Sequence record: NC_019408.1
DNA length: 64,000 nt
Direction: 5' to 3' (one strand)
In this document: positions 1 to 64,000 of the stretch, piece by piece
Layout: every line of letters begins with the position of its first letter
How positions within the stretch are numbered: position 1 is the stretch's first letter
Position numbers and translations under genes: made by a program
The notes under the pieces: generated by a model
Databases searched by the model: none
What the model saw: the letters and a program-made list of their open reading frames with translations, nothing else
Told to the model about the DNA's origin: nothing

Positions 1-190
1 GCTCCTCGCGCGTCAGCGCCATCAGGGCGTTGGTGAACCAGACGCGCTGGGAGCCGTGGACCTCGGTCGGCTCGTAAGGCAGCGGCGCGGTCAAGAACAC
101 CTGATGCGCGCGGTTCTCACGCCAGTTGGCGATCTTGAGCGCCCGCTGGAGGAGGCCCATGGGGTTGACGTCTTCGTTAGGCGGCTTCAT
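1..190 (-). CDS. hypothetical protein, partial (runs off window start)
   Basis: ATG at 190, open to position 1 (MKPPNEDVNPMGLLQRALKIANWREN...), overlaps ligase stop. Confidence 0.6.
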   Translation of the reverse strand, partial: MKPPNEDVNPMGLLQRALKIANWRENRAHQVFLTAPLPYEPTEVHGSQRVWFTNALMALTREE

Positions 191-1250
191 CGTCGGTGTC
201 CTCTTGCTTGGCCAGCCAGTCGGCGTAGAGCGCCTCCAGGACCTTGACGCGGGCGCCGTCCATGTCGGACGGATCACGCAGGCCCTCGAACACCCCGTGG
301 CGCGGCAGGTCGTAGTCGCCGGCCAGGGCGTAGCTCATCTTGACGAACTGACCCACCGGCGGGTTGACGAAGTAGTCGGCCTTGGTCTTGTCGTTGAGGC
401 CCGAGGCGATCCGCGCCACCTTGCCCGGCCATTCGGGGAAGATCACCAGCAGCTTGCCGGCGCGGCCCTTGGCGGCCTTGTTCGCCTTGTGGGTCGAGCG
501 CTTGGTGTAGCCGCGCTCGTCGAGCGTCGCCTCGTTGTTGTTGGCGAACTCCTCCTCGACGCCGATGCAGACGCCCTCCAGGTCGGCCTTGTCCTTGGCC
601 TTGACGTTGTAGCCCTCCAGGACCGTCGAGCGGCCGGGCTTGTAGGGGCCGTCGATCGCGCAGAAGATCAGGCCCTCGTCCTCGTTCTCCAGCGCCTCCA
701 GGTACATGGCCAGCGCCTCCTCGGCGTTGCGAAGCAGGCGCTGCTCCAGGACCACTACCCACGACGGCAGGGACAGTTCCAGGGCCTTGAGCGCGGCGAG
801 GCGCTCGGCCTTGCCGCCCGGCGCCAGGAAGTGCTCGAAGACATAGTAGCGGATGTCGGGCTCGCCCTCATGGGTCATCACCGCCGAGGTCGAGCCCCGG
901 AAGTTCAGCTTGCCATCGGTCAGGATGCCGATCTCGCCGTCCAGGCCGTGCGGCAGCGTCGACAGCAGCTTGCGCACGTGCAGGTTCGGGATGTACTTCA
1001 GCGACCGGGTGATGCCGTGGCCGATCGTGTCGCGCTCGTTGGTCACCCAGCCGGCCTCGGTGTGGGTGATCGCCGCCTCGATCCTGTCGGGATGCACCGG
1101 CGAGACGCTGGCCCGGACCCCGTCCTTTTTGAAGGACCCGTAGCAGGGGAACGTGATCCGCGTGGCGAACTCGCTGGGCTTGACCGAGTCGGTGTCGGCT
1201 AGGGCGATACGGAAGCGCTTGTAAAGCTTGGGCTTCTTGATCTTGCTCAT
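177..1250 (-). CDS. lig: ATP-dependent DNA ligase (phage type)
   Basis: KxDGxR motif (SFKKDGVRA), LDGEI, YYVFE, EGLIF, C-terminal PRHGVFEGLR OB-fold motif; start taken at MSKIKK. Confidence 0.9.
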   Translation of the reverse strand: MSKIKKPKLYKRFRIALADTDSVKPSEFATRITFPCYGSFKKDGVRASVSPVHPDRIEAAITHTEAGWVTNERDTIGHGITRSLKYIPNLHVRKLLSTLPHGLDGEIGILTDGKLNFRGSTSAVMTHEGEPDIRYYVFEHFLAPGGKAERLAALKALELSLPSWVVVLEQRLLRNAEEALAMYLEALENEDEGLIFCAIDGPYKPGRSTVLEGYNVKAKDKADLEGVCIGVEEEFANNNEATLDERGYTKRSTHKANKAAKGRAGKLLVIFPEWPGKVARIASGLNDKTKADYFVNPPVGQFVKMSYALAGDYDLPRHGVFEGLRDPSDMDGARVKVLEALYADWLAKQEDTDDEAA

Positions 1251-1708
1251 CTCAATTTCCCCTCGATCAACTTGAGGCCGGGCTGGTCCCGGTCCATCTG
1301 GTAGACGGTGTAGCGATCGCCGTCGAACTCGACGCTGTAGACCCGGATGCCGGCGTTGAGGCACTGCATCCACATGTCGCGCGTGCCCGGCCCGCCGGGA
1401 AACGCCACGCAGACGTCGGGCTGGCTGGTCTCACGCATGCGGGTGTTGCGCCGCTTGGGCGCATCGTCGCCCTCGCCGTCGAGCGCCGGGTCGACCTTGT
1501 AGACCTCGGTGGCGAACCCCCACTTCGCGGCCCAGGCGCGGCAGAGCCGGTCATAGCCCACCGCGTCGCCGTCGACCCAGATCATGTCGCGCGGCCAGCG
1601 CAGCGCCGAGACCAGGGCGGACAGCACAAGGGTGGGCGCGATCTCGACGACGCCGACCCGGCCGCCGCAGACCACCGCGACGAAAGGACGTTCAGCTTCA
1701 GGCGTCAT
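1247..1708 (-). CDS. SLOG-family protein (DUF2493/YspA-like)
   Basis: VVCGGR, GDAVGYD..C..WA, RN..M, PDVCVAFPGGPGTRDM pattern. Confidence 0.75.
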   Translation of the reverse strand: MTPEAERPFVAVVCGGRVGVVEIAPTLVLSALVSALRWPRDMIWVDGDAVGYDRLCRAWAAKWGFATEVYKVDPALDGEGDDAPKRRNTRMRETSQPDVCVAFPGGPGTRDMWMQCLNAGIRVYSVEFDGDRYTVYQMDRDQPGLKLIEGKLR

Positions 1709-3611
1709 CGAAGATGTCCGGGTTGAGGATTTCGGGTTCCATGTCGATGAACGAGCCGTCGAGCTTACCCGAGCGCACGCCCGGCGTCGGTGCCTCATAG
1801 CGCGGGTTGAGCAGGTCCATCTCCAGGCGGTGGCGCTGGTATTCGTTATGCGAGTTGTACCTGTACTTGTTGTGGTACATCTTGGACGCGTGTTCCATGG
1901 TCTCCTCGGGCGGCGCGTAGCTGCGCCCCCGCCTGCCGCCGCCGTAGTCGTAGTGCGGGCTGCGGAAGTTGCCGCCGAACTCGCGGTCCGACAACGCCGC
2001 CTGCTGCTGCAACCGGTCGCGGAACTTGCCGTAGCGCGCCGTCACGGCCGCGTGGTAGAGGCCCACGTCCGCCAGGAGCTTGATCAAGGGCTTGAACGAC
2101 TTCTGCCCGTCGGAGAACTCCGTCACCGCGTCGACGAAGGCCTGGGCCGCCTTGACGGCCCTGGGCGAGCCGCCCAGCCAGGACAGAATTTGACCGCCCT
2201 CGACGTCGTAGCAGGAGCCGTTGATCGCCCAGCCGCGCTCGGCCTCGTCCCAGGTCCACTGCGCGTTGTGCATCAGGGCCAGGACACCGAACGGATCGTA
2301 GCGATCCTTGCCGTCGCGCAGGACCCCAAAGCCGAACTTGGTCTTGGCCATCAGCCCCGTCCATTCGGCCATGATGCCGGCATCCACCGACATCTGCTGG
2401 AGCAGCTTCTGGAGGTAGCGCACGTTCGCCGGCACGTCGGTGCTGGTGCTGTCGCGCACGATCGTGCCTTGGAACGTCGTCCACGCCTCCAGGGTGCAGA
2501 ACCGCTGGTGCAGCGGCTGGCGATCGTATTCCTGGCGCACGTTGTCAAGCTGCGCGAACTCGTCGAACGCGCCATAGCCGCCGTAACGGTCCCGGCGCCG
2601 ATAGTACATGTCGCCGCCGACCTTCATGATCGGCATGTCGGCGTGGGCTTCGAAGATGTTGCCCAGGTCGTAGTAGCCGTCGTAGTCCCTGGTCTTTTCC
2701 AGTTCAGCGTCGGGGATCGCCCACAGGCCCGTCCACTCGCCGTCCGGACCCCAGAGGAAGAGGTTGGCCATCGGCCCCATCTCCTCCACCGTCGGGGTCC
2801 GCTCGGGCAGATAGGGCGCGAAGTGGTGGGCGTTCTTGTGGATGAACTCACGCACGTGGACTTCGTAGCGGTCGCTCGCGCGCCCGTGACGGCCATACAT
2901 ATCGTGATGGATCGAAGACATCTTGGTGTCCATGTACTTGAGGGGCGAGGCGGCCAGCCAGCGCATCATGTCTTTTTGATAGGGGCGCAGCGACAGGGCT
3001 TGATGGTCACGCATGATCTCGGCGGCGGTCTTGCCCTGCGCCTTGTGGCTGGTGACGGGGAAGCCGTAGAGCTTGTCGACCATCTCCTTGAGCCGCGACT
3101 TGCCCGCCTGACGCGGGGCGACGTGTACCGTGCGGCAGAGGTTGTCGAACTTGGCGTCCAAGGGAGCAGGCCAGGGGGACGGCCAGGGCGCGTCGAACGC
3201 GGTGACGTCCTGCAACATGGCCGCCTCGTCGATGAGCCACGTGTTGTTCAGGGTGTCGTGCCCGAAGAACCGGTGAATCGTGCTGCCGGTCTTGCTGGCC
3301 GGGTCGATGCCGTAATGGACCTTGAACGGCCCCAGGGTGGCGTCCTCGATCTTGCGCTGCATCTCCTTGAGCCGCTCTTCGATCGACGGTAGGTCCGAGG
3401 CCTGCTCCAGGACCTTGATCTCCAGCGGGAACACGCTGTCCTTCCAATCGGGCTTGGCCTGGGTCGTCTTGGCGACCTTCAGCGTGTCCGCCAGCTTCTG
3501 GATCGACTTGGCCGCCTTGCCGGTCGGCGCCGGCACGAAGAAGCTGGAGGGCGCGGGCGGCTCCTTGAACAGGCTGAAGACGTCGGCCGGCGGGGCGCTG
3601 ACCTGCTTCAT
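1698..3611 (-). CDS. large hypothetical protein with terminase-like motif fragments
   Basis: Phage-like codon usage; start at MKQVS just after DUF1643 stop; contains YGIDPAS, APRQAGKS, LRPYQ. Confidence 0.7.
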   Translation of the reverse strand: MKQVSAPPADVFSLFKEPPAPSSFFVPAPTGKAAKSIQKLADTLKVAKTTQAKPDWKDSVFPLEIKVLEQASDLPSIEERLKEMQRKIEDATLGPFKVHYGIDPASKTGSTIHRFFGHDTLNNTWLIDEAAMLQDVTAFDAPWPSPWPAPLDAKFDNLCRTVHVAPRQAGKSRLKEMVDKLYGFPVTSHKAQGKTAAEIMRDHQALSLRPYQKDMMRWLAASPLKYMDTKMSSIHHDMYGRHGRASDRYEVHVREFIHKNAHHFAPYLPERTPTVEEMGPMANLFLWGPDGEWTGLWAIPDAELEKTRDYDGYYDLGNIFEAHADMPIMKVGGDMYYRRRDRYGGYGAFDEFAQLDNVRQEYDRQPLHQRFCTLEAWTTFQGTIVRDSTSTDVPANVRYLQKLLQQMSVDAGIMAEWTGLMAKTKFGFGVLRDGKDRYDPFGVLALMHNAQWTWDEAERGWAINGSCYDVEGGQILSWLGGSPRAVKAAQAFVDAVTEFSDGQKSFKPLIKLLADVGLYHAAVTARYGKFRDRLQQQAALSDREFGGNFRSPHYDYGGGRRGRSYAPPEETMEHASKMYHNKYRYNSHNEYQRHRLEMDLLNPRYEAPTPGVRSGKLDGSFIDMEPEILNPDIFDDA

Positions 3612-3621
3612 CAGCGCCGCG

Positions 3622-4254
3622 CTAGGCGCCCCTAAGAGGCTCGAAAGGCTGCTCGCTGGGGATGTAGAGGGGGTGGCGAGGATGCCCGCCTTTGGACTTG
3701 CCGAGGCACTTGACTTCGACCCCGGTGATTTCGGCTTGCTGGACCGCGCCATAGTCTTGATCCTTGAACTCCCCATGGACACCCCAGCCGGCGATGACGT
3801 CGGCCTTGGCGGTGACAGCGTACTCGAAAGCGTGTTGCAGGAAACGGGCGTTGAGTGGCCCGATCGGGTCGGGCGCGGCCTTCATGATCGCGGGCGACTT
3901 TGACCGGAAGGCGAAGAGGTTGACCACGATGATCCCGCCGTAGTCGTCGCGGCGCGCAAAGCCCATGCAGCGCCGGATGGTGTTGTCGTCGACTTGCGCG
4001 GTGGCGGTAGACGGATTGAGCATCATGAAGATCAGCAGCGGCTTGCTCGGGTCCCAGACCCGCATCAGCATGTAGCGGAAGGTCTCGCAGTCCGAGAGGA
4101 TCGCGGCCTTGATCACGCCGTCCTCGATCACCACGTCGCCATAGACGCCGGTGATCTCCGGATCGTCGATCGACAGTTCGGCGGTCCCGTCCTCCAGGAC
4201 CCGCAGGAAGTCGCCCCAGGAGGGCGCGCTCAGTTGTGCGGTGATCGTCGTCAT
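3622..4254 (-). CDS. DUF1643 family protein
   Basis: FRYML.RVWD..KP...FMMLNPSTA...DDNTIRRC..FA...VVNLFAFRS..P; AGWG; HPRHPLY. Confidence 0.85.
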   Translation of the reverse strand: MTTITAQLSAPSWGDFLRVLEDGTAELSIDDPEITGVYGDVVIEDGVIKAAILSDCETFRYMLMRVWDPSKPLLIFMMLNPSTATAQVDDNTIRRCMGFARRDDYGGIIVVNLFAFRSKSPAIMKAAPDPIGPLNARFLQHAFEYAVTAKADVIAGWGVHGEFKDQDYGAVQQAEITGVEVKCLGKSKGGHPRHPLYIPSEQPFEPLRGA

Positions 4255-4261
4255 TCCTGAC

Positions 4262-4295
4262 ATTTGCCCCGAGACGGCCGGCTTTGTCAACGCTT
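4262..4295 (-). promoter_or_regulatory. sigma70-type promoter, class AGCGTTGACAAAGCCGG; possibly leaderless
   Basis: TTGACA 4290-4285, 17 nt, GCAAAT; ATG 8 nt downstream with no spaced SD. Confidence 0.5.
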
Positions 4296-4300
4296 GGAAT

Positions 4301-4330
4301 CAAAAGGGCCGCCCCGCAGGACGGCCCTTT
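4301..4330 (-). terminator. intrinsic terminator
   Basis: AAAGGGCCG-loop-CGGCCCTTTTG hairpin plus U tract on minus strand. Confidence 0.75.
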
Positions 4331-4523
4331 CTCGACCTTACCAGACTTCGCCGAGTATGCACGTCCGCCTGGACGTCGACCGCCTCGGAGTCTGGTCTTG
4401 TAGCGCCTCTAACGCTTGCCCCTCCGCACCCCGATCAAGGAAACCAGAAATCGGGTCGGATGGTCTAATGGGCGGCAGGTGATCGCTGGCGGTCTCTTCC
4501 GTGTAGGGCCTCCTACCACTTGC
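4301..4523 (-). ncRNA. putative structured non-coding RNA, family unknown
   Basis: ORF-free interval between a TTGACG-N17-TAGAAC promoter and a terminator; several long stems (ACCAGACU/AGUCUGGU, CCGAG/CUCGG, ACGUCC/GGACGU, CCCGAU/AUCGGG, GUAGG/CCUAC); no AUG on this strand. Confidence 0.6.
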
Positions 4524-4529
4524 GGCTCT

Positions 4530-4558
4530 GTTCTAGGATCGCGGCGCTACGTCGTCAA
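4530..4558 (-). promoter_or_regulatory. sigma70-type promoter for the putative ncRNA
   Basis: TTGACG 4558-4553, 17 nt, TAGAAC 4535-4530; same -10 as the repeated phage promoters. Confidence 0.55.
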
Positions 4559-4811
4559 CCTCAAGCAGGGCCTTTTGAGCCAGGGCGCGGTTGTACTCCA
4601 GGAGCTTGCGAAGAGCCTTGCGGTCTCCTTCAGCCATGGCGTAGAGCCGCACCACGTCGTCGAAGTCGAACTCGTTGACGAGGTCGCGTAGGTCCTGGTC
4701 CATCCTGTCGATGGTCCGAAACAGGCGCTCGCGGTACTGGCGGCGCTCACGCTGGCGGCGGCGGGCGACGAGGGTGCCGATCCGCTGCCGCACGCGACGA
4801 TGGCGCAGCAT
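4533..4811 (-). CDS. hypothetical protein, basic N-terminus
   Basis: ORF in operon, overlaps upstream stop. Confidence 0.6.
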   Translation of the reverse strand: MLRHRRVRQRIGTLVARRRQRERRQYRERLFRTIDRMDQDLRDLVNEFDFDDVVRLYAMAEGDRKALRKLLEYNRALAQKALLEVDDVAPRS

Positions 4812-5323
4812 CAGAGCGGCTTAGGCGCGTGCCAGTCCTCGCGGTCGTCGGCATAGAGCACCGACGCCAGCGGCCCGGTCCCGATGTCGCACTTGGCGGC
4901 GATCCCCACCGCCTGGGCGGCCGTGGCGCCCATGTGAAGCGCTCCCAGGGCCGACCACGTACCCGAGCCGAAGGCGTAGAAGGGCGCGCGCATCACATAG
5001 GCCGGCGCGCCGCTCTCGAACCGCAGGCAGGAGCCATCGGGGAGGATGACGTAACCGTTGGTCTCCTTGTCGGGCTTCTCGGGGCGGCCCATGTCGCAGT
5101 ACGGCCCCTTGCCGCCATCCGCCAGCCACTCATCGAACTTCTCGGACTTGACCCAGTCGAGGAAGATTTGGACGTAGGACGACTCGCCCGCCGCACCGAA
5201 GAGCAGCGTGCCGCCCGGCCCGGTGCGCTTGCCGATCTTGGGAACGTCCCCGCAGGGGGTCCACAGGTCCAGCACCCGCGCATCGGCGGCCAGGGCGCCG
5301 TCTCGATAGACGATACACGTCAT
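4811..5323 (-). CDS. HslV/proteasome-beta-like Ntn hydrolase
   Basis: N-terminal MT, LAAD, KI, FGAAG, AFGSG, AAQAV.IA..CD..TG; AGGAG SD. Confidence 0.7.
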   Translation of the reverse strand: MTCIVYRDGALAADARVLDLWTPCGDVPKIGKRTGPGGTLLFGAAGESSYVQIFLDWVKSEKFDEWLADGGKGPYCDMGRPEKPDKETNGYVILPDGSCLRFESGAPAYVMRAPFYAFGSGTWSALGALHMGATAAQAVGIAAKCDIGTGPLASVLYADDREDWHAPKPL

Positions 5324-5354
5324 ACGTCCAAACTCCTACTGATGTCTTCTAGGT

Positions 5355-6044
5355 TTAGCGCGGTGCGCGCGGCAGGCGGGCGGCGGCCGGGTTCTTCAGC
5401 GAGCCGGTGGTCGGCCCGGCTTGGCGAGCGCCGGCCTTGGGGTTGAAGCCCTCGGGCAGGAGCGGCGTGCGGGACTTGCCCGAAGCGGCGGCGCGCTCCT
5501 TGACGAGGTCGTCACCCCCTTCGCTCTGGACCTTGGCGTCGGAGACCAGCTTGTCGCGGCGCTTGGAGGGCGCGACGTTGTTGGACTGGACGGTGCCGTC
5601 CGAGCCGGCCGCGATCTGGCGCGTCGTCAGGTCGACGACCGCGTTGACCAGCGCCGACAGCATCGCCTTTTCGGCGCTGACCGAGGCTGCGGTCGAGGCG
5701 CCCGTGAACCCGGTCTCCTCACCCTTCGCCTTGCCGCTGACGCGCACGGTGATCTGCTTGGTCTTCTTGTTCTTCAGGAAGCCCGAGACCTCTTCGCGCG
5801 TCGAGACGTCGACCCGCGCGCCCGGCGCGATGTGCTCCAGCAGCGCCAGGGCGGCGTGATAGCTGCTGGTGAAATTGAGCGCGCCCTTGTAGCCGCTCGG
5901 GACGGCGATGGTCTTCTCGATCGTTTGATCGATGACCGTCGTGGCCAGATAGGTGGGCTCAGGATCGCGCAGGTAGGTGTCGACCTGCTCCTTCACGGCC
6001 CGCAGGCGGTTGATGTCGATTGAAAGGGCGCGGGTGGCGACCAT
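5355..6044 (-). CDS. hypothetical protein
   Basis: AGGAG SD before ATG 6044; NFTSSYHAALALLE resembles the phage ABA-sandwich pattern (weak). Confidence 0.65.
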   Translation of the reverse strand: MVATRALSIDINRLRAVKEQVDTYLRDPEPTYLATTVIDQTIEKTIAVPSGYKGALNFTSSYHAALALLEHIAPGARVDVSTREEVSGFLKNKKTKQITVRVSGKAKGEETGFTGASTAASVSAEKAMLSALVNAVVDLTTRQIAAGSDGTVQSNNVAPSKRRDKLVSDAKVQSEGGDDLVKERAAASGKSRTPLLPEGFNPKAGARQAGPTTGSLKNPAAARLPRAPR

Positions 6045-6054
6045 GGGACTGCTC

Positions 6055-6606
6055 CTATTCCTGTTCATCGATCGCCTGGGCGACCTGGGTGCTGCTGTAG
6101 CGGTAGTTGTTCCAGTGGTCGCTCGTGGCGTAGCGACCCTTGCGCTTGAGGCTGACCTCGACTTCCGGCGAGACCAAGCCCATCTTCTCTCCGGCCGCGA
6201 TGAGGTCGAAGAACTTCTGCTGCCAGGGCGGCGGCATCTCCTGGAGGGACATGCGCGGCAGGGTGAACCACGCCATCCGCCCCAGGCCGAAGAAGCGATC
6301 GACCGGTGCGTAGGGCATGGGCATGTCCCCGGCATAATGGACGACCCGCCCGTCGCTCTCCTTGACCGAGTGCGTGTACGCGGCAATCCTGGCGCGCTCG
6401 TAGGCCTCGTCTTCCGCCTGCCGGATAAGCAGGGCGCGGATGTCCTCGGGACAGCCCTGGAAGAACGCCTCATCCTTGGGGGTGAGGCAGTCGGCCAGGG
6501 CCGCCTTGAGCGCGCTGCGCATCTCATCGAGCGCCTGGGCCGCGTCCTCGTCCCGATCGGGATGGAAGTCGTCGGCGATCTCAGCGATGCGGTCACGCAG
6601 GTTCAT
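6055..6606 (-). CDS. hypothetical protein
   Basis: ATG overlapping upstream stop, phage codon usage. Confidence 0.65.
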   Translation of the reverse strand: MNLRDRIAEIADDFHPDRDEDAAQALDEMRSALKAALADCLTPKDEAFFQGCPEDIRALLIRQAEDEAYERARIAAYTHSVKESDGRVVHYAGDMPMPYAPVDRFFGLGRMAWFTLPRMSLQEMPPPWQQKFFDLIAAGEKMGLVSPEVEVSLKRKGRYATSDHWNNYRYSSTQVAQAIDEQE

Positions 6607-7064
6607 TGGCAGACCTTCACGGGGTCGACGGCCGCGACCGGCGACATGTAGGTGTCGGGGTCCCAGGCGCCGGGGACGTTGCCGCCCTCGATGTACTGGT
6701 AGTCCGGCGACGGCGGCCTCATCGAGCCGCCGTTGCTGGCGACCTTGCCCGGATTGGGATAGGCCGATAGCCACAGGCGCCCGTCGGTGCCGCGCAGGAC
6801 AAATTGCCCGCTCTGGCGGCAGACCTTGGCGATCTGCATCCGCCATGCGTAGTTGAGCTTGCGCTTCTTGGCGGCCTCGTCGCGCAGCCACTGCTCATGG
6901 CCCATCCGCGCCCACCGAGCCCTCTTGGCGACGAGGGCCTTGTGCTCGGGCGACCAGCGCAGGTTCTGCTCCTCGTCGAACGACACCGACACCGTCACCA
7001 GCAAGAGGAGGACCAGGACACCAAGCACCGGGAGCCAGAAGAGCGGATCACGCAGGCGAGACAT
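6603..7064 (-). CDS. membrane-anchored hypothetical protein
   Basis: N-terminal hydrophobic helix LFWLPVLGVLVLLLLVTVSV. Confidence 0.65.
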   Translation of the reverse strand: MSRLRDPLFWLPVLGVLVLLLLVTVSVSFDEEQNLRWSPEHKALVAKRARWARMGHEQWLRDEAAKKRKLNYAWRMQIAKVCRQSGQFVLRGTDGRLWLSAYPNPGKVASNGGSMRPPSPDYQYIEGGNVPGAWDPDTYMSPVAAVDPVKVCQ

Positions 7065-8521
7065 CAGGCGGGCTCGTCGACGAAGGCGTAGTCGCCGGTG
7101 TCGTAGCCGGCCGCCACGCGCTCGCGGACTTGATCCAGGGTCGTCGGCTCCAGCACCTTGCCGGTGTTGAAGACCTCGTCGAGCAGGTCGTGCTCAACCA
7201 CGTCGCCTTCGTGGACCGTGATGGTCTCGAAGCCGCCATGCTCGTTGGTCACGAGCGCCAGCTTGCCCTTCTTGGACACCTTGCCCGGATCGGTGATCGG
7301 GTCCTTGAAGATGTCGACCCACTCGCCGTTGATCTCCTGGGCCGACGACTTCATCGCCCACTTGTTGGTGTCGCGGTCGAGGTCGCCCGTCGCCAGACCA
7401 CCGCCGGCCGCCGTCATGATGCTGTCGGGCGCGATGCCCAGGTCCCGGCCCAGGTAGAACGGGTCCATGTGGGTGTGCTCGTTCATGCCGTCGCCCTGGA
7501 GGACCTTGACGTTCATGTTGATGACGTCCAGGCCCTTGCTGTTGCGCTGGGTGCCGAACCCGTCCGCCAGGGTCTTGAGGACCGGCGGGATCACCTCGCC
7601 CAGGCGCCCGCTGTCGGGGCGGCAGACGATGGTCAGGTTCTTGTTGGCGATCAGGTCCTTGTACTTCACGAGCTTCTTGGCGAACTCGAAGATGTTCCAG
7701 GTGTCGCCGACCAGCGAGACGATCGAGCCCACCGGCGCGCGCGTCAGGCAGTGCAGGATGTACTCGTCGTCGTTGTCGCGCCCGAACGAGCACGAGATCG
7801 AGTGCTCGGTGGCCAGCACCGAATAGGCCGACATCTCGCTGAAGTAGTTGATGTTCGCCGCGCGCACGCCGGGCACGTTGTCCGAGCCCTGGAAGTGGAA
7901 GAGGTGAGCGATGCCGGCCAGGACCGAATGGTCATAGCCCATGGTGCCGCGCGAGGAGAAGTCCAGGAAGGCGAACGGCGACATCGGGGTGTCGCTGGTC
8001 AGTTCCCAGAAAATCTTGATCGACTGGGCGATCTTGTTGACGCGGGCGGCGATCGTCGAGGCCGTCCAGACATCGCGCAGGATCATGGTCTCGAAGTACG
8101 AGGTCAGCCAGGGCAGGCGCGGGTCGAGGTTCTCGACGCTGATCAGCGCGTTCTTGACCGGGATCATCATGCCCTCGGGCACGGCCTTGATCCGCAGCGG
8201 CAGGTAGCCGCCGTACTCGTTCAGGATGATCTCCCAGCCGTCACGGTTGAACGGCAGGCCATGGGCCGGCACGAACGCGGCCATCTCTTCGATGTCGGCG
8301 CGGGTGATCGGCTTGCAGAGCTTCTGGAAGAGCAGGCGCTGGAACGCGGCCAGCATCACCTTGGGGTAACGCCCGCCCCGGCTCTCGATGTAGCTGTAGA
8401 CGGTGGTGCAGCCGTCGCGATAGAGCACCCAGTGACCCAGCTTGTAGCTGTCGGTGTCGGCGATCAGGTTGTAGGTCTCGACGGGGGCGACCCCGTCCCA
8501 GTTGGCGATGTCGAAGGCCAT
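7064..8521 (-). CDS. nadV: nicotinamide phosphoribosyltransferase (NAMPT)
   Basis: DTDSYKLGH, DFSSRG, ATEHS, RPDSG, QGDG, KDPITDPGKVSKKG motifs. Confidence 0.92.
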   Translation of the reverse strand: MAFDIANWDGVAPVETYNLIADTDSYKLGHWVLYRDGCTTVYSYIESRGGRYPKVMLAAFQRLLFQKLCKPITRADIEEMAAFVPAHGLPFNRDGWEIILNEYGGYLPLRIKAVPEGMMIPVKNALISVENLDPRLPWLTSYFETMILRDVWTASTIAARVNKIAQSIKIFWELTSDTPMSPFAFLDFSSRGTMGYDHSVLAGIAHLFHFQGSDNVPGVRAANINYFSEMSAYSVLATEHSISCSFGRDNDDEYILHCLTRAPVGSIVSLVGDTWNIFEFAKKLVKYKDLIANKNLTIVCRPDSGRLGEVIPPVLKTLADGFGTQRNSKGLDVINMNVKVLQGDGMNEHTHMDPFYLGRDLGIAPDSIMTAAGGGLATGDLDRDTNKWAMKSSAQEINGEWVDIFKDPITDPGKVSKKGKLALVTNEHGGFETITVHEGDVVEHDLLDEVFNTGKVLEPTTLDQVRERVAAGYDTGDYAFVDEPA

Positions 8522-8532
8522 GAGGTTCCCCT

Positions 8533-9771
8533 TTAAGCGTTGAGGCTAAGCATGCGGTCCACGATGAAGGCGTGGTCCTCGAAGGTGTTGGACGGGTCGA
8601 TCTCGGAGATCGGGTCCCAGTCGGCGGCGGCGGCGTCGTCGTGCCCCTTGACCACCGGCAGGCTCAGGCCCAGAGCCGGCGGCGGGATGACGAAGTGGTA
8701 GGCGGTCGAGATGATGTGGGCGCGCCGCGAGCGGTGCGGATCGTCGAAGACCTGAGGCTCGCCCACCAGGAAGCGGCGAAGCTCCTCCATGGCCTTGAGC
8801 ACGTAGCCCGGCGCGGCCGGCGGACGCAGGCCCAGCTTCTCGGCCTGCTTGCAGGCGGCGAGCCAGTGGACGAAGTTGTAGTAGTCGCGCTCGGAGATGA
8901 ACAGCGCGGTCTCTTCGATGATCTCGCGCAGGCAGTTGGCCAGCAGCGAGGAGCCCGCGTTGACGAAGCCGCCGGGCAGGGCCTTCATGCCCAGGCCCTC
9001 GGCGCCGCCGCGCTCGATCCGCAGGATGTGGCCGGCGCACTCGACGACGCCGTCGACGGCCAGGAACGGACCCGGCCCCCAGCGCTCGCGGTAGGCGTCC
9101 TCGGCCTTCTTCTGGGCGAGCAGGTAGGCGTAGACCTGCTTGTCGCGGAACCGCTCCAGGAAGTCGATGGTGCTCGGGTAGAGCAGATCGCTCCAGGCGT
9201 AGCCCCGGTCGCTCCAGGAAGTGTCGCGGAAGTTGACCCCGCCAGCGAAATAGGCTTGGCGCAGGGCCGTGGCGTTGACGCCGTTGTCCTCGACCGGCGT
9301 GTAGGGCCACTGCGGGAACCACGTCAGGTATTCGCTGGTGGCGTCGCGGACGTTGCCGATCAGGGTGACGCGCGGGCGCAGGACCTTGGTGGCGTTCTTG
9401 ACGTGCTGCTGGACCTGGGCGATCCACTCGTTCTTGCCGAACGGGCCGGTGTCGTTGAGCGCGATGACCTCGGTGTTGGAGATGTGCTCCAGGACGCGGG
9501 CGCCGGTGACCTCGACATCGACGTACTCGCCGCTGAAGTCGGCCGCGATCTCCTCGGCGGCCAGATCACTGATCCCGTCCAGGATCATCGCCTTGCGCTC
9601 CTCGAACAGGAACGGGTTGCGGGTGTCGCGGGCGAGGTTGGCCGAGCCGATGAACCAGAGGACCTTGCGGGCCTTCTTGCGCGCGGCCTGATACAGGCGG
9701 AAGTGGCCGAGCTTGGTCGGCATTTGCGCCCGCGTGATCAGCACCGCGATGTCGTACTCGAAATCCACCAT
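8533..9771 (-). CDS. nadM: bifunctional NMN adenylyltransferase / Nudix ADP-ribose pyrophosphatase
   Basis: RAQMPTKLGH, IGSAN..R.TRNPF..ER..MI, NATALR; Nudix box LPGGF...CLREIIEET; FDDPHRS.R, GHDDAAAA.W, FEDH. Confidence 0.88.
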   Translation of the reverse strand: MVDFEYDIAVLITRAQMPTKLGHFRLYQAARKKARKVLWFIGSANLARDTRNPFLFEERKAMILDGISDLAAEEIAADFSGEYVDVEVTGARVLEHISNTEVIALNDTGPFGKNEWIAQVQQHVKNATKVLRPRVTLIGNVRDATSEYLTWFPQWPYTPVEDNGVNATALRQAYFAGGVNFRDTSWSDRGYAWSDLLYPSTIDFLERFRDKQVYAYLLAQKKAEDAYRERWGPGPFLAVDGVVECAGHILRIERGGAEGLGMKALPGGFVNAGSSLLANCLREIIEETALFISERDYYNFVHWLAACKQAEKLGLRPPAAPGYVLKAMEELRRFLVGEPQVFDDPHRSRRAHIISTAYHFVIPPPALGLSLPVVKGHDDAAAADWDPISEIDPSNTFEDHAFIVDRMLSLNA

Positions 9772-10196
9772 CACCTCCTAAAGGCCGGGCGGATGCGCCG
9801 GGCCGGCTTGTTCTCGGTCAATTCCCGCCCGCTGAAGGACGGGAAGGAAAGCTCGCTGATGCCGTTCTGCCGTATGGCGAACTGGCGCTTCTTGGTGTCG
9901 ATCCCGTCCAGGTGCGTGCTGCGCCGCCGCTCGATCAGTTCGAGGTCGACGACGTCGCCAAACACCTTGCCGTGGAAAATCTGCCGCCGCGCCCAGGTGA
10001 TGGCCGATCCCAGGTGCTCGAACGCCCTGGTCTTCTCGGCCTCCTGGAGGCTGGCGCCGTCGTGGAAGGACGGGTCCACCCACGACAGCTTGATTTCCCG
10101 CGCCGGGAGCGTCTTCACCAGGACGTTGATGGCCTCGTGCCCGTAGCGCTGGGCGAAGTCGCCCACGTCGTAGCTTTCGATGTCCAGCACCATCAT
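9771..10196 (-). CDS. hypothetical protein
   Basis: ORF abutting nadM; start placed downstream of the promoter at 10252 (GTG 10226 is an alternative). Confidence 0.55.
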   Translation of the reverse strand: MMVLDIESYDVGDFAQRYGHEAINVLVKTLPAREIKLSWVDPSFHDGASLQEAEKTRAFEHLGSAITWARRQIFHGKVFGDVVDLELIERRRSTHLDGIDTKKRQFAIRQNGISELSFPSFSGRELTENKPARRIRPAFRR

Positions 10197-10222
10197 GGTG
10201 ATCGGCTTGGTCGTTAGGGACG

Positions 10223-10257
10223 ACACTATCGATTTCCCTCCGGCTTTGTCAACGCTT
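10223..10257 (-). promoter_or_regulatory. sigma70-type promoter, class AGCGTTGACAAAGCCGG, upstream of the NAD operon
   Basis: TTGACA 10252-10247, 18 nt, TAGTGT; shares 17 nt with the 4290 promoter. Confidence 0.55.
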
Positions 10258-10733
10258 TAACGCAGGAGCTTCAGCGACGAGGGGGCGTGGTATTTGAACG
10301 CCGCCTCGGTGATCGGCCCGATCCCCACGAAGGTCACGGTCGGCTTCTCGAAGACGGTGCGCCCGGCGTCGACGACCAGGGTCGCGCCGGCATACTCCCG
10401 GAAGCGCTCGTAGAGGGCTTCCAGTTCTTCGTTGGTGCCGGTGTGGAGCGCGATCTTCGCCGCCGACTGCGAGTAGCGGTACTGGCGCGCGGTCTTGGGG
10501 AAGCGCTCCATGGCGTCCCACCACGCATGCAGGTAGGCGTGGCCAGCCTGGGCGGAGAGCTTGCCGATGTTGAGGGACTTGTCCTCGGGCTTGCGGCTGC
10601 GCTTGGCCACGGTCATCGCGTCGAGCGCTTCCTGGCTGACGATGGCGTAGAGGCGCAGTTCAGCCTTGGACTTGCCGGCGAAGCACGCCATCACGAGGTC
10701 CCAGGCGTGCAACCAGCTTTCGAAGAATTTCAT
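10257..10733 (-). CDS. pth2: peptidyl-tRNA hydrolase, Pth2 type
   Basis: GKLSAQAGHA, KIAL, VVDAGRT, T.VGIGP motifs. Confidence 0.85.
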   Translation of the reverse strand: MKFFESWLHAWDLVMACFAGKSKAELRLYAIVSQEALDAMTVAKRSRKPEDKSLNIGKLSAQAGHAYLHAWWDAMERFPKTARQYRYSQSAAKIALHTGTNEELEALYERFREYAGATLVVDAGRTVFEKPTVTFVGIGPITEAAFKYHAPSSLKLLR

Positions 10734-11173
10734 GCCCGCAAGGCCCTTTCGTAGTGGTCCTCCAGCGCGATGGCCGCGTCGAAGGCGATGTCGATGAGGT
10801 CCTCGTTGATGATGACCTCGCAGGATCGGTGGAGGCTGATCAACGCCAGGGGCTCGTAGGCCTTGTTGAGCGTCGACAGCGTCTTGATGTTCAGGGCCAG
10901 TCGATCGAGCAGCTTGACGCCGTAGACCTCAGGTCCGAACGGGTGCTTCTGCGCGTAGAGCCGCTTCTTGACCTTCGGAAAGGTCTCCCAGTCCTTGACG
11001 TGCAGGTCGGACATCAGGTCGGCGGTCTGCTCGATCAGGGTCACATAGCGCATCAGCTTGCGGAGCCGGACCTGGATGTCGTCGGACTTGGCCGTCGGCG
11101 GAGGATCGCGACAATCCTCCGCCTCATGGGCCGCCAGCATCCGCGCTCGAAAGAGGACGTCGGCGATCGGCAC
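10730..11173 (-). CDS. hypothetical protein
   Basis: GTG start, stop overlaps next ATG. Confidence 0.6.
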   Translation of the reverse strand: MPIADVLFRARMLAAHEAEDCRDPPPTAKSDDIQVRLRKLMRYVTLIEQTADLMSDLHVKDWETFPKVKKRLYAQKHPFGPEVYGVKLLDRLALNIKTLSTLNKAYEPLALISLHRSCEVIINEDLIDIAFDAAIALEDHYERALRA

Positions 11174-11176
11174 CGA

Positions 11177-11614
11177 TTAGGCCTCGGGCGTCGGGGCTTC
11201 GGCTTCCGGCTCGGCGGCGGCGGTGGTCTTGGCCTTGCCTTTGCTGCCCGACGACGGCGAGGCCTGCGCTTCGTCAGCCGCCGGCGCGGCGGCCGGGGTC
11301 TCGACCAGAACCGGCTCGGCGTCGGCCGGCACGTCGACCGCAGCGTAGTCGGCCTCGAACGCGGCCGGCTTCAGGATCAGCAGTTCGTAGTCGTCGCCGC
11401 GCGGGATGCGCACGATGAAGTCGTCCTGGGTCGCCGAGGCGATCTGGCCGTTGATCGGGACCAGCAGCTTGCCGACGGCATCCTTGCCGACAGCCATGGT
11501 GCCCATGGCGGTGTAGGCGGTGTGCTGCGTCAGCCACTCGGGCAGGTCTTCCAGGCGCTGGAAGGTGTATTGGACCGCATCCACGGTCACGGGCAGACGA
11601 GTGTACTTGCTCAA
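11177..11614 (-). CDS. conserved phage hypothetical (PVxVDAVQ...KPxxFExxY type) with Ala/Pro-rich tail
   Basis: TTG start after AGGAG; recognisable phage pattern. Confidence 0.65.
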   Translation of the reverse strand: MSKYTRLPVTVDAVQYTFQRLEDLPEWLTQHTAYTAMGTMAVGKDAVGKLLVPINGQIASATQDDFIVRIPRGDDYELLILKPAAFEADYAAVDVPADAEPVLVETPAAAPAADEAQASPSSGSKGKAKTTAAAEPEAEAPTPEA

Positions 11615-11623
11615 GGATAGCTC

Positions 11624-12208
11624 CTACTGGGGCTGGGCCGGCGCCGGGATGGCGAAGGCAAGGGAGTCTTCGACCAGGGCCAAGAGGTCGGTGACCAGCT
11701 TGGGATTGAGGTCGTCTTGGGTCAGGGCGGCGGCGACGGCGTTGATCCGCGACCACGTGAAGTCCTCGGTCAGGCCGAGATTGTGGAGGCGCAGCAGGGT
11801 CTCGCCGTGGATCGCCACGACGCCGGAAAGCTCGCGCAGGGTGCGCAGGGTCAGAGGCCGCTCGGAGAGCATCTTGATCGCGCTGCCCGAGGGCGCCAGG
11901 AGCAGGCGCATCCAGTCGCCGGCGGGATCGTCGGCCCGGCGCAGGTCCGGATGGTCCAGGGTCGCGCCCCAGATCACCGCGTGGGCTTTCGCTGCCAGCG
12001 ACTGGCGGCGCTTGGCGATGGCCTCGGCTTCCTTGGCTTCGCGCTGGGCCGCCAGGAAGGTGGCGATGATCACCGAGGGGAAGATCGCCACCAGGAAGAA
12101 GGCGAGGCGGTCGGTCCAGACCGCGTGCGGCGTGACCACGTTCATGCCCGTGCCGATCAGCACCGTCGGGTAGATCAGCCCGCCGTGGCGGTGGATGAAG
12201 CGGATCAT
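11624..12208 (-). CDS. membrane protein, hypothetical
   Basis: First gene after repeated promoter; hydrophobic N-terminal helices. Confidence 0.65.
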   Translation of the reverse strand: MIRFIHRHGGLIYPTVLIGTGMNVVTPHAVWTDRLAFFLVAIFPSVIIATFLAAQREAKEAEAIAKRRQSLAAKAHAVIWGATLDHPDLRRADDPAGDWMRLLLAPSGSAIKMLSERPLTLRTLRELSGVVAIHGETLLRLHNLGLTEDFTWSRINAVAAALTQDDLNPKLVTDLLALVEDSLAFAIPAPAQPQ

Positions 12209-12214
12209 GAAAAG

Positions 12215-12272
12215 GGCCTCCGGCGTTGTCGTCGAAGGCCCTTCTAGCGAGTCGGTGTCAGGCTGTCAACAC
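12215..12272 (-). promoter_or_regulatory. repeated phage promoter
   Basis: TTGACA 12269-12264, N17, TAGAAG, leader CGACGACAAC-GCCGGAGG. Confidence 0.8.
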
Positions 12273-12275
12273 TTG

Positions 12276-12884
12276 TCAGCCAGCGTCTTCCACCAGCCGC
12301 GCGATCCGCTCGAAGCCCAGTTCCAGGCGGCCCCAGAAGGCACCGGGCACGTGCGGCTTGACGACCTCGGTGAAGCGGGCGCGCTCCTTCAGGTACATCT
12401 TGGCCATGCCCAGATGCGGTGCGTTCGTCGCCGGGTCCTTGATCGAGGCCTCGACGTTGGCGATCCGATCGGCCAGCTTCAGGATGCAGGCCTCGGGGTG
12501 CTCGCCCAGCTTGCGGTAGATGTCCTCGTTGCGGGCCTTGCGGTTGGGGCCGATGCCCGACACCGCCCAGACCAGCGCCGCGACGCGCTCGCCGAACTTG
12601 TCCTCAACCATCTGCCGGCGGGCCTCGGGCGTCATGTCGAGGTGGGTGTCCTCGATCACGTCGTGCAGTTTGGCCGCCGCCGTCCAGGTGAAGCCCGCAT
12701 AGCCGTAGTCGTCCAGGATGCGCTCGACCTTCTGGAGGTGGTAGAGGTAGGGCTGGCCGGCGTACTGCTGCTCGCCGTGCGCGGCGATGGCGAACTTCGT
12801 CGGGTCCTCCTGCTGGTAGGTGCCGGGGGCGTCCTCCATCAGGCTGGCCAGTTGATCGGGATCGGACAGGGGCGTGTCGGTCAT
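12276..12884 (-). CDS. HD-domain protein, RelA/SpoT hydrolase (small alarmone hydrolase/Mesh1-like)
   Basis: AH.EQ....QPY..H...V, LHDVIEDT, VA.LV.AVS, LKLADRIANV. Confidence 0.82.
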   Translation of the reverse strand: MTDTPLSDPDQLASLMEDAPGTYQQEDPTKFAIAAHGEQQYAGQPYLYHLQKVERILDDYGYAGFTWTAAAKLHDVIEDTHLDMTPEARRQMVEDKFGERVAALVWAVSGIGPNRKARNEDIYRKLGEHPEACILKLADRIANVEASIKDPATNAPHLGMAKMYLKERARFTEVVKPHVPGAFWGRLELGFERIARLVEDAG

Positions 12885-13288
12885 GACGTTTTCTCGGGGA
12901 TCAGGGTGAAGACCTCCACCCCCTCGTCGATGCGCATGTGGTGCGTCGGCGGGTGGGCGGGGTTGTAGCGGATGTAGCCGGCGAGGCCGCCGTCGATCAT
13001 CGCGCCGCCGCGCTCCTGGTAGTCGTGGCGGAAGCGCGAGACCAGGAACGAGCCGTCGGCGAGCTTGATGGCCGAGAACACCGCCTCGCGGATCGAGGCC
13101 GCCGAGGTGATGTAGATGCCGTCCTTGAGCGGGTGGATGAAGAGGCCAAAGTAGTTGTCGTGGCCCTGCGAGCGATCCGGCGTCTCGGTGTAGAAGACGT
13201 AGAACGGCCCCTCCCGATCCGGGAGGTCGTAGTAGCCCACGTACTTGGCGTTGTAGTGCTCTTCGGCGGCTTTGATGTTGATGCCCAT
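12881..13288 (-). CDS. conserved phage hypothetical protein
   Basis: ATG overlapping HNH stop; SRFRHDY...MIDGG pattern. Confidence 0.65.
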   Translation of the reverse strand: MGINIKAAEEHYNAKYVGYYDLPDREGPFYVFYTETPDRSQGHDNYFGLFIHPLKDGIYITSAASIREAVFSAIKLADGSFLVSRFRHDYQERGGAMIDGGLAGYIRYNPAHPPTHHMRIDEGVEVFTLIPEKTS

Positions 13289-13788
13289 CAGGCGACCCTC
13301 AAGAATTCGCCCCAGGCGGGGGCGGCGTATTTCAGGTAGGCCTCGTGCGCGGCCTCCGGCGTAGTATAGCGCCCCAGGAAGCGATAGACACCATGAATGG
13401 TGATCTGGGCCTGGAACGGCTTGCTCTTGCACCGGCACTTGGTCACGCCCTTGGGCAGGGCGCCGATCGGGCGGCGGTTGACGAGGTTCTGCGACCGCGT
13501 CGCCTTCCGGAGGTTCTTGATCCGGTTGTTGCGGCGGTTGCAGTCCTCGTGGTCGACGTCATGGTCGGGAACGACCCCGTGGTGGAGCGCCCAGGCCAGC
13601 TTGTGGGCGGCGATCTGGATGCGGCGGCCCTCGAAAGGAACCTTGATCACCCGGTAGCCGTCCTGGTTGACCGTGCCCAGGCGCTTGCGGGTCTTGGAGC
13701 CCCGCAGGTAGATGGCGCCGGACGAGGCCTCGTAGCGATAGCGCGCCCTGAGGTACTCGACCGGGATGACGTACTCTGCCCCCGACAT
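13288..13788 (-). CDS. HNH homing endonuclease with AP2 domain
   Basis: AHKLAW..HHG...VDHED.NRRNNRI.NLR.AT..QN; KGV..., AQI..., YLGRY.TPEAAHEAY. Confidence 0.85.
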   Translation of the reverse strand: MSGAEYVIPVEYLRARYRYEASSGAIYLRGSKTRKRLGTVNQDGYRVIKVPFEGRRIQIAAHKLAWALHHGVVPDHDVDHEDCNRRNNRIKNLRKATRSQNLVNRRPIGALPKGVTKCRCKSKPFQAQITIHGVYRFLGRYTTPEAAHEAYLKYAAPAWGEFLRVA

Positions 13789-13792
13789 GGGA

Positions 13793-14032
13793 TCAATCCT
13801 TCTTGGCGTACCGCTTGAAGAGGAGGTAGAAGCCGTAGGCGACCAGGACCCCGAGCCAGCAGAACCACAGGATCGCCGCCTGCCCCAGGGTCATGAAGAA
13901 GAACCCGATCTTCCAGTCGTCGTTGAACCGGTTCTCCCGGTTCTCCCAGACCTTGGGGTAGTCGATGGCGTAGCGGTAGCCGATCCGGGCCAGCGCGATC
14001 AGGCCGCCCAGGATGAAATAGATGTCCTGCAT
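13793..14032 (-). CDS. small membrane protein
   Basis: Hydrophobic segments. Confidence 0.6.
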   Translation of the reverse strand: MQDIYFILGGLIALARIGYRYAIDYPKVWENRENRFNDDWKIGFFFMTLGQAAILWFCWLGVLVAYGFYLLFKRYAKKD

Positions 14033-14039
14033 GGCGGAC

Positions 14040-14315
14040 CTACTTCGTGGAGGCGTTGTCGACGGCGTCGACGGCCTTCTCCGCCAGGGCGCCCAGCTTC
14101 TTGCGGACGAAGAAGAACACGCCGGCCCAGAAGCCCAGGAACAGCGCCAGCGGCCAGATCAGGCCGATGATGATCCCGGCGATGCCGAAGAAGAAGCAGT
14201 AGACGCCGATGCCTTCGTAGTTGGTGATCCCCAGCTTGCGGAACACCGCCGGGAAGACGGTCGCGGCGGCGGCCCAGACGCCGGCGCAGATGAAGAGCGC
14301 GGTGAGGAAATACAT
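14040..14315 (-). CDS. small membrane protein
   Basis: Hydrophobic segments. Confidence 0.6.
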   Translation of the reverse strand: MYFLTALFICAGVWAAAATVFPAVFRKLGITNYEGIGVYCFFFGIAGIIIGLIWPLALFLGFWAGVFFFVRKKLGALAEKAVDAVDNASTK

Positions 14316-14617
14316 CAGGTCGGTTCCTTTTCGAGCCCGTGGTCGGGGTCGTACTTGACGAGGATGCCGTCTTCGTTCCGGTGCTCCATCAGGGGCAGGC
14401 CGGAGACGAACTGCGGCACGAAGAGGTCGCGGCGCGGCTGCTGGAGCCAGATGAGGCCGGTCTCGGCCACCTGCGCGCGCTCGGCCGGCGAAAGCTCCCA
14501 GCAGGAGATCACGCCCTCGGGGCCGGTGTAGGTGTGCAGCGGGATGACCGAGTCCTCGTTGCCCGGCGCCGGGTTCCAGACCTTGTTGGAGCCGGCGAAG
14601 TTACGCGGCGTGGCCAT
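14315..14617 (-). CDS. conserved phage hypothetical protein
   Basis: VISCWELS.AER..VAETG.IWL pattern. Confidence 0.65.
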   Translation of the reverse strand: MATPRNFAGSNKVWNPAPGNEDSVIPLHTYTGPEGVISCWELSPAERAQVAETGLIWLQQPRRDLFVPQFVSGLPLMEHRNEDGILVKYDPDHGLEKEPT

Positions 14618-14849
14618 GCTTGGACCCCTTGTTGACGAAGAACCAGATCGCCAGCGCGATCAGGAAGCCGGGCACGGCCAGGGGCCATGCGAAGGTGACG
14701 CCCAGGAAGACGAAGACGCCCAGGAAGACCGCACCGACCGCGTCGGAGAGCTTGAGCACCCCGTCCTTGGTCTCGTGCTTGATCGCCCAGAAGAGCGCGC
14801 CCAGGCCGGCGATCACGCCGACGATGAGAGAGAAGAGGATGTACTTCAA
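14601..14849 (-). CDS. small membrane protein
   Basis: Two to three hydrophobic helices. Confidence 0.6.
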   Translation of the reverse strand: MKYILFSLIVGVIAGLGALFWAIKHETKDGVLKLSDAVGAVFLGVFVFLGVTFAWPLAVPGFLIALAIWFFVNKGSKHGHAA

Positions 14850-15229
14850 AGCAAGCCCGCCGCCTGCTTGGCGGCCTCCTTGGCGCGGACCTTGTCATGC
14901 GACAGGCTCTTCACGCGGTTGATCTCGTCGGCCTCGCAGCCGTCGGCGCTGATGCCGAGGTTCTCGCAGAGGGTGTAGAGCGACAGGAGCAACCCGCCGA
15001 CCTCCTCCTTGACCTCGCCGACCGGGCGCCCGTAGGTCCAGTGGGCCTGCCGGATCACGTCCTCCAAGGTCAGGCCCTGGGTCTGGACGAGTTCCATGCA
15101 CTCCTCCAGCGTCCGGAAGGCCTGGATGCGGCGGTTGAAGACGCGGCCCGTCAGGACCTCCTCAACCCACTTCCAGCACCATGTCTGGCGCTTGGCCCGG
15201 TGCTCGTGGCAGGCGTCCACCTCGGTCAC
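14846..15229 (-). CDS. MazG-like NTP pyrophosphohydrolase
   Basis: FRTLEECMELVQ ... RPVGEVKEEVGG.LL.L..LC; GTGA overlap start. Confidence 0.55.
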   Translation of the reverse strand: MTEVDACHEHRAKRQTWCWKWVEEVLTGRVFNRRIQAFRTLEECMELVQTQGLTLEDVIRQAHWTYGRPVGEVKEEVGGLLLSLYTLCENLGISADGCEADEINRVKSLSHDKVRAKEAAKQAAGLL

Positions 15230-15375
15230 GATTTGGTCCACTTGAACAGGCTCCAGAACGATTGGCGGGTATCGCGTGACCAGCGCCAGGGGCGGATCAC
15301 CAGGATCGAGGCGATGACGGCGACGATCGCGTAGATCGTCGCCGCCCGCCCCAGGACGTCCAGGAAGGCCGTCAT
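15226..15375 (-). CDS. 49-aa membrane peptide (below ORF-track cutoff)
   Basis: MTAFLDVLGRAATIYAIVAVIASILVIRPWRW...; fills gap between rtcB and MazG-like gene. Confidence 0.55.
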   Translation of the reverse strand: MTAFLDVLGRAATIYAIVAVIASILVIRPWRWSRDTRQSFWSLFKWTKS

Positions 15376-15378
15376 CGA

Positions 15379-16611
15379 CTAGCCCTTCACGCAGAGGACT
15401 TGCTTCAGGGTGTGGACGATGTCCACGAGGTCCTTCTGCGCCTCCATGACCGCGTCGATGTCCTTGTAGGCCATCGGGATTTCGTCGATCACGCCGATGT
15501 CCTTGCGGCACTCGACGCCTTCGGTCGCCTTGATCTGGTCTTCCAGCGTGAAGGCGGCCTTGGCGGCGGTGCGCGACATGGTCCGCCCCGCGCCGTGCGA
15601 GCACGAGCAGAACGAGTCGGCGTTGCCCTTGCCGCGCACGATGTAGGACTTGGCCCCCATCGAGCCGGGGATGATGCCGAACTGGTCCTTCTGAGCCGAC
15701 ACCGCGCCCTTGCGGGTCACGAAGACCCACTCGTCGAAGTGGAACTCCTTCTGGACGTAGTTGTGGTGGCAGTTCACCGCTTCCTTGTCCGTCTTGAAGG
15801 GCGGCAGGCCCGAGGCGCGCATGGCGTCCAGGACCCGGATCATCATCATCTCGCGGTTGATCCGCGCGAAGTCCTGACCCCAGGCGACGGCTTCCACGTA
15901 GTCGTAGAATTCCGGCTCGCCTTCCGACAGCCACGCGAGGTCCTTGTCGAGCGGCTTCTGACCGTCCCGACGCAGCATCATCTCCTTGGCCTTCTCGATG
16001 AAGATACGGCCGATGGTGTTGCCGACGCCGCGCGAGCCCGAGTGGAGCATCACCCAGACGCGCTGGTCCTCGTCGAGGCAGACCTCGATGAAGTGGTTGC
16101 CGCCGCCCAGCGTGCCCAGTTGGACGACGCTGTTGGCGTTCTTGAGGGTCTTGTACTTGTCGCAGAGCTTCTCGAACCGGGCTTCCAGGCCCGAGTCGAC
16201 CCACTTGCGCATGATCGAGTTCGGGATGCCGCTACGCCCGTTCCAGCCGCCCGACGGACCCGGCCCGCCGTGCGGGACGGCGTGCTCGATCAGCGAGCGC
16301 AGCTTGGCGAGGCTGTCGGGCAGGTCCGAGGCCTTCAGCGAGGTGCGCACGGCCATCATGCCGCAGCCGATGTCCACGCCCACGGCCGCCGGGATGATGG
16401 CGCCCTTGGTCGGGATCACCGAGCCCACGGTCGAGCCGATGCCCATGTGGACGTCCGGCATCAGGGCCACATGCGAGTGGATGAACGGCAGGGCGGCGAG
16501 GTTGTGCGCCTGCACCTGGGCGGGCTGCTCGAAGGTCACACCCCGGACCCAGGCCTTGATCACCCCGCCGTTCCAGCCGGTGATCTCTTCGTATTGGGTC
16601 TCGGCGGTCAT
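15379..16611 (-). CDS. rtcB: RNA ligase RtcB
   Basis: MPDVHMG.G..VG, VGVDIGCGM, LGTLGGGNHFIE, HSGSRG.G, CHHNY, RKGA, PGSMG, SCSHGAGR, DEIP.AYKDI. Confidence 0.95.
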   Translation of the reverse strand: MTAETQYEEITGWNGGVIKAWVRGVTFEQPAQVQAHNLAALPFIHSHVALMPDVHMGIGSTVGSVIPTKGAIIPAAVGVDIGCGMMAVRTSLKASDLPDSLAKLRSLIEHAVPHGGPGPSGGWNGRSGIPNSIMRKWVDSGLEARFEKLCDKYKTLKNANSVVQLGTLGGGNHFIEVCLDEDQRVWVMLHSGSRGVGNTIGRIFIEKAKEMMLRRDGQKPLDKDLAWLSEGEPEFYDYVEAVAWGQDFARINREMMMIRVLDAMRASGLPPFKTDKEAVNCHHNYVQKEFHFDEWVFVTRKGAVSAQKDQFGIIPGSMGAKSYIVRGKGNADSFCSCSHGAGRTMSRTAAKAAFTLEDQIKATEGVECRKDIGVIDEIPMAYKDIDAVMEAQKDLVDIVHTLKQVLCVKG

Positions 16612-16613
16612 GT

Positions 16614-16678
16614 GCTCCTCGCTGCCGTTGTCGTGATTTACGACTTTTGACCACGCCCTTCGTCGTCTGTCAACACAC
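16614..16678 (-). promoter_or_regulatory. variant of repeated phage promoter upstream of rtcB
   Basis: GTGTGTTGACA 16673-16668, weak -10, leader CACGACAAC..GAGGAG. Confidence 0.55.
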
Positions 16679-16817
16679 CTTCGATCGCCTCGATCTGAGA
16701 TTCGGCCAGAAAACGGATCGCCGCGTCGTCGGCCCCGCAGCGCCCGATGATCTGGTCGAGGACCTCCAGGGTGTCCTCCAGCATGCTGCGGTAGGTGTTC
16801 TCGCGCGGGGTGCTCAT
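16638..16817 (-). CDS. 59-aa hypothetical (below cutoff)
   Basis: MSTPRENTYRSMLEDTLEVLDQII...; ATGA overlap. Confidence 0.5.
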   Translation of the reverse strand: MSTPRENTYRSMLEDTLEVLDQIIGRCGADDAAIRFLAESQIEAIEGVLTDDEGRGQKS

Positions 16818-16918
16818 GGGATCGCTTTCAGCACTTGGATGAGGGCCGCCCAGAGCGCCAGATCGGCGAGGACGGCGAGGAAGAGTTCATAGTTCAAACG
16901 GGCGCCCTTGTGGGTCAT
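16814..16918 (-). CDS. 34-aa hydrophobic peptide
   Basis: GGGAGG SD; MTHKGARLNYELFLAVLADLALWAALIQVLKAIP. Confidence 0.5.
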   Translation of the reverse strand: MTHKGARLNYELFLAVLADLALWAALIQVLKAIP

Positions 16919-16936
16919 CGCTGCCTCCCTGAAACG

Positions 16937-16969
16937 AAAAACGCCGGCGAGTAGGTCCCGCCGGCGTTT
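16937..16969 (-). terminator. intrinsic terminator after SPFH gene
   Basis: AAACGCCGGCG-loop-CGCCGGCGTTTTT. Confidence 0.8.
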
Positions 16970-16998
16970 CCGTAGTCCAAATCTAGGCCGTCAGGCCG

Positions 16999-17829
16999 TT
17001 AGTTCACCTTGACGAAGGGCACCGCCCCGCCGGTCGTGGTCGGCAGGCGGCCGTCCCACTTCTCGATCGCCTTCAGTTCGACGATCTGCGGGCTGGCCGC
17101 GATCGACGCCGCCAGCAGGCGGTTCGATTCGGCTTGACCACGGGCTTGCTCGATCGCGGCGTTGGCTTCAGCCTTGGCGACCTCGACGCGGGCGGTGGCC
17201 GCCACGGTGTCGGCGTCAGCCTTGGTCTTGGCCTGGATCGAGTCGAGGATCACCTGCGGGTAGCGGATGTTGCCGATCCAGTCGAGTTGGCTGATCGTCA
17301 CGCCCTCCTTGGCCCACTTGTGCTGGACCGTGGCGAGGGCCTTCTGGATCACCTGCTGGCGACCGCCCTTGTAGAGGTACTCGACCGACACCAGTTCGGT
17401 TTCGCGGGCGATGGCCGAGCGCACGTCGTTGCGGATCGGGCCTTCGAACAGTTGGTCGAACGACAGCCGGTACTTCTTGTAGAGCGCCGGCGCCGCCGCC
17501 GAGTCGACGCGCATGACGAGTTGGACGTCGGCGGTCATCGGCAGGGCGTTGTTGTCCGAGAACGTGACTTCTTCGTTCTCGCCGCCGCGCTCATCACGTT
17601 CGCGGGTGTAGGTGTAGGTGCGTTGGATCGCCGGGTAGTCGACGATCTTCTCGCCGAAGCTGTTGAAGTGCATGCCCGAGGACAGCGGGGCGGGATCGAC
17701 ACCCGAGCCGCCAACGGTGCGAATCTTCACGCCGATATTGCCGGGCTCGACGGTGTGCCAGCCGCAGGCCGACATGGTCGCCGCCATGCCCATCAGGGCC
17801 ACGGCAGTCAAAAGAGACTTGATCTTCAA
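16999..17829 (-). CDS. SPFH/band 7 (prohibitin-like) lipoprotein
   Basis: Lipobox MSAC; VEPG.IGV; Ala-rich coiled coil; EAIEKWDG.LP-like end. Confidence 0.85.
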   Translation of the reverse strand: MKIKSLLTAVALMGMAATMSACGWHTVEPGNIGVKIRTVGGSGVDPAPLSSGMHFNSFGEKIVDYPAIQRTYTYTRERDERGGENEEVTFSDNNALPMTADVQLVMRVDSAAAPALYKKYRLSFDQLFEGPIRNDVRSAIARETELVSVEYLYKGGRQQVIQKALATVQHKWAKEGVTISQLDWIGNIRYPQVILDSIQAKTKADADTVAATARVEVAKAEANAAIEQARGQAESNRLLAASIAASPQIVELKAIEKWDGRLPTTTGGAVPFVKVN

Positions 17830-17833
17830 GGGG

Positions 17834-18169
17834 TTACTCCTCGTCTTGTTTCGGGGATTTGTGGAACGCTTTTGCGATGTCGCTCAGGAGCTTGATCGCG
17901 AACATGAGGACGGTCGGCATCCCGATCAGCAGGATCGCGAAGGCGGCGAACGTCGAGCCGAAGACGTGGGCCTCGGTCAGGGTCCAGGCGAAAGCCATGT
18001 AGACCAGGATGCCGGCCATGATCACGATCATCGGGTAGATCGCCAGCCGGTAGAAAAGGCCGGGGAGGCGCTTGTCCCGCAGCGCCGCGCTGGGACCGCC
18101 AAGGGCCGAGACCAGGAAGGCGACCATCAGGACGAAGTAGAGAGGGAAGAGAGGAAAGAAGAGCCTCAC
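17834..18169 (-). CDS. membrane protein
   Basis: GTGA-overlap start; three hydrophobic helices. Confidence 0.6.
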   Translation of the reverse strand: MRLFFPLFPLYFVLMVAFLVSALGGPSAALRDKRLPGLFYRLAIYPMIVIMAGILVYMAFAWTLTEAHVFGSTFAAFAILLIGMPTVLMFAIKLLSDIAKAFHKSPKQDEE

Positions 18170-18858
18170 GAGGTGGGACCTTTCAGAATGGCGTCGATCC
18201 GCGCGAGGAGGTCCCCGCAATCGACGCCGCCAGCTTTGAAAGCCAAGGAGACCTCCGACAGCAGGTCGGTCTTCTTGACGGTCGCGATGGCGACCTGTTC
18301 CTCGATCGCCTCGACGATCGCGGTGACGAGCACCTCCTGGCGAACCCGCCAGCAGCCGTCGGCGCCCGAGTAGAACCACGTGCCGATGATGTTGTCGGAG
18401 CGGCTGTTGTCGGCGATCTTGCGCGCGGCGTGGTAGGGACCTTCGTCGCGGCCGATGTGCGCGCCCGCCGACAGGATGTCGATGATGTCCCGGCGGATGC
18501 CGTGCCACATGTCAGGCAGGATGCCCGAGGCCCTGTAGGCGTCGGCGTTGTCCAGGACGATCAGGAGGCGGCGCACGCGCTCGTCGGTGATCGGGCGGCT
18601 TTCGGTGATGCGCCGCTCGGCCCACTCCACCCGCGTCAGAGGAACCACCGCGCTCGGCGCGCCGGCCCGCAGAAGGCGCTTGGCGACGTCGTTCTCGTAG
18701 GACTCGTACTCGCGGCAGCGACCCTCCAGGCGGCGGATCGTCGCCCGCAGATCGACGGCTTCCTTGGCGTAGTCGTCCAGGGCCTCGTTAGCCTCGGCGA
18801 GCTTGCGCTCCAGGTCGGCGATCTTCAGCGCGCCATCGGCGTCCTCAAGAGGGTGCAT
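18166..18858 (-). CDS. hypothetical coiled-coil protein
   Basis: ATG overlapping upstream stop. Confidence 0.6.
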   Translation of the reverse strand: MHPLEDADGALKIADLERKLAEANEALDDYAKEAVDLRATIRRLEGRCREYESYENDVAKRLLRAGAPSAVVPLTRVEWAERRITESRPITDERVRRLLIVLDNADAYRASGILPDMWHGIRRDIIDILSAGAHIGRDEGPYHAARKIADNSRSDNIIGTWFYSGADGCWRVRQEVLVTAIVEAIEEQVAIATVKKTDLLSEVSLAFKAGGVDCGDLLARIDAILKGPTS

Positions 18859-19142
18859 CAGCCCGCGAGCCCCCGCTGCTTCAAGGCGACGATCTGCTCG
18901 ATCTCCTTGAGGATGTGCTCCGACAGGCGGTCGGTGCGCTCCTTGATGCCGGCCGGGACGCCGATCTTGCACTGGCCGATCTCATGCAGGCGGTCGGAGA
19001 CGGCCTTCAGATCGATCAGGGTGTCGCGGATCAGCACGTCGGCGAGGCTCAGGGCCTCGGACTGGAGCGCGGCGATGCGCTGGGCGGTGGTGATCTCGGT
19101 GGTCGCCGGCACGACGGCGAGCTTGGTCTGGGAAGCGGTCAA
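18858..19142 (-). CDS. hypothetical protein
   Basis: TTG start after AGGAG in repeated leader. Confidence 0.7.
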   Translation of the reverse strand: MTASQTKLAVVPATTEITTAQRIAALQSEALSLADVLIRDTLIDLKAVSDRLHEIGQCKIGVPAGIKERTDRLSEHILKEIEQIVALKQRGLAG

Positions 19143-19148
19143 ATCGGG

Positions 19149-19210
19149 TCTCCTTGTTGTCGTCGGGCGTGACTTCTAGCCGGCGTCCGTGGGGCTGTCA
19201 ACACTTTCGC
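19149..19210 (-). promoter_or_regulatory. repeated phage promoter
   Basis: TTGACA 19201-19196, N17, TAGAAG, CGACGACAAC-AAGGAG. Confidence 0.8.
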
Positions 19211-19733
19211 TCACGGGCGCGGCGCCATAGTGCGCGACCAGCACCAGCCGCGCGCCGCAGGCCACGAGCGAGCCCTGGGCGTTGTAGATCAGGCGCCCGG
19301 CTTCCTGGCCGTTGGCGTCGAGGATGGCGGCGGCGTGGGCGTAGGTCGGCTTGCCGCCCTTGCCCTTCTGGATGCGGATCGGCGGGGCGTTGGTCTGGTG
19401 CTTGGTGTTGCGGTCGATGACCTGCCGGTTGACGTTGAGCACGATCATGCCGCGCTCGATCTTCGGCAGCGGGGCGGGCTCCTCGGGCGGCAGCGGCATC
19501 CAGCCGATGACGTCGTCGATGGTGTAGGCGTCGCGCCCGGCCATCTTCCAGCAGATGTACGGGTCGTCATCCTCGTCGATCTGCCAGTCGACCAGTTGTG
19601 CCGTGTACATGCGGCCGTGCTGGGTCTTCACCAGCACCCAGTCGGACGCCTTCGCACCCCAGGGGTCCTCTTGCTTGATCTCGGGCGGATCGGCGTGAGG
19701 ATGGCGCCACAGGGGCCAGGACGGGTTGTTCAT
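19176..19733 (-). CDS. hypothetical two-domain protein (DUF551-like N-terminus)
   Basis: W...P...VLV....GWMPLP pattern; AGGAGG SD. Confidence 0.6.
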   Translation of the reverse strand: MNNPSWPLWRHPHADPPEIKQEDPWGAKASDWVLVKTQHGRMYTAQLVDWQIDEDDDPYICWKMAGRDAYTIDDVIGWMPLPPEEPAPLPKIERGMIVLNVNRQVIDRNTKHQTNAPPIRIQKGKGGKPTYAHAAAILDANGQEAGRLIYNAQGSLVACGARLVLVAHYGAAPVSESVDSPTDAG

Positions 19734-19741
19734 GGGTCCTC

Positions 19742-20641
19742 CTACCAGCCGAACTTGGTGGCGCAGACCGGGCCGATGCCGGCGTCGATCGAGGCGTGAT
19801 TGGTCAGTTCCCGGCCGCAGCACGAGCAGGAGCCGGTGCGCTGGCCATAGGCGATGGCGGCGGCGTGCGGATCGGCCGCCAGGGCGAGGATTTCGGCTTC
19901 CTGCTCGGCGGTGCAGTCGCGCACCTTGAGGAACTTGCCGTTCATCACCTTGCCCATGTACACGCCCTCGACGGTGCGCACGTAGATGGCGCCGGCGTTG
20001 GTGCTATCCATGGCGGCGGGCTTGAACTTGTAGCCGGCCAGCCGCAGGGTGATGTTCTTCAGGCCCGAGCCCTTGGCGTGGAAGAAGGCTTCTTCCAGCT
20101 TGGCGAGCGAGATGGCGGGCGCGGCGGCTTCGCGGGCGACCCGCTCGGCTTCGCGTTGGATCGCGCGCTTCTTGTCCTCGGCCGCCAGCCGCTGGACGGT
20201 GGCAAGCTGCTTCTCCGACAGGTGACCGTATTGCTCGACGGCCTGGAGCATCTTGTGGGCGAAGTCAAAGCGCGGGGCGGTCTTGACCATCCACGCCATC
20301 TCCTCGGCGTGCGTCAGCTTCCAAGCAGCGCGCTGGGCTTGGAGATCGGCCACGGCCTGGGCCTTCTTCTTGTCGGCGTTGGCGCGGCGGCGGGCGCGTT
20401 CCTCGGGCGAGGTCTTGCGCACGAACTTGCCCTTGCCCTTGCAGACGAAGCACTGGCGGCCGTACTGCGACATGCCGCGATACGTGCCCGTGCCCCGGCA
20501 CTTGGGGCAGAGTTCGATCCACTCGGCCGGCGGCGGGGTCTCGTCGACGAAATCGACGCCCGCTTCCATGGGCTCACCCGGCTGGGTTTCCCGGACCACC
20601 GGCTCGGTGATCAGTTCATCCATGTCAGCGAAAAGGTCCAC
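19742..20641 (-). CDS. zinc-finger protein with C-terminal DUF6011-like domain
   Basis: CPKC.GTG, CFVCKGKG; CSCCGRELTN.ASI..GIGPVC. Confidence 0.7.
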   Translation of the reverse strand: MDLFADMDELITEPVVRETQPGEPMEAGVDFVDETPPPAEWIELCPKCRGTGTYRGMSQYGRQCFVCKGKGKFVRKTSPEERARRRANADKKKAQAVADLQAQRAAWKLTHAEEMAWMVKTAPRFDFAHKMLQAVEQYGHLSEKQLATVQRLAAEDKKRAIQREAERVAREAAAPAISLAKLEEAFFHAKGSGLKNITLRLAGYKFKPAAMDSTNAGAIYVRTVEGVYMGKVMNGKFLKVRDCTAEQEAEILALAADPHAAAIAYGQRTGSCSCCGRELTNHASIDAGIGPVCATKFGW

Positions 20642-20671
20642 GGCGGGTCTCCATCAGCAGGTGATGGAGCC

Positions 20672-20716
20672 CTTCTAGGCCCTCTCGACCTAGCCTGTCA
20701 ACACTCTCGCGCCAAC
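20672..20716 (-). promoter_or_regulatory. repeated phage promoter with upstream 16-bp element
   Basis: GTTGGCGCGAGAGTGTTGACA, N18, TAGAAG; leader is a hairpin instead of CGACGACAAC. Confidence 0.75.
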
Positions 20717-20890
20717 AAAATGTCGGCTAGTCCTCGCCGGCCGCCGGCGGATCGTCTGGTCCCTCGTCCGGTCCAGCCTCTTCCCAGGCTCTGGCCCATT
20801 CGGGGCTCCGCAGCAGCGGCAGGTTACGCCAACCTGGACCGTAGCGATCATCCATGATCTTCGTCGCGCGGCTGGTTTGAGTGCCTTCAC
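20690..20890 (-). CDS. hypothetical protein with CxCC
   Basis: GTGA overlap; runs through promoter. Confidence 0.4.
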   Translation of the reverse strand: MKALKPAARRRSWMIATVQVGVTCRCCGAPNGPEPGKRLDRTRDQTIRRRPARTSRHFVGARVLTG

Positions 20891-21120
20891 GCATCAGCCT
20901 GCACCTTCTCGGCGGGCGGGACGACGATGGTTAGATCGTCGATGTCCCATCGCCCGAACAAAGGACGCCCGGCGTCACGAATAAGCTGACAGGCGACGGT
21001 CTTGGCGATCCTCACGCGAATGGGCGCACGATCCTCTGCGTAGTTAGGGTCAAGGCAGGCATAGACGATCCTCGCGTACCGAATGTCGGGGCCAGTGACT
21101 TCGTTGCTGAAGGTCGTCAT
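20887..21120 (-). CDS. hypothetical protein, atypical codon usage
   Basis: ATG overlapping upstream stop. Confidence 0.55.
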   Translation of the reverse strand: MTTFSNEVTGPDIRYARIVYACLDPNYAEDRAPIRVRIAKTVACQLIRDAGRPLFGRWDIDDLTIVVPPAEKVQADA

Positions 21121-21434
21121 CAGCTTTGCTCGGCCTCTTCCAGGATCAGGGTGTACATGTCGCGCGGATCGCCGCACGGGATGATGTCGACGATCACGCA
21201 GGTCCGGATGCGCTCGCTCTGGGTCAGGTAGATGACGAAGTCGCCCAGGCGCGGCCCCTGGCAGTGGACCATCACGCTGATGCGCTCGATCACCAGGGGC
21301 TTGCGGAACCAGCCCCGCTTGACCAAGCGCGGCTTGGCGACGCTGAACGTGCTGGAGTGCATGGCGTGACCCCAGCCCTGTTTGCCGGGGCGGAAGTCGA
21401 AGGTCCGGGGACCGTTATTAAGGCGCAGGAGCAT
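21120..21434 (-). CDS. hypothetical protein
   Basis: ORF in operon. Confidence 0.6.
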   Translation of the reverse strand: MLLRLNNGPRTFDFRPGKQGWGHAMHSSTFSVAKPRLVKRGWFRKPLVIERISVMVHCQGPRLGDFVIYLTQSERIRTCVIVDIIPCGDPRDMYTLILEEAEQS

Positions 21435-21648
21435 GGCGACCCTTTTCGGCTAGGACGCGGCGCTCCAGGCGGCCGTGCCCGATGAAGGCGATAATGTCTT
21501 TGCCCCGGACGCGCTTGGGCATGTAGCCGCCAAAACGCCGCTGGAGCGGGATGCGCCGGTACTTGGGATCGAACAGCCCGACCCAGCGGCGCGCCCTGGG
21601 GTTCTCGCGCGGCAGGATCACCGACAGGACATAGGGTGAGAAGTTCAT
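21418..21648 (-). CDS. hypothetical protein
   Basis: ORF in operon. Confidence 0.55.
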   Translation of the reverse strand: MNFSPYVLSVILPRENPRARRWVGLFDPKYRRIPLQRRFGGYMPKRVRGKDIIAFIGHGRLERRVLAEKGRHAPAP

Positions 21649-21887
21649 GTCGTGATCGTCGAGAGGACGTAGGTCGCCTCGGCCCGGCCGTAGTCGTCGG
21701 GGCCGATCAGCATCAGTTGCGACGGCTGGTCGAGGTCGACGTCACGCCAGACCACCTTGCCCTTGCGGCCGGTGACCGACGGATCGTGCGGCAGGTCAGC
21801 GATCAGCCGCAGGGCGGCGGTGGCGATCTGGTGGGCCTCATAGGAGCCCGGTTCGATGTGGTCGGCGAGGGTGAGCTTGACGAGCAT
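21645..21887 (-). CDS. hypothetical protein
   Basis: AGGAG SD. Confidence 0.65.
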   Translation of the reverse strand: MLVKLTLADHIEPGSYEAHQIATAALRLIADLPHDPSVTGRKGKVVWRDVDLDQPSQLMLIGPDDYGRAEATYVLSTITT

Positions 21888-21899
21888 CTTGGCTCCTTT

Positions 21900-22412
21900 C
21901 TATCCGTGAAGAGAGGTCTTCAGGTGGGCGCGGCCCTGGTGGTACATCCGCATCGCGCGCTTCTCGGTCTTGCAGGGACCAAACCAGAGCAGGTCCCCCG
22001 GCCGCCGGGCGGCGATCCCATACTGCCGCATGGGCTCTTCCACGTAGTCGACGCCAGCCAAGATGCTGATCACCTCGTAGGGGCTTTCGCCCGCTTCGAT
22101 CTGCGCGTCGTCCACGCCGACGTAAAACGAGACGTCCTTGCCGAACATCCCGCCGGTGACCCTGGCATGTCGCCAGGACGTCCAGAACCACCCGCGCCGC
22201 AACTCCAGGCCGCAAACGATACCCAGGTCGGCTTCCTGCGGCTCACCGTCGGGCCAGGACCCAAGCACCGACGCCTGGAAAGCCGAGTCAGGATGGGACT
22301 CCGCCTTGACGAGGCCGGTGGCGATCCGCTTGGCGTCGTCCTCGTCGACCGCCGTGACCTCGATCTCGGTGACGAGGGCCTGGGTGACCTTGATCAGGAA
22401 GGTCTCAGCCAC
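21900..22412 (-). CDS. hypothetical protein
   Basis: GTG start after GAGG (ATG 22427 alternative). Confidence 0.6.
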   Translation of the reverse strand: MAETFLIKVTQALVTEIEVTAVDEDDAKRIATGLVKAESHPDSAFQASVLGSWPDGEPQEADLGIVCGLELRRGWFWTSWRHARVTGGMFGKDVSFYVGVDDAQIEAGESPYEVISILAGVDYVEEPMRQYGIAARRPGDLLWFGPCKTEKRAMRMYHQGRAHLKTSLHG

Positions 22413-23091
22413 GCAGGCGCGCCTCATGGAACGCGTTCGCGCCCACCGCCGCCGCCAGTTCCGACTTGATCTGGTCGACGTCGGCCTTCAATTCCTTGAA
22501 GTAGGGCGTGTCGGCGAGCAGGTCCTGCATCTTCCACAGGCCCGCATAGGCCCGCTGGACGTAGCCGGTCAGATCATCCTCGACCACGCGCACGATGTCG
22601 TGGAACTTGACCGGGACGTAGGCGTCGACGTCGCAGAGGTAAGCGACATCGTGGGCTTCGATAATCCGCACGCCGCCCGAGGCGAGGTTCTTGACGACCT
22701 GGGGGACGTGCTCGCAGTGGCTGACCGTGCGGATCGAGCCGCGCGGGGCCTTGGGCGGATTGTGCGTCACCAGGACGACCTTGTCGCCCGGCTGGAACTC
22801 CCAGCGGACCTCGGGATCGTTCAGGTGGTCGTCGATCATCTTGCGGATCGTCGCCAGCGAGCGATGGCTGTAGCAGTCGCCGTGGAGGCAGTAGTGGATG
22901 ATCTTCCACTCCTTGTCGGTGGGCGAGGGGATTTCCTTGCCCTCGCCGTCGCGGCCATGGAAGTAGGCCGCCGACTCCAGACGATGGATGGCCTCGATGT
23001 CGCGGTCGTCGTCGGTCTCGATCGTGTCGAGCAGGTTGATCACCTTCATCAGGCTGTAGGTGATCGGACGAGTGTAGGGGCGCTTGATCAC
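22405..23091 (-). CDS. hypothetical protein (FHGRDxEGK motif)
   Basis: GTGA overlap start. Confidence 0.65.
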   Translation of the reverse strand: MIKRPYTRPITYSLMKVINLLDTIETDDDRDIEAIHRLESAAYFHGRDGEGKEIPSPTDKEWKIIHYCLHGDCYSHRSLATIRKMIDDHLNDPEVRWEFQPGDKVVLVTHNPPKAPRGSIRTVSHCEHVPQVVKNLASGGVRIIEAHDVAYLCDVDAYVPVKFHDIVRVVEDDLTGYVQRAYAGLWKMQDLLADTPYFKELKADVDQIKSELAAAVGANAFHEARLRG

Positions 23092-23984
23092 AGGTGCTTC
23101 TCCAGGCCCAGGTCGTCGATCACCGCCTGGGCGATGGCTTCGAGGTTGAAGTGGCCGTCGAGGATCGCATCGCGCATGTCGTCGGCGTCGACCCAGTTGG
23201 AGGCGCCCTGGTAGGCGGTGCTCTCGGCGGCCTCGATCGCGCGCTTGAGGGCGTCGGCCAGGATCACCGCCGGGGTGCGCTTGACCTTGGCCTTCTTGAC
23301 CTTCCAGTGGAGGTCCTGGATGCGCACGACGCGGCGCGCGCCGTCGTCGATGTCCTTGAAGGCGCCGGCCTCGACCAGCCGCGCGACGGTGGCGTCGGTG
23401 AAGTGGGCGTTGGCCTCGTTCACCGGGAACGTGGTCCAGCAGTCGGTGCCCAGTTGGGTCAGGGTGCCCGACGACGTGGCGCGCGCGGCGTGGATGGCGT
23501 GGTATTCGTCGGCGAGCATGAACTGCTCGTAGCCGGGGCCGCTCAGGGTGCCAACGTCGTTGAGCACCGCGACATAGCAGTTCTCGCCGTTCCAGGACTG
23601 CGACGAGTAGCACTTCTGGAGCGTGTAGGTCTTGCCGACCGTGAAGCTCTCGCTGCCGCCCACATAGACGGCCTGGGCGTTCTGGGGGAACGGCCAGCGA
23701 TAGTGCTCATTGTCGGGATCGAAGGCTTCCAGGGCCTTGGTGATGTCCTCGCGCTTGACCTCGTCGGCCGTGAAGCGCTTGTACTTGCCCTCGGCGTCGC
23801 GGCCGTGGAACAGGTCCTGAATCGCGCGCACGATGTCGTACTCGAACGGCCAGATCGAGCCGCCCCGGTAGTCACTGACCAGCTTGTCGAACATCGCCAC
23901 CGAGCCGCCGGCCGCTTCGAGCGCCAGCAGGTCACGGATGATGTCGGCCGGCTCGCGGGCGTAGGCGTAGGGTTGACGGACCAT
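23088..23984 (-). CDS. hypothetical protein (FHGRDxEGK motif)
   Basis: ATG overlapping upstream stop. Confidence 0.7.
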   Translation of the reverse strand: MVRQPYAYAREPADIIRDLLALEAAGGSVAMFDKLVSDYRGGSIWPFEYDIVRAIQDLFHGRDAEGKYKRFTADEVKREDITKALEAFDPDNEHYRWPFPQNAQAVYVGGSESFTVGKTYTLQKCYSSQSWNGENCYVAVLNDVGTLSGPGYEQFMLADEYHAIHAARATSSGTLTQLGTDCWTTFPVNEANAHFTDATVARLVEAGAFKDIDDGARRVVRIQDLHWKVKKAKVKRTPAVILADALKRAIEAAESTAYQGASNWVDADDMRDAILDGHFNLEAIAQAVIDDLGLEKHL

Positions 23985-24349
23985 CAGGCCGACACCTTCG
24001 CCAGTTGCTTTTCCAGTTCGGCGCGCAGTTCGGCGTCGGTCAGACCCAGGCGCTCTTTCATGAACGCCACGGCGTCGGCCGGGTTGTCGAAGGAGCGGGT
24101 GTCCGCATCGGTGCTGTCGCGCAGGCCACGCACCTCGGTCACGCCCCAGAAGGTCGCCCAGGCGCTCGCGACGACGGCCGCCAGCGCTACGAAGAACGCG
24201 CCGCCAAACTGGTGAGCGTCAGCGCGCTCGATCAGTTCGGCGCCGGCGAAGGACACGGCGATGAGTGACACCGAGGCCAGATGCAGCATGGCGCTCTTGC
24301 GCGTGTAGGTCGGGGTCACCTTGAGGGTGAACTTGTCGCTGGTCTCCAA
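23984..24349 (-). CDS. membrane protein
   Basis: TTG start after GAGGAG; two hydrophobic helices. Confidence 0.65.
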   Translation of the reverse strand: METSDKFTLKVTPTYTRKSAMLHLASVSLIAVSFAGAELIERADAHQFGGAFFVALAAVVASAWATFWGVTEVRGLRDSTDADTRSFDNPADAVAFMKERLGLTDAELRAELEKQLAKVSA

Positions 24350-24354
24350 GAGAG

Positions 24355-24425
24355 GTCTCCTCTGTCGTTGTCGTCGAGGGGCTTATAGGCGGAGGTCAGT
24401 GACCTGTCAACACTCTCACGCCAAC
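24355..24425 (-). promoter_or_regulatory. repeated phage promoter with upstream 16-bp element
   Basis: GTTGGCGTGAGAGTGTTGACA, N17, TATAAG, CGACGACAAC. Confidence 0.85.
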
Positions 24426-25828
24426 TTTACGCCGACCGAGGCTGCGACCTTGGTGAGGGACTCGCGCTGGGCCTTGATGCGTTTGTCGAAGGCGTCGAGC
24501 GTCGACATCATCTCGGCCTCCAGCTTGTCCAGCGCCGCCCACTGCTCGACGACCGCCTTGGCGGCCTTGTCCTGGGCCTCGTTGCGTTCTGGGCCGTAGA
24601 CCCGCTCGCGCAGTTCGGCGATCCAGGCGCGCGGCAGGCCCAGTTCCTTGGAGACCTTCTCGTCGGTCATGTCGCCGCCATAGCACTGGCGGTTGGTATC
24701 GTAGTGGGTGTCCAGGGCTTCGAGGATACGGCGGTTCTCGGCCGGCGTCGCCGCGCGCGGCGGCTCGGCGGACTGGGGCAGGGTCTTGGCGGCGGCTGGG
24801 GGCATGGCGATCTCCGGAATAGGGGTTTCGATATGGGTTTCGATGGTGGTCGGATTGTTCTTCTTGGCCAGCCGCGTCTTGGCGGCGGCCTTCTGGCGCT
24901 CGGAGCGTTCTTCCTGGGTCATGGCGGCCCAGTAGGCGCGCGGGCCGCGCCCCTTCTTTTCACGCTGCTCGGCGATCTTGGCTTCCCGCTTGGCCTTGCG
25001 CGTGGCGTGGCCCTTCTTGGCGAGTTCCGACCGTTGCTCGGGCGTCAGGGATTCGTGGTGGGCGCGCAGATGCGCCCCATCGAAGAGCTTGCGCCGATCG
25101 ACCTTGGCGTCGACGCCTTGTTCCTTGCTCACGATGGCGTAGGCCTCCTCGAAAATGGGATTGAGGAACTTGTCGGACGCGTAGTGGACGATCTCCTCGG
25201 GCAGCACGTCATCCTGGGTGCTCAGTTCCTGGATCACCCGGCGGATCGACGCCAGGAGAGGAGCCGTGGGCGCTTCAAGTCCACACTCGCGGAAGAACTT
25301 GCCGGCGTAATTCGTGAGGACGACCTTGATCCGCTGCTCGCGCGGGTAGCCGCCCGTCGTCTTGCGGATGGCGCCCCGGACGATCCTGTCGGCCGTGTCG
25401 GGATCGATCTCCGCCACGGTGGCCAGCATCTTGCCCACGGCCTCGTCTTCGAGGACGAAGTCACCCGCCTCGCGCGGGTCGATCATCTCGATCGGCTTGA
25501 TCGCGTTGGACACGACCTGGATCGCCGTGTCGATGGCGATGTCGTCGCGGTCGGCGACCGGGGCGGAGTCCTGCTTGGCGCGGCCGTGGCAGGACGGGCA
25601 GGTGTCCTTGTTGCGGTTGGCGCCGACGGCCCAGCCCCGCTTACGGAATATCTTCGAGGCCAGTTCCGCCGGGATGTGCGGGCTGCGCGTCGTCACCGGG
25701 ACGGCGTCATCGCGGTCGCACTTGCGGCAGACGGCCACGACGTGGTTCTGGCGCTTGTTGGGGTCGGTGGCCAGGGGACGCATCTCGACCCGGAACGACT
25801 CGCGCGTGGCAAGTTTGGTCGTGCTCAT
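24416..25828 (-). CDS. multidomain putative DNA-binding protein
   Basis: N-terminal CRKC...CPSC, basic T(P/Q)E(Q/E)RSE repeats, C-terminal HTH-like DEKVSKELGLPRAWIAELRE. Confidence 0.7.
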   Translation of the reverse strand: MSTTKLATRESFRVEMRPLATDPNKRQNHVVAVCRKCDRDDAVPVTTRSPHIPAELASKIFRKRGWAVGANRNKDTCPSCHGRAKQDSAPVADRDDIAIDTAIQVVSNAIKPIEMIDPREAGDFVLEDEAVGKMLATVAEIDPDTADRIVRGAIRKTTGGYPREQRIKVVLTNYAGKFFRECGLEAPTAPLLASIRRVIQELSTQDDVLPEEIVHYASDKFLNPIFEEAYAIVSKEQGVDAKVDRRKLFDGAHLRAHHESLTPEQRSELAKKGHATRKAKREAKIAEQREKKGRGPRAYWAAMTQEERSERQKAAAKTRLAKKNNPTTIETHIETPIPEIAMPPAAAKTLPQSAEPPRAATPAENRRILEALDTHYDTNRQCYGGDMTDEKVSKELGLPRAWIAELRERVYGPERNEAQDKAAKAVVEQWAALDKLEAEMMSTLDAFDKRIKAQRESLTKVAASVGVKLA

Positions 25829-26157
25829 TTCTTGCCCCTCGGACGATTGTTCTCGAACCACGCGTGCCACTCAGCCTTGGTCATCCAGGGCTGGGTGCGG
25901 TGGGCGTTGTAGAGGGCAAGGCCCTCCTCGGTGACGGTGTAGAACTTCGAGCCGCGCTCCATGTGTGGCATGCGCTGCTCGGACTTGGCGAGACCACGCT
26001 TTTCGAGCTTGGCCAGGGTCGCCGAATGGTGCGAGCCGTTCGAGCCGCCGACATCCATGGTGCGGTGTCGGCGGATCGGCTCATCGCGGAAGGATGGGAT
26101 CAGGCACCCCAGGACCTCCCAGTCGCGGTCGGTCAGTGGGGACAGGCGTCGGGTCAT
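25825..26157 (-). CDS. winged-helix protein
   Basis: ATLAKLEKRGL...FYTVTEEG pattern; GGAG SD. Confidence 0.6.
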   Translation of the reverse strand: MTRRLSPLTDRDWEVLGCLIPSFRDEPIRRHRTMDVGGSNGSHHSATLAKLEKRGLAKSEQRMPHMERGSKFYTVTEEGLALYNAHRTQPWMTKAEWHAWFENNRPRGKK

Positions 26158-26163
26158 CGCGGT

Positions 26164-26229
26164 CTCCAGATTGTCGTCGTCTCGACATCTAAGAGGCTTT
26201 TCCGAGCCTGTCAACACAATCACGCCAGC
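26164..26229 (-). promoter_or_regulatory. repeated phage promoter, variant 16-bp element
   Basis: GCTGGCGTGATTGTGTTGACA, N17, TAGATG, CGACGACAA. Confidence 0.75.
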
Positions 26230-26272
26230 GATTGGGGATTGACCAGAGCGATGAGCACAAGTCCCGAGAGGT

Positions 26273-26617
26273 TCATCGGTCTTCTCCGTGTTCAGCCTCG
26301 GCGAGGCGCTGGATGTAGGCGCGCATGCCCGCGCTGGACGCATAGCGCCACGTCCAGGGGACCTGCTCGGGCCGGGCGCCGTTGAAGCGGCAGAGCCAGA
26401 GGAAGGCCTCCTCGGTGTGCGGGTAGTTCTCAGCGTCGGCCGAAAAGCCGGTCATGCGAAAGCATGCCGCGACCTGGGCCGGCGTCAGGTTCGGGTCGCG
26501 CACGGCCTTGAGCTTGACCTTCACCTCCTCGGGAGGCGGTGGTGGTGGCGGCTCGACCTCGTAGCCGGCCTTGCGCAGGAGCTTGATCGCGGCGGCGATC
26601 TCAGGCGTCGGCTTCAT
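26273..26617 (-). CDS. hypothetical protein
   Basis: ATGA overlap; Pro tract. Confidence 0.6.
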   Translation of the reverse strand: MKPTPEIAAAIKLLRKAGYEVEPPPPPPPEEVKVKLKAVRDPNLTPAQVAACFRMTGFSADAENYPHTEEAFLWLCRFNGARPEQVPWTWRYASSAGMRAYIQRLAEAEHGEDR

Positions 26618-26859
26618 GGGCGCGGCTTCCATTCCCCGCACGAGACGTTCATGTGAACCTGGGGGAACTCCGCCCAGCCGATGTGATCGGGCTCGCGGTC
26701 GCCGTGGAAGCTGCCGCCCGACCGAGCGCCATGGTAGCGGGACGGCTTGACCTTGATCGACGGCGGATAGCGCCGGCATTGACCGTGGCGCTCAACCTCG
26801 CGGGTGTCCTTGAAGAACCGGCAGTTGGCACAGCGCTCCTCGTCCTCGTTCTGGCTCAT
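26614..26859 (-). CDS. small Cys-rich protein
   Basis: CANCRFF..GQCRRYPP..FP.V..SCGEW. Confidence 0.65.
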   Translation of the reverse strand: MSQNEDEERCANCRFFKDTREVERHGQCRRYPPSIKVKPSRYHGARSGGSFHGDREPDHIGWAEFPQVHMNVSCGEWKPRP

Positions 26860-27383
26860 AGGATGTAGGCTCCGCCGTCGGCGCTCTCGCAGCGCTGATC
26901 GTGGAAGGCGTCCATGCCTACGCGGTAGACCTCGCAGATCGTGGGCCGCGTATGCGGCTCGTCCCAGGGCCGAATCAGGCCGTTCAGCGCCAGTTCGAAA
27001 CCCTGGACCTGACCGTAGCGGGTGAAGACCGCGCCAAACGGCACGTGCAGCGGATGCACGAGGATCATCTTGACCAGATCGAAGGTCTTGACGTCCTCGG
27101 GCATGTAGCCGTCCTGGCAGAGCACCGCCAGTTCGCAGGCCACGCGCGTGCGCCGGCCGTAGACGTTGTCGATCTCCTCGCCGGTCAGGAACCGGTCGTC
27201 GAAGATCGGCGTCGTCCGGTCGGTCTTCTCCAGGAAGGCCAGTTGCTTCTCCGCCCACTGCCCCGCGCTCATGTAGGGCTGGTACAGGCAGGTCGCGACG
27301 ATGCCGTACTTGACGCTCTTGTCGTAGAGCGTGTAGCGGCGGCCGGCGTGGTCGCGCTCGATCCAGATGGCGGGGCGCTTCAT
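26856..27383 (-). CDS. hypothetical protein
   Basis: ATGA overlap. Confidence 0.6.
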   Translation of the reverse strand: MKRPAIWIERDHAGRRYTLYDKSVKYGIVATCLYQPYMSAGQWAEKQLAFLEKTDRTTPIFDDRFLTGEEIDNVYGRRTRVACELAVLCQDGYMPEDVKTFDLVKMILVHPLHVPFGAVFTRYGQVQGFELALNGLIRPWDEPHTRPTICEVYRVGMDAFHDQRCESADGGAYIL

Positions 27384-27688
27384 CGACGGACCACCGGCAT
27401 GGTCTGGATCGAAAAATCGACGTGCTTGTGGTTGCAGTTGCCGGCGCCCGGCTGAATAGCATCCAGGGCGTCGCAAGTCCCGCGCTCCCAAGCGTCGCGC
27501 GCGGCGTAGACTTCCGAGGGCTTGGCCGAGGGGTCCACGCTGGGCATCTGGTAGCGGCGGGAGATCACGCTGTTCAGCTTGGTGGCGACGTCCTCGGCGT
27601 GCGCCAAGTCGGCGAACGCGGTGAGGTTGGTGACGCCGCCGGCGTCGTAGTCGCGGTCATCCATGACCAGAATGTAGACGGTGTCCAC
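27380..27688 (-). CDS. hypothetical protein
   Basis: GTG after AGGAGG in repeated leader. Confidence 0.7.
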   Translation of the reverse strand: MDTVYILVMDDRDYDAGGVTNLTAFADLAHAEDVATKLNSVISRRYQMPSVDPSAKPSEVYAARDAWERGTCDALDAIQPGAGNCNHKHVDFSIQTMPVVRR

Positions 27689-27693
27689 GTGGG

Positions 27694-27749
27694 CCTCCTT
27701 CGTTGTCGTCGGAGGCCTTCCTAGACTGGCGCGAGTGTGTTGTCAACAG
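27694..27749 (-). promoter_or_regulatory. repeated phage promoter with inverted element in spacer
   Basis: TTGACA-ACACACTCGCGCCAGTC-TAGGAA, CGACGACAAC-GAAGGAGG. Confidence 0.8.
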
Positions 27750-27966
27750 CCCGAGGCCGACGGAACTTCTCCATCAGCGCGGTGCGCTCGGCCGGCGTCA
27801 TCTTGCGCTCCCAGCAGGCGTACTCGTCCTCGAACCGCGTATGCTCGGCCCGGATGATCACGCCGTCGGGCGTGAGCCCCGACGCGTAGGGAGCCTTCAT
27901 GCAGTGCCCCAGCGACTGTCCCACCCAGGGGTGCCAGAGCCGGCAGGTTCCGCACGACTGGGTCAC
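27721..27966 (-). CDS. small Cys-rich protein
   Basis: CGTCRLW..GHC..AP..ACWE. Confidence 0.6.
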   Translation of the reverse strand: MTQSCGTCRLWHPWVGQSLGHCMKAPYASGLTPDGVIIRAEHTRFEDEYACWERKMTPAERTALMEKFRRPRAVDNTLAPV

Positions 27967-28205
27967 GCCGCCGCGACCGCCGCCATGATCACCAGGATGA
28001 CCAGCCCCACCGTCACCACCGCGACTGCCGGGCAGAGGATCAGTGACAGGAAGAAGGTCAGGGTCGGGTGGTCGAGGAAGAAGTAGTCGAGGTAGGCTGG
28101 CGGATGCGGCTGGTCATAGAGATAGCCGGCCGTGAAGCCGAGGATCACCACGCCGCAGGCATAGGCGGCGATGTACCAGAGGGCGTATTTGACCGCGTTG
28201 GGCAT
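27963..28205 (-). CDS. small membrane protein
   Basis: Two hydrophobic helices. Confidence 0.6.
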   Translation of the reverse strand: MPNAVKYALWYIAAYACGVVILGFTAGYLYDQPHPPAYLDYFFLDHPTLTFFLSLILCPAVAVVTVGLVILVIMAAVAAA

Positions 28206-28390
28206 CAGAGGAACTTCTCACCGTTGTGGCAGGCGATGCCCACCCGCGCGACGATCGCCGCGAAGTAGACCAGCAGAAGGAAAGTCTGGGACTCGATGGC
28301 GAAGCCCAGAACCCGCATGACATGCAGGGCCGAGATCGGAACGACGAGGACGGAGACGATGATCATTAGAAGCGAGATCAGCATTTTCAT
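28205..28390 (-). CDS. small membrane protein
   Basis: Two hydrophobic helices; ATGA overlap. Confidence 0.55.
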   Translation of the reverse strand: MKMLISLLMIIVSVLVVPISALHVMRVLGFAIESQTFLLLVYFAAIVARVGIACHNGEKFL

Positions 28391-28713
28391 CGATCGGACC
28401 TTTGACTTTCCAGGTAGTTTATGCGTCCGCGCAGCGACGAGATCGTGTTCTTCAGGTCCTCGATCTCCCTGGCGTGGCGCTTGTCGGCGTCTTCGGTCTC
28501 GCGCTTGTGGCGATCGCGCGTCTGACGCAACTCGGTGTCCAACGGGTTGGGGATCACGTCGTGACCCATCGCCTGACCGTAGTTCTCGGCCGAGGTCTCG
28601 ATCCCCTGGGCGATGCCAACGCGCTGCTCCTCGGTGAGCCCGTCCCAGACGTCCCAAAGGCCCTCGCCGTCGAAGGCTAGGTCCAGGCTGTCGCGCCAGT
28701 AGCTATTCGACAT
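28387..28713 (-). CDS. hypothetical protein with coiled-coil tail
   Basis: ORF in operon. Confidence 0.65.
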   Translation of the reverse strand: MSNSYWRDSLDLAFDGEGLWDVWDGLTEEQRVGIAQGIETSAENYGQAMGHDVIPNPLDTELRQTRDRHKRETEDADKRHAREIEDLKNTISSLRGRINYLESQRSDR

Positions 28714-29068
28714 CGACGTTCAGGTCCCGCTTGAGCGCCGTCGCGCAGTCGCTGCCGTGGGAGATCAGATCGCCAGAGCGCACCAGCATGGCGACGGTGG
28801 CGTCGCTGATGCGCACGCCCCGGTGCCCGATCGGGAACCAGTCACCATCGTGATCCTTGAGCAGGCCGTGGTCGCGCACCGCCCAGGACAGCGCCTGCGC
28901 CGCGCGCTGGGCGGCGGCCGTGGCGCTCTCGGCCATCTGGTGCAGGTCCTCGGGCGAGAAGCAGTTCAGCAGCTTCTCGCGCATGCCCTCGCGGTCCTCG
29001 GCCGGCGGCTTGATGAAGAACTCCAGCAGCAGGTCGACGTGGTGCTCGGGCGAATTGGTCTTCGTCAT
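28703..29068 (-). CDS. hypothetical protein
   Basis: ORF in operon. Confidence 0.6.
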   Translation of the reverse strand: MTKTNSPEHHVDLLLEFFIKPPAEDREGMREKLLNCFSPEDLHQMAESATAAAQRAAQALSWAVRDHGLLKDHDGDWFPIGHRGVRISDATVAMLVRSGDLISHGSDCATALKRDLNVDVE

Positions 29069-29343
29069 CAGGCCCTCTGCTTGGTCACGGCGGCGTACAC
29101 GACGTCGATCATCATGCCCAGGGTCGTGTCCTGGTCGGGGAAGTCCTCGGGAAGTTCGATGAAGAACTCCTCCTCCAGCGACATCGCCAGATCGACAAAG
29201 TCGAGGCTGTCGAACCGCAGGTCCGGACCGAGACGCAGGTCCTTGTGGTAGTCGTCCAGAACGATGGGCGTCTCGCTCATCATGTGCGCGAATTCGTACA
29301 CCGCGATCTGGACTTCACTCCACGTGACTTTTGTATCGGCCAA
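29068..29343 (-). CDS. acpP: acyl carrier protein-like
   Basis: DLRFDSLDFVDLAMSLEEEFFIELPED matches ACP helix II with phosphopantetheine Ser (DSL); acidic 91 aa. Confidence 0.8.
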   Translation of the reverse strand: MADTKVTWSEVQIAVYEFAHMMSETPIVLDDYHKDLRLGPDLRFDSLDFVDLAMSLEEEFFIELPEDFPDQDTTLGMMIDVVYAAVTKQRA

Positions 29344-29371
29344 GGACTTCCCCTTCTGCTGCTGCCCGGCG

Positions 29372-29415
29372 CTTCTAGCGAAGCTTCACCAGGACGTCAA
29401 CACTCTAACGCCAGA
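29372..29415 (-). promoter_or_regulatory. repeated phage promoter variant upstream of ACP
   Basis: TCTGGCGTTAGAGTGTTGACG, N17, TAGAAG. Confidence 0.7.
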
Positions 29416-30070
29416 CCCAACTCAAGCTGAGCACGATGTCGTGGTCCTCGTAGGCGGCGCTGCGTCCGGTGATCAGCTTGATCCCCCGCAGCGGCCCCAG
29501 CCGCCAAAGCTGGACCTCCTTACGCTCATGGCGCCCCGGCACATGCTCCAGCAGTTCGCGGCGCTTGATCGCGATATGCTTTTGCTCGCGGTGGACGACC
29601 AGGGCGATCTTGCACGTCGGGCTCTTGCCAAACCACCGGCGCCAGTAGCCGGGCGTGTCGAGGTTGTCGAACAAGCGCGCCACGCGCTTGCTGACCGGGC
29701 GCAGCCCCGCGACCTGCCGGCGCACGTTGAGCGGCGGGAAGGTGCAGGGCGGCCAGACGTCGAGCAGGCTCTGGCGCAGGCGGCGAAACTCCCAGGCCAA
29801 CATGGCATTGTCCTTGGAGTTGTTGCACGCCACGCACGCCGCCGCGACATTGCTGTCGTGGTTCGAGCCGCCCTCGGCCTTGGCCTCCAGGTGTTCGATC
29901 GTGACCTCGTCCGGCTCCAGGTTGCCGGCTTTCTTACCGACGCGCCGGCGATATTTCATCTGCCCCGTGCAGTAGGTGCAGAGGCCGCCCGACTCCAGGA
30001 AGAGCCGTTGCCGGCGGTTTGGGGCCGCTGGCGGGAGGGGATCGTAGACGATGACGTCAGAGGACGACAT
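29405..30070 (-). CDS. HNH endonuclease
   Basis: CTYC...TIEHL..KAEGGSN..SN.AAAC.ACNNSK. Confidence 0.8.
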   Translation of the reverse strand: MSSSDVIVYDPLPPAAPNRRQRLFLESGGLCTYCTGQMKYRRRVGKKAGNLEPDEVTIEHLEAKAEGGSNHDSNVAAACVACNNSKDNAMLAWEFRRLRQSLLDVWPPCTFPPLNVRRQVAGLRPVSKRVARLFDNLDTPGYWRRWFGKSPTCKIALVVHREQKHIAIKRRELLEHVPGRHERKEVQLWRLGPLRGIKLITGRSAAYEDHDIVLSLSWVWR

Positions 30071-30497
30071 AGCCGTCCTCGCCGTTCTCGAACGCGAGAT
30101 CAGCGAAGCGCAGGTTCTCCAGGGCGACGTTGAACGCCTCCTCCGACCCGCCGACCTTGGCCCAGATCGCCCGGCGAGCGATCACGGTGGTGAAGAGGTT
30201 GGGCGAGCGGCCCTGGCGGACCTCGTCGGCCGCCAGATCGACGAGCACGCGGTAGGCCGCGCCCGTCACGGTTTGGCGGCTGCGCACGTCCACGAGACCC
30301 AGGCCCCGCAGGGTGTCCAGGTAGGCGCTCAGGTCTTTGACCGTGACGCCGGCCGTCAGGGCGAAGGTCGTCGGGTTGGTGTCGAGCACCTTCAGCGACT
30401 CGGCGCGGCGCAGGACCACCTCCTCGCGGGCCTCGATCGCCAGTTGCTCGTCCGACTTCTTCTCGGCTTGTTTGATCTTGCGCAGGGGGTTCAGCAT
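30057..30497 (-). CDS. hypothetical protein, possible winged helix
   Basis: GGAG SD; YLDTLRGLGLVDV...AYRV. Confidence 0.6.
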   Translation of the reverse strand: MLNPLRKIKQAEKKSDEQLAIEAREEVVLRRAESLKVLDTNPTTFALTAGVTVKDLSAYLDTLRGLGLVDVRSRQTVTGAAYRVLVDLAADEVRQGRSPNLFTTVIARRAIWAKVGGSEEAFNVALENLRFADLAFENGEDGYVVL

Positions 30498-30505
30498 GGG
30501 GTCTC

Positions 30506-30898
30506 CTAGTAGAGGACGCTCCAAGACGTCTGGGTCTTGGCGTAGGCGGATGGGGTGATGTAGCCGCGATCCTTGAGATCGTCGATCAGGGCGAGGGTCG
30601 TCGGCAGGAACGCTTCTTCGCTCAGGGGCTCTTGGCCCGGCTCGCAGTGGTTGCGCGCCCACCAGTAGAGGCGGTGGTTGAGCCGCAGCGTCGTGCGCTC
30701 GAACGCCCGGCGCGGGTTGATCTCGTTGGCCAGGATGTGCATGAGCCAGCCCGCCAGGGTATAGCGCGAGGAATTGCCGACCGGGTCGCGATAGAAGCCC
30801 GCCTGCTTGAGCGCCTCGAACTCGGCCTGGAACTCCGGCAGGAACCGCACGAGGCGGCCGAACGGCTCATGGAAGACGACGATCTGCCGATCATTCAT
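30506..30898 (-). CDS. hypothetical protein
   Basis: ORF in operon. Confidence 0.6.
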   Translation of the reverse strand: MNDRQIVVFHEPFGRLVRFLPEFQAEFEALKQAGFYRDPVGNSSRYTLAGWLMHILANEINPRRAFERTTLRLNHRLYWWARNHCEPGQEPLSEEAFLPTTLALIDDLKDRGYITPSAYAKTQTSWSVLY

Positions 30899-31256
30899 CG
30901 GCCTGATACCCCAGGTACGGGCGCAGGTTGGCCAGATCGTCCTCCTCCAGGCGGATGGACGTGAGCTTCGAGCACCGGGCGTTCTCGGCCATCTTGGTGT
31001 AGCGGCTGGCGAGGTTCCAGTAGGTCCTCGCGTGGTCCCACCAACGATAGTTGTTATCGAGGACCTTCTCGGCTTCCTCGCGGGTCACCGGCCGGCGCTG
31101 GAAGAGCCACCACGGCGCGACGCTGGTGGTCTCGACCTTCATGATCTTGGCGATCGTCTCCTCGCGGATGGCGTCGCCCTGGGCCTCGAAATCCTCGGCG
31201 CCCTTGGTGGCGGCCTCGATCAAGACGAGGCGGTCGACTTCGGCGCTCATGCTCAC
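30891..31256 (-). CDS. hypothetical protein
   Basis: ORF in operon. Confidence 0.6.
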   Translation of the reverse strand: MSMSAEVDRLVLIEAATKGAEDFEAQGDAIREETIAKIMKVETTSVAPWWLFQRRPVTREEAEKVLDNNYRWWDHARTYWNLASRYTKMAENARCSKLTSIRLEEDDLANLRPYLGYQADE

Positions 31257-31522
31257 TTCAGCTTCTCCCCGACATAGACCTCCAGGAAACGCGTTTGCGT
31301 TTCGGGGTCCTGGAACATCCAGATGGCGTACTTGGTGCGCGGGAACGGCTGGCGGAAGAACTCCACCCCGCCCAGCGTCTGCTTGGCGATCGGGGGCGTC
31401 GGCGCCGCCAGCGGCGTCTTGACCACAAACGGGTAGCGTTCGAGGTGCTTAATCACCGCCATGGAGCAGTCGCGCTCGCGCGTCGTCTTCTCGGGCAGGT
31501 CGCGGGTCCAGGTCGTAGTCAA
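31253..31522 (-). CDS. hypothetical protein
   Basis: ORF in operon. Confidence 0.55.
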   Translation of the reverse strand: MTTTWTRDLPEKTTRERDCSMAVIKHLERYPFVVKTPLAAPTPPIAKQTLGGVEFFRQPFPRTKYAIWMFQDPETQTRFLEVYVGEKLK

Positions 31523-31674
31523 AGGGCCTTCTCCGAGGCACGGGCGATGATCGCCACCAAGAGGATGGAAAAGAGGGCGGCCGTGATCATCGGCGGCTGG
31601 CGGTTGTAGCCGTCGACGAAGCCTTGGATCACGCCGACCAGCATGGCGGCGCCGTAAGCGGACCAGAATTTCAA
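31519..31674 (-). CDS. 51-aa membrane peptide
   Basis: TTGA overlap; hydrophobic. Confidence 0.5.
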   Translation of the reverse strand: MKFWSAYGAAMLVGVIQGFVDGYNRQPPMITAALFSILLVAIIARASEKAL

Positions 31675-32243
31675 GCCGTGATCTCCTCGAAGCGGCCGTC
31701 CATGAACTCGGCCTCGCGCCGGCCCCAGACCTGCCCGCCGCCGTCGATGTAGCTCAGCAGGGTCTCGTCGTCCTGGATCGGGGTCTCGCACTGGATGCGG
31801 ATGGTCCCCACCACGGCATAATCGGAGCCCCGCTTCTTGTGGCGGAACCGGCGCATGCCGCGCGGCAGTTCGGCCAGGAAGGCTTTCAGGGCGTCGGCCA
31901 TCTTGGCGACGCCATGCGGGAAGTGCGAGCCCGGCCCCCGAACCCATTGATAGACCGTCGCCAGGGCAAAGCGCCCGGCGGCGATCTCGCCGGTCGGGTC
32001 CTTGCGGAGCCGATCGGGCGCGTGATCTTCGAGGTAGTTGGTCCCCAGGAGCGCCATCATGTGGGCCTCGTCGACCGTGGTCGGAACCCTCAGGAAACCC
32101 TCGGGCGTCGCGCCGTCGAGCGCTTTGATCGCGCCCAGCAGGACCGCCGCCTTTTCCGTATGCCACTCACGCCCGCCCGGCTCGGGCGAGTGTGCGGCAT
32201 GATAGAGGTGGTAGTCCATGATTTCGTGCAGGGCTTCGCTCAT
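31671..32243 (-). CDS. hypothetical with C-terminal DUF1653-like domain
   Basis: RFRHKKRG..Y.VVG...W.R...EFMDGRF. Confidence 0.65.
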   Translation of the reverse strand: MSEALHEIMDYHLYHAAHSPEPGGREWHTEKAAVLLGAIKALDGATPEGFLRVPTTVDEAHMMALLGTNYLEDHAPDRLRKDPTGEIAAGRFALATVYQWVRGPGSHFPHGVAKMADALKAFLAELPRGMRRFRHKKRGSDYAVVGTIRIQCETPIQDDETLLSYIDGGGQVWGRREAEFMDGRFEEITA

Positions 32244-32247
32244 CGGG

Positions 32248-32304
32248 TCCTTCCGTTGTCGTCGGCCGTGACTTTAGAGGGTCACGGCTGAGCCTGTCAA
32301 CACA
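32248..32304 (-). promoter_or_regulatory. repeated phage promoter, -10 flanked by inverted repeat
   Basis: TTGACA 32300-32295, N18, TAAAGT, CGACGACAAC-GGAAGGA. Confidence 0.75.
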
Positions 32305-32829
32305 TCAAGTCAGGGCTTCGAGCCCGCGATGATAAAAGAGCCGGCGGCCGTTGAAGAACAGCCGGACCCGGAACTTGTCGCCCAGCTTGCCGATGTCGAG
32401 CGAGAAGCCCAGCAGGCCCAGGCTGACATAGGCGTGGTTCTCGCGTCGACCACGCATCATCGGCACGTCGTTCATGCCGCCGATCGCCAGCCGGATCAGC
32501 CAGCGCCAGCCCAGGTCGAAGCGCTTGAAGCCCTGCCAGGAGATCGAGCGCCAGATGAAGCCGCCGCCCAGGAAGGATGCCTCGGCATCGAGGTTCCAGC
32601 CGCCGGCCAGGGGATCGCCCCGGCGACGGTATTGCAGCCGGCCCAGCGCTGACTTGAAGTCGAACTGCGGCAGACGCGCCAGCAGAGCGAACCAGAGCCG
32701 GGCGCCGATGAAGAGGAACGGATGGATCAGGCAGGCGTAGAGCAGCACCACCAGGAAGATCAGGGCGTGGTAGTAGTTGATCCAGACGGCGCCGAGAAAG
32801 GCGCCCAACTTGGGCGTGTCGTTGGTCAC
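32305..32829 (-). CDS. membrane-associated hypothetical protein
   Basis: Hydrophobic N-terminus, Trp/Gly-rich. Confidence 0.55.
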   Translation of the reverse strand: MTNDTPKLGAFLGAVWINYYHALIFLVVLLYACLIHPFLFIGARLWFALLARLPQFDFKSALGRLQYRRRGDPLAGGWNLDAEASFLGGGFIWRSISWQGFKRFDLGWRWLIRLAIGGMNDVPMMRGRRENHAYVSLGLLGFSLDIGKLGDKFRVRLFFNGRRLFYHRGLEALT

Positions 32830-33470
32830 GTGCGGTCCCCCTCGGCGAAATCACCGGCGCGGCCGATGATCGGATAGAACGTGTACATCTCGCCCGGCCG
32901 GTCCCTGGCTTCCCGGCTGATCACCGGCAGGTCCGGGGCGTAGCGGGCAAACCACGCGGCCTTGCGCTCGGCCCAGGCTTGTGGGTCCTCGTCGTGGTCC
33001 CAGCCAAACACCCCGCGCCCGTTCTCCTTGCCCTTGCGGATCGAGGAGAGCATCTGGTTCATGCCGATGTAGCGGCAGTAGGCCTCCGGCGCCGCGCCGT
33101 GCTGCGTCGGGCGCCCGTTGTTGTGGTGATCGACGAAGGCCAGATCGTTCTTGGACAGGTCCTGCTCGATCCAGCCACGACCGTCCTTGACGAACGGATC
33201 GACCAGCTTGGTGATCTCGCGATAGACGTCGATCCCGACGAAGGCCGCATAGCCATCCGACAGGCTCAGTTCGGGGTTGACCCCGTCCCGGAGGGTGATC
33301 ATGTAGGCGCAGCCCTCGGCAATGGTCTTGCCTTCGAGGAGTGCGGCATAGCGCATGCAGATGTCGCCCCAGGCCTTGGCGGACAGGACGTCCCAGGCGG
33401 TGCGCTGCATCCGATCGCGGCGGTAGTAGGCCTGGGCGGCTTCGCGCAGGTGATCAGAAAACGTGGTCAT
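32826..33470 (-). CDS. hypothetical protein
   Basis: GGAGGG SD. Confidence 0.7.
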   Translation of the reverse strand: MTTFSDHLREAAQAYYRRDRMQRTAWDVLSAKAWGDICMRYAALLEGKTIAEGCAYMITLRDGVNPELSLSDGYAAFVGIDVYREITKLVDPFVKDGRGWIEQDLSKNDLAFVDHHNNGRPTQHGAAPEAYCRYIGMNQMLSSIRKGKENGRGVFGWDHDEDPQAWAERKAAWFARYAPDLPVISREARDRPGEMYTFYPIIGRAGDFAEGDRT

Positions 33471-33479
33471 GAGCCCTCC

Positions 33480-34103
33480 CTAGTTTCGAAGGAACAGAAG
33501 GATGTCGCGGGCCTTGTCTTCCTTGGCGAAGCGGCCCTTGATCGTCTTGGCGGCGGCGGCCTGCTTGAGCAGCTTGGCCGCCTGCATGAGCTTGTCGGCC
33601 TCCTCCAGGAGCCTGGACGACTGCCCCGTGTCCCCGATCAGCGCTTGCTCGTCGATGACCTCGCCCGTGCGAATGTCGATGATCCGGAACTTCGTGGGGA
33701 AGCCCGTGGAATCGACCGGATCGGCGTGAACGAGATAGTTCAGCGTCGCCTTGGCGGTCGCCAAGTCCACGAACCCGGAATGATCGGTCCAGGCCTTGCC
33801 TTTCCGGTTGTAGCCCTCGCCGCCATAGCTTTCGACGGCGTAGATCGGGAGCGGACCACCGTCCTCGGTGGCCTGTTGGCCTGCCATGTGCGCGGGATGG
33901 ACCACGAGCCCGGTGCGGATGTCGACGACCCGCCAGGACCCTTCCAGGTCCTTGCCGACGTAGTGGTCGACGTCCAGGGCCGCGTCCGTCACGTCATCGA
34001 AAGTCGAATGAAGCTTCCACGTCCGGGCCGCGTCGGGAAGGGTTTCGCGGCCACGCGGCAGGGGATAGAACCCCTGGAGCCAGAACGGATCGTGCGACGG
34101 CAT
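33480..34103 (-). CDS. hypothetical protein with internal duplication
   Basis: RVVDIRTGLVV / RIIDIRTGEVI. Confidence 0.7.
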   Translation of the reverse strand: MPSHDPFWLQGFYPLPRGRETLPDAARTWKLHSTFDDVTDAALDVDHYVGKDLEGSWRVVDIRTGLVVHPAHMAGQQATEDGGPLPIYAVESYGGEGYNRKGKAWTDHSGFVDLATAKATLNYLVHADPVDSTGFPTKFRIIDIRTGEVIDEQALIGDTGQSSRLLEEADKLMQAAKLLKQAAAAKTIKGRFAKEDKARDILLFLRN

Positions 34104-34393
34104 CAGTGGCCCTTCGCCGGGCGCTTGAAGCGGCCGTTCTCGTCGTAGCTGTCGACGCTGGCGCCGGGCGTGTCCCAGCCGAACATCGAGCCGAACTCCA
34201 TGGCCGAAGCCTGGGCGGGCGTCACGCCCATGCGCTTGTTCAGGCTGGCGACGATTTCCGCGCCCTGGGGACCGTAGTTGGGATTGTAGTAGCCGGTCTC
34301 GCCACGCTTGACGATCACGGTTTCGCCCGTGGTCGACAGGACCACATAGGCGGTCTCAGGCAGGGCGGCGAGGTTGGTTTCGAGCAGGGACAT
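34103..34393 (-). CDS. conserved hypothetical protein
   Basis: AGGAGG SD; VKRGETGYY...AM..GSMFGW..PGA pattern. Confidence 0.75.
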   Translation of the reverse strand: MSLLETNLAALPETAYVVLSTTGETVIVKRGETGYYNPNYGPQGAEIVASLNKRMGVTPAQASAMEFGSMFGWDTPGASVDSYDENGRFKRPAKGH

Positions 34394-34397
34394 CGGG

Positions 34398-34455
34398 GCC
34401 TCCTTGGTTGTCGTCGACGCTCCCTATAGACCCGGTCTGTCAGCCTGTCAACACT
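34398..34455 (-). promoter_or_regulatory. repeated phage promoter
   Basis: GAGTGTTGACA, N17, TATAGG, CGACGACAAC-CAAGGAGG. Confidence 0.8.
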
Positions 34456-34765
34456 CGACAGCCAAGTAACGATTCCGCTGGGGCTCGTAGGGTAGATCGT
34501 TGGCGACCGCCATCAGCCAGCCGGCGTGACAGCGCTTGGGCGCGCAGTGGCAGACGAGGTGGAAGCCCTTGAGATTAGCCTTCACCCAGGCGATGAACTG
34601 CGCATCGTCCCGCCTGTGGGCGATGTACCGGTCGATCACCTGATCGCGAGTTCCGTCGACGCCGATCCGGAACTCGTTGCCCGCCGGCGTCCCCCGGCCG
34701 ACGTACTTGGACATCGGCGGGAGGTGGCCTGGGAAATCGCTTCGGCTCAGGACTTGGAGGATCAC
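34448..34765 (-). CDS. DUF4326 family protein
   Basis: YVGRGT..GN.F.IG.DGTR.QVI.RY...L.G..LVCHCAP..CHA. Confidence 0.8.
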   Translation of the reverse strand: MILQVLSRSDFPGHLPPMSKYVGRGTPAGNEFRIGVDGTRDQVIDRYIAHRRDDAQFIAWVKANLKGFHLVCHCAPKRCHAGWLMAVANDLPYEPQRNRYLAVEC

Positions 34766-35397
34766 GCCGCCTTGCTCTCCACGTATTCGGCCAGCCGCGC
34801 GATCGTGTCCTGGGCCGAGGTGTGGTAGATCGCAAAGCCGCCCGCGTCGATCCAGGCGTTGCAGTTGGCCGTGCGGTCGTCGATCAGGATTTGGTGGTCC
34901 GAGTGCTTGCGGTGCATGAACAACTGCTTGCGCGAGGAGGTCGTGCAGATGAAGCGCTCGTCGGGGATGCGCCGGCGCGGGGTGACGTAACCATCGCGAT
35001 CGTTCATGCCATAGGGGACCTTGAAGACCTCCGCCAGCAGCGTCTCCTCGATCCAGCGGCGTTTGGCATAAGCCGCGCCCTGGAAGAACGGTGCCGTCAG
35101 GTAGTCGTCCTCGCTGGCGCCGAACTTCGGCGAGGCCGTCAGGATGATCGGTTCGGCCTCGGCGACGGCCTTGTAGAGATCGACGGCGCCCGGCATGAAC
35201 GGCAGGGTCTCGAAGAAGGTCGTACCCTTGATGACGTCGTACATGCCCTGCTTCCACAGGTTCGCCTCGTCGTCCATCGCGTGGCTCGACTGGTTGAACA
35301 GCGGATCGGGCTTGAAGCCCAGGCGGCGGATGCCCTCGTCGAAATCGGCGAGGACGCCGTCCATGTCGAGGTAGATGGCGTAGTTCTTCAGGTCCAT
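34762..35397 (-). CDS. HAD-superfamily 5'(3')-deoxyribonucleotidase-like
   Basis: IYLDMDGVLADF, FF..LP.MPGA, ILTA, K..WI, ILIDDR..N...W..AGG.AI.H. Confidence 0.82.
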   Translation of the reverse strand: MDLKNYAIYLDMDGVLADFDEGIRRLGFKPDPLFNQSSHAMDDEANLWKQGMYDVIKGTTFFETLPFMPGAVDLYKAVAEAEPIILTASPKFGASEDDYLTAPFFQGAAYAKRRWIEETLLAEVFKVPYGMNDRDGYVTPRRRIPDERFICTTSSRKQLFMHRKHSDHQILIDDRTANCNAWIDAGGFAIYHTSAQDTIARLAEYVESKAA

Positions 35398-35399
35398 GG

Positions 35400-35765
35400 T
35401 CAGTTACACTCCCGCAGTTCGCCCAGGCCGCCGATCTGGACGTCGCACTCTGCCAGGGCCTGCTCGCGCCGCTCGCACATGCCGATCAGGTCTTCGATGC
35501 AGTCGACCAGCATGCCCACCCCATCATAGAGGTCGATCTCCTGGTCCTCGGTCAGGGTCCCGCCCACCTCGGCGATGTTGCCGATGGCGCGGAACTTGGC
35601 CAGCTTGCCGCCCGGTTCCAGCAGCGCCTTGAACGCGGCGAGGTTGGGGCTGGGCACCTGGGCGCCGGCCGTGACGAAGCCCGACAGCCGCGAGGCCACC
35701 CGCGCCATAGCCTCGTCGCGCAGGTCCCCGACCGGGCCTTTGATGGTCATGTTGACGACTTCCAT
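35400..35765 (-). CDS. hypothetical protein
   Basis: GGAG SD. Confidence 0.6.
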   Translation of the reverse strand: MEVVNMTIKGPVGDLRDEAMARVASRLSGFVTAGAQVPSPNLAAFKALLEPGGKLAKFRAIGNIAEVGGTLTEDQEIDLYDGVGMLVDCIEDLIGMCERREQALAECDVQIGGLGELRECN

Positions 35766-35767
35766 GT

Positions 35768-35965
35768 CTACTCCGGAAATTGGGCGTGCAGGCTCATGGC
35801 GATGCGCGCCAGTTCATAGGCGGTCTTGGTTTCCAACTCAGCGGTCGGCGTGCGCGCGATCTTGAGTTGGTCGCTCATCATGTGGATGGCGTGGATGATG
35901 TCGCTCTTGCGCCGCTTCTCGTAGTAGCGGTGCGAGACGGTGGCGCGGACCTCGACGATCGCCAC
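35768..35965 (-). CDS. hypothetical protein
   Basis: GTG start, fills gap. Confidence 0.55.
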   Translation of the reverse strand: MAIVEVRATVSHRYYEKRRKSDIIHAIHMMSDQLKIARTPTAELETKTAYELARIAMSLHAQFPE

Positions 35966-36352
35966 CTAGTCCCCCAGGCCCTGCATGGCGTTGTCGCGGC
36001 TGTCCTCGGCGTCGGGCCGCACCGCCAGTTCCGCCAAGAGGTCGACGTCGAGGTGGCGGTTGTAGATCGCCGCGCCCCGGTACTTGAAGAGTTCGCTGGC
36101 CTCATGCAGTAGAGCCCGCTCCACCGCCGCCCAGGCCGTCTGCACGATCTCGGTGTCGGTGGCGTAGTAGGAGAGCTTCCACTTGCGGCCCTTCCAGGCC
36201 TCGGGCTCGCCCGTGACGGTGTTGACGCCGTCCTTGCACGAGACCTGGAGCCAGACTTCCGCATGGCTCGTGTTCAGCAGGAACTCAAAGCCCGGATAGC
36301 TGATCTTGGCGACGACGTCGCGGATCGACTGAGGGGTGCGCATGTTCGCCAT
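35966..36352 (-). CDS. conserved phage hypothetical protein
   Basis: GRKWKLS..ATDTEIVQTAW.A...HEA.E.FKY.G..I...H pattern. Confidence 0.7.
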   Translation of the reverse strand: MANMRTPQSIRDVVAKISYPGFEFLLNTSHAEVWLQVSCKDGVNTVTGEPEAWKGRKWKLSYYATDTEIVQTAWAAVERALLHEASELFKYRGAAIYNRHLDVDLLAELAVRPDAEDSRDNAMQGLGD

Positions 36353-36816
36353 CAGGGCCTCGACTTGATCAGCTTCTTCTTCTTGCGGCGCGGCGAGGAG
36401 AAGCGCAGAGGGTTGATCATCATGTCCGTGTACACGGCTTCCGGCGGCGGGTCGGGGAGGTCGACCGGGCGCTCCAGGCTGAAGCCGTCCAAGTCGAGGT
36501 CGTAGATCGACAGGCGCTCGCTGTAGCCATAGCGGTTGTTGGCGAAGGTGATCCCGACATCGCCCATCGACGAGACCATGATCACCCGGCAGGCCTTGCC
36601 GCCCTTGCGGCCGTAGAGGGCCGGCATGAAGCCCGCCTCCTCGATCGCCAGGGTCTCGGTGGCGTTGCCGGCGTTGAGCGCCAGGAAGCCCCGGACGATG
36701 GCCGGCAGCTTGTAGTCGCAGATCGCCCGGCTGTTGCTGGCCTCGTAGGGCATGCCGATCTTGCCTTCGATCACCGCGCCCAGGATTTCGGCGTCCGACA
36801 TCGTCTCAGCGGTCAT
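36352..36816 (-). CDS. hypothetical protein
   Basis: AGGA SD. Confidence 0.6.
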   Translation of the reverse strand: MTAETMSDAEILGAVIEGKIGMPYEASNSRAICDYKLPAIVRGFLALNAGNATETLAIEEAGFMPALYGRKGGKACRVIMVSSMGDVGITFANNRYGYSERLSIYDLDLDGFSLERPVDLPDPPPEAVYTDMMINPLRFSSPRRKKKKLIKSRP

Positions 36817-37063
36817 AGGTGATCCTGTAGGGCAGGCCGCCGACGCAAATCTTGCCCCGGAGCCCGCTGGCGGTGGTGAAGGAAAAGCCCTGGCGACCTT
36901 TGGTCCCGGCGCAGCCGAACCAGCGGCGATGGAAGCTGACGATCTGCGAGCCGGTGTCACGCTCGACAAGCCGCCGGGCGTGGTTGCCTTCCCAGCCGAG
37001 CGCCATCATCCCGATCGTCAGGAAGAAAACGCCCAGCGCGAACGTAGCCCAGACGGACCTCAC
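36806..37063 (-). CDS. membrane-anchored hypothetical protein
   Basis: N-terminal hydrophobic helix; two Cys. Confidence 0.55.
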   Translation of the reverse strand: MRSVWATFALGVFFLTIGMMALGWEGNHARRLVERDTGSQIVSFHRRWFGCAGTKGRQGFSFTTASGLRGKICVGGLPYRITYDR

Positions 37064-37440
37064 GCGGCGACGAACCCGGCGATCACGTCGGCGACGACGC
37101 GGCGCTTCTCGACCGGCATGCTGGCCAGGGCCAGGATCGTGCCGGCGCCGATCTGGGCGACGGCGCTTTCCAGGTCGGCGCGACCGTCGGTCATGAAGGT
37201 CGGATCATCGACCGGCGGGTAGAAGCTCTCGATCGGCTGCTTGAGGAAGCGCGCGGCGTCGTAGAGCTTCGAGGACGAGATGCGGTTGTCGCCGCGCTCG
37301 TACTTCTGGACCTGCTGGAACGTGATGCCCAGGGCGTTGGCCAGATCGCCTTGCGAATAGCCGGCGGCCTTGCGGGTGTTGCGCAGCTTCTGACCGACGT
37401 ACTTGTCGACCGGGTGCGGGGTCTTGTCTTCGTCAGCCAT
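37060..37440 (-). CDS. XRE-family HTH regulator, alphaproteobacterial type
   Basis: HPVD.YVG..LR..R...G.SQ..LA..LGITFQQVQKYERG.NRIS.SKL. Confidence 0.9.
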   Translation of the reverse strand: MADEDKTPHPVDKYVGQKLRNTRKAAGYSQGDLANALGITFQQVQKYERGDNRISSSKLYDAARFLKQPIESFYPPVDDPTFMTDGRADLESAVAQIGAGTILALASMPVEKRRVVADVIAGFVAA

Positions 37441-38416
37441 TGGCGGCTTCCTCCTTCTTTTGTTGGCGGGCCTTGCGGCGGTGCGTGTAGGTCGCGCGCA
37501 GGGCCTGGGTGGTGTCGTCGTGCGCGCCCAGGTCAATCCCATCGGGCGCGACGACGCTGTTCTTCAGGCCGAACCGATAGCCCTCGGCCTCCAGTTCGTA
37601 GAGCGCCTGCTCTTCGTGCATCTGGGCGAGGTGGCGGTAGTATTCCGCCAGGGCCAGTTCGTAGTCGCCCAGGAAGAGCCGCGCATTGCGCTCGGTCCCG
37701 GCGACCTCGGCGCGGAAGGTGAGCAGGAACCGACCAGGGCCGACATGCGTCAGCTTGTAGCCGGTCTCGGCCAGGACCTCCTCGACGGTCTTGACGACCT
37801 CGTAGATGTGGAAGGTCCACACCGACTCGATGTGGGTGTCGTGGTAGAGGTACTCGTGCTCGGGCTTCTGCTCGCCGATATAGGGACCCCACTTGTGGTA
37901 GCGCCAGCCGCCGCGATCGGGCTGGTGCTCGCGGCGCACCTCGACCATCGAGATGAAGTAGTTGGTGTCCGGATCGTCGATCAGGTCCGGGATCAGCGCC
38001 AGCAGTTGCTCGGGGCCGTCACAGACGCCGTAGCTGTCGATGGGTTCGGCGATGCGCTTGTAGCCCTCGGCCACCGGCGGCAGGTCCTCGTTGTCCAGGT
38101 CGCCGACGACCTCGATCTTGTACTTGTCGTGCAGGAGCTTGATGCGCGCCTCGCGGCGCTCGCCATCGGCCTTGATCCAGGCGCGAAACGCAGCGGTGCG
38201 CTCCTCCTCGGTCTGGCCGGCCTTGTACTCAGGCCCCCAGCGGCCCCACTTGTCCTCGATCTTCTCGACGATCTCGTACTCGGGGTTCCAGGAGCCCAGC
38301 GCGAAGACGCCCTGGGCCAGCCGCTTGGGAAAGCCCGAGCGCTTGTTGCTCTCGGCGATCATGCGGGCGATGGGATCGACGGCCGAGGCCGGGCGCGGGG
38401 TGATGTCGTAGAGCAT
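37433..38416 (-). CDS. conserved phage hypothetical protein
   Basis: YGVCD...QL; GGWRYHKWGPYIG...EYLY pattern. Confidence 0.7.
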   Translation of the reverse strand: MLYDITPRPASAVDPIARMIAESNKRSGFPKRLAQGVFALGSWNPEYEIVEKIEDKWGRWGPEYKAGQTEEERTAAFRAWIKADGERREARIKLLHDKYKIEVVGDLDNEDLPPVAEGYKRIAEPIDSYGVCDGPEQLLALIPDLIDDPDTNYFISMVEVRREHQPDRGGWRYHKWGPYIGEQKPEHEYLYHDTHIESVWTFHIYEVVKTVEEVLAETGYKLTHVGPGRFLLTFRAEVAGTERNARLFLGDYELALAEYYRHLAQMHEEQALYELEAEGYRFGLKNSVVAPDGIDLGAHDDTTQALRATYTHRRKARQQKKEEAANG

Positions 38417-38715
38417 CAGGCGGCGCCCTGGGCGATTTCGTAGACGATCTTGGAGATGCCGCCCAGGTCCACGGTGAAGCGGTCCTCCGAGCCGTCGAAG
38501 ATGTACTTCCCGACGCAGCCGATCGGCAGCATCTTGCCGTTGTCCAGGTAGATGGCGTGCGGGGTGGCCTCGACCACGCCCCGGATCGCGCCCTGCTCCT
38601 CGGTCGGCGCCATGTCGACGAAGGTGTCCTTCGCGCCCTTGATGCGGACCACCGCCACGCGCAGACGCGCGCCGGGCTGGTTGAGCTTGGTGATCAGGTC
38701 TTGAACGGTCTGCAC
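38416..38715 (-). CDS. hypothetical protein
   Basis: GTG after GAGGAG in repeated leader. Confidence 0.7.
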   Translation of the reverse strand: MQTVQDLITKLNQPGARLRVAVVRIKGAKDTFVDMAPTEEQGAIRGVVEATPHAIYLDNGKMLPIGCVGKYIFDGSEDRFTVDLGGISKIVYEIAQGAA

Positions 38716-38719
38716 GGGA

Positions 38720-38788
38720 ACTCCTCTATGTCGTCGTCTCGACCCTTCTAGGTGGAGGTTACCGTTCTGTCAACACACAACCGCCAAC
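38720..38788 (-). promoter_or_regulatory. repeated phage promoter, variant 16-bp element
   Basis: GTTGGCGGTTGTGTGTTGACA, N17, TAGAAG, CGACGACA. Confidence 0.8.
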
Positions 38789-38793
38789 GAGGC

Positions 38794-38826
38794 AAAAAGA
38801 AACCGCCGACCCGAAGGCCGGCGGTT
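38794..38826 (-). terminator. intrinsic terminator
   Basis: AACCGCCGGCC-TTCG-GGTCGGCGGTT followed by TCTTTTT. Confidence 0.85.
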
Positions 38827-38846
38827 GGGAGGTGTGGGCTCGGGAA

Positions 38847-40709
38847 CTAGACGTCGAGGATGAAGAAGCGCTCGCTGGACGCCGGACCTTGGACCTCGAC
38901 GATGAAGCCCGACTCCAGCAGCGCCTCGATCGCCTTGCCGGTGTGGTAGAGCGACAGGTCGGACGCTTCGCTGATCCGGGTCAGCGAGAAGCCGACGTTC
39001 TGACCAACCTTGAGGTCTTGCAGCGACAGTTCGTTCAGGGTGGTGATCACCACGCCGGCCGGGGCCAGTTCATAGGCGCCCTCGAAGTCGCGGTCTTCCG
39101 ACAGACGCACGAGGCCTTCCTGCTCGATGTTGTCGAGCAGCGAGGCCAGGAACTCGGGATCGACGAAGCCGACGTGGCTGCGGATTTCGCTCAAGTAGGC
39201 CGGGCCGTCGACGTCGACGGCGTTGAGGACCGCCAGCAGGGCGATGCCCGGCATGACCGCCACGACCTGCTCGGCCTTCTCCTCCTCGGAGAGGTCGGTC
39301 GGCACGCCCCTGCCGTTCGACAGAGGCACGATGGCTTCGTCCGGATGCAGGAGGATAAAGTCCTTGATCGCCCGCAGCGCCGCCAGGAAATGGTCCTTGG
39401 GGATTTCGTCGAGCTTGAAGGTGATGCGATCGTCGATGCCCATGGGATAGATCGCCCGCAGATTGGCGACGATGTCCTCGGGCCACGCGGCGAGCACCGT
39501 GTCCCAGAGAACCTTGGGCATCTGGAAGGCCCCGAAAGACAGGAACTGGTCGGGGGTGGCGGCTTCGACCGCCGCGATGGACTCGTCGATGCTGGCGGGC
39601 GTGTAGCCGCCCACGACGCCGTTTTGCGTCGCGTGGAGCACCTCGGCGGCTTCCTCGGCGCTCAGCCCCGTGATGACCTTCTCCACCCCCTCCTCGGGCT
39701 CCTGGAGCGGCTCCAGGGTCTTGAGGCGATCGCTCAGGCCCTGGATCGACTCGTAGGCGTCGGCCGTGTCCACGGTGAGCTTCAGGGTCAGGCGCTCGGG
39801 GCGGGCGCTGAACTCCTCGCCCGTGATGGTGTAGACGCCCTCGCGCTCCAGGATTTCCAGGTTCAGGAAGCGGCCGGACTGGTTGAGCGTCATGAAGCGC
39901 TCGAAGAGCGTGCTTTCGACGTACTCCTGGTTGAAGATGCCCTTGTCGAGCGCGAACAGCAGTTCGCTGCTGGAGAGGGTCTGCTCGCCCATGCCGGAGA
40001 CCTCCTCGGGCTGGTCCTTCGTGAACCTCAGGCCCGGCCCGGTGGTCTCGGTTTCTTGAGGGATGATGGGGTCTTCGATCACGGGGGCTTTCTCCTTGAA
40101 AACGATGGAGGTCAGTTCGCTCAGCGAGACCGACCAGTTGGTGTCGACCTGGGCGGCGTAGCGGCCCGACATGGGGTTCCATGCGACCTTGCCGATCTCG
40201 CCGCTGACCATCTTGTCCTCCCATGCCGAGCGGAACATCACGTCGGCGCCGCCGAAGTAGTCCGTCAGGTGGCCTGCGAAGGTCTCGATGTCCTCGCGGG
40301 ACGCCGGGCGAACCTCGCGCAGCGGGTAGGAGTGATGGACGCCGGGGCGCGCGTCCTCGATCTCGACGAAGATCGGGCCGTGGTCGGTGTGGAAGCGCTC
40401 GGTGTAGCCGATCATCTCGCCTTGCGGGGTCATGACCATCACCGGCAGGGCCGAGAACTTGTGGTTCAGGCGGTCCACGTAGTCACTGGGATAGGCGGTG
40501 GTGGTGTAGATGAGGTTGTCGCCCCGGCGCACGCCGCTGTAGTCGACGACGCAGAGCGGCGTGGCCACCGCACCGCTCGGGAAGCGCGGCCGATCAACGA
40601 ACACTTGCCCGTCCGCCACCGGCGGGGAGACGCCGTGAACGTAGGGGACCACCTCGCTGTAGGTGGCGATCCAGGCGGGCTTGACCCGGTCAAGGAAGGT
40701 TTCGGTCAA
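38847..40709 (-). CDS. large acidic multidomain protein with C-terminal winged-helix-like modules
   Basis: TTG start after AGGGG; LLDNIEQEGLV..YEL.PAG and IEALLESGFIV segments. Confidence 0.7.
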   Translation of the reverse strand: MTETFLDRVKPAWIATYSEVVPYVHGVSPPVADGQVFVDRPRFPSGAVATPLCVVDYSGVRRGDNLIYTTTAYPSDYVDRLNHKFSALPVMVMTPQGEMIGYTERFHTDHGPIFVEIEDARPGVHHSYPLREVRPASREDIETFAGHLTDYFGGADVMFRSAWEDKMVSGEIGKVAWNPMSGRYAAQVDTNWSVSLSELTSIVFKEKAPVIEDPIIPQETETTGPGLRFTKDQPEEVSGMGEQTLSSSELLFALDKGIFNQEYVESTLFERFMTLNQSGRFLNLEILEREGVYTITGEEFSARPERLTLKLTVDTADAYESIQGLSDRLKTLEPLQEPEEGVEKVITGLSAEEAAEVLHATQNGVVGGYTPASIDESIAAVEAATPDQFLSFGAFQMPKVLWDTVLAAWPEDIVANLRAIYPMGIDDRITFKLDEIPKDHFLAALRAIKDFILLHPDEAIVPLSNGRGVPTDLSEEEKAEQVVAVMPGIALLAVLNAVDVDGPAYLSEIRSHVGFVDPEFLASLLDNIEQEGLVRLSEDRDFEGAYELAPAGVVITTLNELSLQDLKVGQNVGFSLTRISEASDLSLYHTGKAIEALLESGFIVEVQGPASSERFFILDV

Positions 40710-40718
40710 GGCGGTCCC

Positions 40719-41183
40719 CTATTCGTTTGGAATGACGGACGCCGGGGCGTCCAGGTCGAAATTCTCGCCCTCATCGGTGAGGGCGAAGGTGGCGTAGCCG
40801 TCAGGGCTCTTGACCATGGTCAGCAGCTTGATCAGGCCGTGCTTCTCCAGCGCCTGGGCGGCGGGATAGTCGGCGTGCTTGTAGAAGACGTTGAGTTGCC
40901 CGCCTAGGCCCAGGATGCGCACGCTGCGCAGCAGCATGGCCTCCTGCTCGCTCAGCCCCAGCGCGCCCTTGACCCGCACGCGGGCGAGATGGACGTCGAT
41001 CACGTGCGTCTGGCCCTGATGCTCGAACTCGATGATCGCCAGCGGGCCGAACGATCCGTTGGTCACCGCCAGGATGACGCCCTCGAACTCGGTCGTTTTC
41101 CGCGCCGTGATGGGCACATAGTAGTCGAAGAAGACCGTCTTGCCCTTCATCACGTGGTGGGCCTGGGGCGCAACCGTGCTCAT
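40719..41183 (-). CDS. hypothetical protein
   Basis: ATGA overlap. Confidence 0.65.
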   Translation of the reverse strand: MSTVAPQAHHVMKGKTVFFDYYVPITARKTTEFEGVILAVTNGSFGPLAIIEFEHQGQTHVIDVHLARVRVKGALGLSEQEAMLLRSVRILGLGGQLNVFYKHADYPAAQALEKHGLIKLLTMVKSPDGYATFALTDEGENFDLDAPASVIPNE

Positions 41184-41431
41184 GCCGTGGGGTCCTTCTT
41201 GCGGGCGGTGTAGTGGAACTCGTCGTGCATGCGCCCGTCCAGGGTGACCTTGTAGCCGGGACCCAGTTCAGCCAGGATGCGCGCCTCGATCTCGGAGAAG
41301 TCGATGTTGGCCATTGCGCGCTCGGCCGCCGCCGCCTGCTCCAGGAAGCTGCTCCTGATCTTGGCGCCGGCCTCGGTGCGGATCGGGATGTTCTGGATGG
41401 GCGGCTCGGACTTGGACAGACGCTCGCTCAT
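41180..41431 (-). CDS. 83-aa protein with fused family-A DNA polymerase motif A and motif C look-alikes
   Basis: IDFSEIEARILA and MHDEF separated by about 11 residues; ATG overlaps gcrA stop; GAGGG SD. Confidence 0.6.
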   Translation of the reverse strand: MSERLSKSEPPIQNIPIRTEAGAKIRSSFLEQAAAAERAMANIDFSEIEARILAELGPGYKVTLDGRMHDEFHYTARKKDPTA

Positions 41432-41979
41432 CAGGCCCTCTTGATCTTGCCGACGTGCGAGGGGCGCGTGGCGGCCTTGTAGACGAACGGGCGATAGGCC
41501 ACGCGGTGGTGCTCGATGCAGTAGACGCCCTGCTCGGTGCGGCACCCGCAATGGCCGAAGTTCTGGTCGGTCGGATCGCCGTAGGGCCAGCGGCACATGC
41601 CGCGCGTCAGCTTCAGCGTCGGGACCACGGTCTCGGGGCGCACCGGGATCGGCGCCTGACCCTCGGGGACCAGTTCGATCTTCGGCTTCGACGGCTTCTC
41701 GGCCTTGGGCTTGGTGACCTTCTTGGGCTTGGCGACCTTGACCTTCTTGATCTGGATGCCGTAGCCGCGCGTCTTCTTGCGGCGCTCCTGGAGCGGCAGG
41801 ACCTTCTCGCCCAGTTCGCCCTTCTGGCGCAGGCGATCGCCCATGCCGCAGACGGCGCTCTTGCTGCGCGGCTCGCTCAGCATTTCCCCGATCTGCTTGG
41901 TCCCGACAGGCTCTGCCCAGAGCTTCTTCAGCAGGGCGATGTCCTCGGCCAGCCAATCCGACTTACGCTTCTTCACCAC
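41431..41979 (-). CDS. gcrA: GcrA-like cell-cycle regulator / sigma70 cofactor
   Basis: W..E.IALLKKLW.E....QI...L..SKSAVCG...RL; L.LT..MCRWP.GDP....F..CG......YC..H..VAY.P. Confidence 0.88.
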   Translation of the reverse strand: MVKKRKSDWLAEDIALLKKLWAEPVGTKQIGEMLSEPRSKSAVCGMGDRLRQKGELGEKVLPLQERRKKTRGYGIQIKKVKVAKPKKVTKPKAEKPSKPKIELVPEGQAPIPVRPETVVPTLKLTRGMCRWPYGDPTDQNFGHCGCRTEQGVYCIEHHRVAYRPFVYKAATRPSHVGKIKRA

Positions 41980-41987
41980 CTTGTACG

Positions 41988-42173
41988 CTACTCCTGTTCT
42001 GCTTTGGCGGGACGCCGGCTTCTGGACTGACGCGGGACGAACACCAGGGCGACGGTCGAGCCGCCGGTGTACTTGGTGCGGCGGCTATAGAGCCAACCGC
42101 CCTCGATTTCCAGGCGCTCGGTCACCTGACCATCGCCCTCGTCGATCTTTTCCCATTTCGTCTTCTTGGCCAT
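41988..42173 (-). CDS. small hypothetical protein (GGWLY...FVP)
   Basis: GAGGAG SD; first gene of leftward unit. Confidence 0.7.
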   Translation of the reverse strand: MAKKTKWEKIDEGDGQVTERLEIEGGWLYSRRTKYTGGSTVALVFVPRQSRSRRPAKAEQE

Positions 42174-42196
42174 GACGCTCCTCGATTTTCGCCGGC

Positions 42197-42225
42197 ACCC
42201 TAGAGGAGCGCCGATGTGTTGACAA
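42197..42225 (-). promoter_or_regulatory. leftward promoter of divergent pair
   Basis: TTGTCA 42225-42220, N17, TAGGGT 42202-42197. Confidence 0.6.
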
Positions 42226-42242
42226 GCGCCAAATGGCTCTGG

Positions 42243-42306
42243 CTGGCGAGTGTTGACAAGGCGGCGGTGGTCCCTTAGAAGGGCGGCGACGACAACGAAA
42301 GGAGGC
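42243..42306 (+). promoter_or_regulatory. rightward repeated phage promoter
   Basis: CTGGCGAGTGTTGACA, N17, TAGAAG, CGACGACAAC-GAAAGGAGG. Confidence 0.85.
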
Positions 42307-42310
42307 GCTG

Positions 42311-42610
42311 ATGCGCTACGTTCTGGAGTACATGGACTGCGACGACCAGATCGTCCAGGTCGACTTCGAAGCCCCCACCCGCGCCTCGGCGATCGCCAAG
42401 GCCAAGCGCCTCTTCGTGAAGGCGGTCGAGGCCAGCGGCCGGTCGATCTTCACCGGCTACATGTTCGAGGACCACTCGATCACCATGAAGGTGAAGCTGG
42501 TCCCGTTCGGCACCCTGAGCCGCTACCTGGGCCTGGGCAAGGTCACCGCCGCCAACATCTCGTTCGACGACCGCGACGCCAAGATCGCCCGCCAGGACAT
42601 GGCCGCATGA
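42311..42610 (+). CDS. hypothetical protein
   Basis: AGGAGG SD. Confidence 0.75.
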   Translation: MRYVLEYMDCDDQIVQVDFEAPTRASAIAKAKRLFVKAVEASGRSIFTGYMFEDHSITMKVKLVPFGTLSRYLGLGKVTAANISFDDRDAKIARQDMAA

Positions 42611-42819
42611 TCCGGATCGAGGACGTTCAGCCCGGCTTCATCTATCGCGGGGGCAAGAGCGGCGCGCTGCGCCAAGTGGTCAGCTACGGCGCCAATGAGA
42701 GCTTCGTCTGCTGGGCCAACCCGCACGATCGCCTGCCCTATGGCGGCTTCCTGAACACCACCTGCACCAGCCGGGCGTCGTTCGCTCGCTGGGCCGACAA
42801 GATCGAGGAAGAGGTTTGA
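42607..42819 (+). CDS. hypothetical protein
   Basis: ATGA overlap. Confidence 0.6.
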   Translation: MIRIEDVQPGFIYRGGKSGALRQVVSYGANESFVCWANPHDRLPYGGFLNTTCTSRASFARWADKIEEEV

Positions 42820-43100
42820 TCACCACCTTCCTGCGCTGCACCCATCGCGACGAGGCCGGCCGCCGTTACCTGGAGTTCCGCGAGCCCGGCCTCGTCCAGC
42901 GCCTCTATGTCCGCAAGCCGCAGACCGAATGGGAAGAAGGCTTCCCGATCATCCTGGAGGATTTCTACAACGGCTCCTCCGGCGGCAAGACCCTTTTCCG
43001 CGCCGGCAAGACCCAGGGCCTGGGGATCAGCGCGTTCTTCCGCGCCTACCCCGAGGTCTTCACCCTGATCGTTCTGCCCCAGGAGCTTCTCGATGCGTAG
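42816..43100 (+). CDS. hypothetical protein
   Basis: TTGA overlap. Confidence 0.6.
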   Translation: MITTFLRCTHRDEAGRRYLEFREPGLVQRLYVRKPQTEWEEGFPIILEDFYNGSSGGKTLFRAGKTQGLGISAFFRAYPEVFTLIVLPQELLDA

Positions 43101-43356
43101 GAAGAAACGCCCGGACCTGCCCGTCACCGTCGCCGACCTCAAGGCGTTCCTGGACAAGTTCCCGGACGACATGAAGGTCGGCATCCGCAGCGGCGGTGGT
43201 CGCTTCACCGGCTTCACTGAGGTCGAGGTGTACAACCTCACCACCTATGGCTCGGCGAGCGATCGCCTGACCATGGAGACCTCGCGCGGGGCCACCATCT
43301 TCAAAGGCTACAAGGGCAAGATTTCCGCGCCCTTCGACGCCCTCATTTTCGACTAG
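43093..43356 (+). CDS. hypothetical protein
   Basis: AGGAG SD; TVADL..FL..FPDDM.V pattern. Confidence 0.65.
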   Translation: MRRKKRPDLPVTVADLKAFLDKFPDDMKVGIRSGGGRFTGFTEVEVYNLTTYGSASDRLTMETSRGATIFKGYKGKISAPFDALIFD

Positions 43357-43364
43357 GAGGGACC

Positions 43365-43619
43365 ATGAGCAACCGCGTTTGGATCGAACTGGAAAAGCCC
43401 AAGACGGCCGAGGAGGGCAAGGCGCGCGCCGCGCTGCTCTGCAAGATGCTCGCCCGCCTGGGCGTCGAGTACGGCCGCTATCCCGCCGTCTTCTGGAGCG
43501 AGCGCGACGGCAACTACGCCTTCACCCTCGACGGCGCCGGCAGCTACGCCGTCTGCGAGGGGGCCGACCCCGGTCACTGGTACAACCTGGACTACATCGT
43601 CGAGGCGTTCGAGGCGTGA
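43365..43619 (+). CDS. hypothetical protein
   Basis: AGGAGG SD. Confidence 0.7.
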   Translation: MSNRVWIELEKPKTAEEGKARAALLCKMLARLGVEYGRYPAVFWSERDGNYAFTLDGAGSYAVCEGADPGHWYNLDYIVEAFEA

Positions 43620-44014
43620 CCCAGGACACCTTCCCGCCGATCCGCCCCCGCGACGCCAGGGACGAGGAAGTCCATGGCTTCGTCGTCCGCTACGGCTGGT
43701 TCTGGAACGTGACCCTGCTCAACGGCACGATCCTGGCCTTCGATCCCGACGACGTCGACCCCTGCCGCTACGGCGTCACCGACAAGGACGCCTTCCGCAA
43801 CCTCGCCGGCCCGGTCGAGACCATCGTCTCCTACGAGTGCGTCCAGGGCTGGCACGCCAAGGCCAAGCACCTGTCGGGCTGGACCGAGAAGCATGACGAC
43901 CGGCTCGATGCCCTGCGCACGGCCTACCGGCGCCTGGAGGAGCAGCGCGAACGCAACAGCCGGGCGCTCGAAGAGCACGGCGGCATCTTCCAGTTCCTGG
44001 AGAAGCAGGACTGA
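43616..44014 (+). CDS. hypothetical protein
   Basis: GTGA overlap. Confidence 0.6.
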   Translation: MTQDTFPPIRPRDARDEEVHGFVVRYGWFWNVTLLNGTILAFDPDDVDPCRYGVTDKDAFRNLAGPVETIVSYECVQGWHAKAKHLSGWTEKHDDRLDALRTAYRRLEEQRERNSRALEEHGGIFQFLEKQD

Positions 44015-44015
44015 C

Positions 44016-44204
44016 GTGACCAACGAGGAGATCACCTTCGCGGGCCTGATCAAGGCCATGGAGGACGCCCGCCGCGAAGCCCGCGCGGTGGGCGATCTCC
44101 TCAAGTCCGCCGAGATCGACGGCTGGTTCAAGGAGCACGCCCGGATCATCCGGGTGATCCGCGACAAGGCCGAGGCCGAAGAATTCGACAATCCGTTGGC
44201 GTGA
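44016..44204 (+). CDS. hypothetical protein
   Basis: GTG after AGGA; stop lies inside 16-bp element. Confidence 0.6.
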   Translation: MTNEEITFAGLIKAMEDARREARAVGDLLKSAEIDGWFKEHARIIRVIRDKAEAEEFDNPLA

Positions 44205-44261
44205 GAGTGTTGACAGCCTCGCCGCGCCCGGCTACAAGCCTCCTCGACGACAACGCAAGGA
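44195..44261 (+). promoter_or_regulatory. repeated phage promoter with upstream 16-bp element
   Basis: GTTGGCGTGAGAGTGTTGACA, N17, TACAAG, CGACGACAAC-GCAAGGAG. Confidence 0.85.
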
Positions 44262-44268
44262 GCCTGTC

Positions 44269-45432
44269 TTGACCGATTTCCCGATCATCCGCGCCGCCAT
44301 TGAAGGCCGCCGCGCCGCTGGTTTCGACACCGTCCTGGCCAACGCCGACGCCTTCGCTGCCGAGGGCGTGCTGATCAAGGCCGAGTTCGAGGACATCAAG
44401 GGCGTCTTCAGCCGCTGCCTCTCCGACGCCTGGGAAGTCGTGCGCAAGCGCCACTTCTTCATCGACCACGCCCTGCGCTCCAAGGAAGTCGAGGACCTCT
44501 TCTGGAGCTTCTCGATCCCCTATCCGCACGTCATGCCGGGCTTCCTGAAGAAGACCCTGGCGGCCAAGAACATCCCGGCCAACGTCCGCGAAGACCTCGT
44601 GGCCCTGTTCAACGAGGGCATCGCCCTCAACGACAAGCTGGTGGCACTCAAGCCTCTGATCGGCAAGCGCGCGCCCAAGAAGACCAAGGTCGAGATCGAG
44701 CGCGAGGGCAAGGAACGCACCTGCCAAATCTGCGGTCGCGGCATCCTGGCCGAGGGCGGCATCATCGCCCACCACGGCTACACCCGCCCCTACGAGGGCT
44801 GGCAGACCGCCTCCTGCTCTGGCGCCCGCGAGGTTCCGTTCGAACTGAGCCGCGACGAACTGGGCAAAGAGATCGCCGCCCTGAAGGCGTGGCGCGTGCG
44901 CAAGGTGAACGAGCGCGCGGCGATCGAAGCCGAGACCGTCAAGCTGATCCTGAAGTATCAGGTCTCCGAGCAGGACCCGCGCAAGGCGCAGGGCTTCAAG
45001 CTGACCGTCGATCGCCAGATCGAAGTCACCCGCGACACCTTCGAGGCCCTGAAGGTCTCCACGCCCGAGGCCTTCTCGGGCAAGTACAACCCCCGCAAGG
45101 AGGGCAAGTACACCTACGAGGCCCTGACCTTCGACGGCCTGAAAGAGCAGGCCCTGGGCATGGTCGACATCGAGATCGGCCGCCTGGACAACGACATCCT
45201 GCGCCAGCAGGCCCGCTATGACGCCTGGAGCCAGAAGGCGATCTTCGCCAAGGGCCGCTATTGGTTCATCGGTGATGAGGTCAAGACCGCCGACGGCGCG
45301 GTGGGCAGCATCAAGGGCTTCTACCAGCACTATCCGCCGCAGCCGGGCGACGTCGCGGGCGGCGTGCGTCTCGGGGCCGAGACCAGCGGTTTCGTCTCCT
45401 GGAACGTCGAGAGCCTGGAGCCGGTGGCCTGA
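44269..45432 (+). CDS. conserved phage protein with CxxC...HHGY...C motif
   Basis: TCQICGR..IAHHGY.RP..GWQT.SC.G; TTG start. Confidence 0.75.
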   Translation: MTDFPIIRAAIEGRRAAGFDTVLANADAFAAEGVLIKAEFEDIKGVFSRCLSDAWEVVRKRHFFIDHALRSKEVEDLFWSFSIPYPHVMPGFLKKTLAAKNIPANVREDLVALFNEGIALNDKLVALKPLIGKRAPKKTKVEIEREGKERTCQICGRGILAEGGIIAHHGYTRPYEGWQTASCSGAREVPFELSRDELGKEIAALKAWRVRKVNERAAIEAETVKLILKYQVSEQDPRKAQGFKLTVDRQIEVTRDTFEALKVSTPEAFSGKYNPRKEGKYTYEALTFDGLKEQALGMVDIEIGRLDNDILRQQARYDAWSQKAIFAKGRYWFIGDEVKTADGAVGSIKGFYQHYPPQPGDVAGGVRLGAETSGFVSWNVESLEPVA

Positions 45433-45833
45433 TGCGCTTCGTCTCCCCGAACCAACCCTACTGCCGCTGCTGCGGCAAGCCGATCAAGAAGTTCACGCTC
45501 CGGCACTCGTTTGGCAAGAGCGAGTACAAGGACCATGGCTGGTCGATCTCGCGCACCGAGAAACCGATGTCCAAGGAGGAACTCCAGCGCGCGGTCAACG
45601 GCCGGATCATCTCGTTCACCTGGGATCACAACACGACCTATGACGCCAACTACGAGCCGGTTCGCACGAAGACCTTCATCGGCGAGGCCAACGTCTGGGA
45701 CGGCGAGACCTACGAGGCGCAGTTCTTCTGCACCATGCGGTGCGCCGCCGCGTTCGGGGAGATGGCCGCCCGTGAATATCCCGGCCTCCACACCCAGACC
45801 TACGCTGACGCCATGAAAAAGAGGGAGGGCTAA
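45432..45833 (+). CDS. zinc-finger hypothetical protein
   Basis: CRCCGK...FFCTMRCA. Confidence 0.7.
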   Translation: MRFVSPNQPYCRCCGKPIKKFTLRHSFGKSEYKDHGWSISRTEKPMSKEELQRAVNGRIISFTWDHNTTYDANYEPVRTKTFIGEANVWDGETYEAQFFCTMRCAAAFGEMAAREYPGLHTQTYADAMKKREG

Positions 45834-46555
45834 TGTCCGACGAGATCAGGAAGACCCACGAAGCCTTCGGCGTGATCGGCTACAGCCACACCCAGGGCGA
45901 CACCGATCTGGTCGGCGTCGACTACGCCCAGGGGCACTACGTGTCCCTGACGATCAAGACGGCGATCGCCTACGAGGGCGAGACGCATGATCGCTTCCAC
46001 GGCGACAAGTACATCTGCAAGGTGTCGATGAGCGAGGTCCAGTGGGCCTCCTTCATCGCCAACCCCAACCGGGGCGACGGCGTGCCCTGCACCTTGCAGT
46101 TCTACCGTGACCCGCTGACCGGCGAGCCCAAGCAGCCCAAGTACATGCGCGAGCGCCTGACCCGCATCGACCGCACCCGCGAGGCCGTCACCGCGCGCGC
46201 CAAGGGCCTGTCGACCAAGGTCAAGGAGGCCCAGGCCGAACTCCAGCGGCTGATGGACGGCGGCCCGATCAAGAAGGGCGACCTCAAAGCGCTCAAGGAC
46301 CTGCTCTACTTCGCCAACCAGGACATGGACATGAACCTGGGCTACTTCGTCGAGCGGGTCGAGGAGACCATCGACAAGGCGGTGGTCGACGCCAAGGCCC
46401 AGGTCGACGCCCACGTCGACTTCGTGGTCCGGGAACTGGGCGTGCGCGCCCTGGGCTCGCGGCTGCAAGCGGCGATCGACGCGGGCCATGAGCCGGGCGC
46501 GGTCGGCCAAGCCCTGCTCGACGCGATAGCCCCGCCCCAGGAGCCGCCGACGTGA
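45833..46555 (+). CDS. conserved phage hypothetical protein
   Basis: V.MSEVQWASF..NPN.GDGVPCTL pattern; GGAGG SD. Confidence 0.75.
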   Translation: MSDEIRKTHEAFGVIGYSHTQGDTDLVGVDYAQGHYVSLTIKTAIAYEGETHDRFHGDKYICKVSMSEVQWASFIANPNRGDGVPCTLQFYRDPLTGEPKQPKYMRERLTRIDRTREAVTARAKGLSTKVKEAQAELQRLMDGGPIKKGDLKALKDLLYFANQDMDMNLGYFVERVEETIDKAVVDAKAQVDAHVDFVVRELGVRALGSRLQAAIDAGHEPGAVGQALLDAIAPPQEPPT

Positions 46556-46794
46556 GGACGCCCCGCTTCCTGAACCGCTGGCGCGACCGCGACCTCGCCG
46601 AGGAGAAGGCCTTCCAGACCAAGGGTCTGGCCTTCGCCCACGCCGCGCGCATCGCCGCTCGCCTGGGCGAGATCGTCCGCGTCGAGCACCAGGAACCCAT
46701 CAGCCAAGCCTCCCCGAATTGGGCGGTGGTCGAGAAGTGGACCTTCCACCCCGACGGCCGCCTGACCCGTGACCTCAAGAAGGAAATCCAATGA
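46552..46794 (+). CDS. hypothetical protein
   Basis: GTGA overlap. Confidence 0.6.
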   Translation: MRTPRFLNRWRDRDLAEEKAFQTKGLAFAHAARIAARLGEIVRVEHQEPISQASPNWAVVEKWTFHPDGRLTRDLKKEIQ

Positions 46795-47285
46795 CCCGCA
46801 GCACCTCCGACATCCTCGCCCGCATCAAGTCCCTGGAGAACGACACGTCCGACTTCTTCGGCTTCCAGACGGGCGACCTCGTCTGCTACCTGCCGTTCGC
46901 CGACGCCAAGCCCTGGCTGAACGAGAACGCCACGGCCGAGGCCTGGGCGCCCAGCGTCAACACGCCCGAGGCGATCAAGTCGACCATCCACGACTACATG
47001 GCGTTCGCCTGGGACAAGGCCAACAACTGCCGGGGCCTGTCGGCCGGCCGCTCGCTCGACCACATGAAGGCGTGGCTCTGGCTTTACGGCGCCGACGAGG
47101 CCTGGGTCGAGGCCCTGCGCCTGGACAACTACACCATGTACGGTAAGCCCCAGCTTCGCGCGATCTGCGAGCACTTCGGCTGGGACTGGACGGCCTGGGA
47201 CGACGGCTGCTGGACCAACAACGAGGGTGCGAGCGGCTCCAGCCCGGACGAGGTCGAGCGCGTCGGCGTGCTGGCTGACGCCTAG
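46791..47285 (+). CDS. conserved phage hypothetical protein
   Basis: DYM.FAW.KA.NCRGLSA.RS..HM.AWLW pattern. Confidence 0.75.
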   Translation: MTRSTSDILARIKSLENDTSDFFGFQTGDLVCYLPFADAKPWLNENATAEAWAPSVNTPEAIKSTIHDYMAFAWDKANNCRGLSAGRSLDHMKAWLWLYGADEAWVEALRLDNYTMYGKPQLRAICEHFGWDWTAWDDGCWTNNEGASGSSPDEVERVGVLADA

Positions 47286-47351
47286 TTGGCGTTAGAGTGT
47301 TGACAGCCGTCAGGGCCTCCTCTATACCCACCCTCGACGACAACGAGGAGG
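47285..47351 (+). promoter_or_regulatory. repeated phage promoter with upstream 16-bp element
   Basis: GTTGGCGTTAGAGTGTTGACA, N17, TATACC, CGACGACAAC-GAGGAGG. Confidence 0.85.
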
Positions 47352-47356
47352 CCCCG

Positions 47357-49105
47357 ATGACTGCCGAGACCATGACCCTGAGCTTCCGTATCGAAGGCGC
47401 CGCCCTGGTGGAGCGCGCCCGCGACCGGGTCATCGAAGGCGCCTGGGAGCATGGCCTGCGCATCCTCGTCGAGGGTCTGCACGGCATGACCTACGAGATC
47501 GCCATCGACATCCTGATGGGCAAGTACACCCTGGGCGGCTGGTCCTCGGACCCCGAGGGCGTCTACCTCACCGAGCAAGACCCCGAGGACGAGACCTTCA
47601 AGCGCTACAAGGAGACGTTCGACTTCCAGTTCGCCGGCGTCTTCAAGGACGAGACGGGCCGCATCATGCGCCCCTACGCCATCGTCGACAGCTACGGCAA
47701 GAAGGACTTCGACTCCAAGTACCGCTACGACCACGCCCGCGCGCGCGGCTCGGACGAGTTCCTGTCGCGCCCGGTGCGCTACCACGACATCCTGGGCAAG
47801 GACCCGATCGACTGGGCCTACCGCGCCCTGCATTACGCCAACCTGCCCCAGCAGGACATCGTCAAGCGGGTCAAGAACCCTGGCGACTACCACGGCTCGA
47901 TCCAGGAGATGGTCGCGCTGTTCGAGGTCATCCACGACTACCCCAAGCTCCTGCTGCCCTACGTCACCAACAGCGCCCAGGAGGCCGTCGACAAAGCGAC
48001 CGCCGCCGGCCGCCGGCTGGAGAAGCGCGGGTACGTCCACGAGTATGGGCTGAACGATCCTCAGGCCGAGTTCCACGCCGTGACGACCACGGCGATCGAC
48101 AACCTGCCGCCCCAGTGGGTGATCGAGAACCCCGCCTATGAGCCCCCGGCGCCGGTCAAGGCCCTGGAGGACTTCAAGCAGGGCGTCGCGAGCGCCCCTG
48201 ATGAGGTCTCGGCGATGAACCGGATGATCGTCAAGGAGGTCAACGCCGGCACGAGCATGTCGACCGCCATCGCCCTGGCCCGCGCCAAGATGGCGCTGAT
48301 GGGCGGCATGGCCGAGGACCCTGAAGAGCGCATGTCGGCGATTAACGCCCACTTGGCGGCGGAGGCCGAGCGCGCCGAAGGCAAGTCCAACGAGACCTAC
48401 CGCAAGGCGATCCAGGAGCAGGCCGCCGGCGACTACTTCGATCTCGTGTACACGGGTAAGGGTGGCGAGGAGGTGACCCTGAAGGTCCCGACCGCGCCGT
48501 TCGAGAAGTGGTGCCTGTGGCGCACCGCCGGCGCTCACCTCGCCAAGCCGTGGAAGCGCGTCACCTATTCGGGTCTGAAGTGCTTCGGCGACGACCCCTA
48601 TCACACCGACTGGGTCATCGGCGCGGGCCTGGAGCCCGAGGATTGGCCGACCCGCAGCGACGACCCGCTGCACAAGGCCGCCTGGGACAAGCGCTTCGAG
48701 GTCGCCCAGAGCAAGATGGGCGGCAATCTGGTGGTCCTGCTGGGCACGGGCTTCGTGACCGGCAAGATCAAGCACCTCAAGCCGGGCGAGACCCTGGAGC
48801 GGGGGCAGATCGGCGTGATCCGCAACGCTGGCCCCGACTACGTCCAGGCCGCCGTCAGCGCGATCGACAACAACGCCGCCCTGATCACCGAGAACGGCGG
48901 CAACGTCGCCCACCTCGTCACCGAGTTCCGGGACAAGCCGCTGCGTCTGGTGCGCATCGCCGACGCCCGCAAGATTTTCAAGGACGGCATGGAGGTCGAC
49001 CTCGACCTGGATAAGGCATGGCGCCGTATCTACGAAGGCTCGCGCGGTCCCGCGCCGGGCGACCTCTACCTGCCGCCGGAATGGGAGATTCAAGATGACG
49101 CATGA
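47357..49105 (+). CDS. large protein with C-terminal PEP-utiliser mobile (phospho-His swivel) domain
   Basis: G.G.VTG; IGVIRNAGPDY; ALITENGGNVAHL..EFR; G..V.LD. Confidence 0.7.
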   Translation: MTAETMTLSFRIEGAALVERARDRVIEGAWEHGLRILVEGLHGMTYEIAIDILMGKYTLGGWSSDPEGVYLTEQDPEDETFKRYKETFDFQFAGVFKDETGRIMRPYAIVDSYGKKDFDSKYRYDHARARGSDEFLSRPVRYHDILGKDPIDWAYRALHYANLPQQDIVKRVKNPGDYHGSIQEMVALFEVIHDYPKLLLPYVTNSAQEAVDKATAAGRRLEKRGYVHEYGLNDPQAEFHAVTTTAIDNLPPQWVIENPAYEPPAPVKALEDFKQGVASAPDEVSAMNRMIVKEVNAGTSMSTAIALARAKMALMGGMAEDPEERMSAINAHLAAEAERAEGKSNETYRKAIQEQAAGDYFDLVYTGKGGEEVTLKVPTAPFEKWCLWRTAGAHLAKPWKRVTYSGLKCFGDDPYHTDWVIGAGLEPEDWPTRSDDPLHKAAWDKRFEVAQSKMGGNLVVLLGTGFVTGKIKHLKPGETLERGQIGVIRNAGPDYVQAAVSAIDNNAALITENGGNVAHLVTEFRDKPLRLVRIADARKIFKDGMEVDLDLDKAWRRIYEGSRGPAPGDLYLPPEWEIQDDA

Positions 49106-49391
49106 ACTGATTATGGTCCAGGTGGGTGGGCAAGCCCATTCGCACTTCTCGATCGAGACGCGCGAGGCCGAGGTGCCGGGCGGAAAGCTCTACATCACCA
49201 CGGCGCATGCCGGCGAGAACTGCGAGGCCATATCGGTCGCCCAGACCTTCGTGCCGACGCCGCCGCCGTCTAAGGTCGTGACCATCCCCGACGAGGTGCT
49301 GCGCGACCTGATGAGCCGCAAGGACGTCGCCAGCGGGCGCTCGCTGCTCAAGAAGTGGCTGTTCGCCCACGGCCTGGAGCTTGAGGCCTGA
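49095..49391 (+). CDS. small hypothetical protein (GGKLY...FVP)
   Basis: GGAG SD; resembles 41988-42173. Confidence 0.65.
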   Translation: MTHELIMVQVGGQAHSHFSIETREAEVPGGKLYITTAHAGENCEAISVAQTFVPTPPPSKVVTIPDEVLRDLMSRKDVASGRSLLKKWLFAHGLELEA

Positions 49392-49570
49392 TGCCGCTCT
49401 TCAGCTTCAAGGCCACGGTCACCTACCACGACGACGTCGTGATCGACGCCGAGGACGAGGACCACGCCCGCGAACTGGTGGCTGAGTCTGGCTTCACCGG
49501 AAGCCACATCGTCAGCCACGACGCCGACCTTGACCCCGAGATCAAGCTCCACCTGGACGAGGAGAACTGA
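49391..49570 (+). CDS. 59-aa acidic hypothetical (below cutoff)
   Basis: MPLFSFKATVTYHDDVVIDAEDEDHARELV...; TGATG overlap. Confidence 0.55.
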   Translation: MPLFSFKATVTYHDDVVIDAEDEDHARELVAESGFTGSHIVSHDADLDPEIKLHLDEEN

Positions 49571-49571
49571 C

Positions 49572-50078
49572 ATGGCCGATTTCAGTGAGGCCCGGCGTGC
49601 GGTCGCGACCGAGGAACTGATCACGCGCCTGAAGGCCCTCAAGGACCTGGAGGACGCCCGCGACATCCCGGACGAGGAGACCAAGTCGGCGCTGGCGGCG
49701 GCGATCCTGCGCCTTGGTGAGTACGAAGATGAGGTCCAAAGCAACAAGGCCACGATCGCGCGCCTTATGGGAGCCATCCATGCCTGGAGGACGATGGTCA
49801 CCCAGGACCAGGGCGCGCCCGACTTCAAGCGCGCCGCCGCCCATCTGCACGTCTTCTCCACCTTCTACGACCGCATGTGGGCGATCGTTCGCACCTTCGA
49901 GAAGGCCGTGGATGAGACGGGCCTGCTGAACAAGACTGGTCCTGATCCGATCCGCCGGCTGATCTGGAAGTACATCCGCCACGATCTGGCCGGCGAACTG
50001 GGCTCGTCCATGCTCTGGTCGCACCGCAACGCCGTCGCCGCCCTCAAGGGCCTGGAAGATGCGGAGCCGAAGGTTTGA
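49572..50078 (+). CDS. hypothetical protein
   Basis: GGAGGAG SD. Confidence 0.7.
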   Translation: MADFSEARRAVATEELITRLKALKDLEDARDIPDEETKSALAAAILRLGEYEDEVQSNKATIARLMGAIHAWRTMVTQDQGAPDFKRAAAHLHVFSTFYDRMWAIVRTFEKAVDETGLLNKTGPDPIRRLIWKYIRHDLAGELGSSMLWSHRNAVAALKGLEDAEPKV

Positions 50079-50287
50079 GCCGCCGCTACACCGGCCCGCG
50101 CTTCTGGGTCTCCGAGGACGGTCACGTCCACCAAATCCAGGACGGCGTCACCAACGTCGTCGCCACCCTCTCCGCCGACGAGATGAAACGGCTGCGCAAG
50201 TGCGGCTGGAACATTGGCTCGTCCACCCGCCGCTACGCCTACAACCCCGCCTCCATCCTCCGCAACGCCCTGGGAGCCGCCCGATGA
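50075..50287 (+). CDS. hypothetical protein
   Basis: TTGA overlap. Confidence 0.55.
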   Translation: MSRRYTGPRFWVSEDGHVHQIQDGVTNVVATLSADEMKRLRKCGWNIGSSTRRYAYNPASILRNALGAAR

Positions 50288-50841
50288 TCGACCCGAAAGC
50301 CAAGCTCGCTGACCAAGTGGCCGGCCTCTTCGAAGATGCCGCGCGCCTCGGCGTCGAGGTCCAGGAGCGTGGCGGCAGCAATCTCGCCGACCAGACCCTG
50401 GAGTTCATCGCCGACGCCAGGGCCATCATCGAGCGGCAACAGGCGCGGGTCGCCGAACTCGAACTGAGCCAGACGCGGCGCTTCCACACCGAGCGCGCCT
50501 ATCTGCGGGTGATCCAGGAGTTCATCGCCGGCAAGGGCGATGCGGACCTCAAGCGGCTGAACGACGGAGTGGGCATGATCCAGGCCCAGGTCGAGTTCAT
50601 CCAGAAGGACATCCAGCGGCTGGCGGACTATCTGCGCGCCCAGCCCAAGACCAAGGAGACCGCCGACCTGATCGACCACCTGGACTTCTACATCTTCCAC
50701 GAGGTCTATCGTAAGGTCCACTACATCGAGCACCACGTTATCCGTGATGCCCGGCTGGCTCTTGTGGGACTCTCCGAAGCCAGCTTTAAGTCGGGCTTGG
50801 GCGAGCAGCCCGAACCCCCGACCAGCGAGGTCAAGCCATGA
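50284..50841 (+). CDS. hypothetical coiled-coil protein
   Basis: ATGA overlap. Confidence 0.65.
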   Translation: MIDPKAKLADQVAGLFEDAARLGVEVQERGGSNLADQTLEFIADARAIIERQQARVAELELSQTRRFHTERAYLRVIQEFIAGKGDADLKRLNDGVGMIQAQVEFIQKDIQRLADYLRAQPKTKETADLIDHLDFYIFHEVYRKVHYIEHHVIRDARLALVGLSEASFKSGLGEQPEPPTSEVKP

Positions 50842-51065
50842 TCGACTACGTCTACCGCAAAGACCCGCGCGGCAGCGACTACGGCGCCCAGCGGATGGAC
50901 CTGAGCGAAGCCCTGGCGGTGGTCGCCGCCGAGAAGCAGGACTTCCTCATTCGCTTGGTCGAGGTCCTGCACGAGAACAACCTCCTGCGCGACGCCGACG
51001 TGCTGGAGTTGCTCGGCAAGGGCTGGGGCCTGGAGGCCTACGACGTCCTGCACGTAGACGATTGA
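50838..51065 (+). CDS. hypothetical protein
   Basis: ATGA overlap. Confidence 0.6.
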   Translation: MIDYVYRKDPRGSDYGAQRMDLSEALAVVAAEKQDFLIRLVEVLHENNLLRDADVLELLGKGWGLEAYDVLHVDD

Positions 51066-51114
51066 CAACACTCTCGCGCCAGCATAGAAGCCTTCTCGAC
51101 GACAACGAAGGAGG
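51062..51114 (+). promoter_or_regulatory. repeated phage promoter with inverted element in spacer
   Basis: TTGACA-ACACTCTCGCGCCAGCA-TAGAAG, CGACGACAAC-GAAGGAGG. Confidence 0.85.
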
Positions 51115-51119
51115 CTTCC

Positions 51120-51491
51120 GTGAAGCTCGCGACCCAAGACCGGACCGATCCCCGCCTGAACGCCGACTACCGCCTGATCAAGGCGGTCTTCTACTACGGC
51201 GGCCCGGCCGAGTACCCGATCCACCTGGACGAACGCTGGAGCGCGGTGACGCCGGCCCAGGTCGAGGACCAGATTTCGGTCCTCTGCCGCGACCTCGCCA
51301 AATGCTCGGGCAACACCCTGGCGCCGGCGACCTTCTACGAGCGCGCCAAGCTGAGCTTCGCCGAGGTGCCGCCGGTGTCCGACGAGTTCTGGGGCCTGAT
51401 CTCCGAGACCACCAAGCAGAACATCCTCGCCCTGAAGGATCGCTTCACCGTCCACGGCAGCGGCTTCATGCTCTCGTGGGCCAAGGTCTGA
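51120..51491 (+). CDS. hypothetical protein
   Basis: GTG after AGGAGG. Confidence 0.7.
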   Translation: MKLATQDRTDPRLNADYRLIKAVFYYGGPAEYPIHLDERWSAVTPAQVEDQISVLCRDLAKCSGNTLAPATFYERAKLSFAEVPPVSDEFWGLISETTKQNILALKDRFTVHGSGFMLSWAKV

Positions 51492-51829
51492 TGTGCCATC
51501 TGGCTCACACCCAGGGATGCCGCGAGTGCCCTTTCAAGCGCACCGCCGCGCCCGGCTGGCTCGGAGCCGACACCCCCGAGGGCTTCCTGCGCGCGACCAT
51601 GTCGGGTAGCGTCCAGATGCCCTGCCACATGACCGTCGACTACGACGCCGACGACTGGCGCGAGCAGGCGGCCGATGCGCCGTTCTGCGCCGGCGCGCTG
51701 ATCTTCCTCAAGAACATCTGCAACCTGCCGCATGATCCGAAGATCGTCGCGGCCCGCGCGCAGGTCGAACCCAACCGCGAGGACTACTTCGCCCGCCCGG
51801 ACGAGTTCCTGGCCCATCACGGAGGCTGA
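51491..51829 (+). CDS. Cys-rich conserved phage protein
   Basis: CRECPF...GWLG...PCH...CAGALIF. Confidence 0.65.
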   Translation: MCHLAHTQGCRECPFKRTAAPGWLGADTPEGFLRATMSGSVQMPCHMTVDYDADDWREQAADAPFCAGALIFLKNICNLPHDPKIVAARAQVEPNREDYFARPDEFLAHHGG

Positions 51830-51830
51830 C

Positions 51831-52109
51831 ATGACCAAGCCCGCCCAGTACCGCGTCCGAGCCTTCACGCGCCGTCTGCCGCCCCAGCGCGGCTATCTCG
51901 ACCACGACATCGTCCACATGCAGGTCCTGGAACTCAAGCGGTGGTTCGGCTGGCAGACCATCGACGAGGAGGTCGTGCCCGACCACGTCAAGATCAGCAG
52001 CGGCGCCCTGGGCGACACCGGCGGCTGGGTCTCGAAGTTCACCAAGCTGGGGACCTTCGGCCGCGACGGCGTCTTCACCCTGCACCCGCACGTGGAGGCC
52101 AAGCTCTGA
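51831..52109 (+). CDS. hypothetical protein
   Basis: GGAGG SD. Confidence 0.65.
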   Translation: MTKPAQYRVRAFTRRLPPQRGYLDHDIVHMQVLELKRWFGWQTIDEEVVPDHVKISSGALGDTGGWVSKFTKLGTFGRDGVFTLHPHVEAKL

Positions 52110-52531
52110 TGCGCCTGTTCCTGATCATCCTGGCGACCATCCTGTGGCTGGGCGACACCGCCCGCGCCCAGTCCTTCCGCCTGTCCCAGCCGCTCAACTA
52201 CGGCAGCGACCTCCACTACACCGAGACGCGCGACGCCTCGGCCTCACGTGATCCGCTCAAGCGGGTGATCGCCGACCTGTCGCGCTCGCCGACGGTGACG
52301 ATCGAGCGGGCCTGGACCTATGCCGAACTCGCCGGCGCCCAGACCACCTGCGGCGAGATCATCCTCAACGGCCGCCACCAGAAGTTCGTCCTCCAGCAGG
52401 GGCCGAAGACCGCCGTGATCGGCCCCGCCATGCCCACCGAGTTCTGGAGCCTGGATGTCCAGGACTACCAGTTCCGCAACGCCGGGTGCCTGCGCGACCG
52501 CGCCGCCCAGATCATCCCGCCGAGGTTCTGA
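52109..52531 (+). CDS. secreted hypothetical protein
   Basis: Sec signal MRLFLIILATILWLGDTARA; two Cys. Confidence 0.6.
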   Translation: MRLFLIILATILWLGDTARAQSFRLSQPLNYGSDLHYTETRDASASRDPLKRVIADLSRSPTVTIERAWTYAELAGAQTTCGEIILNGRHQKFVLQQGPKTAVIGPAMPTEFWSLDVQDYQFRNAGCLRDRAAQIIPPRF

Positions 52532-52854
52532 TGCCGATCGAGGTCCCCTGGAGCCCCCAGGACGCCGAACTGTGGTTCGGCTATGCCATGACCACCAGCG
52601 CGGGCCTATGGTTCCTGATCGGGCTGTTCTTCGCCGTCAAAGACTATGACAAGTGGAGGAGCGGCATTGAGGGGCCGGTCAGCCGCGCGATCTACGCCAT
52701 CGTGGTGGTGATCGCCGGCACGGGTTTCGGGATGCTGTTCTTTCTCCCCCTTCTCGCCATGGCCCTGACCGCCCTCGCCCTGGGCGGCCCGATCCTCCTC
52801 CTGGTCTGGAGCCTTCGTTCTCTTGGCCGTCTTGTGTTGACAAAGGCAGGTTAG
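52531..52854 (+). CDS. membrane protein
   Basis: Three hydrophobic helices. Confidence 0.6.
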   Translation: MPIEVPWSPQDAELWFGYAMTTSAGLWFLIGLFFAVKDYDKWRSGIEGPVSRAIYAIVVVIAGTGFGMLFFLPLLAMALTALALGGPILLLVWSLRSLGRLVLTKAG

Positions 52855-52889
52855 CCGGCCTAGAACGTCATCGACGACAACAAAGGAGG
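52834..52889 (+). promoter_or_regulatory. repeated phage promoter
   Basis: GTGTTGACA, N18, TAGAAC, CGACGACAAC-AAAGGAGG. Confidence 0.8.
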
Positions 52890-52893
52890 CCCC

Positions 52894-53250
52894 ATGCCGC
52901 TGTATGATTTCCCGACCGGCCCGACCACGATGGAAGACGTCGAAGCGTTCGTCGCCGGCGCCCAGGCGGTGGTCAACGCCCAGATGGCGAAGACCTTCCC
53001 GAACGTGAGCCCGCCGGTCCTGACGATCGAGCCGGTGCGCGCCAACAGCCAGTTCGCCAAGATCGTGGCGAGCGACCGCGCCCAGCGCTCGGTCTGGGCG
53101 TTCGTGCGCCTGGAGAACGGCCTGATCTACAAGCCTTCCTCGTGGAAGGTCCCGGCCAAGCACGCGCGCGGCACCATCCACTCCGCTGGCCACGGCGCCG
53201 AGTACGTCGACTGGACCGGCCCGCGCTACATCAGGGACATGCGCCCGTGA
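52894..53250 (+). CDS. conserved phage hypothetical protein
   Basis: AKIV...SV.AFV..ENG.IYKP.SWK.PAKHARG.I pattern. Confidence 0.75.
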   Translation: MPLYDFPTGPTTMEDVEAFVAGAQAVVNAQMAKTFPNVSPPVLTIEPVRANSQFAKIVASDRAQRSVWAFVRLENGLIYKPSSWKVPAKHARGTIHSAGHGAEYVDWTGPRYIRDMRP

Positions 53251-53507
53251 GCACCTTCTCCGTTCTCCTGTCGCTTTACGACGAGCGTCGGCTCTACGTG
53301 GTCGAGGCGCAAAACGCGATCAACGCCGTGGCCTATGCCAAGCGGATTGCGGCGGCGCATGACGACGCGGGCTCCAATTGGCAGTTGGAAGTCGCCTTCC
53401 ACGGCGCGTCCAATCTCGCCATGGCGGGCTCGGGCCTCAAGGCCATCGACCTGCGCGCGACCGCTCACGAGACCGTTCCGCACGCTCAGCGTGGAGGTGG
53501 CTGCTGA
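53247..53507 (+). CDS. hypothetical protein
   Basis: GTGA overlap. Confidence 0.55.
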   Translation: MSTFSVLLSLYDERRLYVVEAQNAINAVAYAKRIAAAHDDAGSNWQLEVAFHGASNLAMAGSGLKAIDLRATAHETVPHAQRGGGC

Positions 53508-54049
53508 TGCCTGACCTGATCGACGCCCGCGCCATCAATGTCGACCCCTTCGCGATCGTCACCGATCGCCTGGAGGGCTCGATCACCCTGGTGCGGCTGG
53601 CCGAGGCCGGCCGCTACCGCCACGGCGGCGCGCTCCTCTACTTCCGGGGTCGCCAGATCGACACGGGTCTGAAGGGCGTCTCCTACGTCTACGATGACGA
53701 GACCAACGCCAGCCACCTCGAATACTGGGGCGGCTACGAGGATCGCATCCTCGCGCGCTTCGCCTCCAAGGACGACGCCGTGAAGGCCCTGCACGATGGG
53801 CTGGCGGCGCGCGCCGAGGTCGACATCCTGGTCAAGCAGGCCCAGGCCATGCTCCAGGCCCTGACCGACCTGCGCGACCGGCGGTTCAAGGAGACCGTCC
53901 AGGCCCAGGAACGCGACGGCGTCCAGCGCGATGGCTGCGAGGTCTGCAACGGCTCGCGCGGTGGTGTGCCCGGCAACGAGAACGTCGTCGACGGCAAGGT
54001 GGTCTGCGACTACTGCCACGTCGACATCATGGACGCGAGGAAGGGCTGA
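53507..54049 (+). CDS. hypothetical protein with C-terminal CxxC..CxxC
   Basis: GGAGG SD; CEVC.G..GGVPGNEN....VCDYC. Confidence 0.65.
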   Translation: MPDLIDARAINVDPFAIVTDRLEGSITLVRLAEAGRYRHGGALLYFRGRQIDTGLKGVSYVYDDETNASHLEYWGGYEDRILARFASKDDAVKALHDGLAARAEVDILVKQAQAMLQALTDLRDRRFKETVQAQERDGVQRDGCEVCNGSRGGVPGNENVVDGKVVCDYCHVDIMDARKG

Positions 54050-54270
54050 TGGGCTCCTACACCTACTGCCCCAACCGCACGTGCGGCGCCGGCCTCGGGC
54101 CGCCCTCGATCCGTGAGGTCGTGGAGAACGAGCGCAAGTGCCCGCACTGCGGCGGCGACGTGCCGGTCTACGACTCCCTGGCCGACGTGCTGGAGCGCAT
54201 GGAGGGCAAGATCGAGGAACTCCAGGAGGAGGTCCGCGTGCTGCGCGAAGGAGACGACCTTGGGTCTTAG
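54049..54270 (+). CDS. zinc-ribbon protein
   Basis: CPNRTC...CPHCG. Confidence 0.65.
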   Translation: MGSYTYCPNRTCGAGLGPPSIREVVENERKCPHCGGDVPVYDSLADVLERMEGKIEELQEEVRVLREGDDLGS

Positions 54271-54616
54271 AAAAATCCCGCCCGCCCATTCGTGGTTCTC
54301 GGCGATGGCCTTCCGGACGACGTTCAAGAAGCCGAGCCACGAAGAGCGTCTCAAGCGCCTTCAGGCGGTCCAGGCCGCCCGGCTCTCGGGCTCTGAACTG
54401 CGCGACCCGCTGATGAAGAAGCTGGTGCGCGATGGTCTCGTGCGCCTGCACCGGCCGGCCAACGCCGAGTTCTACAGGCAGTCCAAGGGCGGCTTCATGA
54501 AGCGCACCCAGGCCTTCCTTACGCCGGCCGGCGAAGCCTATCTGGCAGACCCGGCGCATCATCCCGTTCCGAAGTCGGAGCGCACCGAGAAAGCCAAAGG
54601 GGTTCGGGGCAAATGA
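54260..54616 (+). CDS. basic hypothetical protein
   Basis: TTG after GGAG (ATG 54305 alternative). Confidence 0.55.
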   Translation: MGLRKIPPAHSWFSAMAFRTTFKKPSHEERLKRLQAVQAARLSGSELRDPLMKKLVRDGLVRLHRPANAEFYRQSKGGFMKRTQAFLTPAGEAYLADPAHHPVPKSERTEKAKGVRGK

Positions 54617-55062
54617 TAAACTGGAAGGACCCCTTCGGCTTCGAAGCCCGCCGCCTCGCGCGTGAAGCGCTCTGGGAAGAGCAGGCCAAGGAAACGCGGG
54701 CGCGCAACCTCAAGCGCGCCCAAGAAACCGGCACGCACTGCATCAAGCAGGTCGCCGCCGATCGGTTCTTCGTGCTGCTGCGCGACACGAACGGGCGGTA
54801 TCGGGCGATCCAGCGGGACGGCAAGGTCGCGGGGCAGTACCCCTGCAACGCCCACGTCATCCGCACCCTGGAGCAGGCCAAGGACTTCGGGCGCATCGCT
54901 GAGCGCAACTTCCGCGAGGAGGTGGCCGAGGAGGTCGAGCGCCTGACCAGCCACGAGAACTTCTACCACCCGACCGAGTACGAGCCCGTGCCGGCCAAGG
55001 AGGCGCGCGCCGAGGACATCGTCTTCGTCGAGGCGGTCTCCACGTGCTGGAGTCGCCGCTGA
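54613..55062 (+). CDS. hypothetical protein
   Basis: ATGA overlap. Confidence 0.6.
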   Translation: MINWKDPFGFEARRLAREALWEEQAKETRARNLKRAQETGTHCIKQVAADRFFVLLRDTNGRYRAIQRDGKVAGQYPCNAHVIRTLEQAKDFGRIAERNFREEVAEEVERLTSHENFYHPTEYEPVPAKEARAEDIVFVEAVSTCWSRR

Positions 55063-55259
55063 TGGAGACCCGCGCAGACGCCGTCCAGGCCGTTGCCAAG
55101 GCCCTCTACGAGCGTCAGTGGGCGCGCGGCGGGCAAGTCGTCCCGCCGCCTTGGGAGACCTTGCCGCCTCGGTTCAAGACGCCGTTCCTGGAGACGGCCG
55201 AGCTTTGCGTCGACATCATCATCGAACACGTCAGGAACACCAGCCATGAACCGTCGTAA
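55062..55259 (+). CDS. hypothetical protein
   Basis: TGATG overlap. Confidence 0.55.
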   Translation: METRADAVQAVAKALYERQWARGGQVVPPPWETLPPRFKTPFLETAELCVDIIIEHVRNTSHEPS

Positions 55260-55887
55260 TCTCCTGCTGGGCGCCGGCGCGGCCGTCATCGCCGCCGGGG
55301 TCGCCCAGGCCAAACCGGTTCACGTGTCGGAGGTCAAGCCGACGACCTACACGTGGTACTCCAGCTACGAGACGGGCATCCGCCAGCGCGACACCCACGA
55401 CACCCGCTACACGATCCGCTGGGAGCAGGGCGCCATGCAGCACCCGCACGCTGACATCGTGCGCAAGTGGGTCCGCGAGACCATCGACAGCGGCTACCTC
55501 TACTGCTTCGGCGACATCCACTGGATGGATCGCAAGGTCCGCCTGGAAGACGTCCACATCGTCATCCGGCCGGGCAAGAAGGTCTGGAACCACGTCACCG
55601 GCTACACCGACGAGGAGGGTCTCCAGATCGAGGTCAACGAGGCTGGTGCGGTCTTCGCGCCGTTCGGCCTCGCCTCGACCCATGGCCTGACCTACGTCCG
55701 CGAGTCGATGCGCGACACCTATTATGTCCGCAAGCCGTACCTGCGCTACGACGAGGAGCGCGAGCTTCGCTTCGCCCTGGGCGACGACCCGCAAGGCTAC
55801 CGCGCGCCGAACTCCAAGGTCGGCTTTGACGACCGGATGTGGACCGAGGTCCTGAAGGACCTGGAAGCCAAGAAGGCCCAGGCCTGA
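55246..55887 (+). CDS. Tat-exported hypothetical protein
   Basis: MNRRNLLLGAGAAVIAAGVAQA twin-arginine signal with AxA site. Confidence 0.7.
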   Translation: MNRRNLLLGAGAAVIAAGVAQAKPVHVSEVKPTTYTWYSSYETGIRQRDTHDTRYTIRWEQGAMQHPHADIVRKWVRETIDSGYLYCFGDIHWMDRKVRLEDVHIVIRPGKKVWNHVTGYTDEEGLQIEVNEAGAVFAPFGLASTHGLTYVRESMRDTYYVRKPYLRYDEERELRFALGDDPQGYRAPNSKVGFDDRMWTEVLKDLEAKKAQA

Positions 55888-56384
55888 TGATCCGCTCCCG
55901 CAACGAGCCGCCCGAGGTCACCTCCGGCAAGATGCAGGAGCGGTGGGCCGCCCAGAGAGCGAGCATCCATGGGATGCTCTGCCTACCGCACACCCTGAAC
56001 GCCAACTGGCAGCAGGTCAGCGCGATGATCTGGGCGCACTGCGACGGGCGGGTGGTCGGCGAGTGGCAGGACCGCCCGGTGCCGGGTTGGACAGCCGAGC
56101 ATATCCAGGCGCCGTTCGACATCTGCATGGTTCAGGACCCGAACGCCAAGACCCTCCAGGACGCCGATCTGGCGCTGCGGATGATCACCACCCTCCTGCC
56201 CGACGCGGCCCTTGAGATCAAGAAGTGCAAGGGGCGTGACGGCGAGTGGGAGACGCTGATCGACACCCGTTGCGCCCAGGTCGCCAAGCATCGGGGGATG
56301 ATCTGGGGCTTTGGCCCCGGCATCGCCCTGGCGACGTGGCGCGCCTACTTCAGCTACCTCCAGAAGGAGCCCACCTATGACTGA
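55887..56384 (+). CDS. hypothetical protein
   Basis: TGATG overlap. Confidence 0.6.
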   Translation: MIRSRNEPPEVTSGKMQERWAAQRASIHGMLCLPHTLNANWQQVSAMIWAHCDGRVVGEWQDRPVPGWTAEHIQAPFDICMVQDPNAKTLQDADLALRMITTLLPDAALEIKKCKGRDGEWETLIDTRCAQVAKHRGMIWGFGPGIALATWRAYFSYLQKEPTYD

Positions 56385-56598
56385 CATCTTCGACGAGGTC
56401 GAGCGGCGGCTGAACCGCAAGCGTCCGACCTTCTGGCTTCACCGGATCGCGATCGTGATCATCGTCGTCATCGGCCTGCTGGTCGTCGCCGGCGCCGCCA
56501 TCCAGGTCTTCAATCCGACCCTGGCGACCCAGTGGCAAGCTCGTCAGGACGCGGCCTACGACCGCGCCTACGAGGAAGCCCGGCGGCGGGGCGAGTAA
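56377..56598 (+). CDS. small membrane protein
   Basis: AGGAG SD; one hydrophobic helix. Confidence 0.65.
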   Translation: MTDIFDEVERRLNRKRPTFWLHRIAIVIIVVIGLLVVAGAAIQVFNPTLATQWQARQDAAYDRAYEEARRRGE

Positions 56599-57080
56599 TG
56601 GCCGGCCCGCAGTACAACTGGGAGCCGGCTTCGACCGCCGACGGCGTCAAGCTGACCGAGCACGTGATCCGGGGCGAGATCGTCCCGATCTGCGTCGGCG
56701 CGTCGCTGCACGCGATCGAGATGCACGCCATCATGGGCGAGCGGCTCTACCGGGCCTTTGGGACCATGTCCGGCGACGCCGACTGGACCCAGGCCGAGAT
56801 CGGCACGCCCCAGGCCCATCCGCTCGACGGTAAGGACCTCAACGCCCTGGACTACCACACCAGGGTCCGCGAGGAGTACCGCCGCGACATCGCCACGGCC
56901 GGCGGCCGGCATCTGATGATCTGCCGCAAGACCGACGATCTCCAGGAACTGCTCGCCCTGATCCCGATGGACCTGCGACGGCGTCACGAGATGGCCAACC
57001 TGATCACCCTGGTGGCGCGGATGCTGCTCATCGAAAACACCGCGCGCACCCTCTCCGACTCCAGCCTGAAGCGCTTCTGA
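56598..57080 (+). CDS. hypothetical protein
   Basis: TAATG overlap. Confidence 0.65.
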   Translation: MAGPQYNWEPASTADGVKLTEHVIRGEIVPICVGASLHAIEMHAIMGERLYRAFGTMSGDADWTQAEIGTPQAHPLDGKDLNALDYHTRVREEYRRDIATAGGRHLMICRKTDDLQELLALIPMDLRRRHEMANLITLVARMLLIENTARTLSDSSLKRF

Positions 57081-57081
57081 C

Positions 57082-57624
57082 ATGACCTCCCACCGCCTCG
57101 ACTTCACCAGCAACGATCTTTGGCCGCCCAAGGTCGACTACGAGATGAAGAAGCTGCGCTACGACACTGCGCTCGACGCGCTGGAGATCGTCCATCCCAA
57201 GAACCGCCTGGGCAACCGGGTCGACGTCTCCCACATCTGCTCCTACCTGATGAACGGGCGCGTCAAGGGCATCCTCGACCACATCGCCAGCACCGGCGTC
57301 GAGGACCCGCGCGAGCAGACCTTCAAAATCCTGCGCATCCTGGAAAACCGGGGCATGATCGCCAACAGCGGGGGCGACTGGACGCTGACCGCGACCGGCG
57401 CGATTTGGCATCTGGTGGCGGACAACCACCCCTCGGGCTGGGCCGAGCAACAGGCCCTGCTCTACGACATCCGCCTGCAATGGTGGGCGGGACACGAGAT
57501 CGTCGCGGCCATCAAGGAGACGCCGTACTTCCAGATGCGGCCCAAGCACGGCGCCGTGCCGACCATCGCCTTCGACCTCTCGGCCCTGCAACAACCGCTC
57601 GACGGGTGGAACGGATGGCGCTGA
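57082..57624 (+). CDS. hypothetical protein, possible winged helix
   Basis: ILRILENRGMI....DWTLTATG. Confidence 0.65.
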   Translation: MTSHRLDFTSNDLWPPKVDYEMKKLRYDTALDALEIVHPKNRLGNRVDVSHICSYLMNGRVKGILDHIASTGVEDPREQTFKILRILENRGMIANSGGDWTLTATGAIWHLVADNHPSGWAEQQALLYDIRLQWWAGHEIVAAIKETPYFQMRPKHGAVPTIAFDLSALQQPLDGWNGWR

Positions 57625-58154
57625 GCGAGGAGGCCTGGGACAGCCTGATCCTCGACCTGCGCAACGCCGTCGAGGCCGAGGACCGCGAGGCCTGGGACGA
57701 GGCGATCCAGGCCCTGGAGAACGCCTTCGACGAGCATGTCGACGGCCCGCTGGAGACCCACCCCAACACCCTGGCCTGGAAGAAGAGCGCCGACGAACGC
57801 AAGCGCTTCCTGGCGGGCTGGTCGTACTGGGGTAGCGGCGCCCGCGATGTGCCAGCCGAGTACAAGGGCGACATGGTCTTCAACCGGGGCCGCAGCGCCG
57901 CCGCCACCGCCCAGGACATGAGCGGCCTGCACCGGACCCTGGCGTCCTGCAAGCATCCGCAGTCCTACCGGATCGAAGGCGGCGACAATCTCCACCTGCC
58001 GCGCTACCCGGCGGTCTATGGCTCCTACGAGGTCCACATCTGCCGCCTCTGTCGCGGGTGGAAGACGATCGGCCACGGCGAGCGCCAATGGCACGAGGGG
58101 CCGTATTTCGACGCCTACGAGAAGGCGATGCGTGAGGAAGAGGAGCGCTGCTGA
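57615..58154 (+). CDS. hypothetical protein
   Basis: C-terminal CKH...ICRLC. Confidence 0.6.
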   Translation: MALSEEAWDSLILDLRNAVEAEDREAWDEAIQALENAFDEHVDGPLETHPNTLAWKKSADERKRFLAGWSYWGSGARDVPAEYKGDMVFNRGRSAAATAQDMSGLHRTLASCKHPQSYRIEGGDNLHLPRYPAVYGSYEVHICRLCRGWKTIGHGERQWHEGPYFDAYEKAMREEEERC

Positions 58155-58846
58155 TGCTCTACGTGTTCGGGGACATCCACGGCCGCATGGACCTGCTGGA
58201 GAAGGCGCGCCACGCCATCCGTGTACGCGGCGACGCCACGCGCATGATCTTCCTGGGCGACTATGTCGATCGCGGCCCGCAGAGCCGCGAGGTGGTCGAG
58301 GCCGTGATGGAGCTTCACCGCCAGGGCGAGATCGCCCTCAAGGGCAACCACGAGCAGATGATGGTCGATAGCTGGCGGATCGCCAACTACGGCGCGCTCT
58401 CCAAGATGTGGGTCAGCAACGGCGGCAAGCAGACCCTGAAGTCCTACGGCGCCGGCGACAACGCCTGGAACGCCCAGTGGGACATGATCCCCCAGGAGCA
58501 TATCGACTGGATGGATGGCCTGCCGACCATGCACGTCACGCCCGGCCGGGTCTTTGTGCATGCCGGGCTGATGCCGGGCGTCCCGCTTGAGCAGCAGGAC
58601 GAGGAGTGGACCCTGTGGATCAGGGATCGCTTCCTGCTGGGCAAGCCGGGCGACTTCACCCACCACGTGATCCACGGCCACACCCACACCGTGCCGGTCT
58701 TCAAGGAGGAGCCGTCCGAGCCGGAGCTTCTGCCCCACCGGACCAACCTCGACACCGGCGCGTTCTTCACCGGCGTCCTGGGCGTGGGCGTCTTCGATCC
58801 GGACGAGACGGCCGGCCCGGTCGAGGTGCTCAAGATCACGGTGTGA
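58154..58846 (+). CDS. metallophosphoesterase (Ser/Thr protein phosphatase, PPP-like)
   Basis: GDIHG, GDYVDRG, KGNHE, FVHAG, HGHT, NLDTG. Confidence 0.9.
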   Translation: MLYVFGDIHGRMDLLEKARHAIRVRGDATRMIFLGDYVDRGPQSREVVEAVMELHRQGEIALKGNHEQMMVDSWRIANYGALSKMWVSNGGKQTLKSYGAGDNAWNAQWDMIPQEHIDWMDGLPTMHVTPGRVFVHAGLMPGVPLEQQDEEWTLWIRDRFLLGKPGDFTHHVIHGHTHTVPVFKEEPSEPELLPHRTNLDTGAFFTGVLGVGVFDPDETAGPVEVLKITV

Positions 58847-58848
58847 CG

Positions 58849-59457
58849 ATGTCGTTTCTGGACCGCATGCGCGAGTACATCACGGCCGACCTGAAGATCG
58901 TTGAGCACCTCACCCGCCGGTTCAGCCGGAAGCCGGAGGAGCCCGTGGCCGGGATCGCGCCCCAGCCGATGACGCAGGCGCCTCAGGTCGCCGGTGGTAG
59001 CAGCGGCGTGTCGCACTTCTACTACCCAGGCGTTGGCGGTGGGGGCTCTGTGAGCGCCAGCGGGGGCAGTGGAGGCGGGTCCGGCGGCACCCTGATCTAC
59101 AACGGCACATCGGGGCAGGTTCTGGCCTACGACGGCCGGAACGCGGCCTGGAGGCCCGCCCCGGTCCCCACGAAGCTGAAGGCCGACAAGCCGGCAGGGA
59201 GCTTCAAGGACCTCAACGCGACCGAGGAGGCGGTGGTCCACAATGTCGCGCAGTACGAGGGGACCGAACTCGTGCGCGAGAAGGACGGGACGTTCTCCTA
59301 TTGCCGCAAAGGCGTGGCCCTGGGCAAGGACCGCGTTCGATCCCGCACGGTCAACGTGTTGATCAAGAAGAAGTTTCTGGACGTGATCGAGTTCGGGGAG
59401 CGCGGCGAGGCCCTGGTCTGCGGGCTCGGCTCCAACATCAGGGTCCACGGCCGCTAG
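58849..59457 (+). CDS. hypothetical protein with Gly/Ser-rich linker
   Basis: ATG 58849; GGGGSVSASGGSGGGSGG. Confidence 0.6.
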   Translation: MSFLDRMREYITADLKIVEHLTRRFSRKPEEPVAGIAPQPMTQAPQVAGGSSGVSHFYYPGVGGGGSVSASGGSGGGSGGTLIYNGTSGQVLAYDGRNAAWRPAPVPTKLKADKPAGSFKDLNATEEAVVHNVAQYEGTELVREKDGTFSYCRKGVALGKDRVRSRTVNVLIKKKFLDVIEFGERGEALVCGLGSNIRVHGR

Positions 59458-59464
59458 AAAGTGT

Positions 59465-59516
59465 TTGACAACACTCTCACGCCAACATAGAACCTCCTCG
59501 ACGACAACGAGGAGGG
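59465..59516 (+). promoter_or_regulatory. repeated phage promoter with inverted element in spacer
   Basis: TTGACA-ACACTCTCACGCCAACA-TAGAAC, CGACGACAAC-GAGGAGG. Confidence 0.85.
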
Positions 59517-59520
59517 CCGC

Positions 59521-59940
59521 ATGGCTTACGCAATTCCCGACCTGAGCACCTTCACCTTCACCGACCCGTCGGTGGAAAGCTTCGCCAGGGCCATGATCTC
59601 GATGATCGAGGCCAACCAAGCGATCATCGACGAGTTCGCCAAGAGCCTGATCGAGAACCCCGTGCGCGCTCTGGAGCGCAGCCTGTCGGTCAAGCTGGCC
59701 GCCGTCCGTCAGAACGCGGCGAAGGAAGCCCTCGAACAGACCCTGGACACGCTCCTGCACGGGACCGACAAGACCTGGGCGGTGATCAAGCTGGAACTCC
59801 AGCAAGCGCTCCTGCATCACGTGGTCTACCACGCGTCGCGGTCGTCGCGCTCGACCAACGCCGAGGCCAACGACATGGAGCGCTTCGACCTGCAAGCCAA
59901 GGCCGAGTTGCTCGACCGCGTCATGAAGGGCCGCTTCTAA
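59521..59940 (+). CDS. hypothetical protein
   Basis: GGAGG SD. Confidence 0.75.
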   Translation: MAYAIPDLSTFTFTDPSVESFARAMISMIEANQAIIDEFAKSLIENPVRALERSLSVKLAAVRQNAAKEALEQTLDTLLHGTDKTWAVIKLELQQALLHHVVYHASRSSRSTNAEANDMERFDLQAKAELLDRVMKGRF

Positions 59941-60182
59941 TGCGCGGCGTCGAGGTCAACGAGAGCTATCAGACCGAGCAGCGCTCGTTCGATGGCCAAC
60001 TCGCCGGCAAGTACGGCGCTGCCTCGGGCGGCCCGGACCTGACCCGTGAACAGTGGCAGGCGATGCAGCGGGCCGACCGCAAGCGCTTCGCCGGCTTCAT
60101 CATGGGCGCCTTCGTGTTCATCTTCTGCCTGACCTGGGTGATCAACGATCTGACCCACTTCGGCGCGGCGCTGCCGTTCTAA
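59940..60182 (+). CDS. small membrane protein
   Basis: C-terminal hydrophobic helix. Confidence 0.6.
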   Translation: MRGVEVNESYQTEQRSFDGQLAGKYGAASGGPDLTREQWQAMQRADRKRFAGFIMGAFVFIFCLTWVINDLTHFGAALPF

Positions 60183-60559
60183 TGAAGACGCTCGACGAAC
60201 GCATCGCCGAGGCTATCGCCACTCCTCGTCCGGCCTGGATCGAGAAGAAGGGCGATCGCTTCCACGTCATCACCAAGGGCGTGCTGTTCCCCAACACGCG
60301 CAACGCCCTGCACAAGACCTGGAGCCGCCGCGCCGGCGCCCTGGCCTGCATCCAGCAGGACGGCTACACGTTGCTGGAGGGCGATTGCCCGTTGCCCGAG
60401 GTGACCCAGGCCCAGCGCGACGCCTACCAGTTCCAGGGCGCCGAGCGGCGCGAGGCCGTCGAGATGCTGAGCCGCGAACTGGGCATCCACCAGGACGAAA
60501 TCCGCCGCGCGCTGCGCAACCTCGAAGGCAAGGGCCTGATCCAGTTCGGCGGGCGCTGA
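60182..60559 (+). CDS. hypothetical protein with C-terminal HTH-like segment
   Basis: TAATG overlap; LSRELGI.QDEIRRALRNLEGKGLI. Confidence 0.65.
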   Translation: MKTLDERIAEAIATPRPAWIEKKGDRFHVITKGVLFPNTRNALHKTWSRRAGALACIQQDGYTLLEGDCPLPEVTQAQRDAYQFQGAERREAVEMLSRELGIHQDEIRRALRNLEGKGLIQFGGR

Positions 60560-60565
60560 TAGCAG

Positions 60566-60632
60566 CTTGGCGTTTGTGTGTTGACAGCGCCAGTCCGGTT
60601 CTGTAGACCTCTGCTCGACGACAACGAGGAGG
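60566..60632 (+). promoter_or_regulatory. repeated phage promoter, variant 16-bp element
   Basis: CTTGGCGTTTGTGTGTTGACA, N17, TAGACC, CGACGACAAC-GAGGAGG. Confidence 0.8.
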
Positions 60633-60637
60633 CCCCC

Positions 60638-60844
60638 ATGCCGCATCTGAGCAAACAGTCCTACAGCTTCGACTACACCAGCGACGCCCTGGCGGCGGCC
60701 GGCGAGTTCGAGGCCCTGACGACCGAGTTCTACCGCTACGAGACGCGCTACCTCTACGACGCGGCGCGCGCGATCGTCGGCGTCGAGGTCCGCGTCATGG
60801 ACGAGGACGGCTTCTTCGTCGGCTACGTGGCGGGCGAGGCCTAA
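60638..60844 (+). CDS. small acidic hypothetical protein
   Basis: AGGAGG SD. Confidence 0.7.
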   Translation: MPHLSKQSYSFDYTSDALAAAGEFEALTTEFYRYETRYLYDAARAIVGVEVRVMDEDGFFVGYVAGEA

Positions 60845-60847
60845 GCC

Positions 60848-61243
60848 ATGATCACCCACAACATCGATCCGCGCATCGGCGTCCTCAACTCGGGCGTCTA
60901 CTATGCCTACGTCAACGGCTATCACCAGCCCGAGACGCGCGGCACGCTCGAAGAGGTTGAGATCGCCCTGGGCGTTCGCAAGCCCAAGCCCGCGCCGGCT
61001 CCCCTGGTGGAAGTCCAGGGCCGGGGCGGGCGCGTCTCGGTGCAGTTCGGCACCATCAACGGCAAGCCCCTGACCCTGACGATCCAAGAGGCCGACAGCG
61101 TCTGCGCCGACGTCGAGTGCGGGCGCCACGGCTGCTCGCTGGCGCTGCTGGACGACTTCGGCACCATCGGCGAGGACGGCCCCAAGGTGCCCCAGAAGAC
61201 CATCGACAAGATGATCGACTGGGCGCTGACGAAGGGCTGGTGA
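60848..61243 (+). CDS. hypothetical protein
   Basis: GAGG SD. Confidence 0.65.
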   Translation: MITHNIDPRIGVLNSGVYYAYVNGYHQPETRGTLEEVEIALGVRKPKPAPAPLVEVQGRGGRVSVQFGTINGKPLTLTIQEADSVCADVECGRHGCSLALLDDFGTIGEDGPKVPQKTIDKMIDWALTKGW

Positions 61244-61452
61244 TGAGCAGCACGCGCATCGCCGCCGAGGTCCTGGAGGCCATGAAGAGCACCAACGACC
61301 CGGCCCTCCAGGAGCGCCGCGTCGGCGCGGTCCTGGCCGAATATGCTGGCGATCCCGACACCTTCGATCTCGAAGGCCTGAGCCCGACGTCTCGGAGGAT
61401 CGTCCACGAAACCACGCTGCACTGGCGGGCGCACCTGCGCCTCCGTGCATGA
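61243..61452 (+). CDS. hypothetical protein
   Basis: TGATG overlap. Confidence 0.55.
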   Translation: MSSTRIAAEVLEAMKSTNDPALQERRVGAVLAEYAGDPDTFDLEGLSPTSRRIVHETTLHWRAHLRLRA

Positions 61453-61478
61453 AATTTTAATCTGGAGAGGGCCTTAAG

Positions 61479-63512
61479 TTGCTGAATTTCCAACCGTTTA
61501 AGACGGCCGTCGCGGCGCAGTTCGCCAAGATGTCCAAGGGCCAACTCTACCGCGTCGAGGTCGACAAGGACCTCCTGTGGCAGACCTACCTCGCCGCCTT
61601 CCCGCCGGGCACGGACCCGATGTTCCGCGCGCGCACCGAGCACAACTGCTCGTGCTGCCGCGCCTTCGTGCGCCAGGGCGGCGACGTCGTGGCCATCGTC
61701 GACAACAAGATCGTCACCCTGTGGGACATCACCGTTCCGGGCGAGCCGGCCTACCAGCAGGTCGCCGACAGCCTCGCGGGCCTGATCCGTTCGCGGCCGA
61801 TCGCCGACGTCTTCCTGCACGACCAGAAGTCGATCGGCACCGACCGCAGCATCGAGTCGATGCTGGGCGGCGACGTGACCTGGAACCACTTCTACTGCGA
61901 CGTGCCCCAGCAGTTCGTCAAGAAGCGCACCGACATCCCCACGGCGCTGCACGGCCCGCGCATGGCGGCCGAGACGCTGCTGCGCGCGGTGACCGACATC
62001 AGCCGTGAGGCGGTCGAGACCGTGCTCGAACTGGTCGCCCAGAAGTCGGTCTACCGGATCGAGGAGCACAAGGCGACCGTCGAGGCCTTCCGGGCGATGC
62101 AGAACAGCTTCGCCGGCAAGACGGGCCTGGACGCGACGCTGCACGCCTGGAGCACGGCCACCAAGGGCGAAGTCTGGGGCTCGGTGATCGGCATCAAGAA
62201 CACCGTGATCGGCTCGCTTCTGCTCGACCTGTCGGGCGACATGGAGATCGAGGACGCGGTCAAGAAGTACGAGACCAAGGTCGCGCCGCAGAACTACAAG
62301 CGCACCTCGACGATCGCCACCAAGCGCCAGATCGAGGCCGCCAAGAAGACGCTGGAGGACCTGGGCCTGACCTCGGCCCTGGAGCGCCGCTACGCCGTCC
62401 TGACGGACGTGTCGATCAACGACGTCCTGTTCGCCGATCGCTCGGCCAAGGCGGCGCTGAGCGCGGACGTGTTCTCGGAGATGGCGGCCGAGGTGGGCGA
62501 GAAGACCAAGTCGTTCGACAAGGTCGAGGAGGTCCCGATCGACCGCTTCCTGAGCGACATCCTGCCCAAGGTCACGTCGATCGAGGCCCTGGTCGAGAAC
62601 CGTCTGGCGGGCAACTTCGTCAGCCTGATCGCGCCCAAGAACCCGACGGCCGGCAACCTCTTCAAGTGGGGCAACAACTTCTCCTGGTCCTATGCCGGCG
62701 AGGTCGCGGACTCCATCAAGCAGCGCGTCAAGGCCGCTGGCGGTAACGTCTCGGGCGACCTCTGCTGCCGCCTGGGCTGGTTCAACCACGACGACCTCGA
62801 CTTCCACATGTTCGAGCCGGGCGGTGGTCACATCTTCTTCCGCGAGAAGGTCTCGCCCTTCACGCGCGGCCAACTCGACGTCGACATGAACGCCGGGCGC
62901 GGCACCACTCGCTCGCCGGTCGAGAACATCTTCTACGGCGATCGCAAGCGCATGAAGGAAGGCGTCTACGAACTGAAGGTCCACCAGTTCGACAACCGTG
63001 ACGCCTCGCGCGATCCGGGCTTCGAGGTCGAGATCGACTACCTGGGCGCGGTGACCAAATTTGCCTACGCCAAGGCCCTGCGCTACCAGGAATACGTCAC
63101 GGTCGCCAAGTTCGAGTACAGCCACGCCGGCGGGATCAAAATCCTGTCGTCGCTGCCCTCGTCCTCGGCGAGCAAGGACGTCTGGGGCGTGAAGACCGAG
63201 ACCTTCCGCAAGGTCAACGTCGTCATGCTGTCGCCCAACTTCTGGGACGGCGAGCCGGGCGTCGGCAACAAGCACTTCTTCTTCATGCTGGAGGGCGGCA
63301 TCAACGAGGACGGCGCGCGCGGCTTCTACAACGAGTTCCTCAAGGACTCGCTGAGCCCGCACCGCCGCGTCTTCGAGATGCTGGGCTCCAAGCTGAAGCC
63401 CGCGCCGGCCGCCGAGCAACTCTCGGGCCTGGGCTTCTCGTCGTCCAAGCCCGACACCCTGACCGTCAAGGTCTCGGGCGCCTTCACCCGCGTTCTGAAA
63501 ATCAAGTTCTAG
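61479..63512 (+). CDS. large phage protein with HNCSCC motif and C-terminal YfaP/TerD-like domain
   Basis: TEHNCSCCRAF; LGWFNHDDLDFH..EP.G..I.F; LDVDMNAG; PVENIF; GVY.L.VHQF. Confidence 0.75.
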   Translation: MLNFQPFKTAVAAQFAKMSKGQLYRVEVDKDLLWQTYLAAFPPGTDPMFRARTEHNCSCCRAFVRQGGDVVAIVDNKIVTLWDITVPGEPAYQQVADSLAGLIRSRPIADVFLHDQKSIGTDRSIESMLGGDVTWNHFYCDVPQQFVKKRTDIPTALHGPRMAAETLLRAVTDISREAVETVLELVAQKSVYRIEEHKATVEAFRAMQNSFAGKTGLDATLHAWSTATKGEVWGSVIGIKNTVIGSLLLDLSGDMEIEDAVKKYETKVAPQNYKRTSTIATKRQIEAAKKTLEDLGLTSALERRYAVLTDVSINDVLFADRSAKAALSADVFSEMAAEVGEKTKSFDKVEEVPIDRFLSDILPKVTSIEALVENRLAGNFVSLIAPKNPTAGNLFKWGNNFSWSYAGEVADSIKQRVKAAGGNVSGDLCCRLGWFNHDDLDFHMFEPGGGHIFFREKVSPFTRGQLDVDMNAGRGTTRSPVENIFYGDRKRMKEGVYELKVHQFDNRDASRDPGFEVEIDYLGAVTKFAYAKALRYQEYVTVAKFEYSHAGGIKILSSLPSSSASKDVWGVKTETFRKVNVVMLSPNFWDGEPGVGNKHFFFMLEGGINEDGARGFYNEFLKDSLSPHRRVFEMLGSKLKPAPAAEQLSGLGFSSSKPDTLTVKVSGAFTRVLKIKF

Positions 63513-63524
63513 GAAAGGAAGACC

Positions 63525-63941
63525 ATGGAAAACATCTTCGAAGTCGCCTCGCGCGAAAAGTACCGCTACGAGTCCGCCAAGGGCCTCATCTCGACCGAGG
63601 ACCTGTGGGACCTGCCGCTGACCAGCGACACGGGCAAGGCCAACCTGAACGACATCGCCGTTGGCCTGTTCAAGCAGGTCAAGGACCTGGACGACATCTC
63701 GTTCGTGACGCCCAAGACGCTCGACAAGACCGTCGCGCCGCGCCTGGAGATCGTCAAGGCGGTGATCGCCTACCGCCAGGACCAGAACCGCAAGAAGCTG
63801 GAAGCCTCGACCAAGCGCGAGACCGCCCGCATCCTGCAAGAAGCCATCGCCGCCAAGCGCTCCGAGAAGATCGCCGGCACCCCGCTGGAAGAACTCGAAG
63901 CGCAACTGGCCGCGCTGAAGGCCGAGGGCGTCGAGGCCTAA
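63525..63941 (+). CDS. conserved phage hypothetical protein
   Basis: IFE.ASR.K.RY.S.KG.IS.EDLWDLPL pattern; AGGA SD. Confidence 0.75.
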   Translation: MENIFEVASREKYRYESAKGLISTEDLWDLPLTSDTGKANLNDIAVGLFKQVKDLDDISFVTPKTLDKTVAPRLEIVKAVIAYRQDQNRKKLEASTKRETARILQEAIAAKRSEKIAGTPLEELEAQLAALKAEGVEA

Positions 63942-63948
63942 TCGGCTG

Positions 63949-64000
63949 TTGACAACACTCTCGCGCCAACATAGAAGGGCCTCCGACGACAACGCCGGAG
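63949..64000 (+). promoter_or_regulatory. repeated phage promoter with inverted element in spacer
   Basis: TTGACA-ACACTCTCGCGCCAACA-TAGAAG, CGACGACAAC-GCCGGAG. Confidence 0.85.

Follow-up and report, generated by a model that had tools for sequence, protein, structure and literature searches.

A double-pseudoknot RNA in Caulobacter phage CcrRogue and its relatives

In a gap between two genes on the minus strand of Caulobacter phage CcrRogue lies a sequence (positions 4494-4331 of the window, i.e. of the whole stretch of 64,000 nucleotides analyzed) which comparative sequence analysis identifies as one copy of a widespread family of structured phage RNAs, so far uncatalogued with respect to the Rfam 15 models. 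Its conserved core (4331-4494, minus strand) is a covariation-supported double-pseudoknot domain extending from the 5' strand of pseudoknot PK1 to the 3' strand of pseudoknot PK2, and a family with this fold is almost certainly real. We give a probability of about one half to the reading, developed below, that these are autonomous folded phage RNAs acting in trans. The locus had been singled out by an original prediction of a stand-alone structured RNA, all sequence elements of which could be located on the minus strand where it placed them; that the RNA is genuinely structured and non-coding is now settled by decisive comparative pairing evidence and by a coding frame that is not kept. The counterpart in phage phiCbK is found at ~125.33-125.56 kb of JX100813.1.

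More than 110 distinct relatives were recovered from viral and metagenomic contigs (IMG/VR and JGI metagenomes). The family is abundant in viral sequence from soil, rhizosphere and freshwater, and many of its members belong to uncultured phages. A model, R1, built from metagenomic members alone without any Caulobacter-phage sequence, matches the window at 4338-4421 on the minus strand (E ~1e-10), which is its only match in the 64 kb. Among 50,697 cultured phages, matches were restricted to phiCbK-like Caulobacter phages; blastn searches of other cultured phages with two divergent family members as queries returned no match, and two Brevundimonas jumbo phages lack the RNA in their syntenic region. 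A strict exact core motif had 0 matches among 185,579 bacterial and archaeal species-representative genomes. With a looser two-gap pattern, at least 120 matches were obtained in bacteria and archaea; among the matches listed, one passed a crude P3+P4 pairing filter and was discarded, as it looks like coding DNA.

The RNA matches no known family. Comparison of the CcrRogue window with Rfam 15 (4,227 models including riboswitches, ribozymes and sRNAs) at gathering thresholds gave no match, and at E <= 10 the region 4150-4700 matched only terminator-hairpin fragments (the ryfA 3' end, STnc320 and RNAI). Five compact relatives (from contigs L010, L015, L024, L139 and L166) yielded only noise against Rfam. 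ARAGORN detected no tRNA or tmRNA at the RNA locus, the sole tRNA of the window being a tRNA-Ala at 25330-25403. In agreement with the initial failure to recognize a known type, the RNA is thus neither a tRNA or tmRNA nor a member of any Rfam 15 family.

Covariation supports three stems and two pseudoknots

Folding of the single CcrRogue sequence is only modestly better than expected from shuffling (z = -2.17, with 3 of 200 shuffles doing as well). In the eight Caulobacter phages, all 48 modelled pairs are 100% paired, 8 of them with compensatory double changes. When 88 distinct family members are aligned, 98% of the cells are paired, substitutions on both sides are seen in 18 of 23 pairs, and the covariation score reaches 0.56 vs 0.18 for shuffles, none of which equals the observed value, and ~0.05 for slid controls. 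RNAalifold recovers PK2, P3, P4 and P4b de novo, with 17 of the 23 pairs compensated. The stems are therefore kept and covary across the family, in line with the structured RNA originally predicted. About 35 nucleotides are invariant in a 32-member seed alignment, mostly junction residues lining the core; single-stranded loops are the most variable parts, and conservation is concentrated in the junctions of the pseudoknotted core.

From these alignments, the core is predicted to consist of three stems (P2, P3 and P4/P4b) and two pseudoknots: in PK1 a 5' segment pairs into the loop of the long bulged helix P4/P4b, PK2 joins the 3' tail to the loop of the short helix P2, and P3 is a small hairpin with an invariant loop between the P2 and P4/P4b parts. 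The original four-module drawing survives in part: its basal H2, its small hairpin and its H3 are present, whereas the conserved fold as a whole is a double pseudoknot.

All the following elements lie on the minus strand and are described in 5' to 3' order. The 5' leader hairpin H1 (GUAGG-AGGC-CCUAC, 4516-4503) does exist but is lineage-specific, being found in CcrRogue and CcrBL10 only; at its position phiCbK-type phages carry a different hairpin and CcrBL57 none that aligns. The 5' strand of PK1 (GACCGCC, 4488-4494) pairs with GGCGGUC at 4384-4378, directly after the 5' strand of P4b. PK1 reads GACCACC/GGUGGUC in CcrBL57, a compensatory change; family-wide, native pairings score 23.4 vs 14.6 +/- 3.3 for cross-sequence pairings, and in alignment A4, 85% of the cells pair and 8 of 8 pairs change on both sides. 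Next comes the junction block CCUGC (4475-4479), which shows no change in the 32-sequence seed and hardly any in 87 sequences. Its UGC can pair with GCA at 4419-4417, and since these bases never vary this candidate helix P2a is neither supported nor refuted. P2b, with its 5' strand CCC at 4470-4472, is 100% paired, being C-G in CcrRogue, G-C in most members and A-U in one; the 3' strands of P2 occupy 4417-4422. Within the P2 loop, the 5' strand of PK2 (UUAGACC, 4462-4468) pairs with GGUCGAG (4331-4337) through 6 bp, including one U.G wobble, plus one A.G mismatch. All six PK2 pairs covary in the family, and the phiCbK group shows a compensatory change with respect to CcrRogue (GAUC/GAUC).

The P2 loop of CcrRogue further contains an inserted stem-loop (4423-4460), which was the distal part of H2. 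It is specific to Caulobacter phages, is missing in compact metagenomic members and is replaced by different self-complementary sequences in CcrBL10, CcrBL57 and phiCbK. Of the H2 initially drawn, the basal part, UGC(C)/(G)GCA, is present in the sequence and the distal part (4460-4423) is lineage-specific. The earlier small hairpin corresponds to P3 (4402-4416), in which an invariant U.G pair closes a loop of 5 nt. In the 88 sequences, pairing of P3 amounts to 99.8%, and one of its pairs is C-G in 68 of them and U-A in 19. After the junction ACAAG (4397-4401), the former H3 divides into P4 (ACCAGACU at 4389-4396 with AGUCUGGU at 4340-4347; 7 of 8 pairs change on both sides, four being compensated among Caulobacter phages alone) and P4b (CCGA/UCGG, 4385-4388 with 4351-4354; 4 of 4 pairs change on both sides), the 3' strands of which are separated by a 3-nt bulge, CGA (4348-4350). 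The loop of P4b holds the 3' strand of PK1 (4378-4384) and a variable hairpin (ACGUCC-AGGC-GGACGU, 4361-4376), the inner hairpin of H3, with unrelated hairpins in CcrBL57 and phiCbK and a length and sequence that vary across the family. A junction AA (4338-4339) connects the 3' strands of P4 and PK2. Two further proposals fail already in CcrBL10: the ACCAGA/UCUGGU pairing, thought to form a switch or pseudoknot, is not kept even in this 88%-identical phage, and the AGGC loops common to two hairpins of CcrRogue are not conserved there either. The actual pseudoknots are GACCGCC/GGCGGUC (PK1) and UUAGACC/GGUCGAG (PK2).

The conserved element is not a protein gene and very probably not a DNA site

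In phiCbK, CcrSwift, CcrKarma and CcrMagneto, the locus is annotated as a 67-amino-acid hypothetical protein (phiCbK gp263 family), and in the phiCbK group a strong ribosome-binding site, AAGGAGG, located 4 nt before an AUG does open a 67-codon frame across the RNA. Yet this frame is closed or shifted in CcrRogue, CcrBL10 and CcrBL57, it reads through the terminator hairpin, three of four substitutions inside the phiCbK group are non-synonymous, and metagenomic members contain no ORF. The distances between conserved blocks (57, 55, 51 and 52 nt; 39, 37, 40 and 38 nt) differ by non-multiples of three. With neither frame nor start conserved and indels that are not multiples of three, we reject the coding sequence; a small protein gene is extremely improbable here.

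Conservation could also reflect a replication origin, a packaging site or a recombination site acting at the DNA level; terminase genes are 0.5-2.4 kb away in some contigs, and DNA polymerase genes are close by in others. Such a DNA element is nevertheless very improbable. About 9.5% of the paired cells in the 88 sequences are G.U wobbles, including one invariant U.G; such wobbles are strand-specific, and a pseudoknot topology is meaningless in duplex DNA. Moreover, the element is always oriented like its flanking genes. Frequent wobbles and this co-orientation argue for an RNA made from the minus strand rather than a DNA element.

A candidate promoter-RNA-terminator unit in CcrRogue

The promoter-like boxes originally described, TTGACG-N17-TAGAAC at the 3' end of ORF 4533-4811, are present. 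UUGACG (4558-4553) and, after 17 nt, UAGAAC (4535-4530) lie inside or overlap the 3' end of this ORF, the -10-like box CCUAGAAC (4530-4537) overlapping its UAG stop codon (4535-4533). The -35-like box is invariant in 8 of 8 Caulobacter phages and may be part of a promoter: its association with the RNA is maintained despite a diverging spacer and different upstream genes. The -35 and -10 consensus of Caulobacter RpoD, the housekeeping sigma factor, is quoted in PMC8144410 with boxes 10-19 nt apart. UUGACGA agrees with six of the seven positions of this -35 consensus, CCUAGAAC with six of the seven specified positions of the -10 consensus, and the gap of 14 nt between the -35 7-mer and the -10 box falls inside the quoted range (PMC8144410). 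The boxes thus fit the definition of an RpoD promoter and constitute a candidate promoter, albeit one that a generic sigma-70 scanner does not call. Upstream of family members, a generic sigma-70 search found 3 matches vs 2.1 expected and is thus uninformative. Of 61 sequences, 10 have a TTGAC box that precedes the invariant block by 56-84 nt, vs an estimated ~2 by chance, the lineages not being independent.

Between ~4523 and 4302 the minus strand contains no AUG over 222 nt, as first noted. This interval ends in a terminator-like hairpin (AAAGGGCCGUCC-UGCG-GGGCGGCCCUUU, 12 bp, 4330-4303) that abuts PK2 and is followed by a U run, the whole element spanning 4302-4330. The hairpin is 100% paired and the U run kept in the eight phages, which upholds the hairpin and U-tract end initially described, and the homologous site of CcrSwift is annotated as a predicted rho-independent terminator, but on the other strand. 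A generic terminator scanner made no call at 4302-4330, since it requires 5 or more U residues past the stem: three of the four U residues following the 12-bp hairpin pair with an upstream A run and are thereby taken up by the stem. Beyond this hairpin, a second promoter-like element (4260-4290, minus strand) comprises UUGACA at 4285-4290 and a conserved block at 4260-4270, both boxes being invariant in the eight phages with a variable spacer; it is a candidate promoter of the DUF1643 gene, which starts with the AUG at 4254. A sequence search for a structure match to the DUF1643 protein found no PDB relative. The presence of this second element after the terminator-like hairpin suggests that the downstream gene is served separately and the RNA unit insulated from it.

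The stand-alone unit of ~220 nt first proposed is therefore plausible in CcrRogue, in view of the conserved -35 box, the RpoD fit and the conserved terminal hairpin, even though generic scanners call neither end; on these sequence features we regard such a transcript as fairly probable. A similar arrangement of promoter, RNA and terminator recurs in contig L248, from an unrelated phage, where two divergent tandem copies with no ORF between them are each followed by their own hairpin and U run, and where -35/-10-like pairs lie both ahead of the downstream copy and after its hairpin.

Genomic settings of the family

Most family members are squeezed between two ORFs of the same strand, the median distance from the upstream stop codon to PK1 being 4 nt. 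There the RNA would be part of a polycistronic mRNA, a setting equally suited to action in trans, action in cis or a function in processing. When the ORFs within +/-6 kb of 88 loci, only 16 of which have at least 2 kb on both sides, were clustered all against all, no conserved neighbour gene emerged: the top clusters are spurious frames across the RNA itself, and genuine neighbour families occur in at most 8-9 of the 88 loci, at varying positions. The proposed location of the CcrRogue RNA inside a repair/anti-defence block could not be confirmed, as no function can be assigned to the majority of its neighbours. The lack of a common neighbour family, together with the -35 box travelling with the RNA and the L248 cassettes, points to autonomy.

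Autonomy has to be weighed against a cis-acting regulator of downstream transcription or translation, such as a riboswitch sensing a global metabolite or signal, or a polymerase-modifying RNA that causes read-through of terminators. The RNA often directly precedes an ORF (in 25 of 52 loci a ribosome-binding site and a start codon lie 16-35 nt after PK2), some members precede early or middle functions (primase-helicase, exonuclease, phosphoesterase), its level of conservation is aptamer-like, and a hairpin with a U run adjoins the RNA in ~11 of 62 family members. Such terminator stems start 0-3 nt past PK2 and share at most 1 base with it in eight terminator-bearing members (CcrRogue, L010, L034, L116, L142, L212, L238 and L248); as they abut PK2 without overlap, no mutually exclusive alternative helix is evident, and no expression platform competing with the core was found in these eight. 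Downstream ORFs are mutually unrelated and form no coherent gene class, the fresh promoter past the terminator in CcrRogue and L248 would make read-through control redundant, and the L248 tandem copies lack an intervening ORF. A conserved, covarying domain does exist, and ligand binding by it is putative. Overall, we consider a cis-regulator unlikely.

The RNA might instead be a passive mRNA stabilizer, an exonuclease-resistant 3'-UTR or 5'-UTR element protecting neighbouring cistrons. It starts a few nucleotides past the upstream stop codon and is often followed by a terminator hairpin. Some viral RNAs are nuclease-resistant through knotted folds, which the present fold, with both ends paired, may resemble in principle. 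A simple barrier, however, does not need ~35 invariant and mostly junctional nucleotides across unrelated phages, and tandem stand-alone copies exist, so that this explanation appears quite improbable to us.

Comparison with known RNAs

HDV-like and glmS ribozymes are nested double pseudoknots in which one long-range helix joins the 5' segment to an internal loop and the other joins the 3' tail to an internal segment. The present family resembles them in the crossing order of its helices, in combining variable helices with invariant junctions and in the variable peripheral hairpin after the 3' strand of the first pseudoknot. By analogy, the core could be a self-cleaving or self-processing ribozyme that cuts a polycistronic transcript between cistrons: most members do lie between cistrons without gene association, junction nucleotides are invariant while helices vary freely, PK1 and PK2 may correspond in crossing order to the long-range helices of these ribozymes, and peripheral insertions of variable length are tolerated. 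Nevertheless, searches up to E <= 10 gave no match to an Rfam ribozyme model, and the family has an extra P2 around the PK2 strand and P4/P4b around the PK1 strand, enclosing helices that are missing from HDV-like and glmS folds; an HDV-like RNA would have P1-P4 and P1.1 only and match the family models. Some copies are also predicted to be stand-alone promoter-RNA-terminator units (CcrRogue and L248), which make little sense for mRNA processing. Cleavage is putative, and a ribozyme of this kind seems improbable.

With protein-sequestering or scaffold sRNAs that have a promoter and terminator of their own (6S RNA, CsrB-type and Y RNA-like), the family has in common a stand-alone cassette, predicted in CcrRogue and L248, and a function presumed to reside in the fold rather than in an antisense seed; it shares no sequence or structure with them, and most of its members are operon-embedded. 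A base-pairing sRNA would have a conserved single-stranded seed and a structure confined to simple hairpins and a terminator; here it is the junctions of the pseudoknotted core that are conserved. Pseudoknotted riboswitch aptamers are similar in size, in their pseudoknots and in their highly conserved junctions, but no conserved downstream gene class was found here, nor, in the terminator-bearing members, an expression platform competing with the core. The put RNA of phage HK022 consists of two simple stem-loops. Like this antiterminator, some members of the family are phage-encoded, promoter-proximal structured RNAs upstream of terminators; unlike it, they form a double pseudoknot, are followed by a terminator without spacer and, in CcrRogue and L248, by a new promoter. 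A parallel in kind is with orphan structured RNAs of bacteria and phages known from comparative genomics (GOLLD, ROOL, HEARO, raiA-type motifs and the 8,495 unnamed candidates of PMC10690425), equally defined by covariation, abundant in phage and metagenomic sequence, without a consistent gene neighbour and with no assigned function at discovery. GOLLD and ROOL are far larger than the present family, the core of which is ~140 nt, and its distinct double pseudoknot and lack of an Rfam 15 match set it apart from the orphan RNAs of Rfam.

Proposed function and significance

In the explanation that we favour, the CcrRogue RNA would be transcribed from a Caulobacter RpoD-type promoter hidden at the 3' end of the preceding gene, the transcript of ~220 nt would end at a hairpin and U run stacked directly on PK2, and a separate promoter would then drive the next gene (DUF1643). 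The functional part would be the folded core, with a putative binding or catalytic role, not an antisense seed. Such an autonomous and probably trans-acting RNA may act by binding a conserved partner in the cell, which could be a protein or a small ligand; a trans-acting binder is put forward tentatively. The role first suggested, that of an sRNA, protein sponge or decoy, is likewise putative.

Families of RNA whose fold is complex, whose covariation is strong and in which many junction nucleotides are invariant have repeatedly proved to be riboswitches, ribozymes or ribonucleoprotein scaffolds, and the present one is shared by otherwise unrelated phages. The result corrects the annotation "hypothetical protein" in several GenBank/RefSeq phage records. 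It is conceivable, if rather unlikely, that the family represents a new functional class, either a new self-cleaving ribozyme or a phage-made aptamer by which, during infection, a conserved protein of the host or a small molecule of signalling or metabolism would be captured. As phiCbK-type phages are a classic laboratory system for which infection RNA-seq exists (PMC10688885), expression and structure can be examined at once, and should a new functional class be involved, experiments on it could start from the cultured model phage phiCbK and from related phages.

The RNA locus of CcrRogue and its relatives

The window is 100% identical to the 224-kb phiCbK-like siphophage CcrRogue (NC_019408) and has a G+C content of 66%. 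On its minus strand, a 279-nt unannotated gap separates gp278 (ORF 4533-4811) from gp279, which encodes a DUF1643 protein (AUG at 4254, ending at 3622). The strings and hairpins from which the original prediction assembled a stand-alone RNA could be located here: UUGACG (4558-4553) and UAGAAC (4535-4530) separated by 17 nt, the hairpin H1 (4516-4503), the long H2 with its distal stem-loop (4460-4423), a small hairpin (4416-4402), H3 (4396-4340) with its inner hairpin (4376-4361) and a 12-bp terminal hairpin (4330-4303) followed by U, within an AUG-free stretch of 222 nt (about 4523 to 4302). The minimum-free-energy fold contains H2, the small hairpin, H3 and the terminal hairpin with only a modest gain over shuffled sequences (z = -2.17), so that the Rogue sequence by itself is unconvincing as a structured RNA. 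Other proposed features did not survive comparison: H1 is restricted to Rogue and BL10, and both the AGGC loops common to two hairpins and the alternative ACCAGA/UCUGGU pairing are already gone in BL10. The proposed block of repair or anti-defence genes around the RNA is likewise only putative: the wider neighbourhood includes a protein with a weak SLOG-family (YAcAr) match and an annotated nicotinamide phosphoribosyltransferase, at 1247-1708 (-) and 7064-8521 (-), and most other neighbours have no Pfam match. The sole tRNA in the 64 kb, a tRNA-Ala with anticodon UGC (25330-25403), lies on the opposite, plus strand.

The RNA region is kept in every phiCbK-like Caulobacter phage matched, with identities to Rogue of 88% in CcrBL10, about 79% over part of the region only in BL57, and about 74% in phiCbK, Swift, Karma, Magneto and Ccr2/5/10/29/32/34. 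In eight Caulobacter phages pairing is 100% at all 48 pairs of the model, and 8 of these have changed on both sides; four of the 8 changed pairs belong to the outer stem of H3.

In phiCbK, Swift, Karma and Magneto a 67-aa hypothetical protein is annotated over the RNA and its putative terminator (gp263 in the phiCbK record, L003:1499-1702, with the same CDS in L002, L006 and L007). Its frame is shut or shifted in Rogue, BL10 and BL57 and passes through the terminal hairpin, the spacing of the conserved blocks (57/55/51/52 and 39/37/40/38 nt) does not keep to multiples of three, and three of the four substitutions within the phiCbK group are non-synonymous. For these reasons we do not consider this ORF a real conserved gene; its annotation in CcrSwift, CcrKarma, CcrMagneto and phiCbK is very probably erroneous, and that the locus is a protein gene has almost no likelihood. 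A further small gene, of the gp262 family, separates the RNA cassette from the gp278 homologue in the phiCbK-type phages and in BL57; the phiCbK and BL57 copies (L003:1203-1436 and L005:1171-1380) are 48% identical, and Rogue and BL10 are without this gene.

A wider family in metagenomic phages

A short degenerate motif spanning the small hairpin and its flanks matched 34 IMG/VR contigs and at least 120 sequences in JGI metagenomes, giving at least 113 distinct cores after de-duplication. Judged from sample names, the metagenomic members come from soil, rhizosphere and freshwater, and their G+C contents span 45% to 69%. The motif was absent from 185,579 species-representative bacterial and archaeal genomes, in which a looser pattern gave chance matches only among the 120 matches listed; in cultured phages (50,697 records) only Caulobacter phages matched. 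A model built from 32 compact metagenomic members alone (R1) matched the window at 4338-4421(-) with an E-value of about 1e-10 and found no second copy within the 64 kb. The metagenomic carrier contigs, of about 40-60 kb, are unrelated to phiCbK: their family-A DNA polymerase shares at most 41% identity with that of any cultured phage, and an Sf6-type small terminase in one of them gave one weak match (31% identity). In a metagenomic carrier, the large-terminase gene (L015:1090-3648, minus strand) has Hint/intein domains beyond its nuclease domain. Two carriers display sub-threshold matches to mmgR/suhB, an alphaproteobacterial sRNA family (L010:1919-1982 and L015:7403-7454, both minus; 28-29 bits, where the gathering score is 41). 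The matches lie upstream of the RNA, at a distance of about 1 kb, and include the C/U-rich single-stranded stretch and a terminator. These elements may represent a second phage-borne sRNA and hint at alphaproteobacterial hosts.

A conserved fold with two pseudoknots

RNAalifold applied to a 32-member alignment recovered four nested helices de novo, with 17 of 23 pairs compensated. When 88 distinct sequences were aligned to the model, 98.0% of cells were paired and 18/23 pairs had changed on both sides; the covariation score was 0.560, as compared to 0.180 +/- 0.007 for shuffled alignments (matched by 0 of 500), and dropped to 0.04-0.09 when partners were slid. All helices lie on the minus strand. 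P4 (4396-4389 with 4347-4340) is separated by a 3-nt bulge (4350-4348) from P4b (4388-4385 with 4354-4351). In P3 (4416-4402) one pair is C-G in 68 and U-A in 19 sequences, and the loop-closing U.G is invariant. P2 consists of UGC/GCA, invariant and hence outside any covariation test, and CCC/GGG, its last pair being C-G in the Caulobacter phages, G-C in most other members and A-U in one.

Two further helices are pseudoknots. PK2 joins the P2 loop to the 3' tail (UUAGACC 4468-4462 with GGUCGAG 4337-4331) and covaries at all six family pairs. PK1 joins the 5' segment to the first nucleotides of the P4b loop (GACCGCC 4494-4488 with GGCGGUC 4384-4378); its sequence differs in nearly every lineage and its length varies from 7 to 14 bp, but it is fixed in position, with a 5' strand that usually ends 6-10 nt upstream of an invariant CCUGC block and a 3' strand that usually starts 0-2 nt past P4b. 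Native combinations of 5' segment and loop scored 23.4 as compared to 14.6 +/- 3.3 for all cross-sequence combinations, and 40 of 62 exceeded the 95th percentile. Fitted as a helix, PK1 pairs in 85% of cells and all eight of its pairs change on both sides, in an alignment that is itself biased towards structure and in which pairing drops to about 35-54% in slid controls. PK1 and PK2 are classical H-type pseudoknots with linkers near zero, from which a stacking of PK1 on P4b and P4, and of PK2 on P2 and P3, is predicted.

The 32-member seed contains 35 invariant columns, mostly junction residues. The distal part of H2 (4460-4423) and the inner H3 hairpin (4376-4361) are insertions specific to Caulobacter phages in tolerant loops, and a similar insertion is found within the P3 loop of a second copy on contig L248. 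The element has the orientation of its flanking ORFs, and G.U wobbles, which would be mismatches in a DNA cruciform or on the opposite strand, make up about 9.5% of the paired cells; both observations point to an RNA on this strand, and a DNA element is very improbable. We regard the RNA family and its fold as established. It matches no Rfam 15 model and fits neither tRNA nor tmRNA; its nearest counterparts, alike in kind only, are orphan structured RNAs, double-pseudoknot ribozymes and stand-alone protein-binding sRNAs. Unnamed viral RNA candidates have been catalogued in large number (PMC10690425).

Predicted transcription signals

Compared to the consensus of the Caulobacter housekeeping sigma factor quoted in PMC8144410, the Rogue -35 region agrees at 6/7 positions and the -10 region (CCUAGAAC, 4537-4530) at 6/7 specified positions, and 14 nt separate the two. 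All eight Caulobacter phages share an invariant -35 box, although its coding context changes: it lies within gp278 codons in Rogue, overlaps the gp278 homologue's stop codon in BL10 and falls at the end of the unrelated extra gene of the gp262 family in BL57 and the phiCbK-type phages. The box thus accompanies the RNA, not any gene. The conserved terminal hairpin directly adjoins PK2, and the CcrSwift record has a predicted terminator there on the opposite strand. Since an A run precedes and a U run follows the hairpin (4303-4330), it could terminate transcription from both directions. Beyond it, a second -35-like box (UUGACA, 4290-4285) and a block (4270-4260) are invariant in eight phages with a variable spacer. 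The DUF1643 gene thus seems to have its own predicted promoter, and as the block ends about 5 nt upstream of the AUG (4254), a spacing unusable for ribosome binding, the sequence suggests a separate and possibly leaderless mRNA. A generic promoter and terminator scanner called none of these signals at the Rogue locus, because the -10 box differs from the E. coli type and three of the four U residues are drawn into the hairpin. The promoter and terminator of the RNA are therefore both putative.

Genomic context and possible function

No conserved neighbouring gene was found among the family loci. In most members the RNA is packed tightly between two same-strand ORFs, PK1 following the upstream stop codon by a median of 4 nt, and PK2 is succeeded, after a median of 33 nt, by a ribosome-binding site and start codon in 25/52 loci. 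Downstream genes include primase-helicase, exonuclease and phosphoesterase; terminase genes lie 0.5-2.4 kb away in one group, and a DNA polymerase nearby in another. Such intercistronic packing would suit a processing-type ribozyme, an unlikely reading, or another role in cis; a cis-regulator we likewise consider doubtful. For members organised as cassettes, a riboswitch or antiterminator is disfavoured because they are predicted to stand alone, occur in tandem copies, show no gene association and have putative terminators that would stack on the fold and do not compete with it. A hairpin and U run directly follow PK2 in about 11 of 62 members, and a TTGAC box lies 56-84 nt upstream of the invariant block in 10/61. 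The most informative contig, L248, has two divergent copies arranged in tandem (L248:446-591 and L248:649-829, minus strand), each followed by a hairpin and U run, with a -35/-10-like pair but no ORF between them and another such pair past the second hairpin; in the upstream copy, the P3 loop holds a long insertion. By its predicted signals, this is the cassette logic of Rogue in an unrelated phage.

A merely passive stabiliser appears improbable. The predicted stand-alone cassettes, the tandem copies, the lack of gene association and the putative stacking terminators lead us to favour an autonomous RNA whose folded, invariant core would be the working part. Tentatively, with a probability of about 0.4, this would be a trans-acting folded RNA that binds a conserved partner.

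Follow-up and report, generated by a model that had tools for sequence, protein, structure and literature searches.

The window, that is the whole stretch of 64,000 nt analysed here, corresponds to bases 124001–188000 of the Caulobacter phage CcrRogue. It carries promoters of a common layout, TTGACA-N16–18-TAGAAG/C, followed by a leader CGACGACAACG and a Shine-Dalgarno sequence. A 16-bp element, GTTGGCGYKAGAGTGT, adjoins the -35 box in two arrangements: in the upstream form it precedes the hexamer, in the spacer form it is inverted and fills the spacer (TTGACA-ACACTCTCRCGCCARCA-TAGAAR). When up to three mismatches were allowed, GTTGGCGYKAGAGTGT was found 13 times in the window versus 1.88 expected (100 dinucleotide shuffles: mean 1.88, sd 1.3, maximum 5). 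A -35 hexamer (TGACA or TGTCAA) adjoins 12 of the 13 copies; the copy at 29786 has no adjoining -35 box and is at chance level. The individual sites are the following.

12234–12269, minus strand: family promoter outside the range of the preliminary description, with family core and leader; only ..CTGGCTGACAAGTG is present upstream of the -35 box.
19165–19201, minus strand: family promoter outside the same range; only AGTG is kept beside the -35 box.
20701–20716, minus strand: upstream-form element, perfect copy; it shares its last T with the start of the -35 box TTGACA (20701–20696), the spacer has 18 nt, the -10 hexamer is TAGAAG (20677–20672) and the usual leader CGACGACAACG is absent.
24366–24425, minus strand: complete upstream-form cassette of element (24425–24410), TTGACA, 17-nt spacer, TATAAG and leader CGACGACAACG (24376–24366); the TGA stop of the gene upstream (CDS end 24416) falls within the element.
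26214–26229, minus strand: degenerate copy of the upstream form, GCTGGCGTGATTGTGT (3 mismatches), at the promoter of a winged-helix gene (25825–26157).
27718–27746, minus strand: variant of the spacer-form promoter with TTGACA (27746–27741), spacer ACACACTCGCGCCAGTC and the -10 hexamer TAGGAA, which begins with the TAG stop of the gene upstream.
29400–29415, minus strand: upstream-form element (2 mismatches) adjoining TTGACG; an HNH endonuclease gene terminates within it (CDS end 29405).
34451–34466, minus strand: degenerate upstream-form element CTTGGCTGTCGAGTGT (4 mismatches) at a family promoter with leader; the degenerate copy is also found in BL10 and phiCbK.
38773–38788, minus strand: degenerate copy of the upstream form (3 mismatches) at the promoter that serves the operon with the XRE/TgrL orthologue (37060–37440).
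42219–42258, both strands: divergence point with two oppositely directed promoters; the rightward one has a degenerate upstream-form element CTCTGGCTGGCGAGTG (42238, 4 mismatches) and TTGACA at 42253, the leftward one the -35 box TTGTCA (42227–42222) with TTGGCGC directly adjoining and a spacer that starts with ACAC, as in the spacer form.
44195–44255, plus strand: complete upstream-form cassette with perfect element (44195–44210), -35 box at 44210, -10 hexamer TACAAG and leader at 44245; the upstream CDS ends within the element (44204).
47285–47345, plus strand: complete upstream-form cassette with perfect element (47285–47300), -35 box at 47300, -10 hexamer TATACC and leader at 47335; the upstream CDS ends at 47285.
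51062–51107, plus strand: spacer-form cassette, TTGACA-ACACTCTCGCGCCAGCA-TAGAAG (51062–51090) and leader; the TGA stop of the gene upstream lies within the -35 hexamer.
52822–52842, plus strand: degenerate upstream-form element CTTGGCCGTCTTGTG with TTGACA, at a family promoter.
59465–59509, plus strand: spacer-form cassette (promoter 59465–59493, spacer ACACTCTCACGCCAACA), the flipping promoter; it drives the operon containing a TrmB-like regulator (60182–60559).
60566–60626, plus strand: degenerate upstream-form cassette, CTTGGCGTTTGTGTGT (3 mismatches), with -35 box at 60581 and leader.
63949–63994, plus strand: spacer-form cassette, TTGACA-ACACTCTCGCGCCAACA-TAGAAG (63949–63977) and leader; its gene begins just past the end of the window.

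These results bear out the preliminary description in its repeated 16-bp element adjoining TTGACA, in the upstream-form sites at 20701, 24410, 29400, 44195 and 47285 and their variants at 26214, 38773, 42238 and 60566, as well as in the spacer form at 51062, 59465 and 63949 with the variant at 27746. It had also regarded both arrangements as one sequence; indeed, once reverse-complemented, the spacer consensus agrees with the upstream consensus at 16 of 16 positions, and the common notation for both forms is GTTGGCGYKAGAGTG-TTGWCA. Genes upstream were said to end in or beside the element, which is the case for the CDS ends 24416, 29405, 44204 and 47285; these stop codons make use of the two positions at which the element varies (GCG-TGA-GAG, GCGT-TAG-AG). 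A motif scan of the whole genome, as suggested there, yielded about 24 family promoters between 115 and 203 kb, and all above-chance copies (≤3 mismatches) are located on promoters of this region. Since all sites face away from the divergence point at about 42.2 kb, each one is a promoter for the local direction of transcription.

The element is located upstream, in graded quality, in 19 of the approximately 24 family promoters, and its exact reverse complement forms the 17-nt spacer in five. Apart from two promoters with TTGACG, the -35 box is a perfect TTGACA in all 24, the hexamers are spaced by 16–18 nt and the -10 hexamers are equally good in both forms. The core promoters therefore do not look activator-dependent. 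Among the 19 upstream-form promoters, TTGGC and AGTG+TTGACA stand out as peaks of information content, and the spacers have about 0 bits; the five spacer-form promoters combine an almost invariant spacer with little information upstream. GTG adjoins TTGACA in nearly all upstream-form promoters, including those without TTGGC, and the leader is equally present where the element is very degenerate.

Conservation was compared between the distant lineages Rogue, phiCbK and BL57. The element of upstream-form promoters is 83% identical, compared with 60% for their spacer and 48% for the flank; at spacer-form promoters identity is 93% in the spacer and 30–33% at the upstream position. Three of the five promoters of the spacer form have a non-coding spacer, so that the conservation of this part is not accounted for by coding constraint. 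This pattern looks like selection on discrete blocks, as for a protein-binding site, and judged by these sequences the element acts like a functional cis-site coupled to the -35 box and not like a by-product of promoter duplication. For the promoter at 51062, Rogue, BL10, phiCbK, Swift and BL57 all show the spacer form. The orthologous promoter of gene 59521 (window coordinate) has the spacer form in Rogue and BL10 and the upstream form in phiCbK, Swift and BL57, and a decayed upstream copy, GGCCGCTAGAAAGTGT, is still present at the Rogue promoter. Given this one promoter, the two forms may be interchangeable; from the single flip found (n = 1) we infer its direction and its neutrality. Among these phages the element is clade-specific: it is absent from the sister genera Colossus and RB23, which share the host and the promoter core. 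Their promoters carry other accessory blocks: RB23 has an A-tract, and in Colossus the -10 hexamer is preceded by TTTCTT.

Unrelated GC-rich mobile elements carry the same 20-mer, sometimes in tandem, ahead of promoters; a search of the species collection gave no exact copy of the 20-mer in any Caulobacter genome. In the mobile elements the site precedes the core promoter, its centre falling roughly between -57 and -127; it always points toward the promoter and is often tandem. Such a layout resembles an activator site more than a repressor operator. In the 19-mer TTGGCnnGAGAnnGTTGAC of these elements, TTGAC is not the -35 box of the promoter; hence TTGAC belongs to the site itself. Small AlpA-like genes follow the site in L012, L025 and L117. 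No Pfam match was obtained for the small mobile-element proteins.

Our preferred reading, to which we assign a probability of roughly 0.4, is a bipartite asymmetric operator on the -35 box that is read by one protein and most likely serves early-promoter repression. The element would represent the distal two-thirds of an approximately 20-bp operator TTGGC-N9-TTGWC(A), whose proximal half-site would be the -35 box of an early promoter of the host sigma-70 type (Caulobacter sigma-73). Because TTGACA is nearly its own reverse complement (TTGWCAA), exactly two layouts over the -35 box are available: the distal arm may lie upstream (site centre about -40) or downstream in the spacer (centre about -25), and both are used. 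A putative single sequence-specific DNA-binding protein, phage- or host-encoded, would read the whole site and share the -35 box with sigma region 4 or compete for it. The most likely outcome would be repression in both geometries: the large class of early genes would be shut off once the first 15 minutes have passed, and silencing might extend to an episomal carrier state; graded operator quality might lead to graded timing. Both the binding of a protein at the element and its negative effect are what we infer from the site. In phiCbK, 41% of the genes, tgrL included, peak by 15 min and then fall (PMC10688885), and the tgrL orthologue of Rogue lies behind an upstream-form promoter. Phages of the Dolichocephalovirinae are able to persist as episomes, but their pseudolysogens were reported to lack superinfection immunity (PMC12195562), which speaks against a classical maintenance repressor. 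A centre near -40, as in the upstream form, is also where class II activators classically bind, which again speaks against repression.

Three phage proteins had been named in the preliminary description as candidate binding partners. In the case of the XRE protein at 37060, orthologous to TgrL, the element scores no higher than random windows with the published ChIP-seq matrices of TgrL and CdxA. The winged-helix protein (25825–26157) has no counterpart in the 100–200 kb of phiCbK searched, though phiCbK has the element, and for the GcrA-like protein there is no GANTC methylation site in the element.

An asymmetric, probably monomeric or head-to-tail factor might instead activate the upstream form and repress the spacer form, defining two temporal classes; we consider this possible, if somewhat doubtful. 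It is close to the single phage protein with geometry-dependent sign of the preliminary description; the site is asymmetric and about 20 bp long, and its occurrence in two geometries is compatible with one protein that acts by geometry. The upstream-form centre lies at the class II activator position and the spacer site at a classical repressing position, and the mobile-element arrangement is activator-like. A precedent by analogy may be the marboxes of MarA, SoxS and Rob in E. coli: activated class II promoters have them over the -35 box in one orientation, and MarA-repressed promoters, e.g. rob, have them backward between -35 and -10. Like the element, they are asymmetric (20 bp), with two recognition blocks and orientation and position classes relative to -35; however, there is no sequence similarity, and the CcrRogue core promoters are consensus-like. 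Nor was an AraC-type two-HTH domain found among the ten phage HTH proteins scanned (for one of them among the best 25 of 30 Pfam matches). The opposite signs fit poorly, since the same orthologous operon has the upstream form in three lineages and the spacer form in two, and its regulation would be inverted. Furthermore, upstream-form cores are as close to consensus as spacer-form ones, thus activation is not obviously needed, and with the tgrL operon already at its peak by 15 min an activator would need to be host-encoded, injected or produced very early.

That no dedicated trans-factor exists, the element resulting from cassette duplication or gene conversion or being an extended -35 or UP-like element intrinsic to RNA polymerase, appears unlikely to us. 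The repetition of the entire cassette (element, -35, -10, leader and Shine-Dalgarno sequence) about 24 times, the GTG kept even without TTGGC and the different accessory blocks of RB23 and Colossus are in its favour. Yet duplication or conversion should also homogenise the upstream-form spacers, which carry about 0 bits, and orthologues retain the element while spacers and flanks diverge. Polymerase subunits touch fixed positions, with which one sequence placed upstream and inverted in the spacer does not fit, and the element is G+C-rich, unlike UP elements. Still less probable is a recombination handle, as had also been proposed for this element, with the shared 22-mer or cassette as homology for exchanging promoter-gene modules; reportedly, such exchange via PeSL promoter-stem-loop cassettes has been proposed for T4-type phages. 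Cassettes flank blocks of small genes with no assigned function, and 5 of 30 breakpoints versus BL10 and 10 of 66 versus phiCbK lie within 80 nt of a family promoter (random positions, 1.3 and 2.9). However, as about 25 of approximately 190 gene boundaries (13%) have a family promoter, about 4 of 30 and 9 of 66 are predicted for breakpoints at gene boundaries, so that the mapping gives little more than this rate. About 85% of the synteny breakpoints are not at promoters, and recombination does not explain the strict -35 locking and the reciprocal conservation. We rate lowest a loading site for a processive antiterminator of the lambda Q or AlpA type riding polymerase through long early operons, where the -10-like GACAAC in the leader CGACGACAACG would be a putative sigma-dependent pause. 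Q-binding elements are situated either in the spacer between -35 and -10 or immediately ahead of the -35 box, which may be a comparable placement; the initial transcribed sequence is common to the family promoters, except for 20701, and the AlpA-like genes behind the mobile-element site point in the same direction. On the other hand, profile search detected no Q-like or AlpA-like protein in Rogue, the small mobile-element proteins lack Pfam matches, and the leader does not depend on the quality of the element.

Returning to the operator, similar arrangements are found in other phages. The C1 repressor operators of phage P1 are 17 bp long, asymmetric and dispersed over the genome of an episomal prophage. 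Like these, the CcrRogue sites are asymmetric, overlap promoters of many operons across a large phage genome and occur in a phage group capable of episomal persistence; unlike them, each lies over the -35 hexamer in one of two mirror geometries, the two kinds of site have no sequence relationship, and the pseudolysogens of the group are reported to lack immunity. The gp71 stoperators of mycobacteriophage L5, 13-bp asymmetric sites of about 30 copies per genome, are likewise highly repeated with a TGTCAA/TTGACA-like end, and one gp71 operator overlaps the -35 box of an early promoter. Most of them, however, lie within transcription units, off promoters and in one orientation, whereas 100% of the CcrRogue sites are promoter-locked, in two orientations. 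The cassette core, TTGACA, 16–18 nt and a -10 hexamer TAGAAG or TAGAAC matching TANAWC, resembles the housekeeping sigma-73 consensus of Caulobacter, TTGACGS-N10-14-GCTANAWC; in contrast to the CcrRogue family, we know of no host promoters with a TTGGCGYKAGAGTG arm. With the PeSL of T4-type phages the family shares a repeated early-promoter cassette, a hairpin-prone leader downstream, small genes and a plastic genome region, but breakpoints are not enriched beyond the gene-boundary rate and the distinctive feature is the flipping accessory element instead of the stem-loop.

The window is 100% identical to bases 124001–188000 of the phage CcrRogue genome (NC_019408.1; Rogue in the following), and the assembled record reproduces it. 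Annotated genes are located on the minus strand up to approximately window position 42.2 kb and on the plus strand past that point. A search for the 16-bp element GTTGGCGYKAGAGTGT with up to three mismatches yielded 13 matches in the window, versus 1.88 expected, and this number was reached in none of 100 shuffles. In 12 of the 13 copies, each read in its own orientation, TGACA or TGTCAA follows directly at the 3' side. As a matrix motif the site reads TTGGCnnGAGAnnGTTGAC. It occurs in two forms. The upstream form is element-TTGACA-N16–18-TAGAAG-like, in which the first T of the -35 hexamer is also the last T of the element. In the spacer form, TTGACA-ACACTCTCRCGCCARCA-TAGAAR, the element appears exactly reverse-complemented and makes up the 17-nt spacer. 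All positions at which a preliminary description of this sequence had placed the two forms were recovered when the window was scanned again.

The whole Rogue record was then assembled and scanned. It contains approximately 24 promoters of this family, all within 115–203 kb; each points in the direction of the neighboring genes and has a Shine-Dalgarno sequence and a start codon on its 3' side. The predicted cassette consists of TTGACA, 16–18 nt, TAGAAG/TAGAAC or a near variant, 5–8 nt, the leader CGACGACAACG, the Shine-Dalgarno sequence and the start codon; transcription would be expected to begin close to the C of this leader. A sigma-70-type layout, with TTGACA/TTGACG as -35 and a TANAWC-type -10 hexamer 16–18 nt apart, is present at these approximately 24 Rogue sites and likewise in the related phages BL10, phiCbK, BL57 and Swift; its core fits the consensus of the Caulobacter housekeeping (sigma-73) promoter type. 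The upstream form (n = 19) is graded, from perfect copies to copies that retain only AGTG; the spacer form (n = 5) is found at window positions 27746, 51062, 59465 and 63949 and at genome position 192573. In phiCbK, upstream-form promoters are located at 114298, 146054, 162686, 165820 and 178464, among others, and spacer-form promoters at 169599, 183481 and 185967. Genome-wide there are 18 recognisable copies of the element, every one at a promoter, and no copies away from a -35 hexamer were found above chance level in the whole Rogue record.

As the preliminary description had observed, genes located upstream end within the element (CDS ends at 24416, 29405, 44204 and 47285), and their stop codons, TGA or TAG, occupy its two variable positions. 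At spacer-form promoters such stops are a TGA inside the -35 TTGACA (51065) and a TAG opening the -10 TAGGAA (27721); a further one lies within promoter parts at position 4598 of the Rogue sequence piece L003. With genes stopping inside the element, the -35 or the -10, coding and regulatory sequences are packed extremely tightly. At the divergence point (window 42219–42258) the leftward promoter, which drives an operon with a GcrA-like gene, has TTGTCA as its -35 hexamer, directly adjoined by the shortened arm TTGGCGC, and its spacer starts with ACAC as in the spacer form.

Such similarity might reflect function or common ancestry, and three results point to function: the block-wise distribution of information, the reciprocal conservation and the restriction to one clade. 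In the upstream form, information content peaks over TTGGC and over AGTG plus TTGACA and is about zero over the spacer; in the spacer form the spacer is nearly invariant, with little information upstream. Duplication alone would not wipe out the spacers only, therefore this pattern speaks for function. Conservation was compared between Rogue, phiCbK and BL57 at their orthologous promoters; the first two share approximately 78% identity in this region, and for many encoded proteins identity is 45–75%. At upstream-form orthologs the element is 83% identical, and identity falls to 60% in the spacer and 48% in the flank, whereas at spacer-form orthologs the spacer is 93% identical, versus 30–33% upstream. 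This spacer is non-coding in three of the five spacer-form promoters. Finally, Colossus and RB23 (Bertelyvirus), phages of the same host, have the TTGACA-N17-TAnAAG core and lack the element. RB23 has an A-tract 5' of the -35 hexamer (4602, 5503 and 19945 of its sequence piece L031), and Colossus has GTTTCTT directly before the -10 hexamer (938, 17258, 20367 and 32322 of L108) and a different leader, GACGATCAA.

At one orthologous promoter, that of the gene at window 59521–59940, the form itself has changed: Rogue and BL10 carry the spacer form there, phiCbK (178464), Swift and BL57 carry the upstream form, and the RB23 promoter is plain. Since the Rogue promoter retains a decayed upstream copy, GGCCGCTAGAAAGTGT, the sequences suggest that the upstream form was the ancestral state and that site turnover, not a physical inversion, led to the present arrangement. 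The other spacer-form promoters have this form in every lineage sampled.

We extended the search also beyond the phiCbK-like phages. The exact 20-mer, which includes the TTGAC end, had no match in the Caulobacter genomes of the species collection; it matched two Brevundimonas contigs, one unclassified proteobacterial metagenome-assembled genome and one foreign viral contig. Further sites came from a relaxed pattern and from scanning metagenomes. By count alone the genome matches are at chance level (approximately 9 expected in 596 Gb, estimated for uniform base composition). Despite this, their contexts are not random. Contig L012 has three tandem copies spaced by 34–36 bp, L025 has two, the second of which overlaps a -35 hexamer in precisely the upstream-form manner, and L117 has two plus one facing a divergent gene. 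One common copy, differing only at the two variable positions of the element, is found in L023, L026, L112, L119 and L120, the flanks of which diverge, and in L073, L079, L094 and L098 the site lies 12–13 nt 5' of the -35 hexamer. In all of these the TTGAC end faces the promoter. Thus, TTGAC belongs to the site itself, which is read in elements of more than one kind. The carriers include elements with AlpA-like and Rep-like genes and elements in which the site adjoins a umuC-like gene; the site is single or tandem, 5' of the first promoter. In the latter, GC-rich viral contigs (L073:351, L079, L094:3452 and L098:12), the 20-mer and promoter directly follow a gene with a UmuC-like C-terminal end, as judged by eye, and after the promoter come an untranslated leader of approximately 300–500 nt and a gene for an HNH plus AAA protein. 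Rfam searches of three of the site-bearing elements gave no match, and in L073 and L094 they found nothing in this leader. BLASTP, phmmer and a small profile revealed no transcription factor common to Rogue and the site-bearing fragments.

The site may be pictured as TTGGC-N9-TTGWC, with the -35 box serving as the proximal half; the two arrangements would then be two ways to place an asymmetric site on a near-palindromic -35 hexamer, and a binding protein would share or contest this box with sigma region 4. We consider uniform repression at both forms the leading, still tentative reading, with a probability of roughly 0.4. Counted in its favor are core promoters that are near consensus and of equal quality in both forms, the spacer position, which is classically repressive, and the orthologous flip, which suggests that the two forms are interchangeable. 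Furthermore, the early gene class of phiCbK falls after 15 min (PMC10688885). A dual activator-repressor, activating at the upstream form, is somewhat less probable: the site centre near -40 and the activator-like layout in the other elements, upstream, tandem and promoter-facing, argue for it, but interchangeable forms, as suggested by the flip, argue against it. The remaining rivals divide the probability left by these two. An antisense promoter in the spacer form, made up of the element and TTGTCA, was rejected, as no -10 lies at the right distance and the flank is only 30–33% conserved.

A wider reading, which we regard as unlikely, is that the 20-mer is a regulatory code that the jumbo phiCbK-like phages have in common with several small, unrelated mobile elements found in Caulobacteraceae and other GC-rich bacteria. 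Phages and small elements may all use one host DNA-binding protein, or the small elements may be satellites that sense the early regulator of the phage via a copied operator; in both cases the phages would have fused the site onto the -35 box, where it is workable in either orientation. 

Dispersed asymmetric operators and orientation-dependent sites are already known from P1 C1, the L5 stoperators and the marboxes; new are a site fused to the -35 box in either of two mirror-image arrangements and its evolutionary flip. Like the dispersed operators of the P1 C1 type, the Rogue site is asymmetric and present in multiple copies, each overlapping a promoter. L5 stoperators lie within transcription units in a single orientation relative to transcription and act as roadblocks; the Rogue copies are found away from a -35 hexamer only at chance level, and they come in two orientations. 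The geometry of orientation and position is analogous to that of MarA/SoxS marboxes, the regulators of which are AraC/XylS-family proteins with two HTH motifs, but a Pfam scan of ten phage HTH proteins gave no AraC-type domain (for gp025, among the best 25 of 30 matches). MerR-type operators are palindromes in spacers of 19–20 bp, whereas here the spacer has 17 nt and the element is non-palindromic. In the sigma-54 consensus, TGGCAC-N5-TTGCW, the GG and GC doublets are exactly 10 nt apart; TTGGCGCGAGAGTGTTGAC has 2 nt more between the bases that correspond to them. Compared by eye, neither sigma-54 sites nor the alphaproteobacterial LexA box (GTTC-N7-GTTC), the CtrA box or GANTC fits the element, which, lacking GANTC, also differs from GcrA/CcrM-dependent promoters.

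The binding candidates initially put forward were an XRE protein, GcrA and winged-helix proteins. Published ChIP-seq position weight matrices (CAAC[CT]-type) for TgrL and CdxA, of the XRE group RtrA/RtrB/CdxA/CdxB/TgrL, scored no better at the promoters than in random windows; they do not score at the element, and only 2 and 1, respectively, of their top 60 genome matches lie near a family promoter. TgrL and its host paralogs are thus excluded as far as published data go. For GcrA, a GANTC site is missing from the element. The winged-helix gene at 25825–26157 has no counterpart in the phiCbK stretch searched (100–200 kb), yet phiCbK carries the element. The TrmB-like regulator at 60182–60559, in the operon of the flipping promoter, is absent from Swift, which has both forms, and present in Colossus, which has no element. 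Compared with phiCbK (L028:28940–29852), Swift (L109:20420–20952) lacks exactly this one gene, with its neighbors intact. This is weak evidence against the TrmB-like protein, because the deletion may be recent.

The phyletic range of gp128 (Rogue 198642–199190), a winged-helix protein, coincides exactly with that of the element, with four protein clusters only in a database of 5.8 billion sequences, all from phiCbK-like phages; its structure model is confident only in the C-terminal winged helix. As many genes have the same phyletic profile, gp128 is only a lead. Distant full-length homologs of gp109 (phrog_10876; L003:18289–19404 in Rogue) occur in small bacterial elements (L025:4810–6108 and L034:5300–6000), one of them 3' of the operator-bearing promoter in a Brevundimonas element. 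Three further homolog contexts lack the site, and short, iteron-like direct-repeat arrays, CGTTTCGACG and GGCGGTGGT, directly 5' of the homolog in L034 make the family look like replication initiators; gp109 was therefore rejected as reader. It may be the replication initiator of the phage, which, if true, bears on episomal persistence. The 152-residue protein gp025 (L004:13077–13532 in Rogue) has three separate HTH matches, at approximately residues 6–29, 61–106 and 117–151, including weak ones to sigma-70 region 4. A long asymmetric site could be read by such a tandem-HTH monomer. RB23, which is without the element, has a gp025 homolog.

The element had also been proposed as a recombination handle. 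Of the synteny breakpoints, 5 of 30 against BL10 and 10 of 66 against phiCbK are no more than 80 nt away from a family promoter, versus 1.3 and 2.9 for random positions. However, approximately 13% of gene boundaries carry a family promoter, which predicts similar counts, so this idea gains no support beyond the cassettes being intergenic. With PeSL-like mobile promoter cassettes, module junctions would coincide with the cassettes; the breakpoints near Rogue family promoters are above random but not above the gene-boundary share.

PhiCbK-like phages are standard tools in Caulobacter cell-cycle research. In the genome paper of 2012 promoters come up a single time and no motif is described; later papers offer time-course classes only, and neither cis-elements of phiCbK-like transcription nor mapped transcription start sites of this phage group were found in the literature searched. 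The present analysis supplies a concrete map of approximately 24 predicted early promoters, and the candidate operator could explain the switch-off of the early class or silencing in the episomal carrier state. Because the 20-mer also occurs in mobile elements unrelated to these phages, its regulator appears to reach beyond this phage group. The geometry is unusual, with an asymmetric site, a near-palindromic -35 box, both orientations in use and one evolutionary flip. The flip is a clean natural experiment on whether operator orientation matters when the operator overlaps the -35 box.

Between -10 and leader there is usually a CCTCC-like stretch that complements the Shine-Dalgarno GGAGG (window 12234, 27711, 63984 and others), and in read-through RNA the two could pair as a hairpin. 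In three leaders the hairpin has 8 bp of GC and approximately -15 to -18 kcal/mol, in two of them with a T-run after it, and one such leader carries a terminator annotation in the phiCbK record (L028:33509–33536). Native leaders folded at -6.5 versus -5.9 kcal/mol for chimeras (p ~0.08); covariation in the hairpin is not established. The leader of the spacer-form promoter at Rogue 192573 (L003:4600–4640) has no Shine-Dalgarno sequence; in its place, 5' of the gene, stands the inverted repeat GTCCGAAAT..ATTTCGGAC, which is conserved and also present in phiCbK and BL10.

A second class of Rogue promoters, GTGAATC-TTGACA, has a GANTC (CcrM-type) methylation site adjoining the -35 hexamer:

Genome 31064 (L004:31064), GTGAATC-TTGACA promoter
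Genome 72734 (L005:22734), GTGAATC-TTGACA promoter
Genome 118018 (L006:18018), GTGAATC-TTGACA promoter
Genome ~207930 (L003:~19930), GTGAATC-TTGACA promoter

Rogue has genes for a GcrA-like protein and for two DNA methyltransferases, so this class may represent late promoters that depend on methylation and GcrA. They are located 5' of the head scaffold gene, a gene of the tail gene cluster and other large plus-strand (structural) genes.
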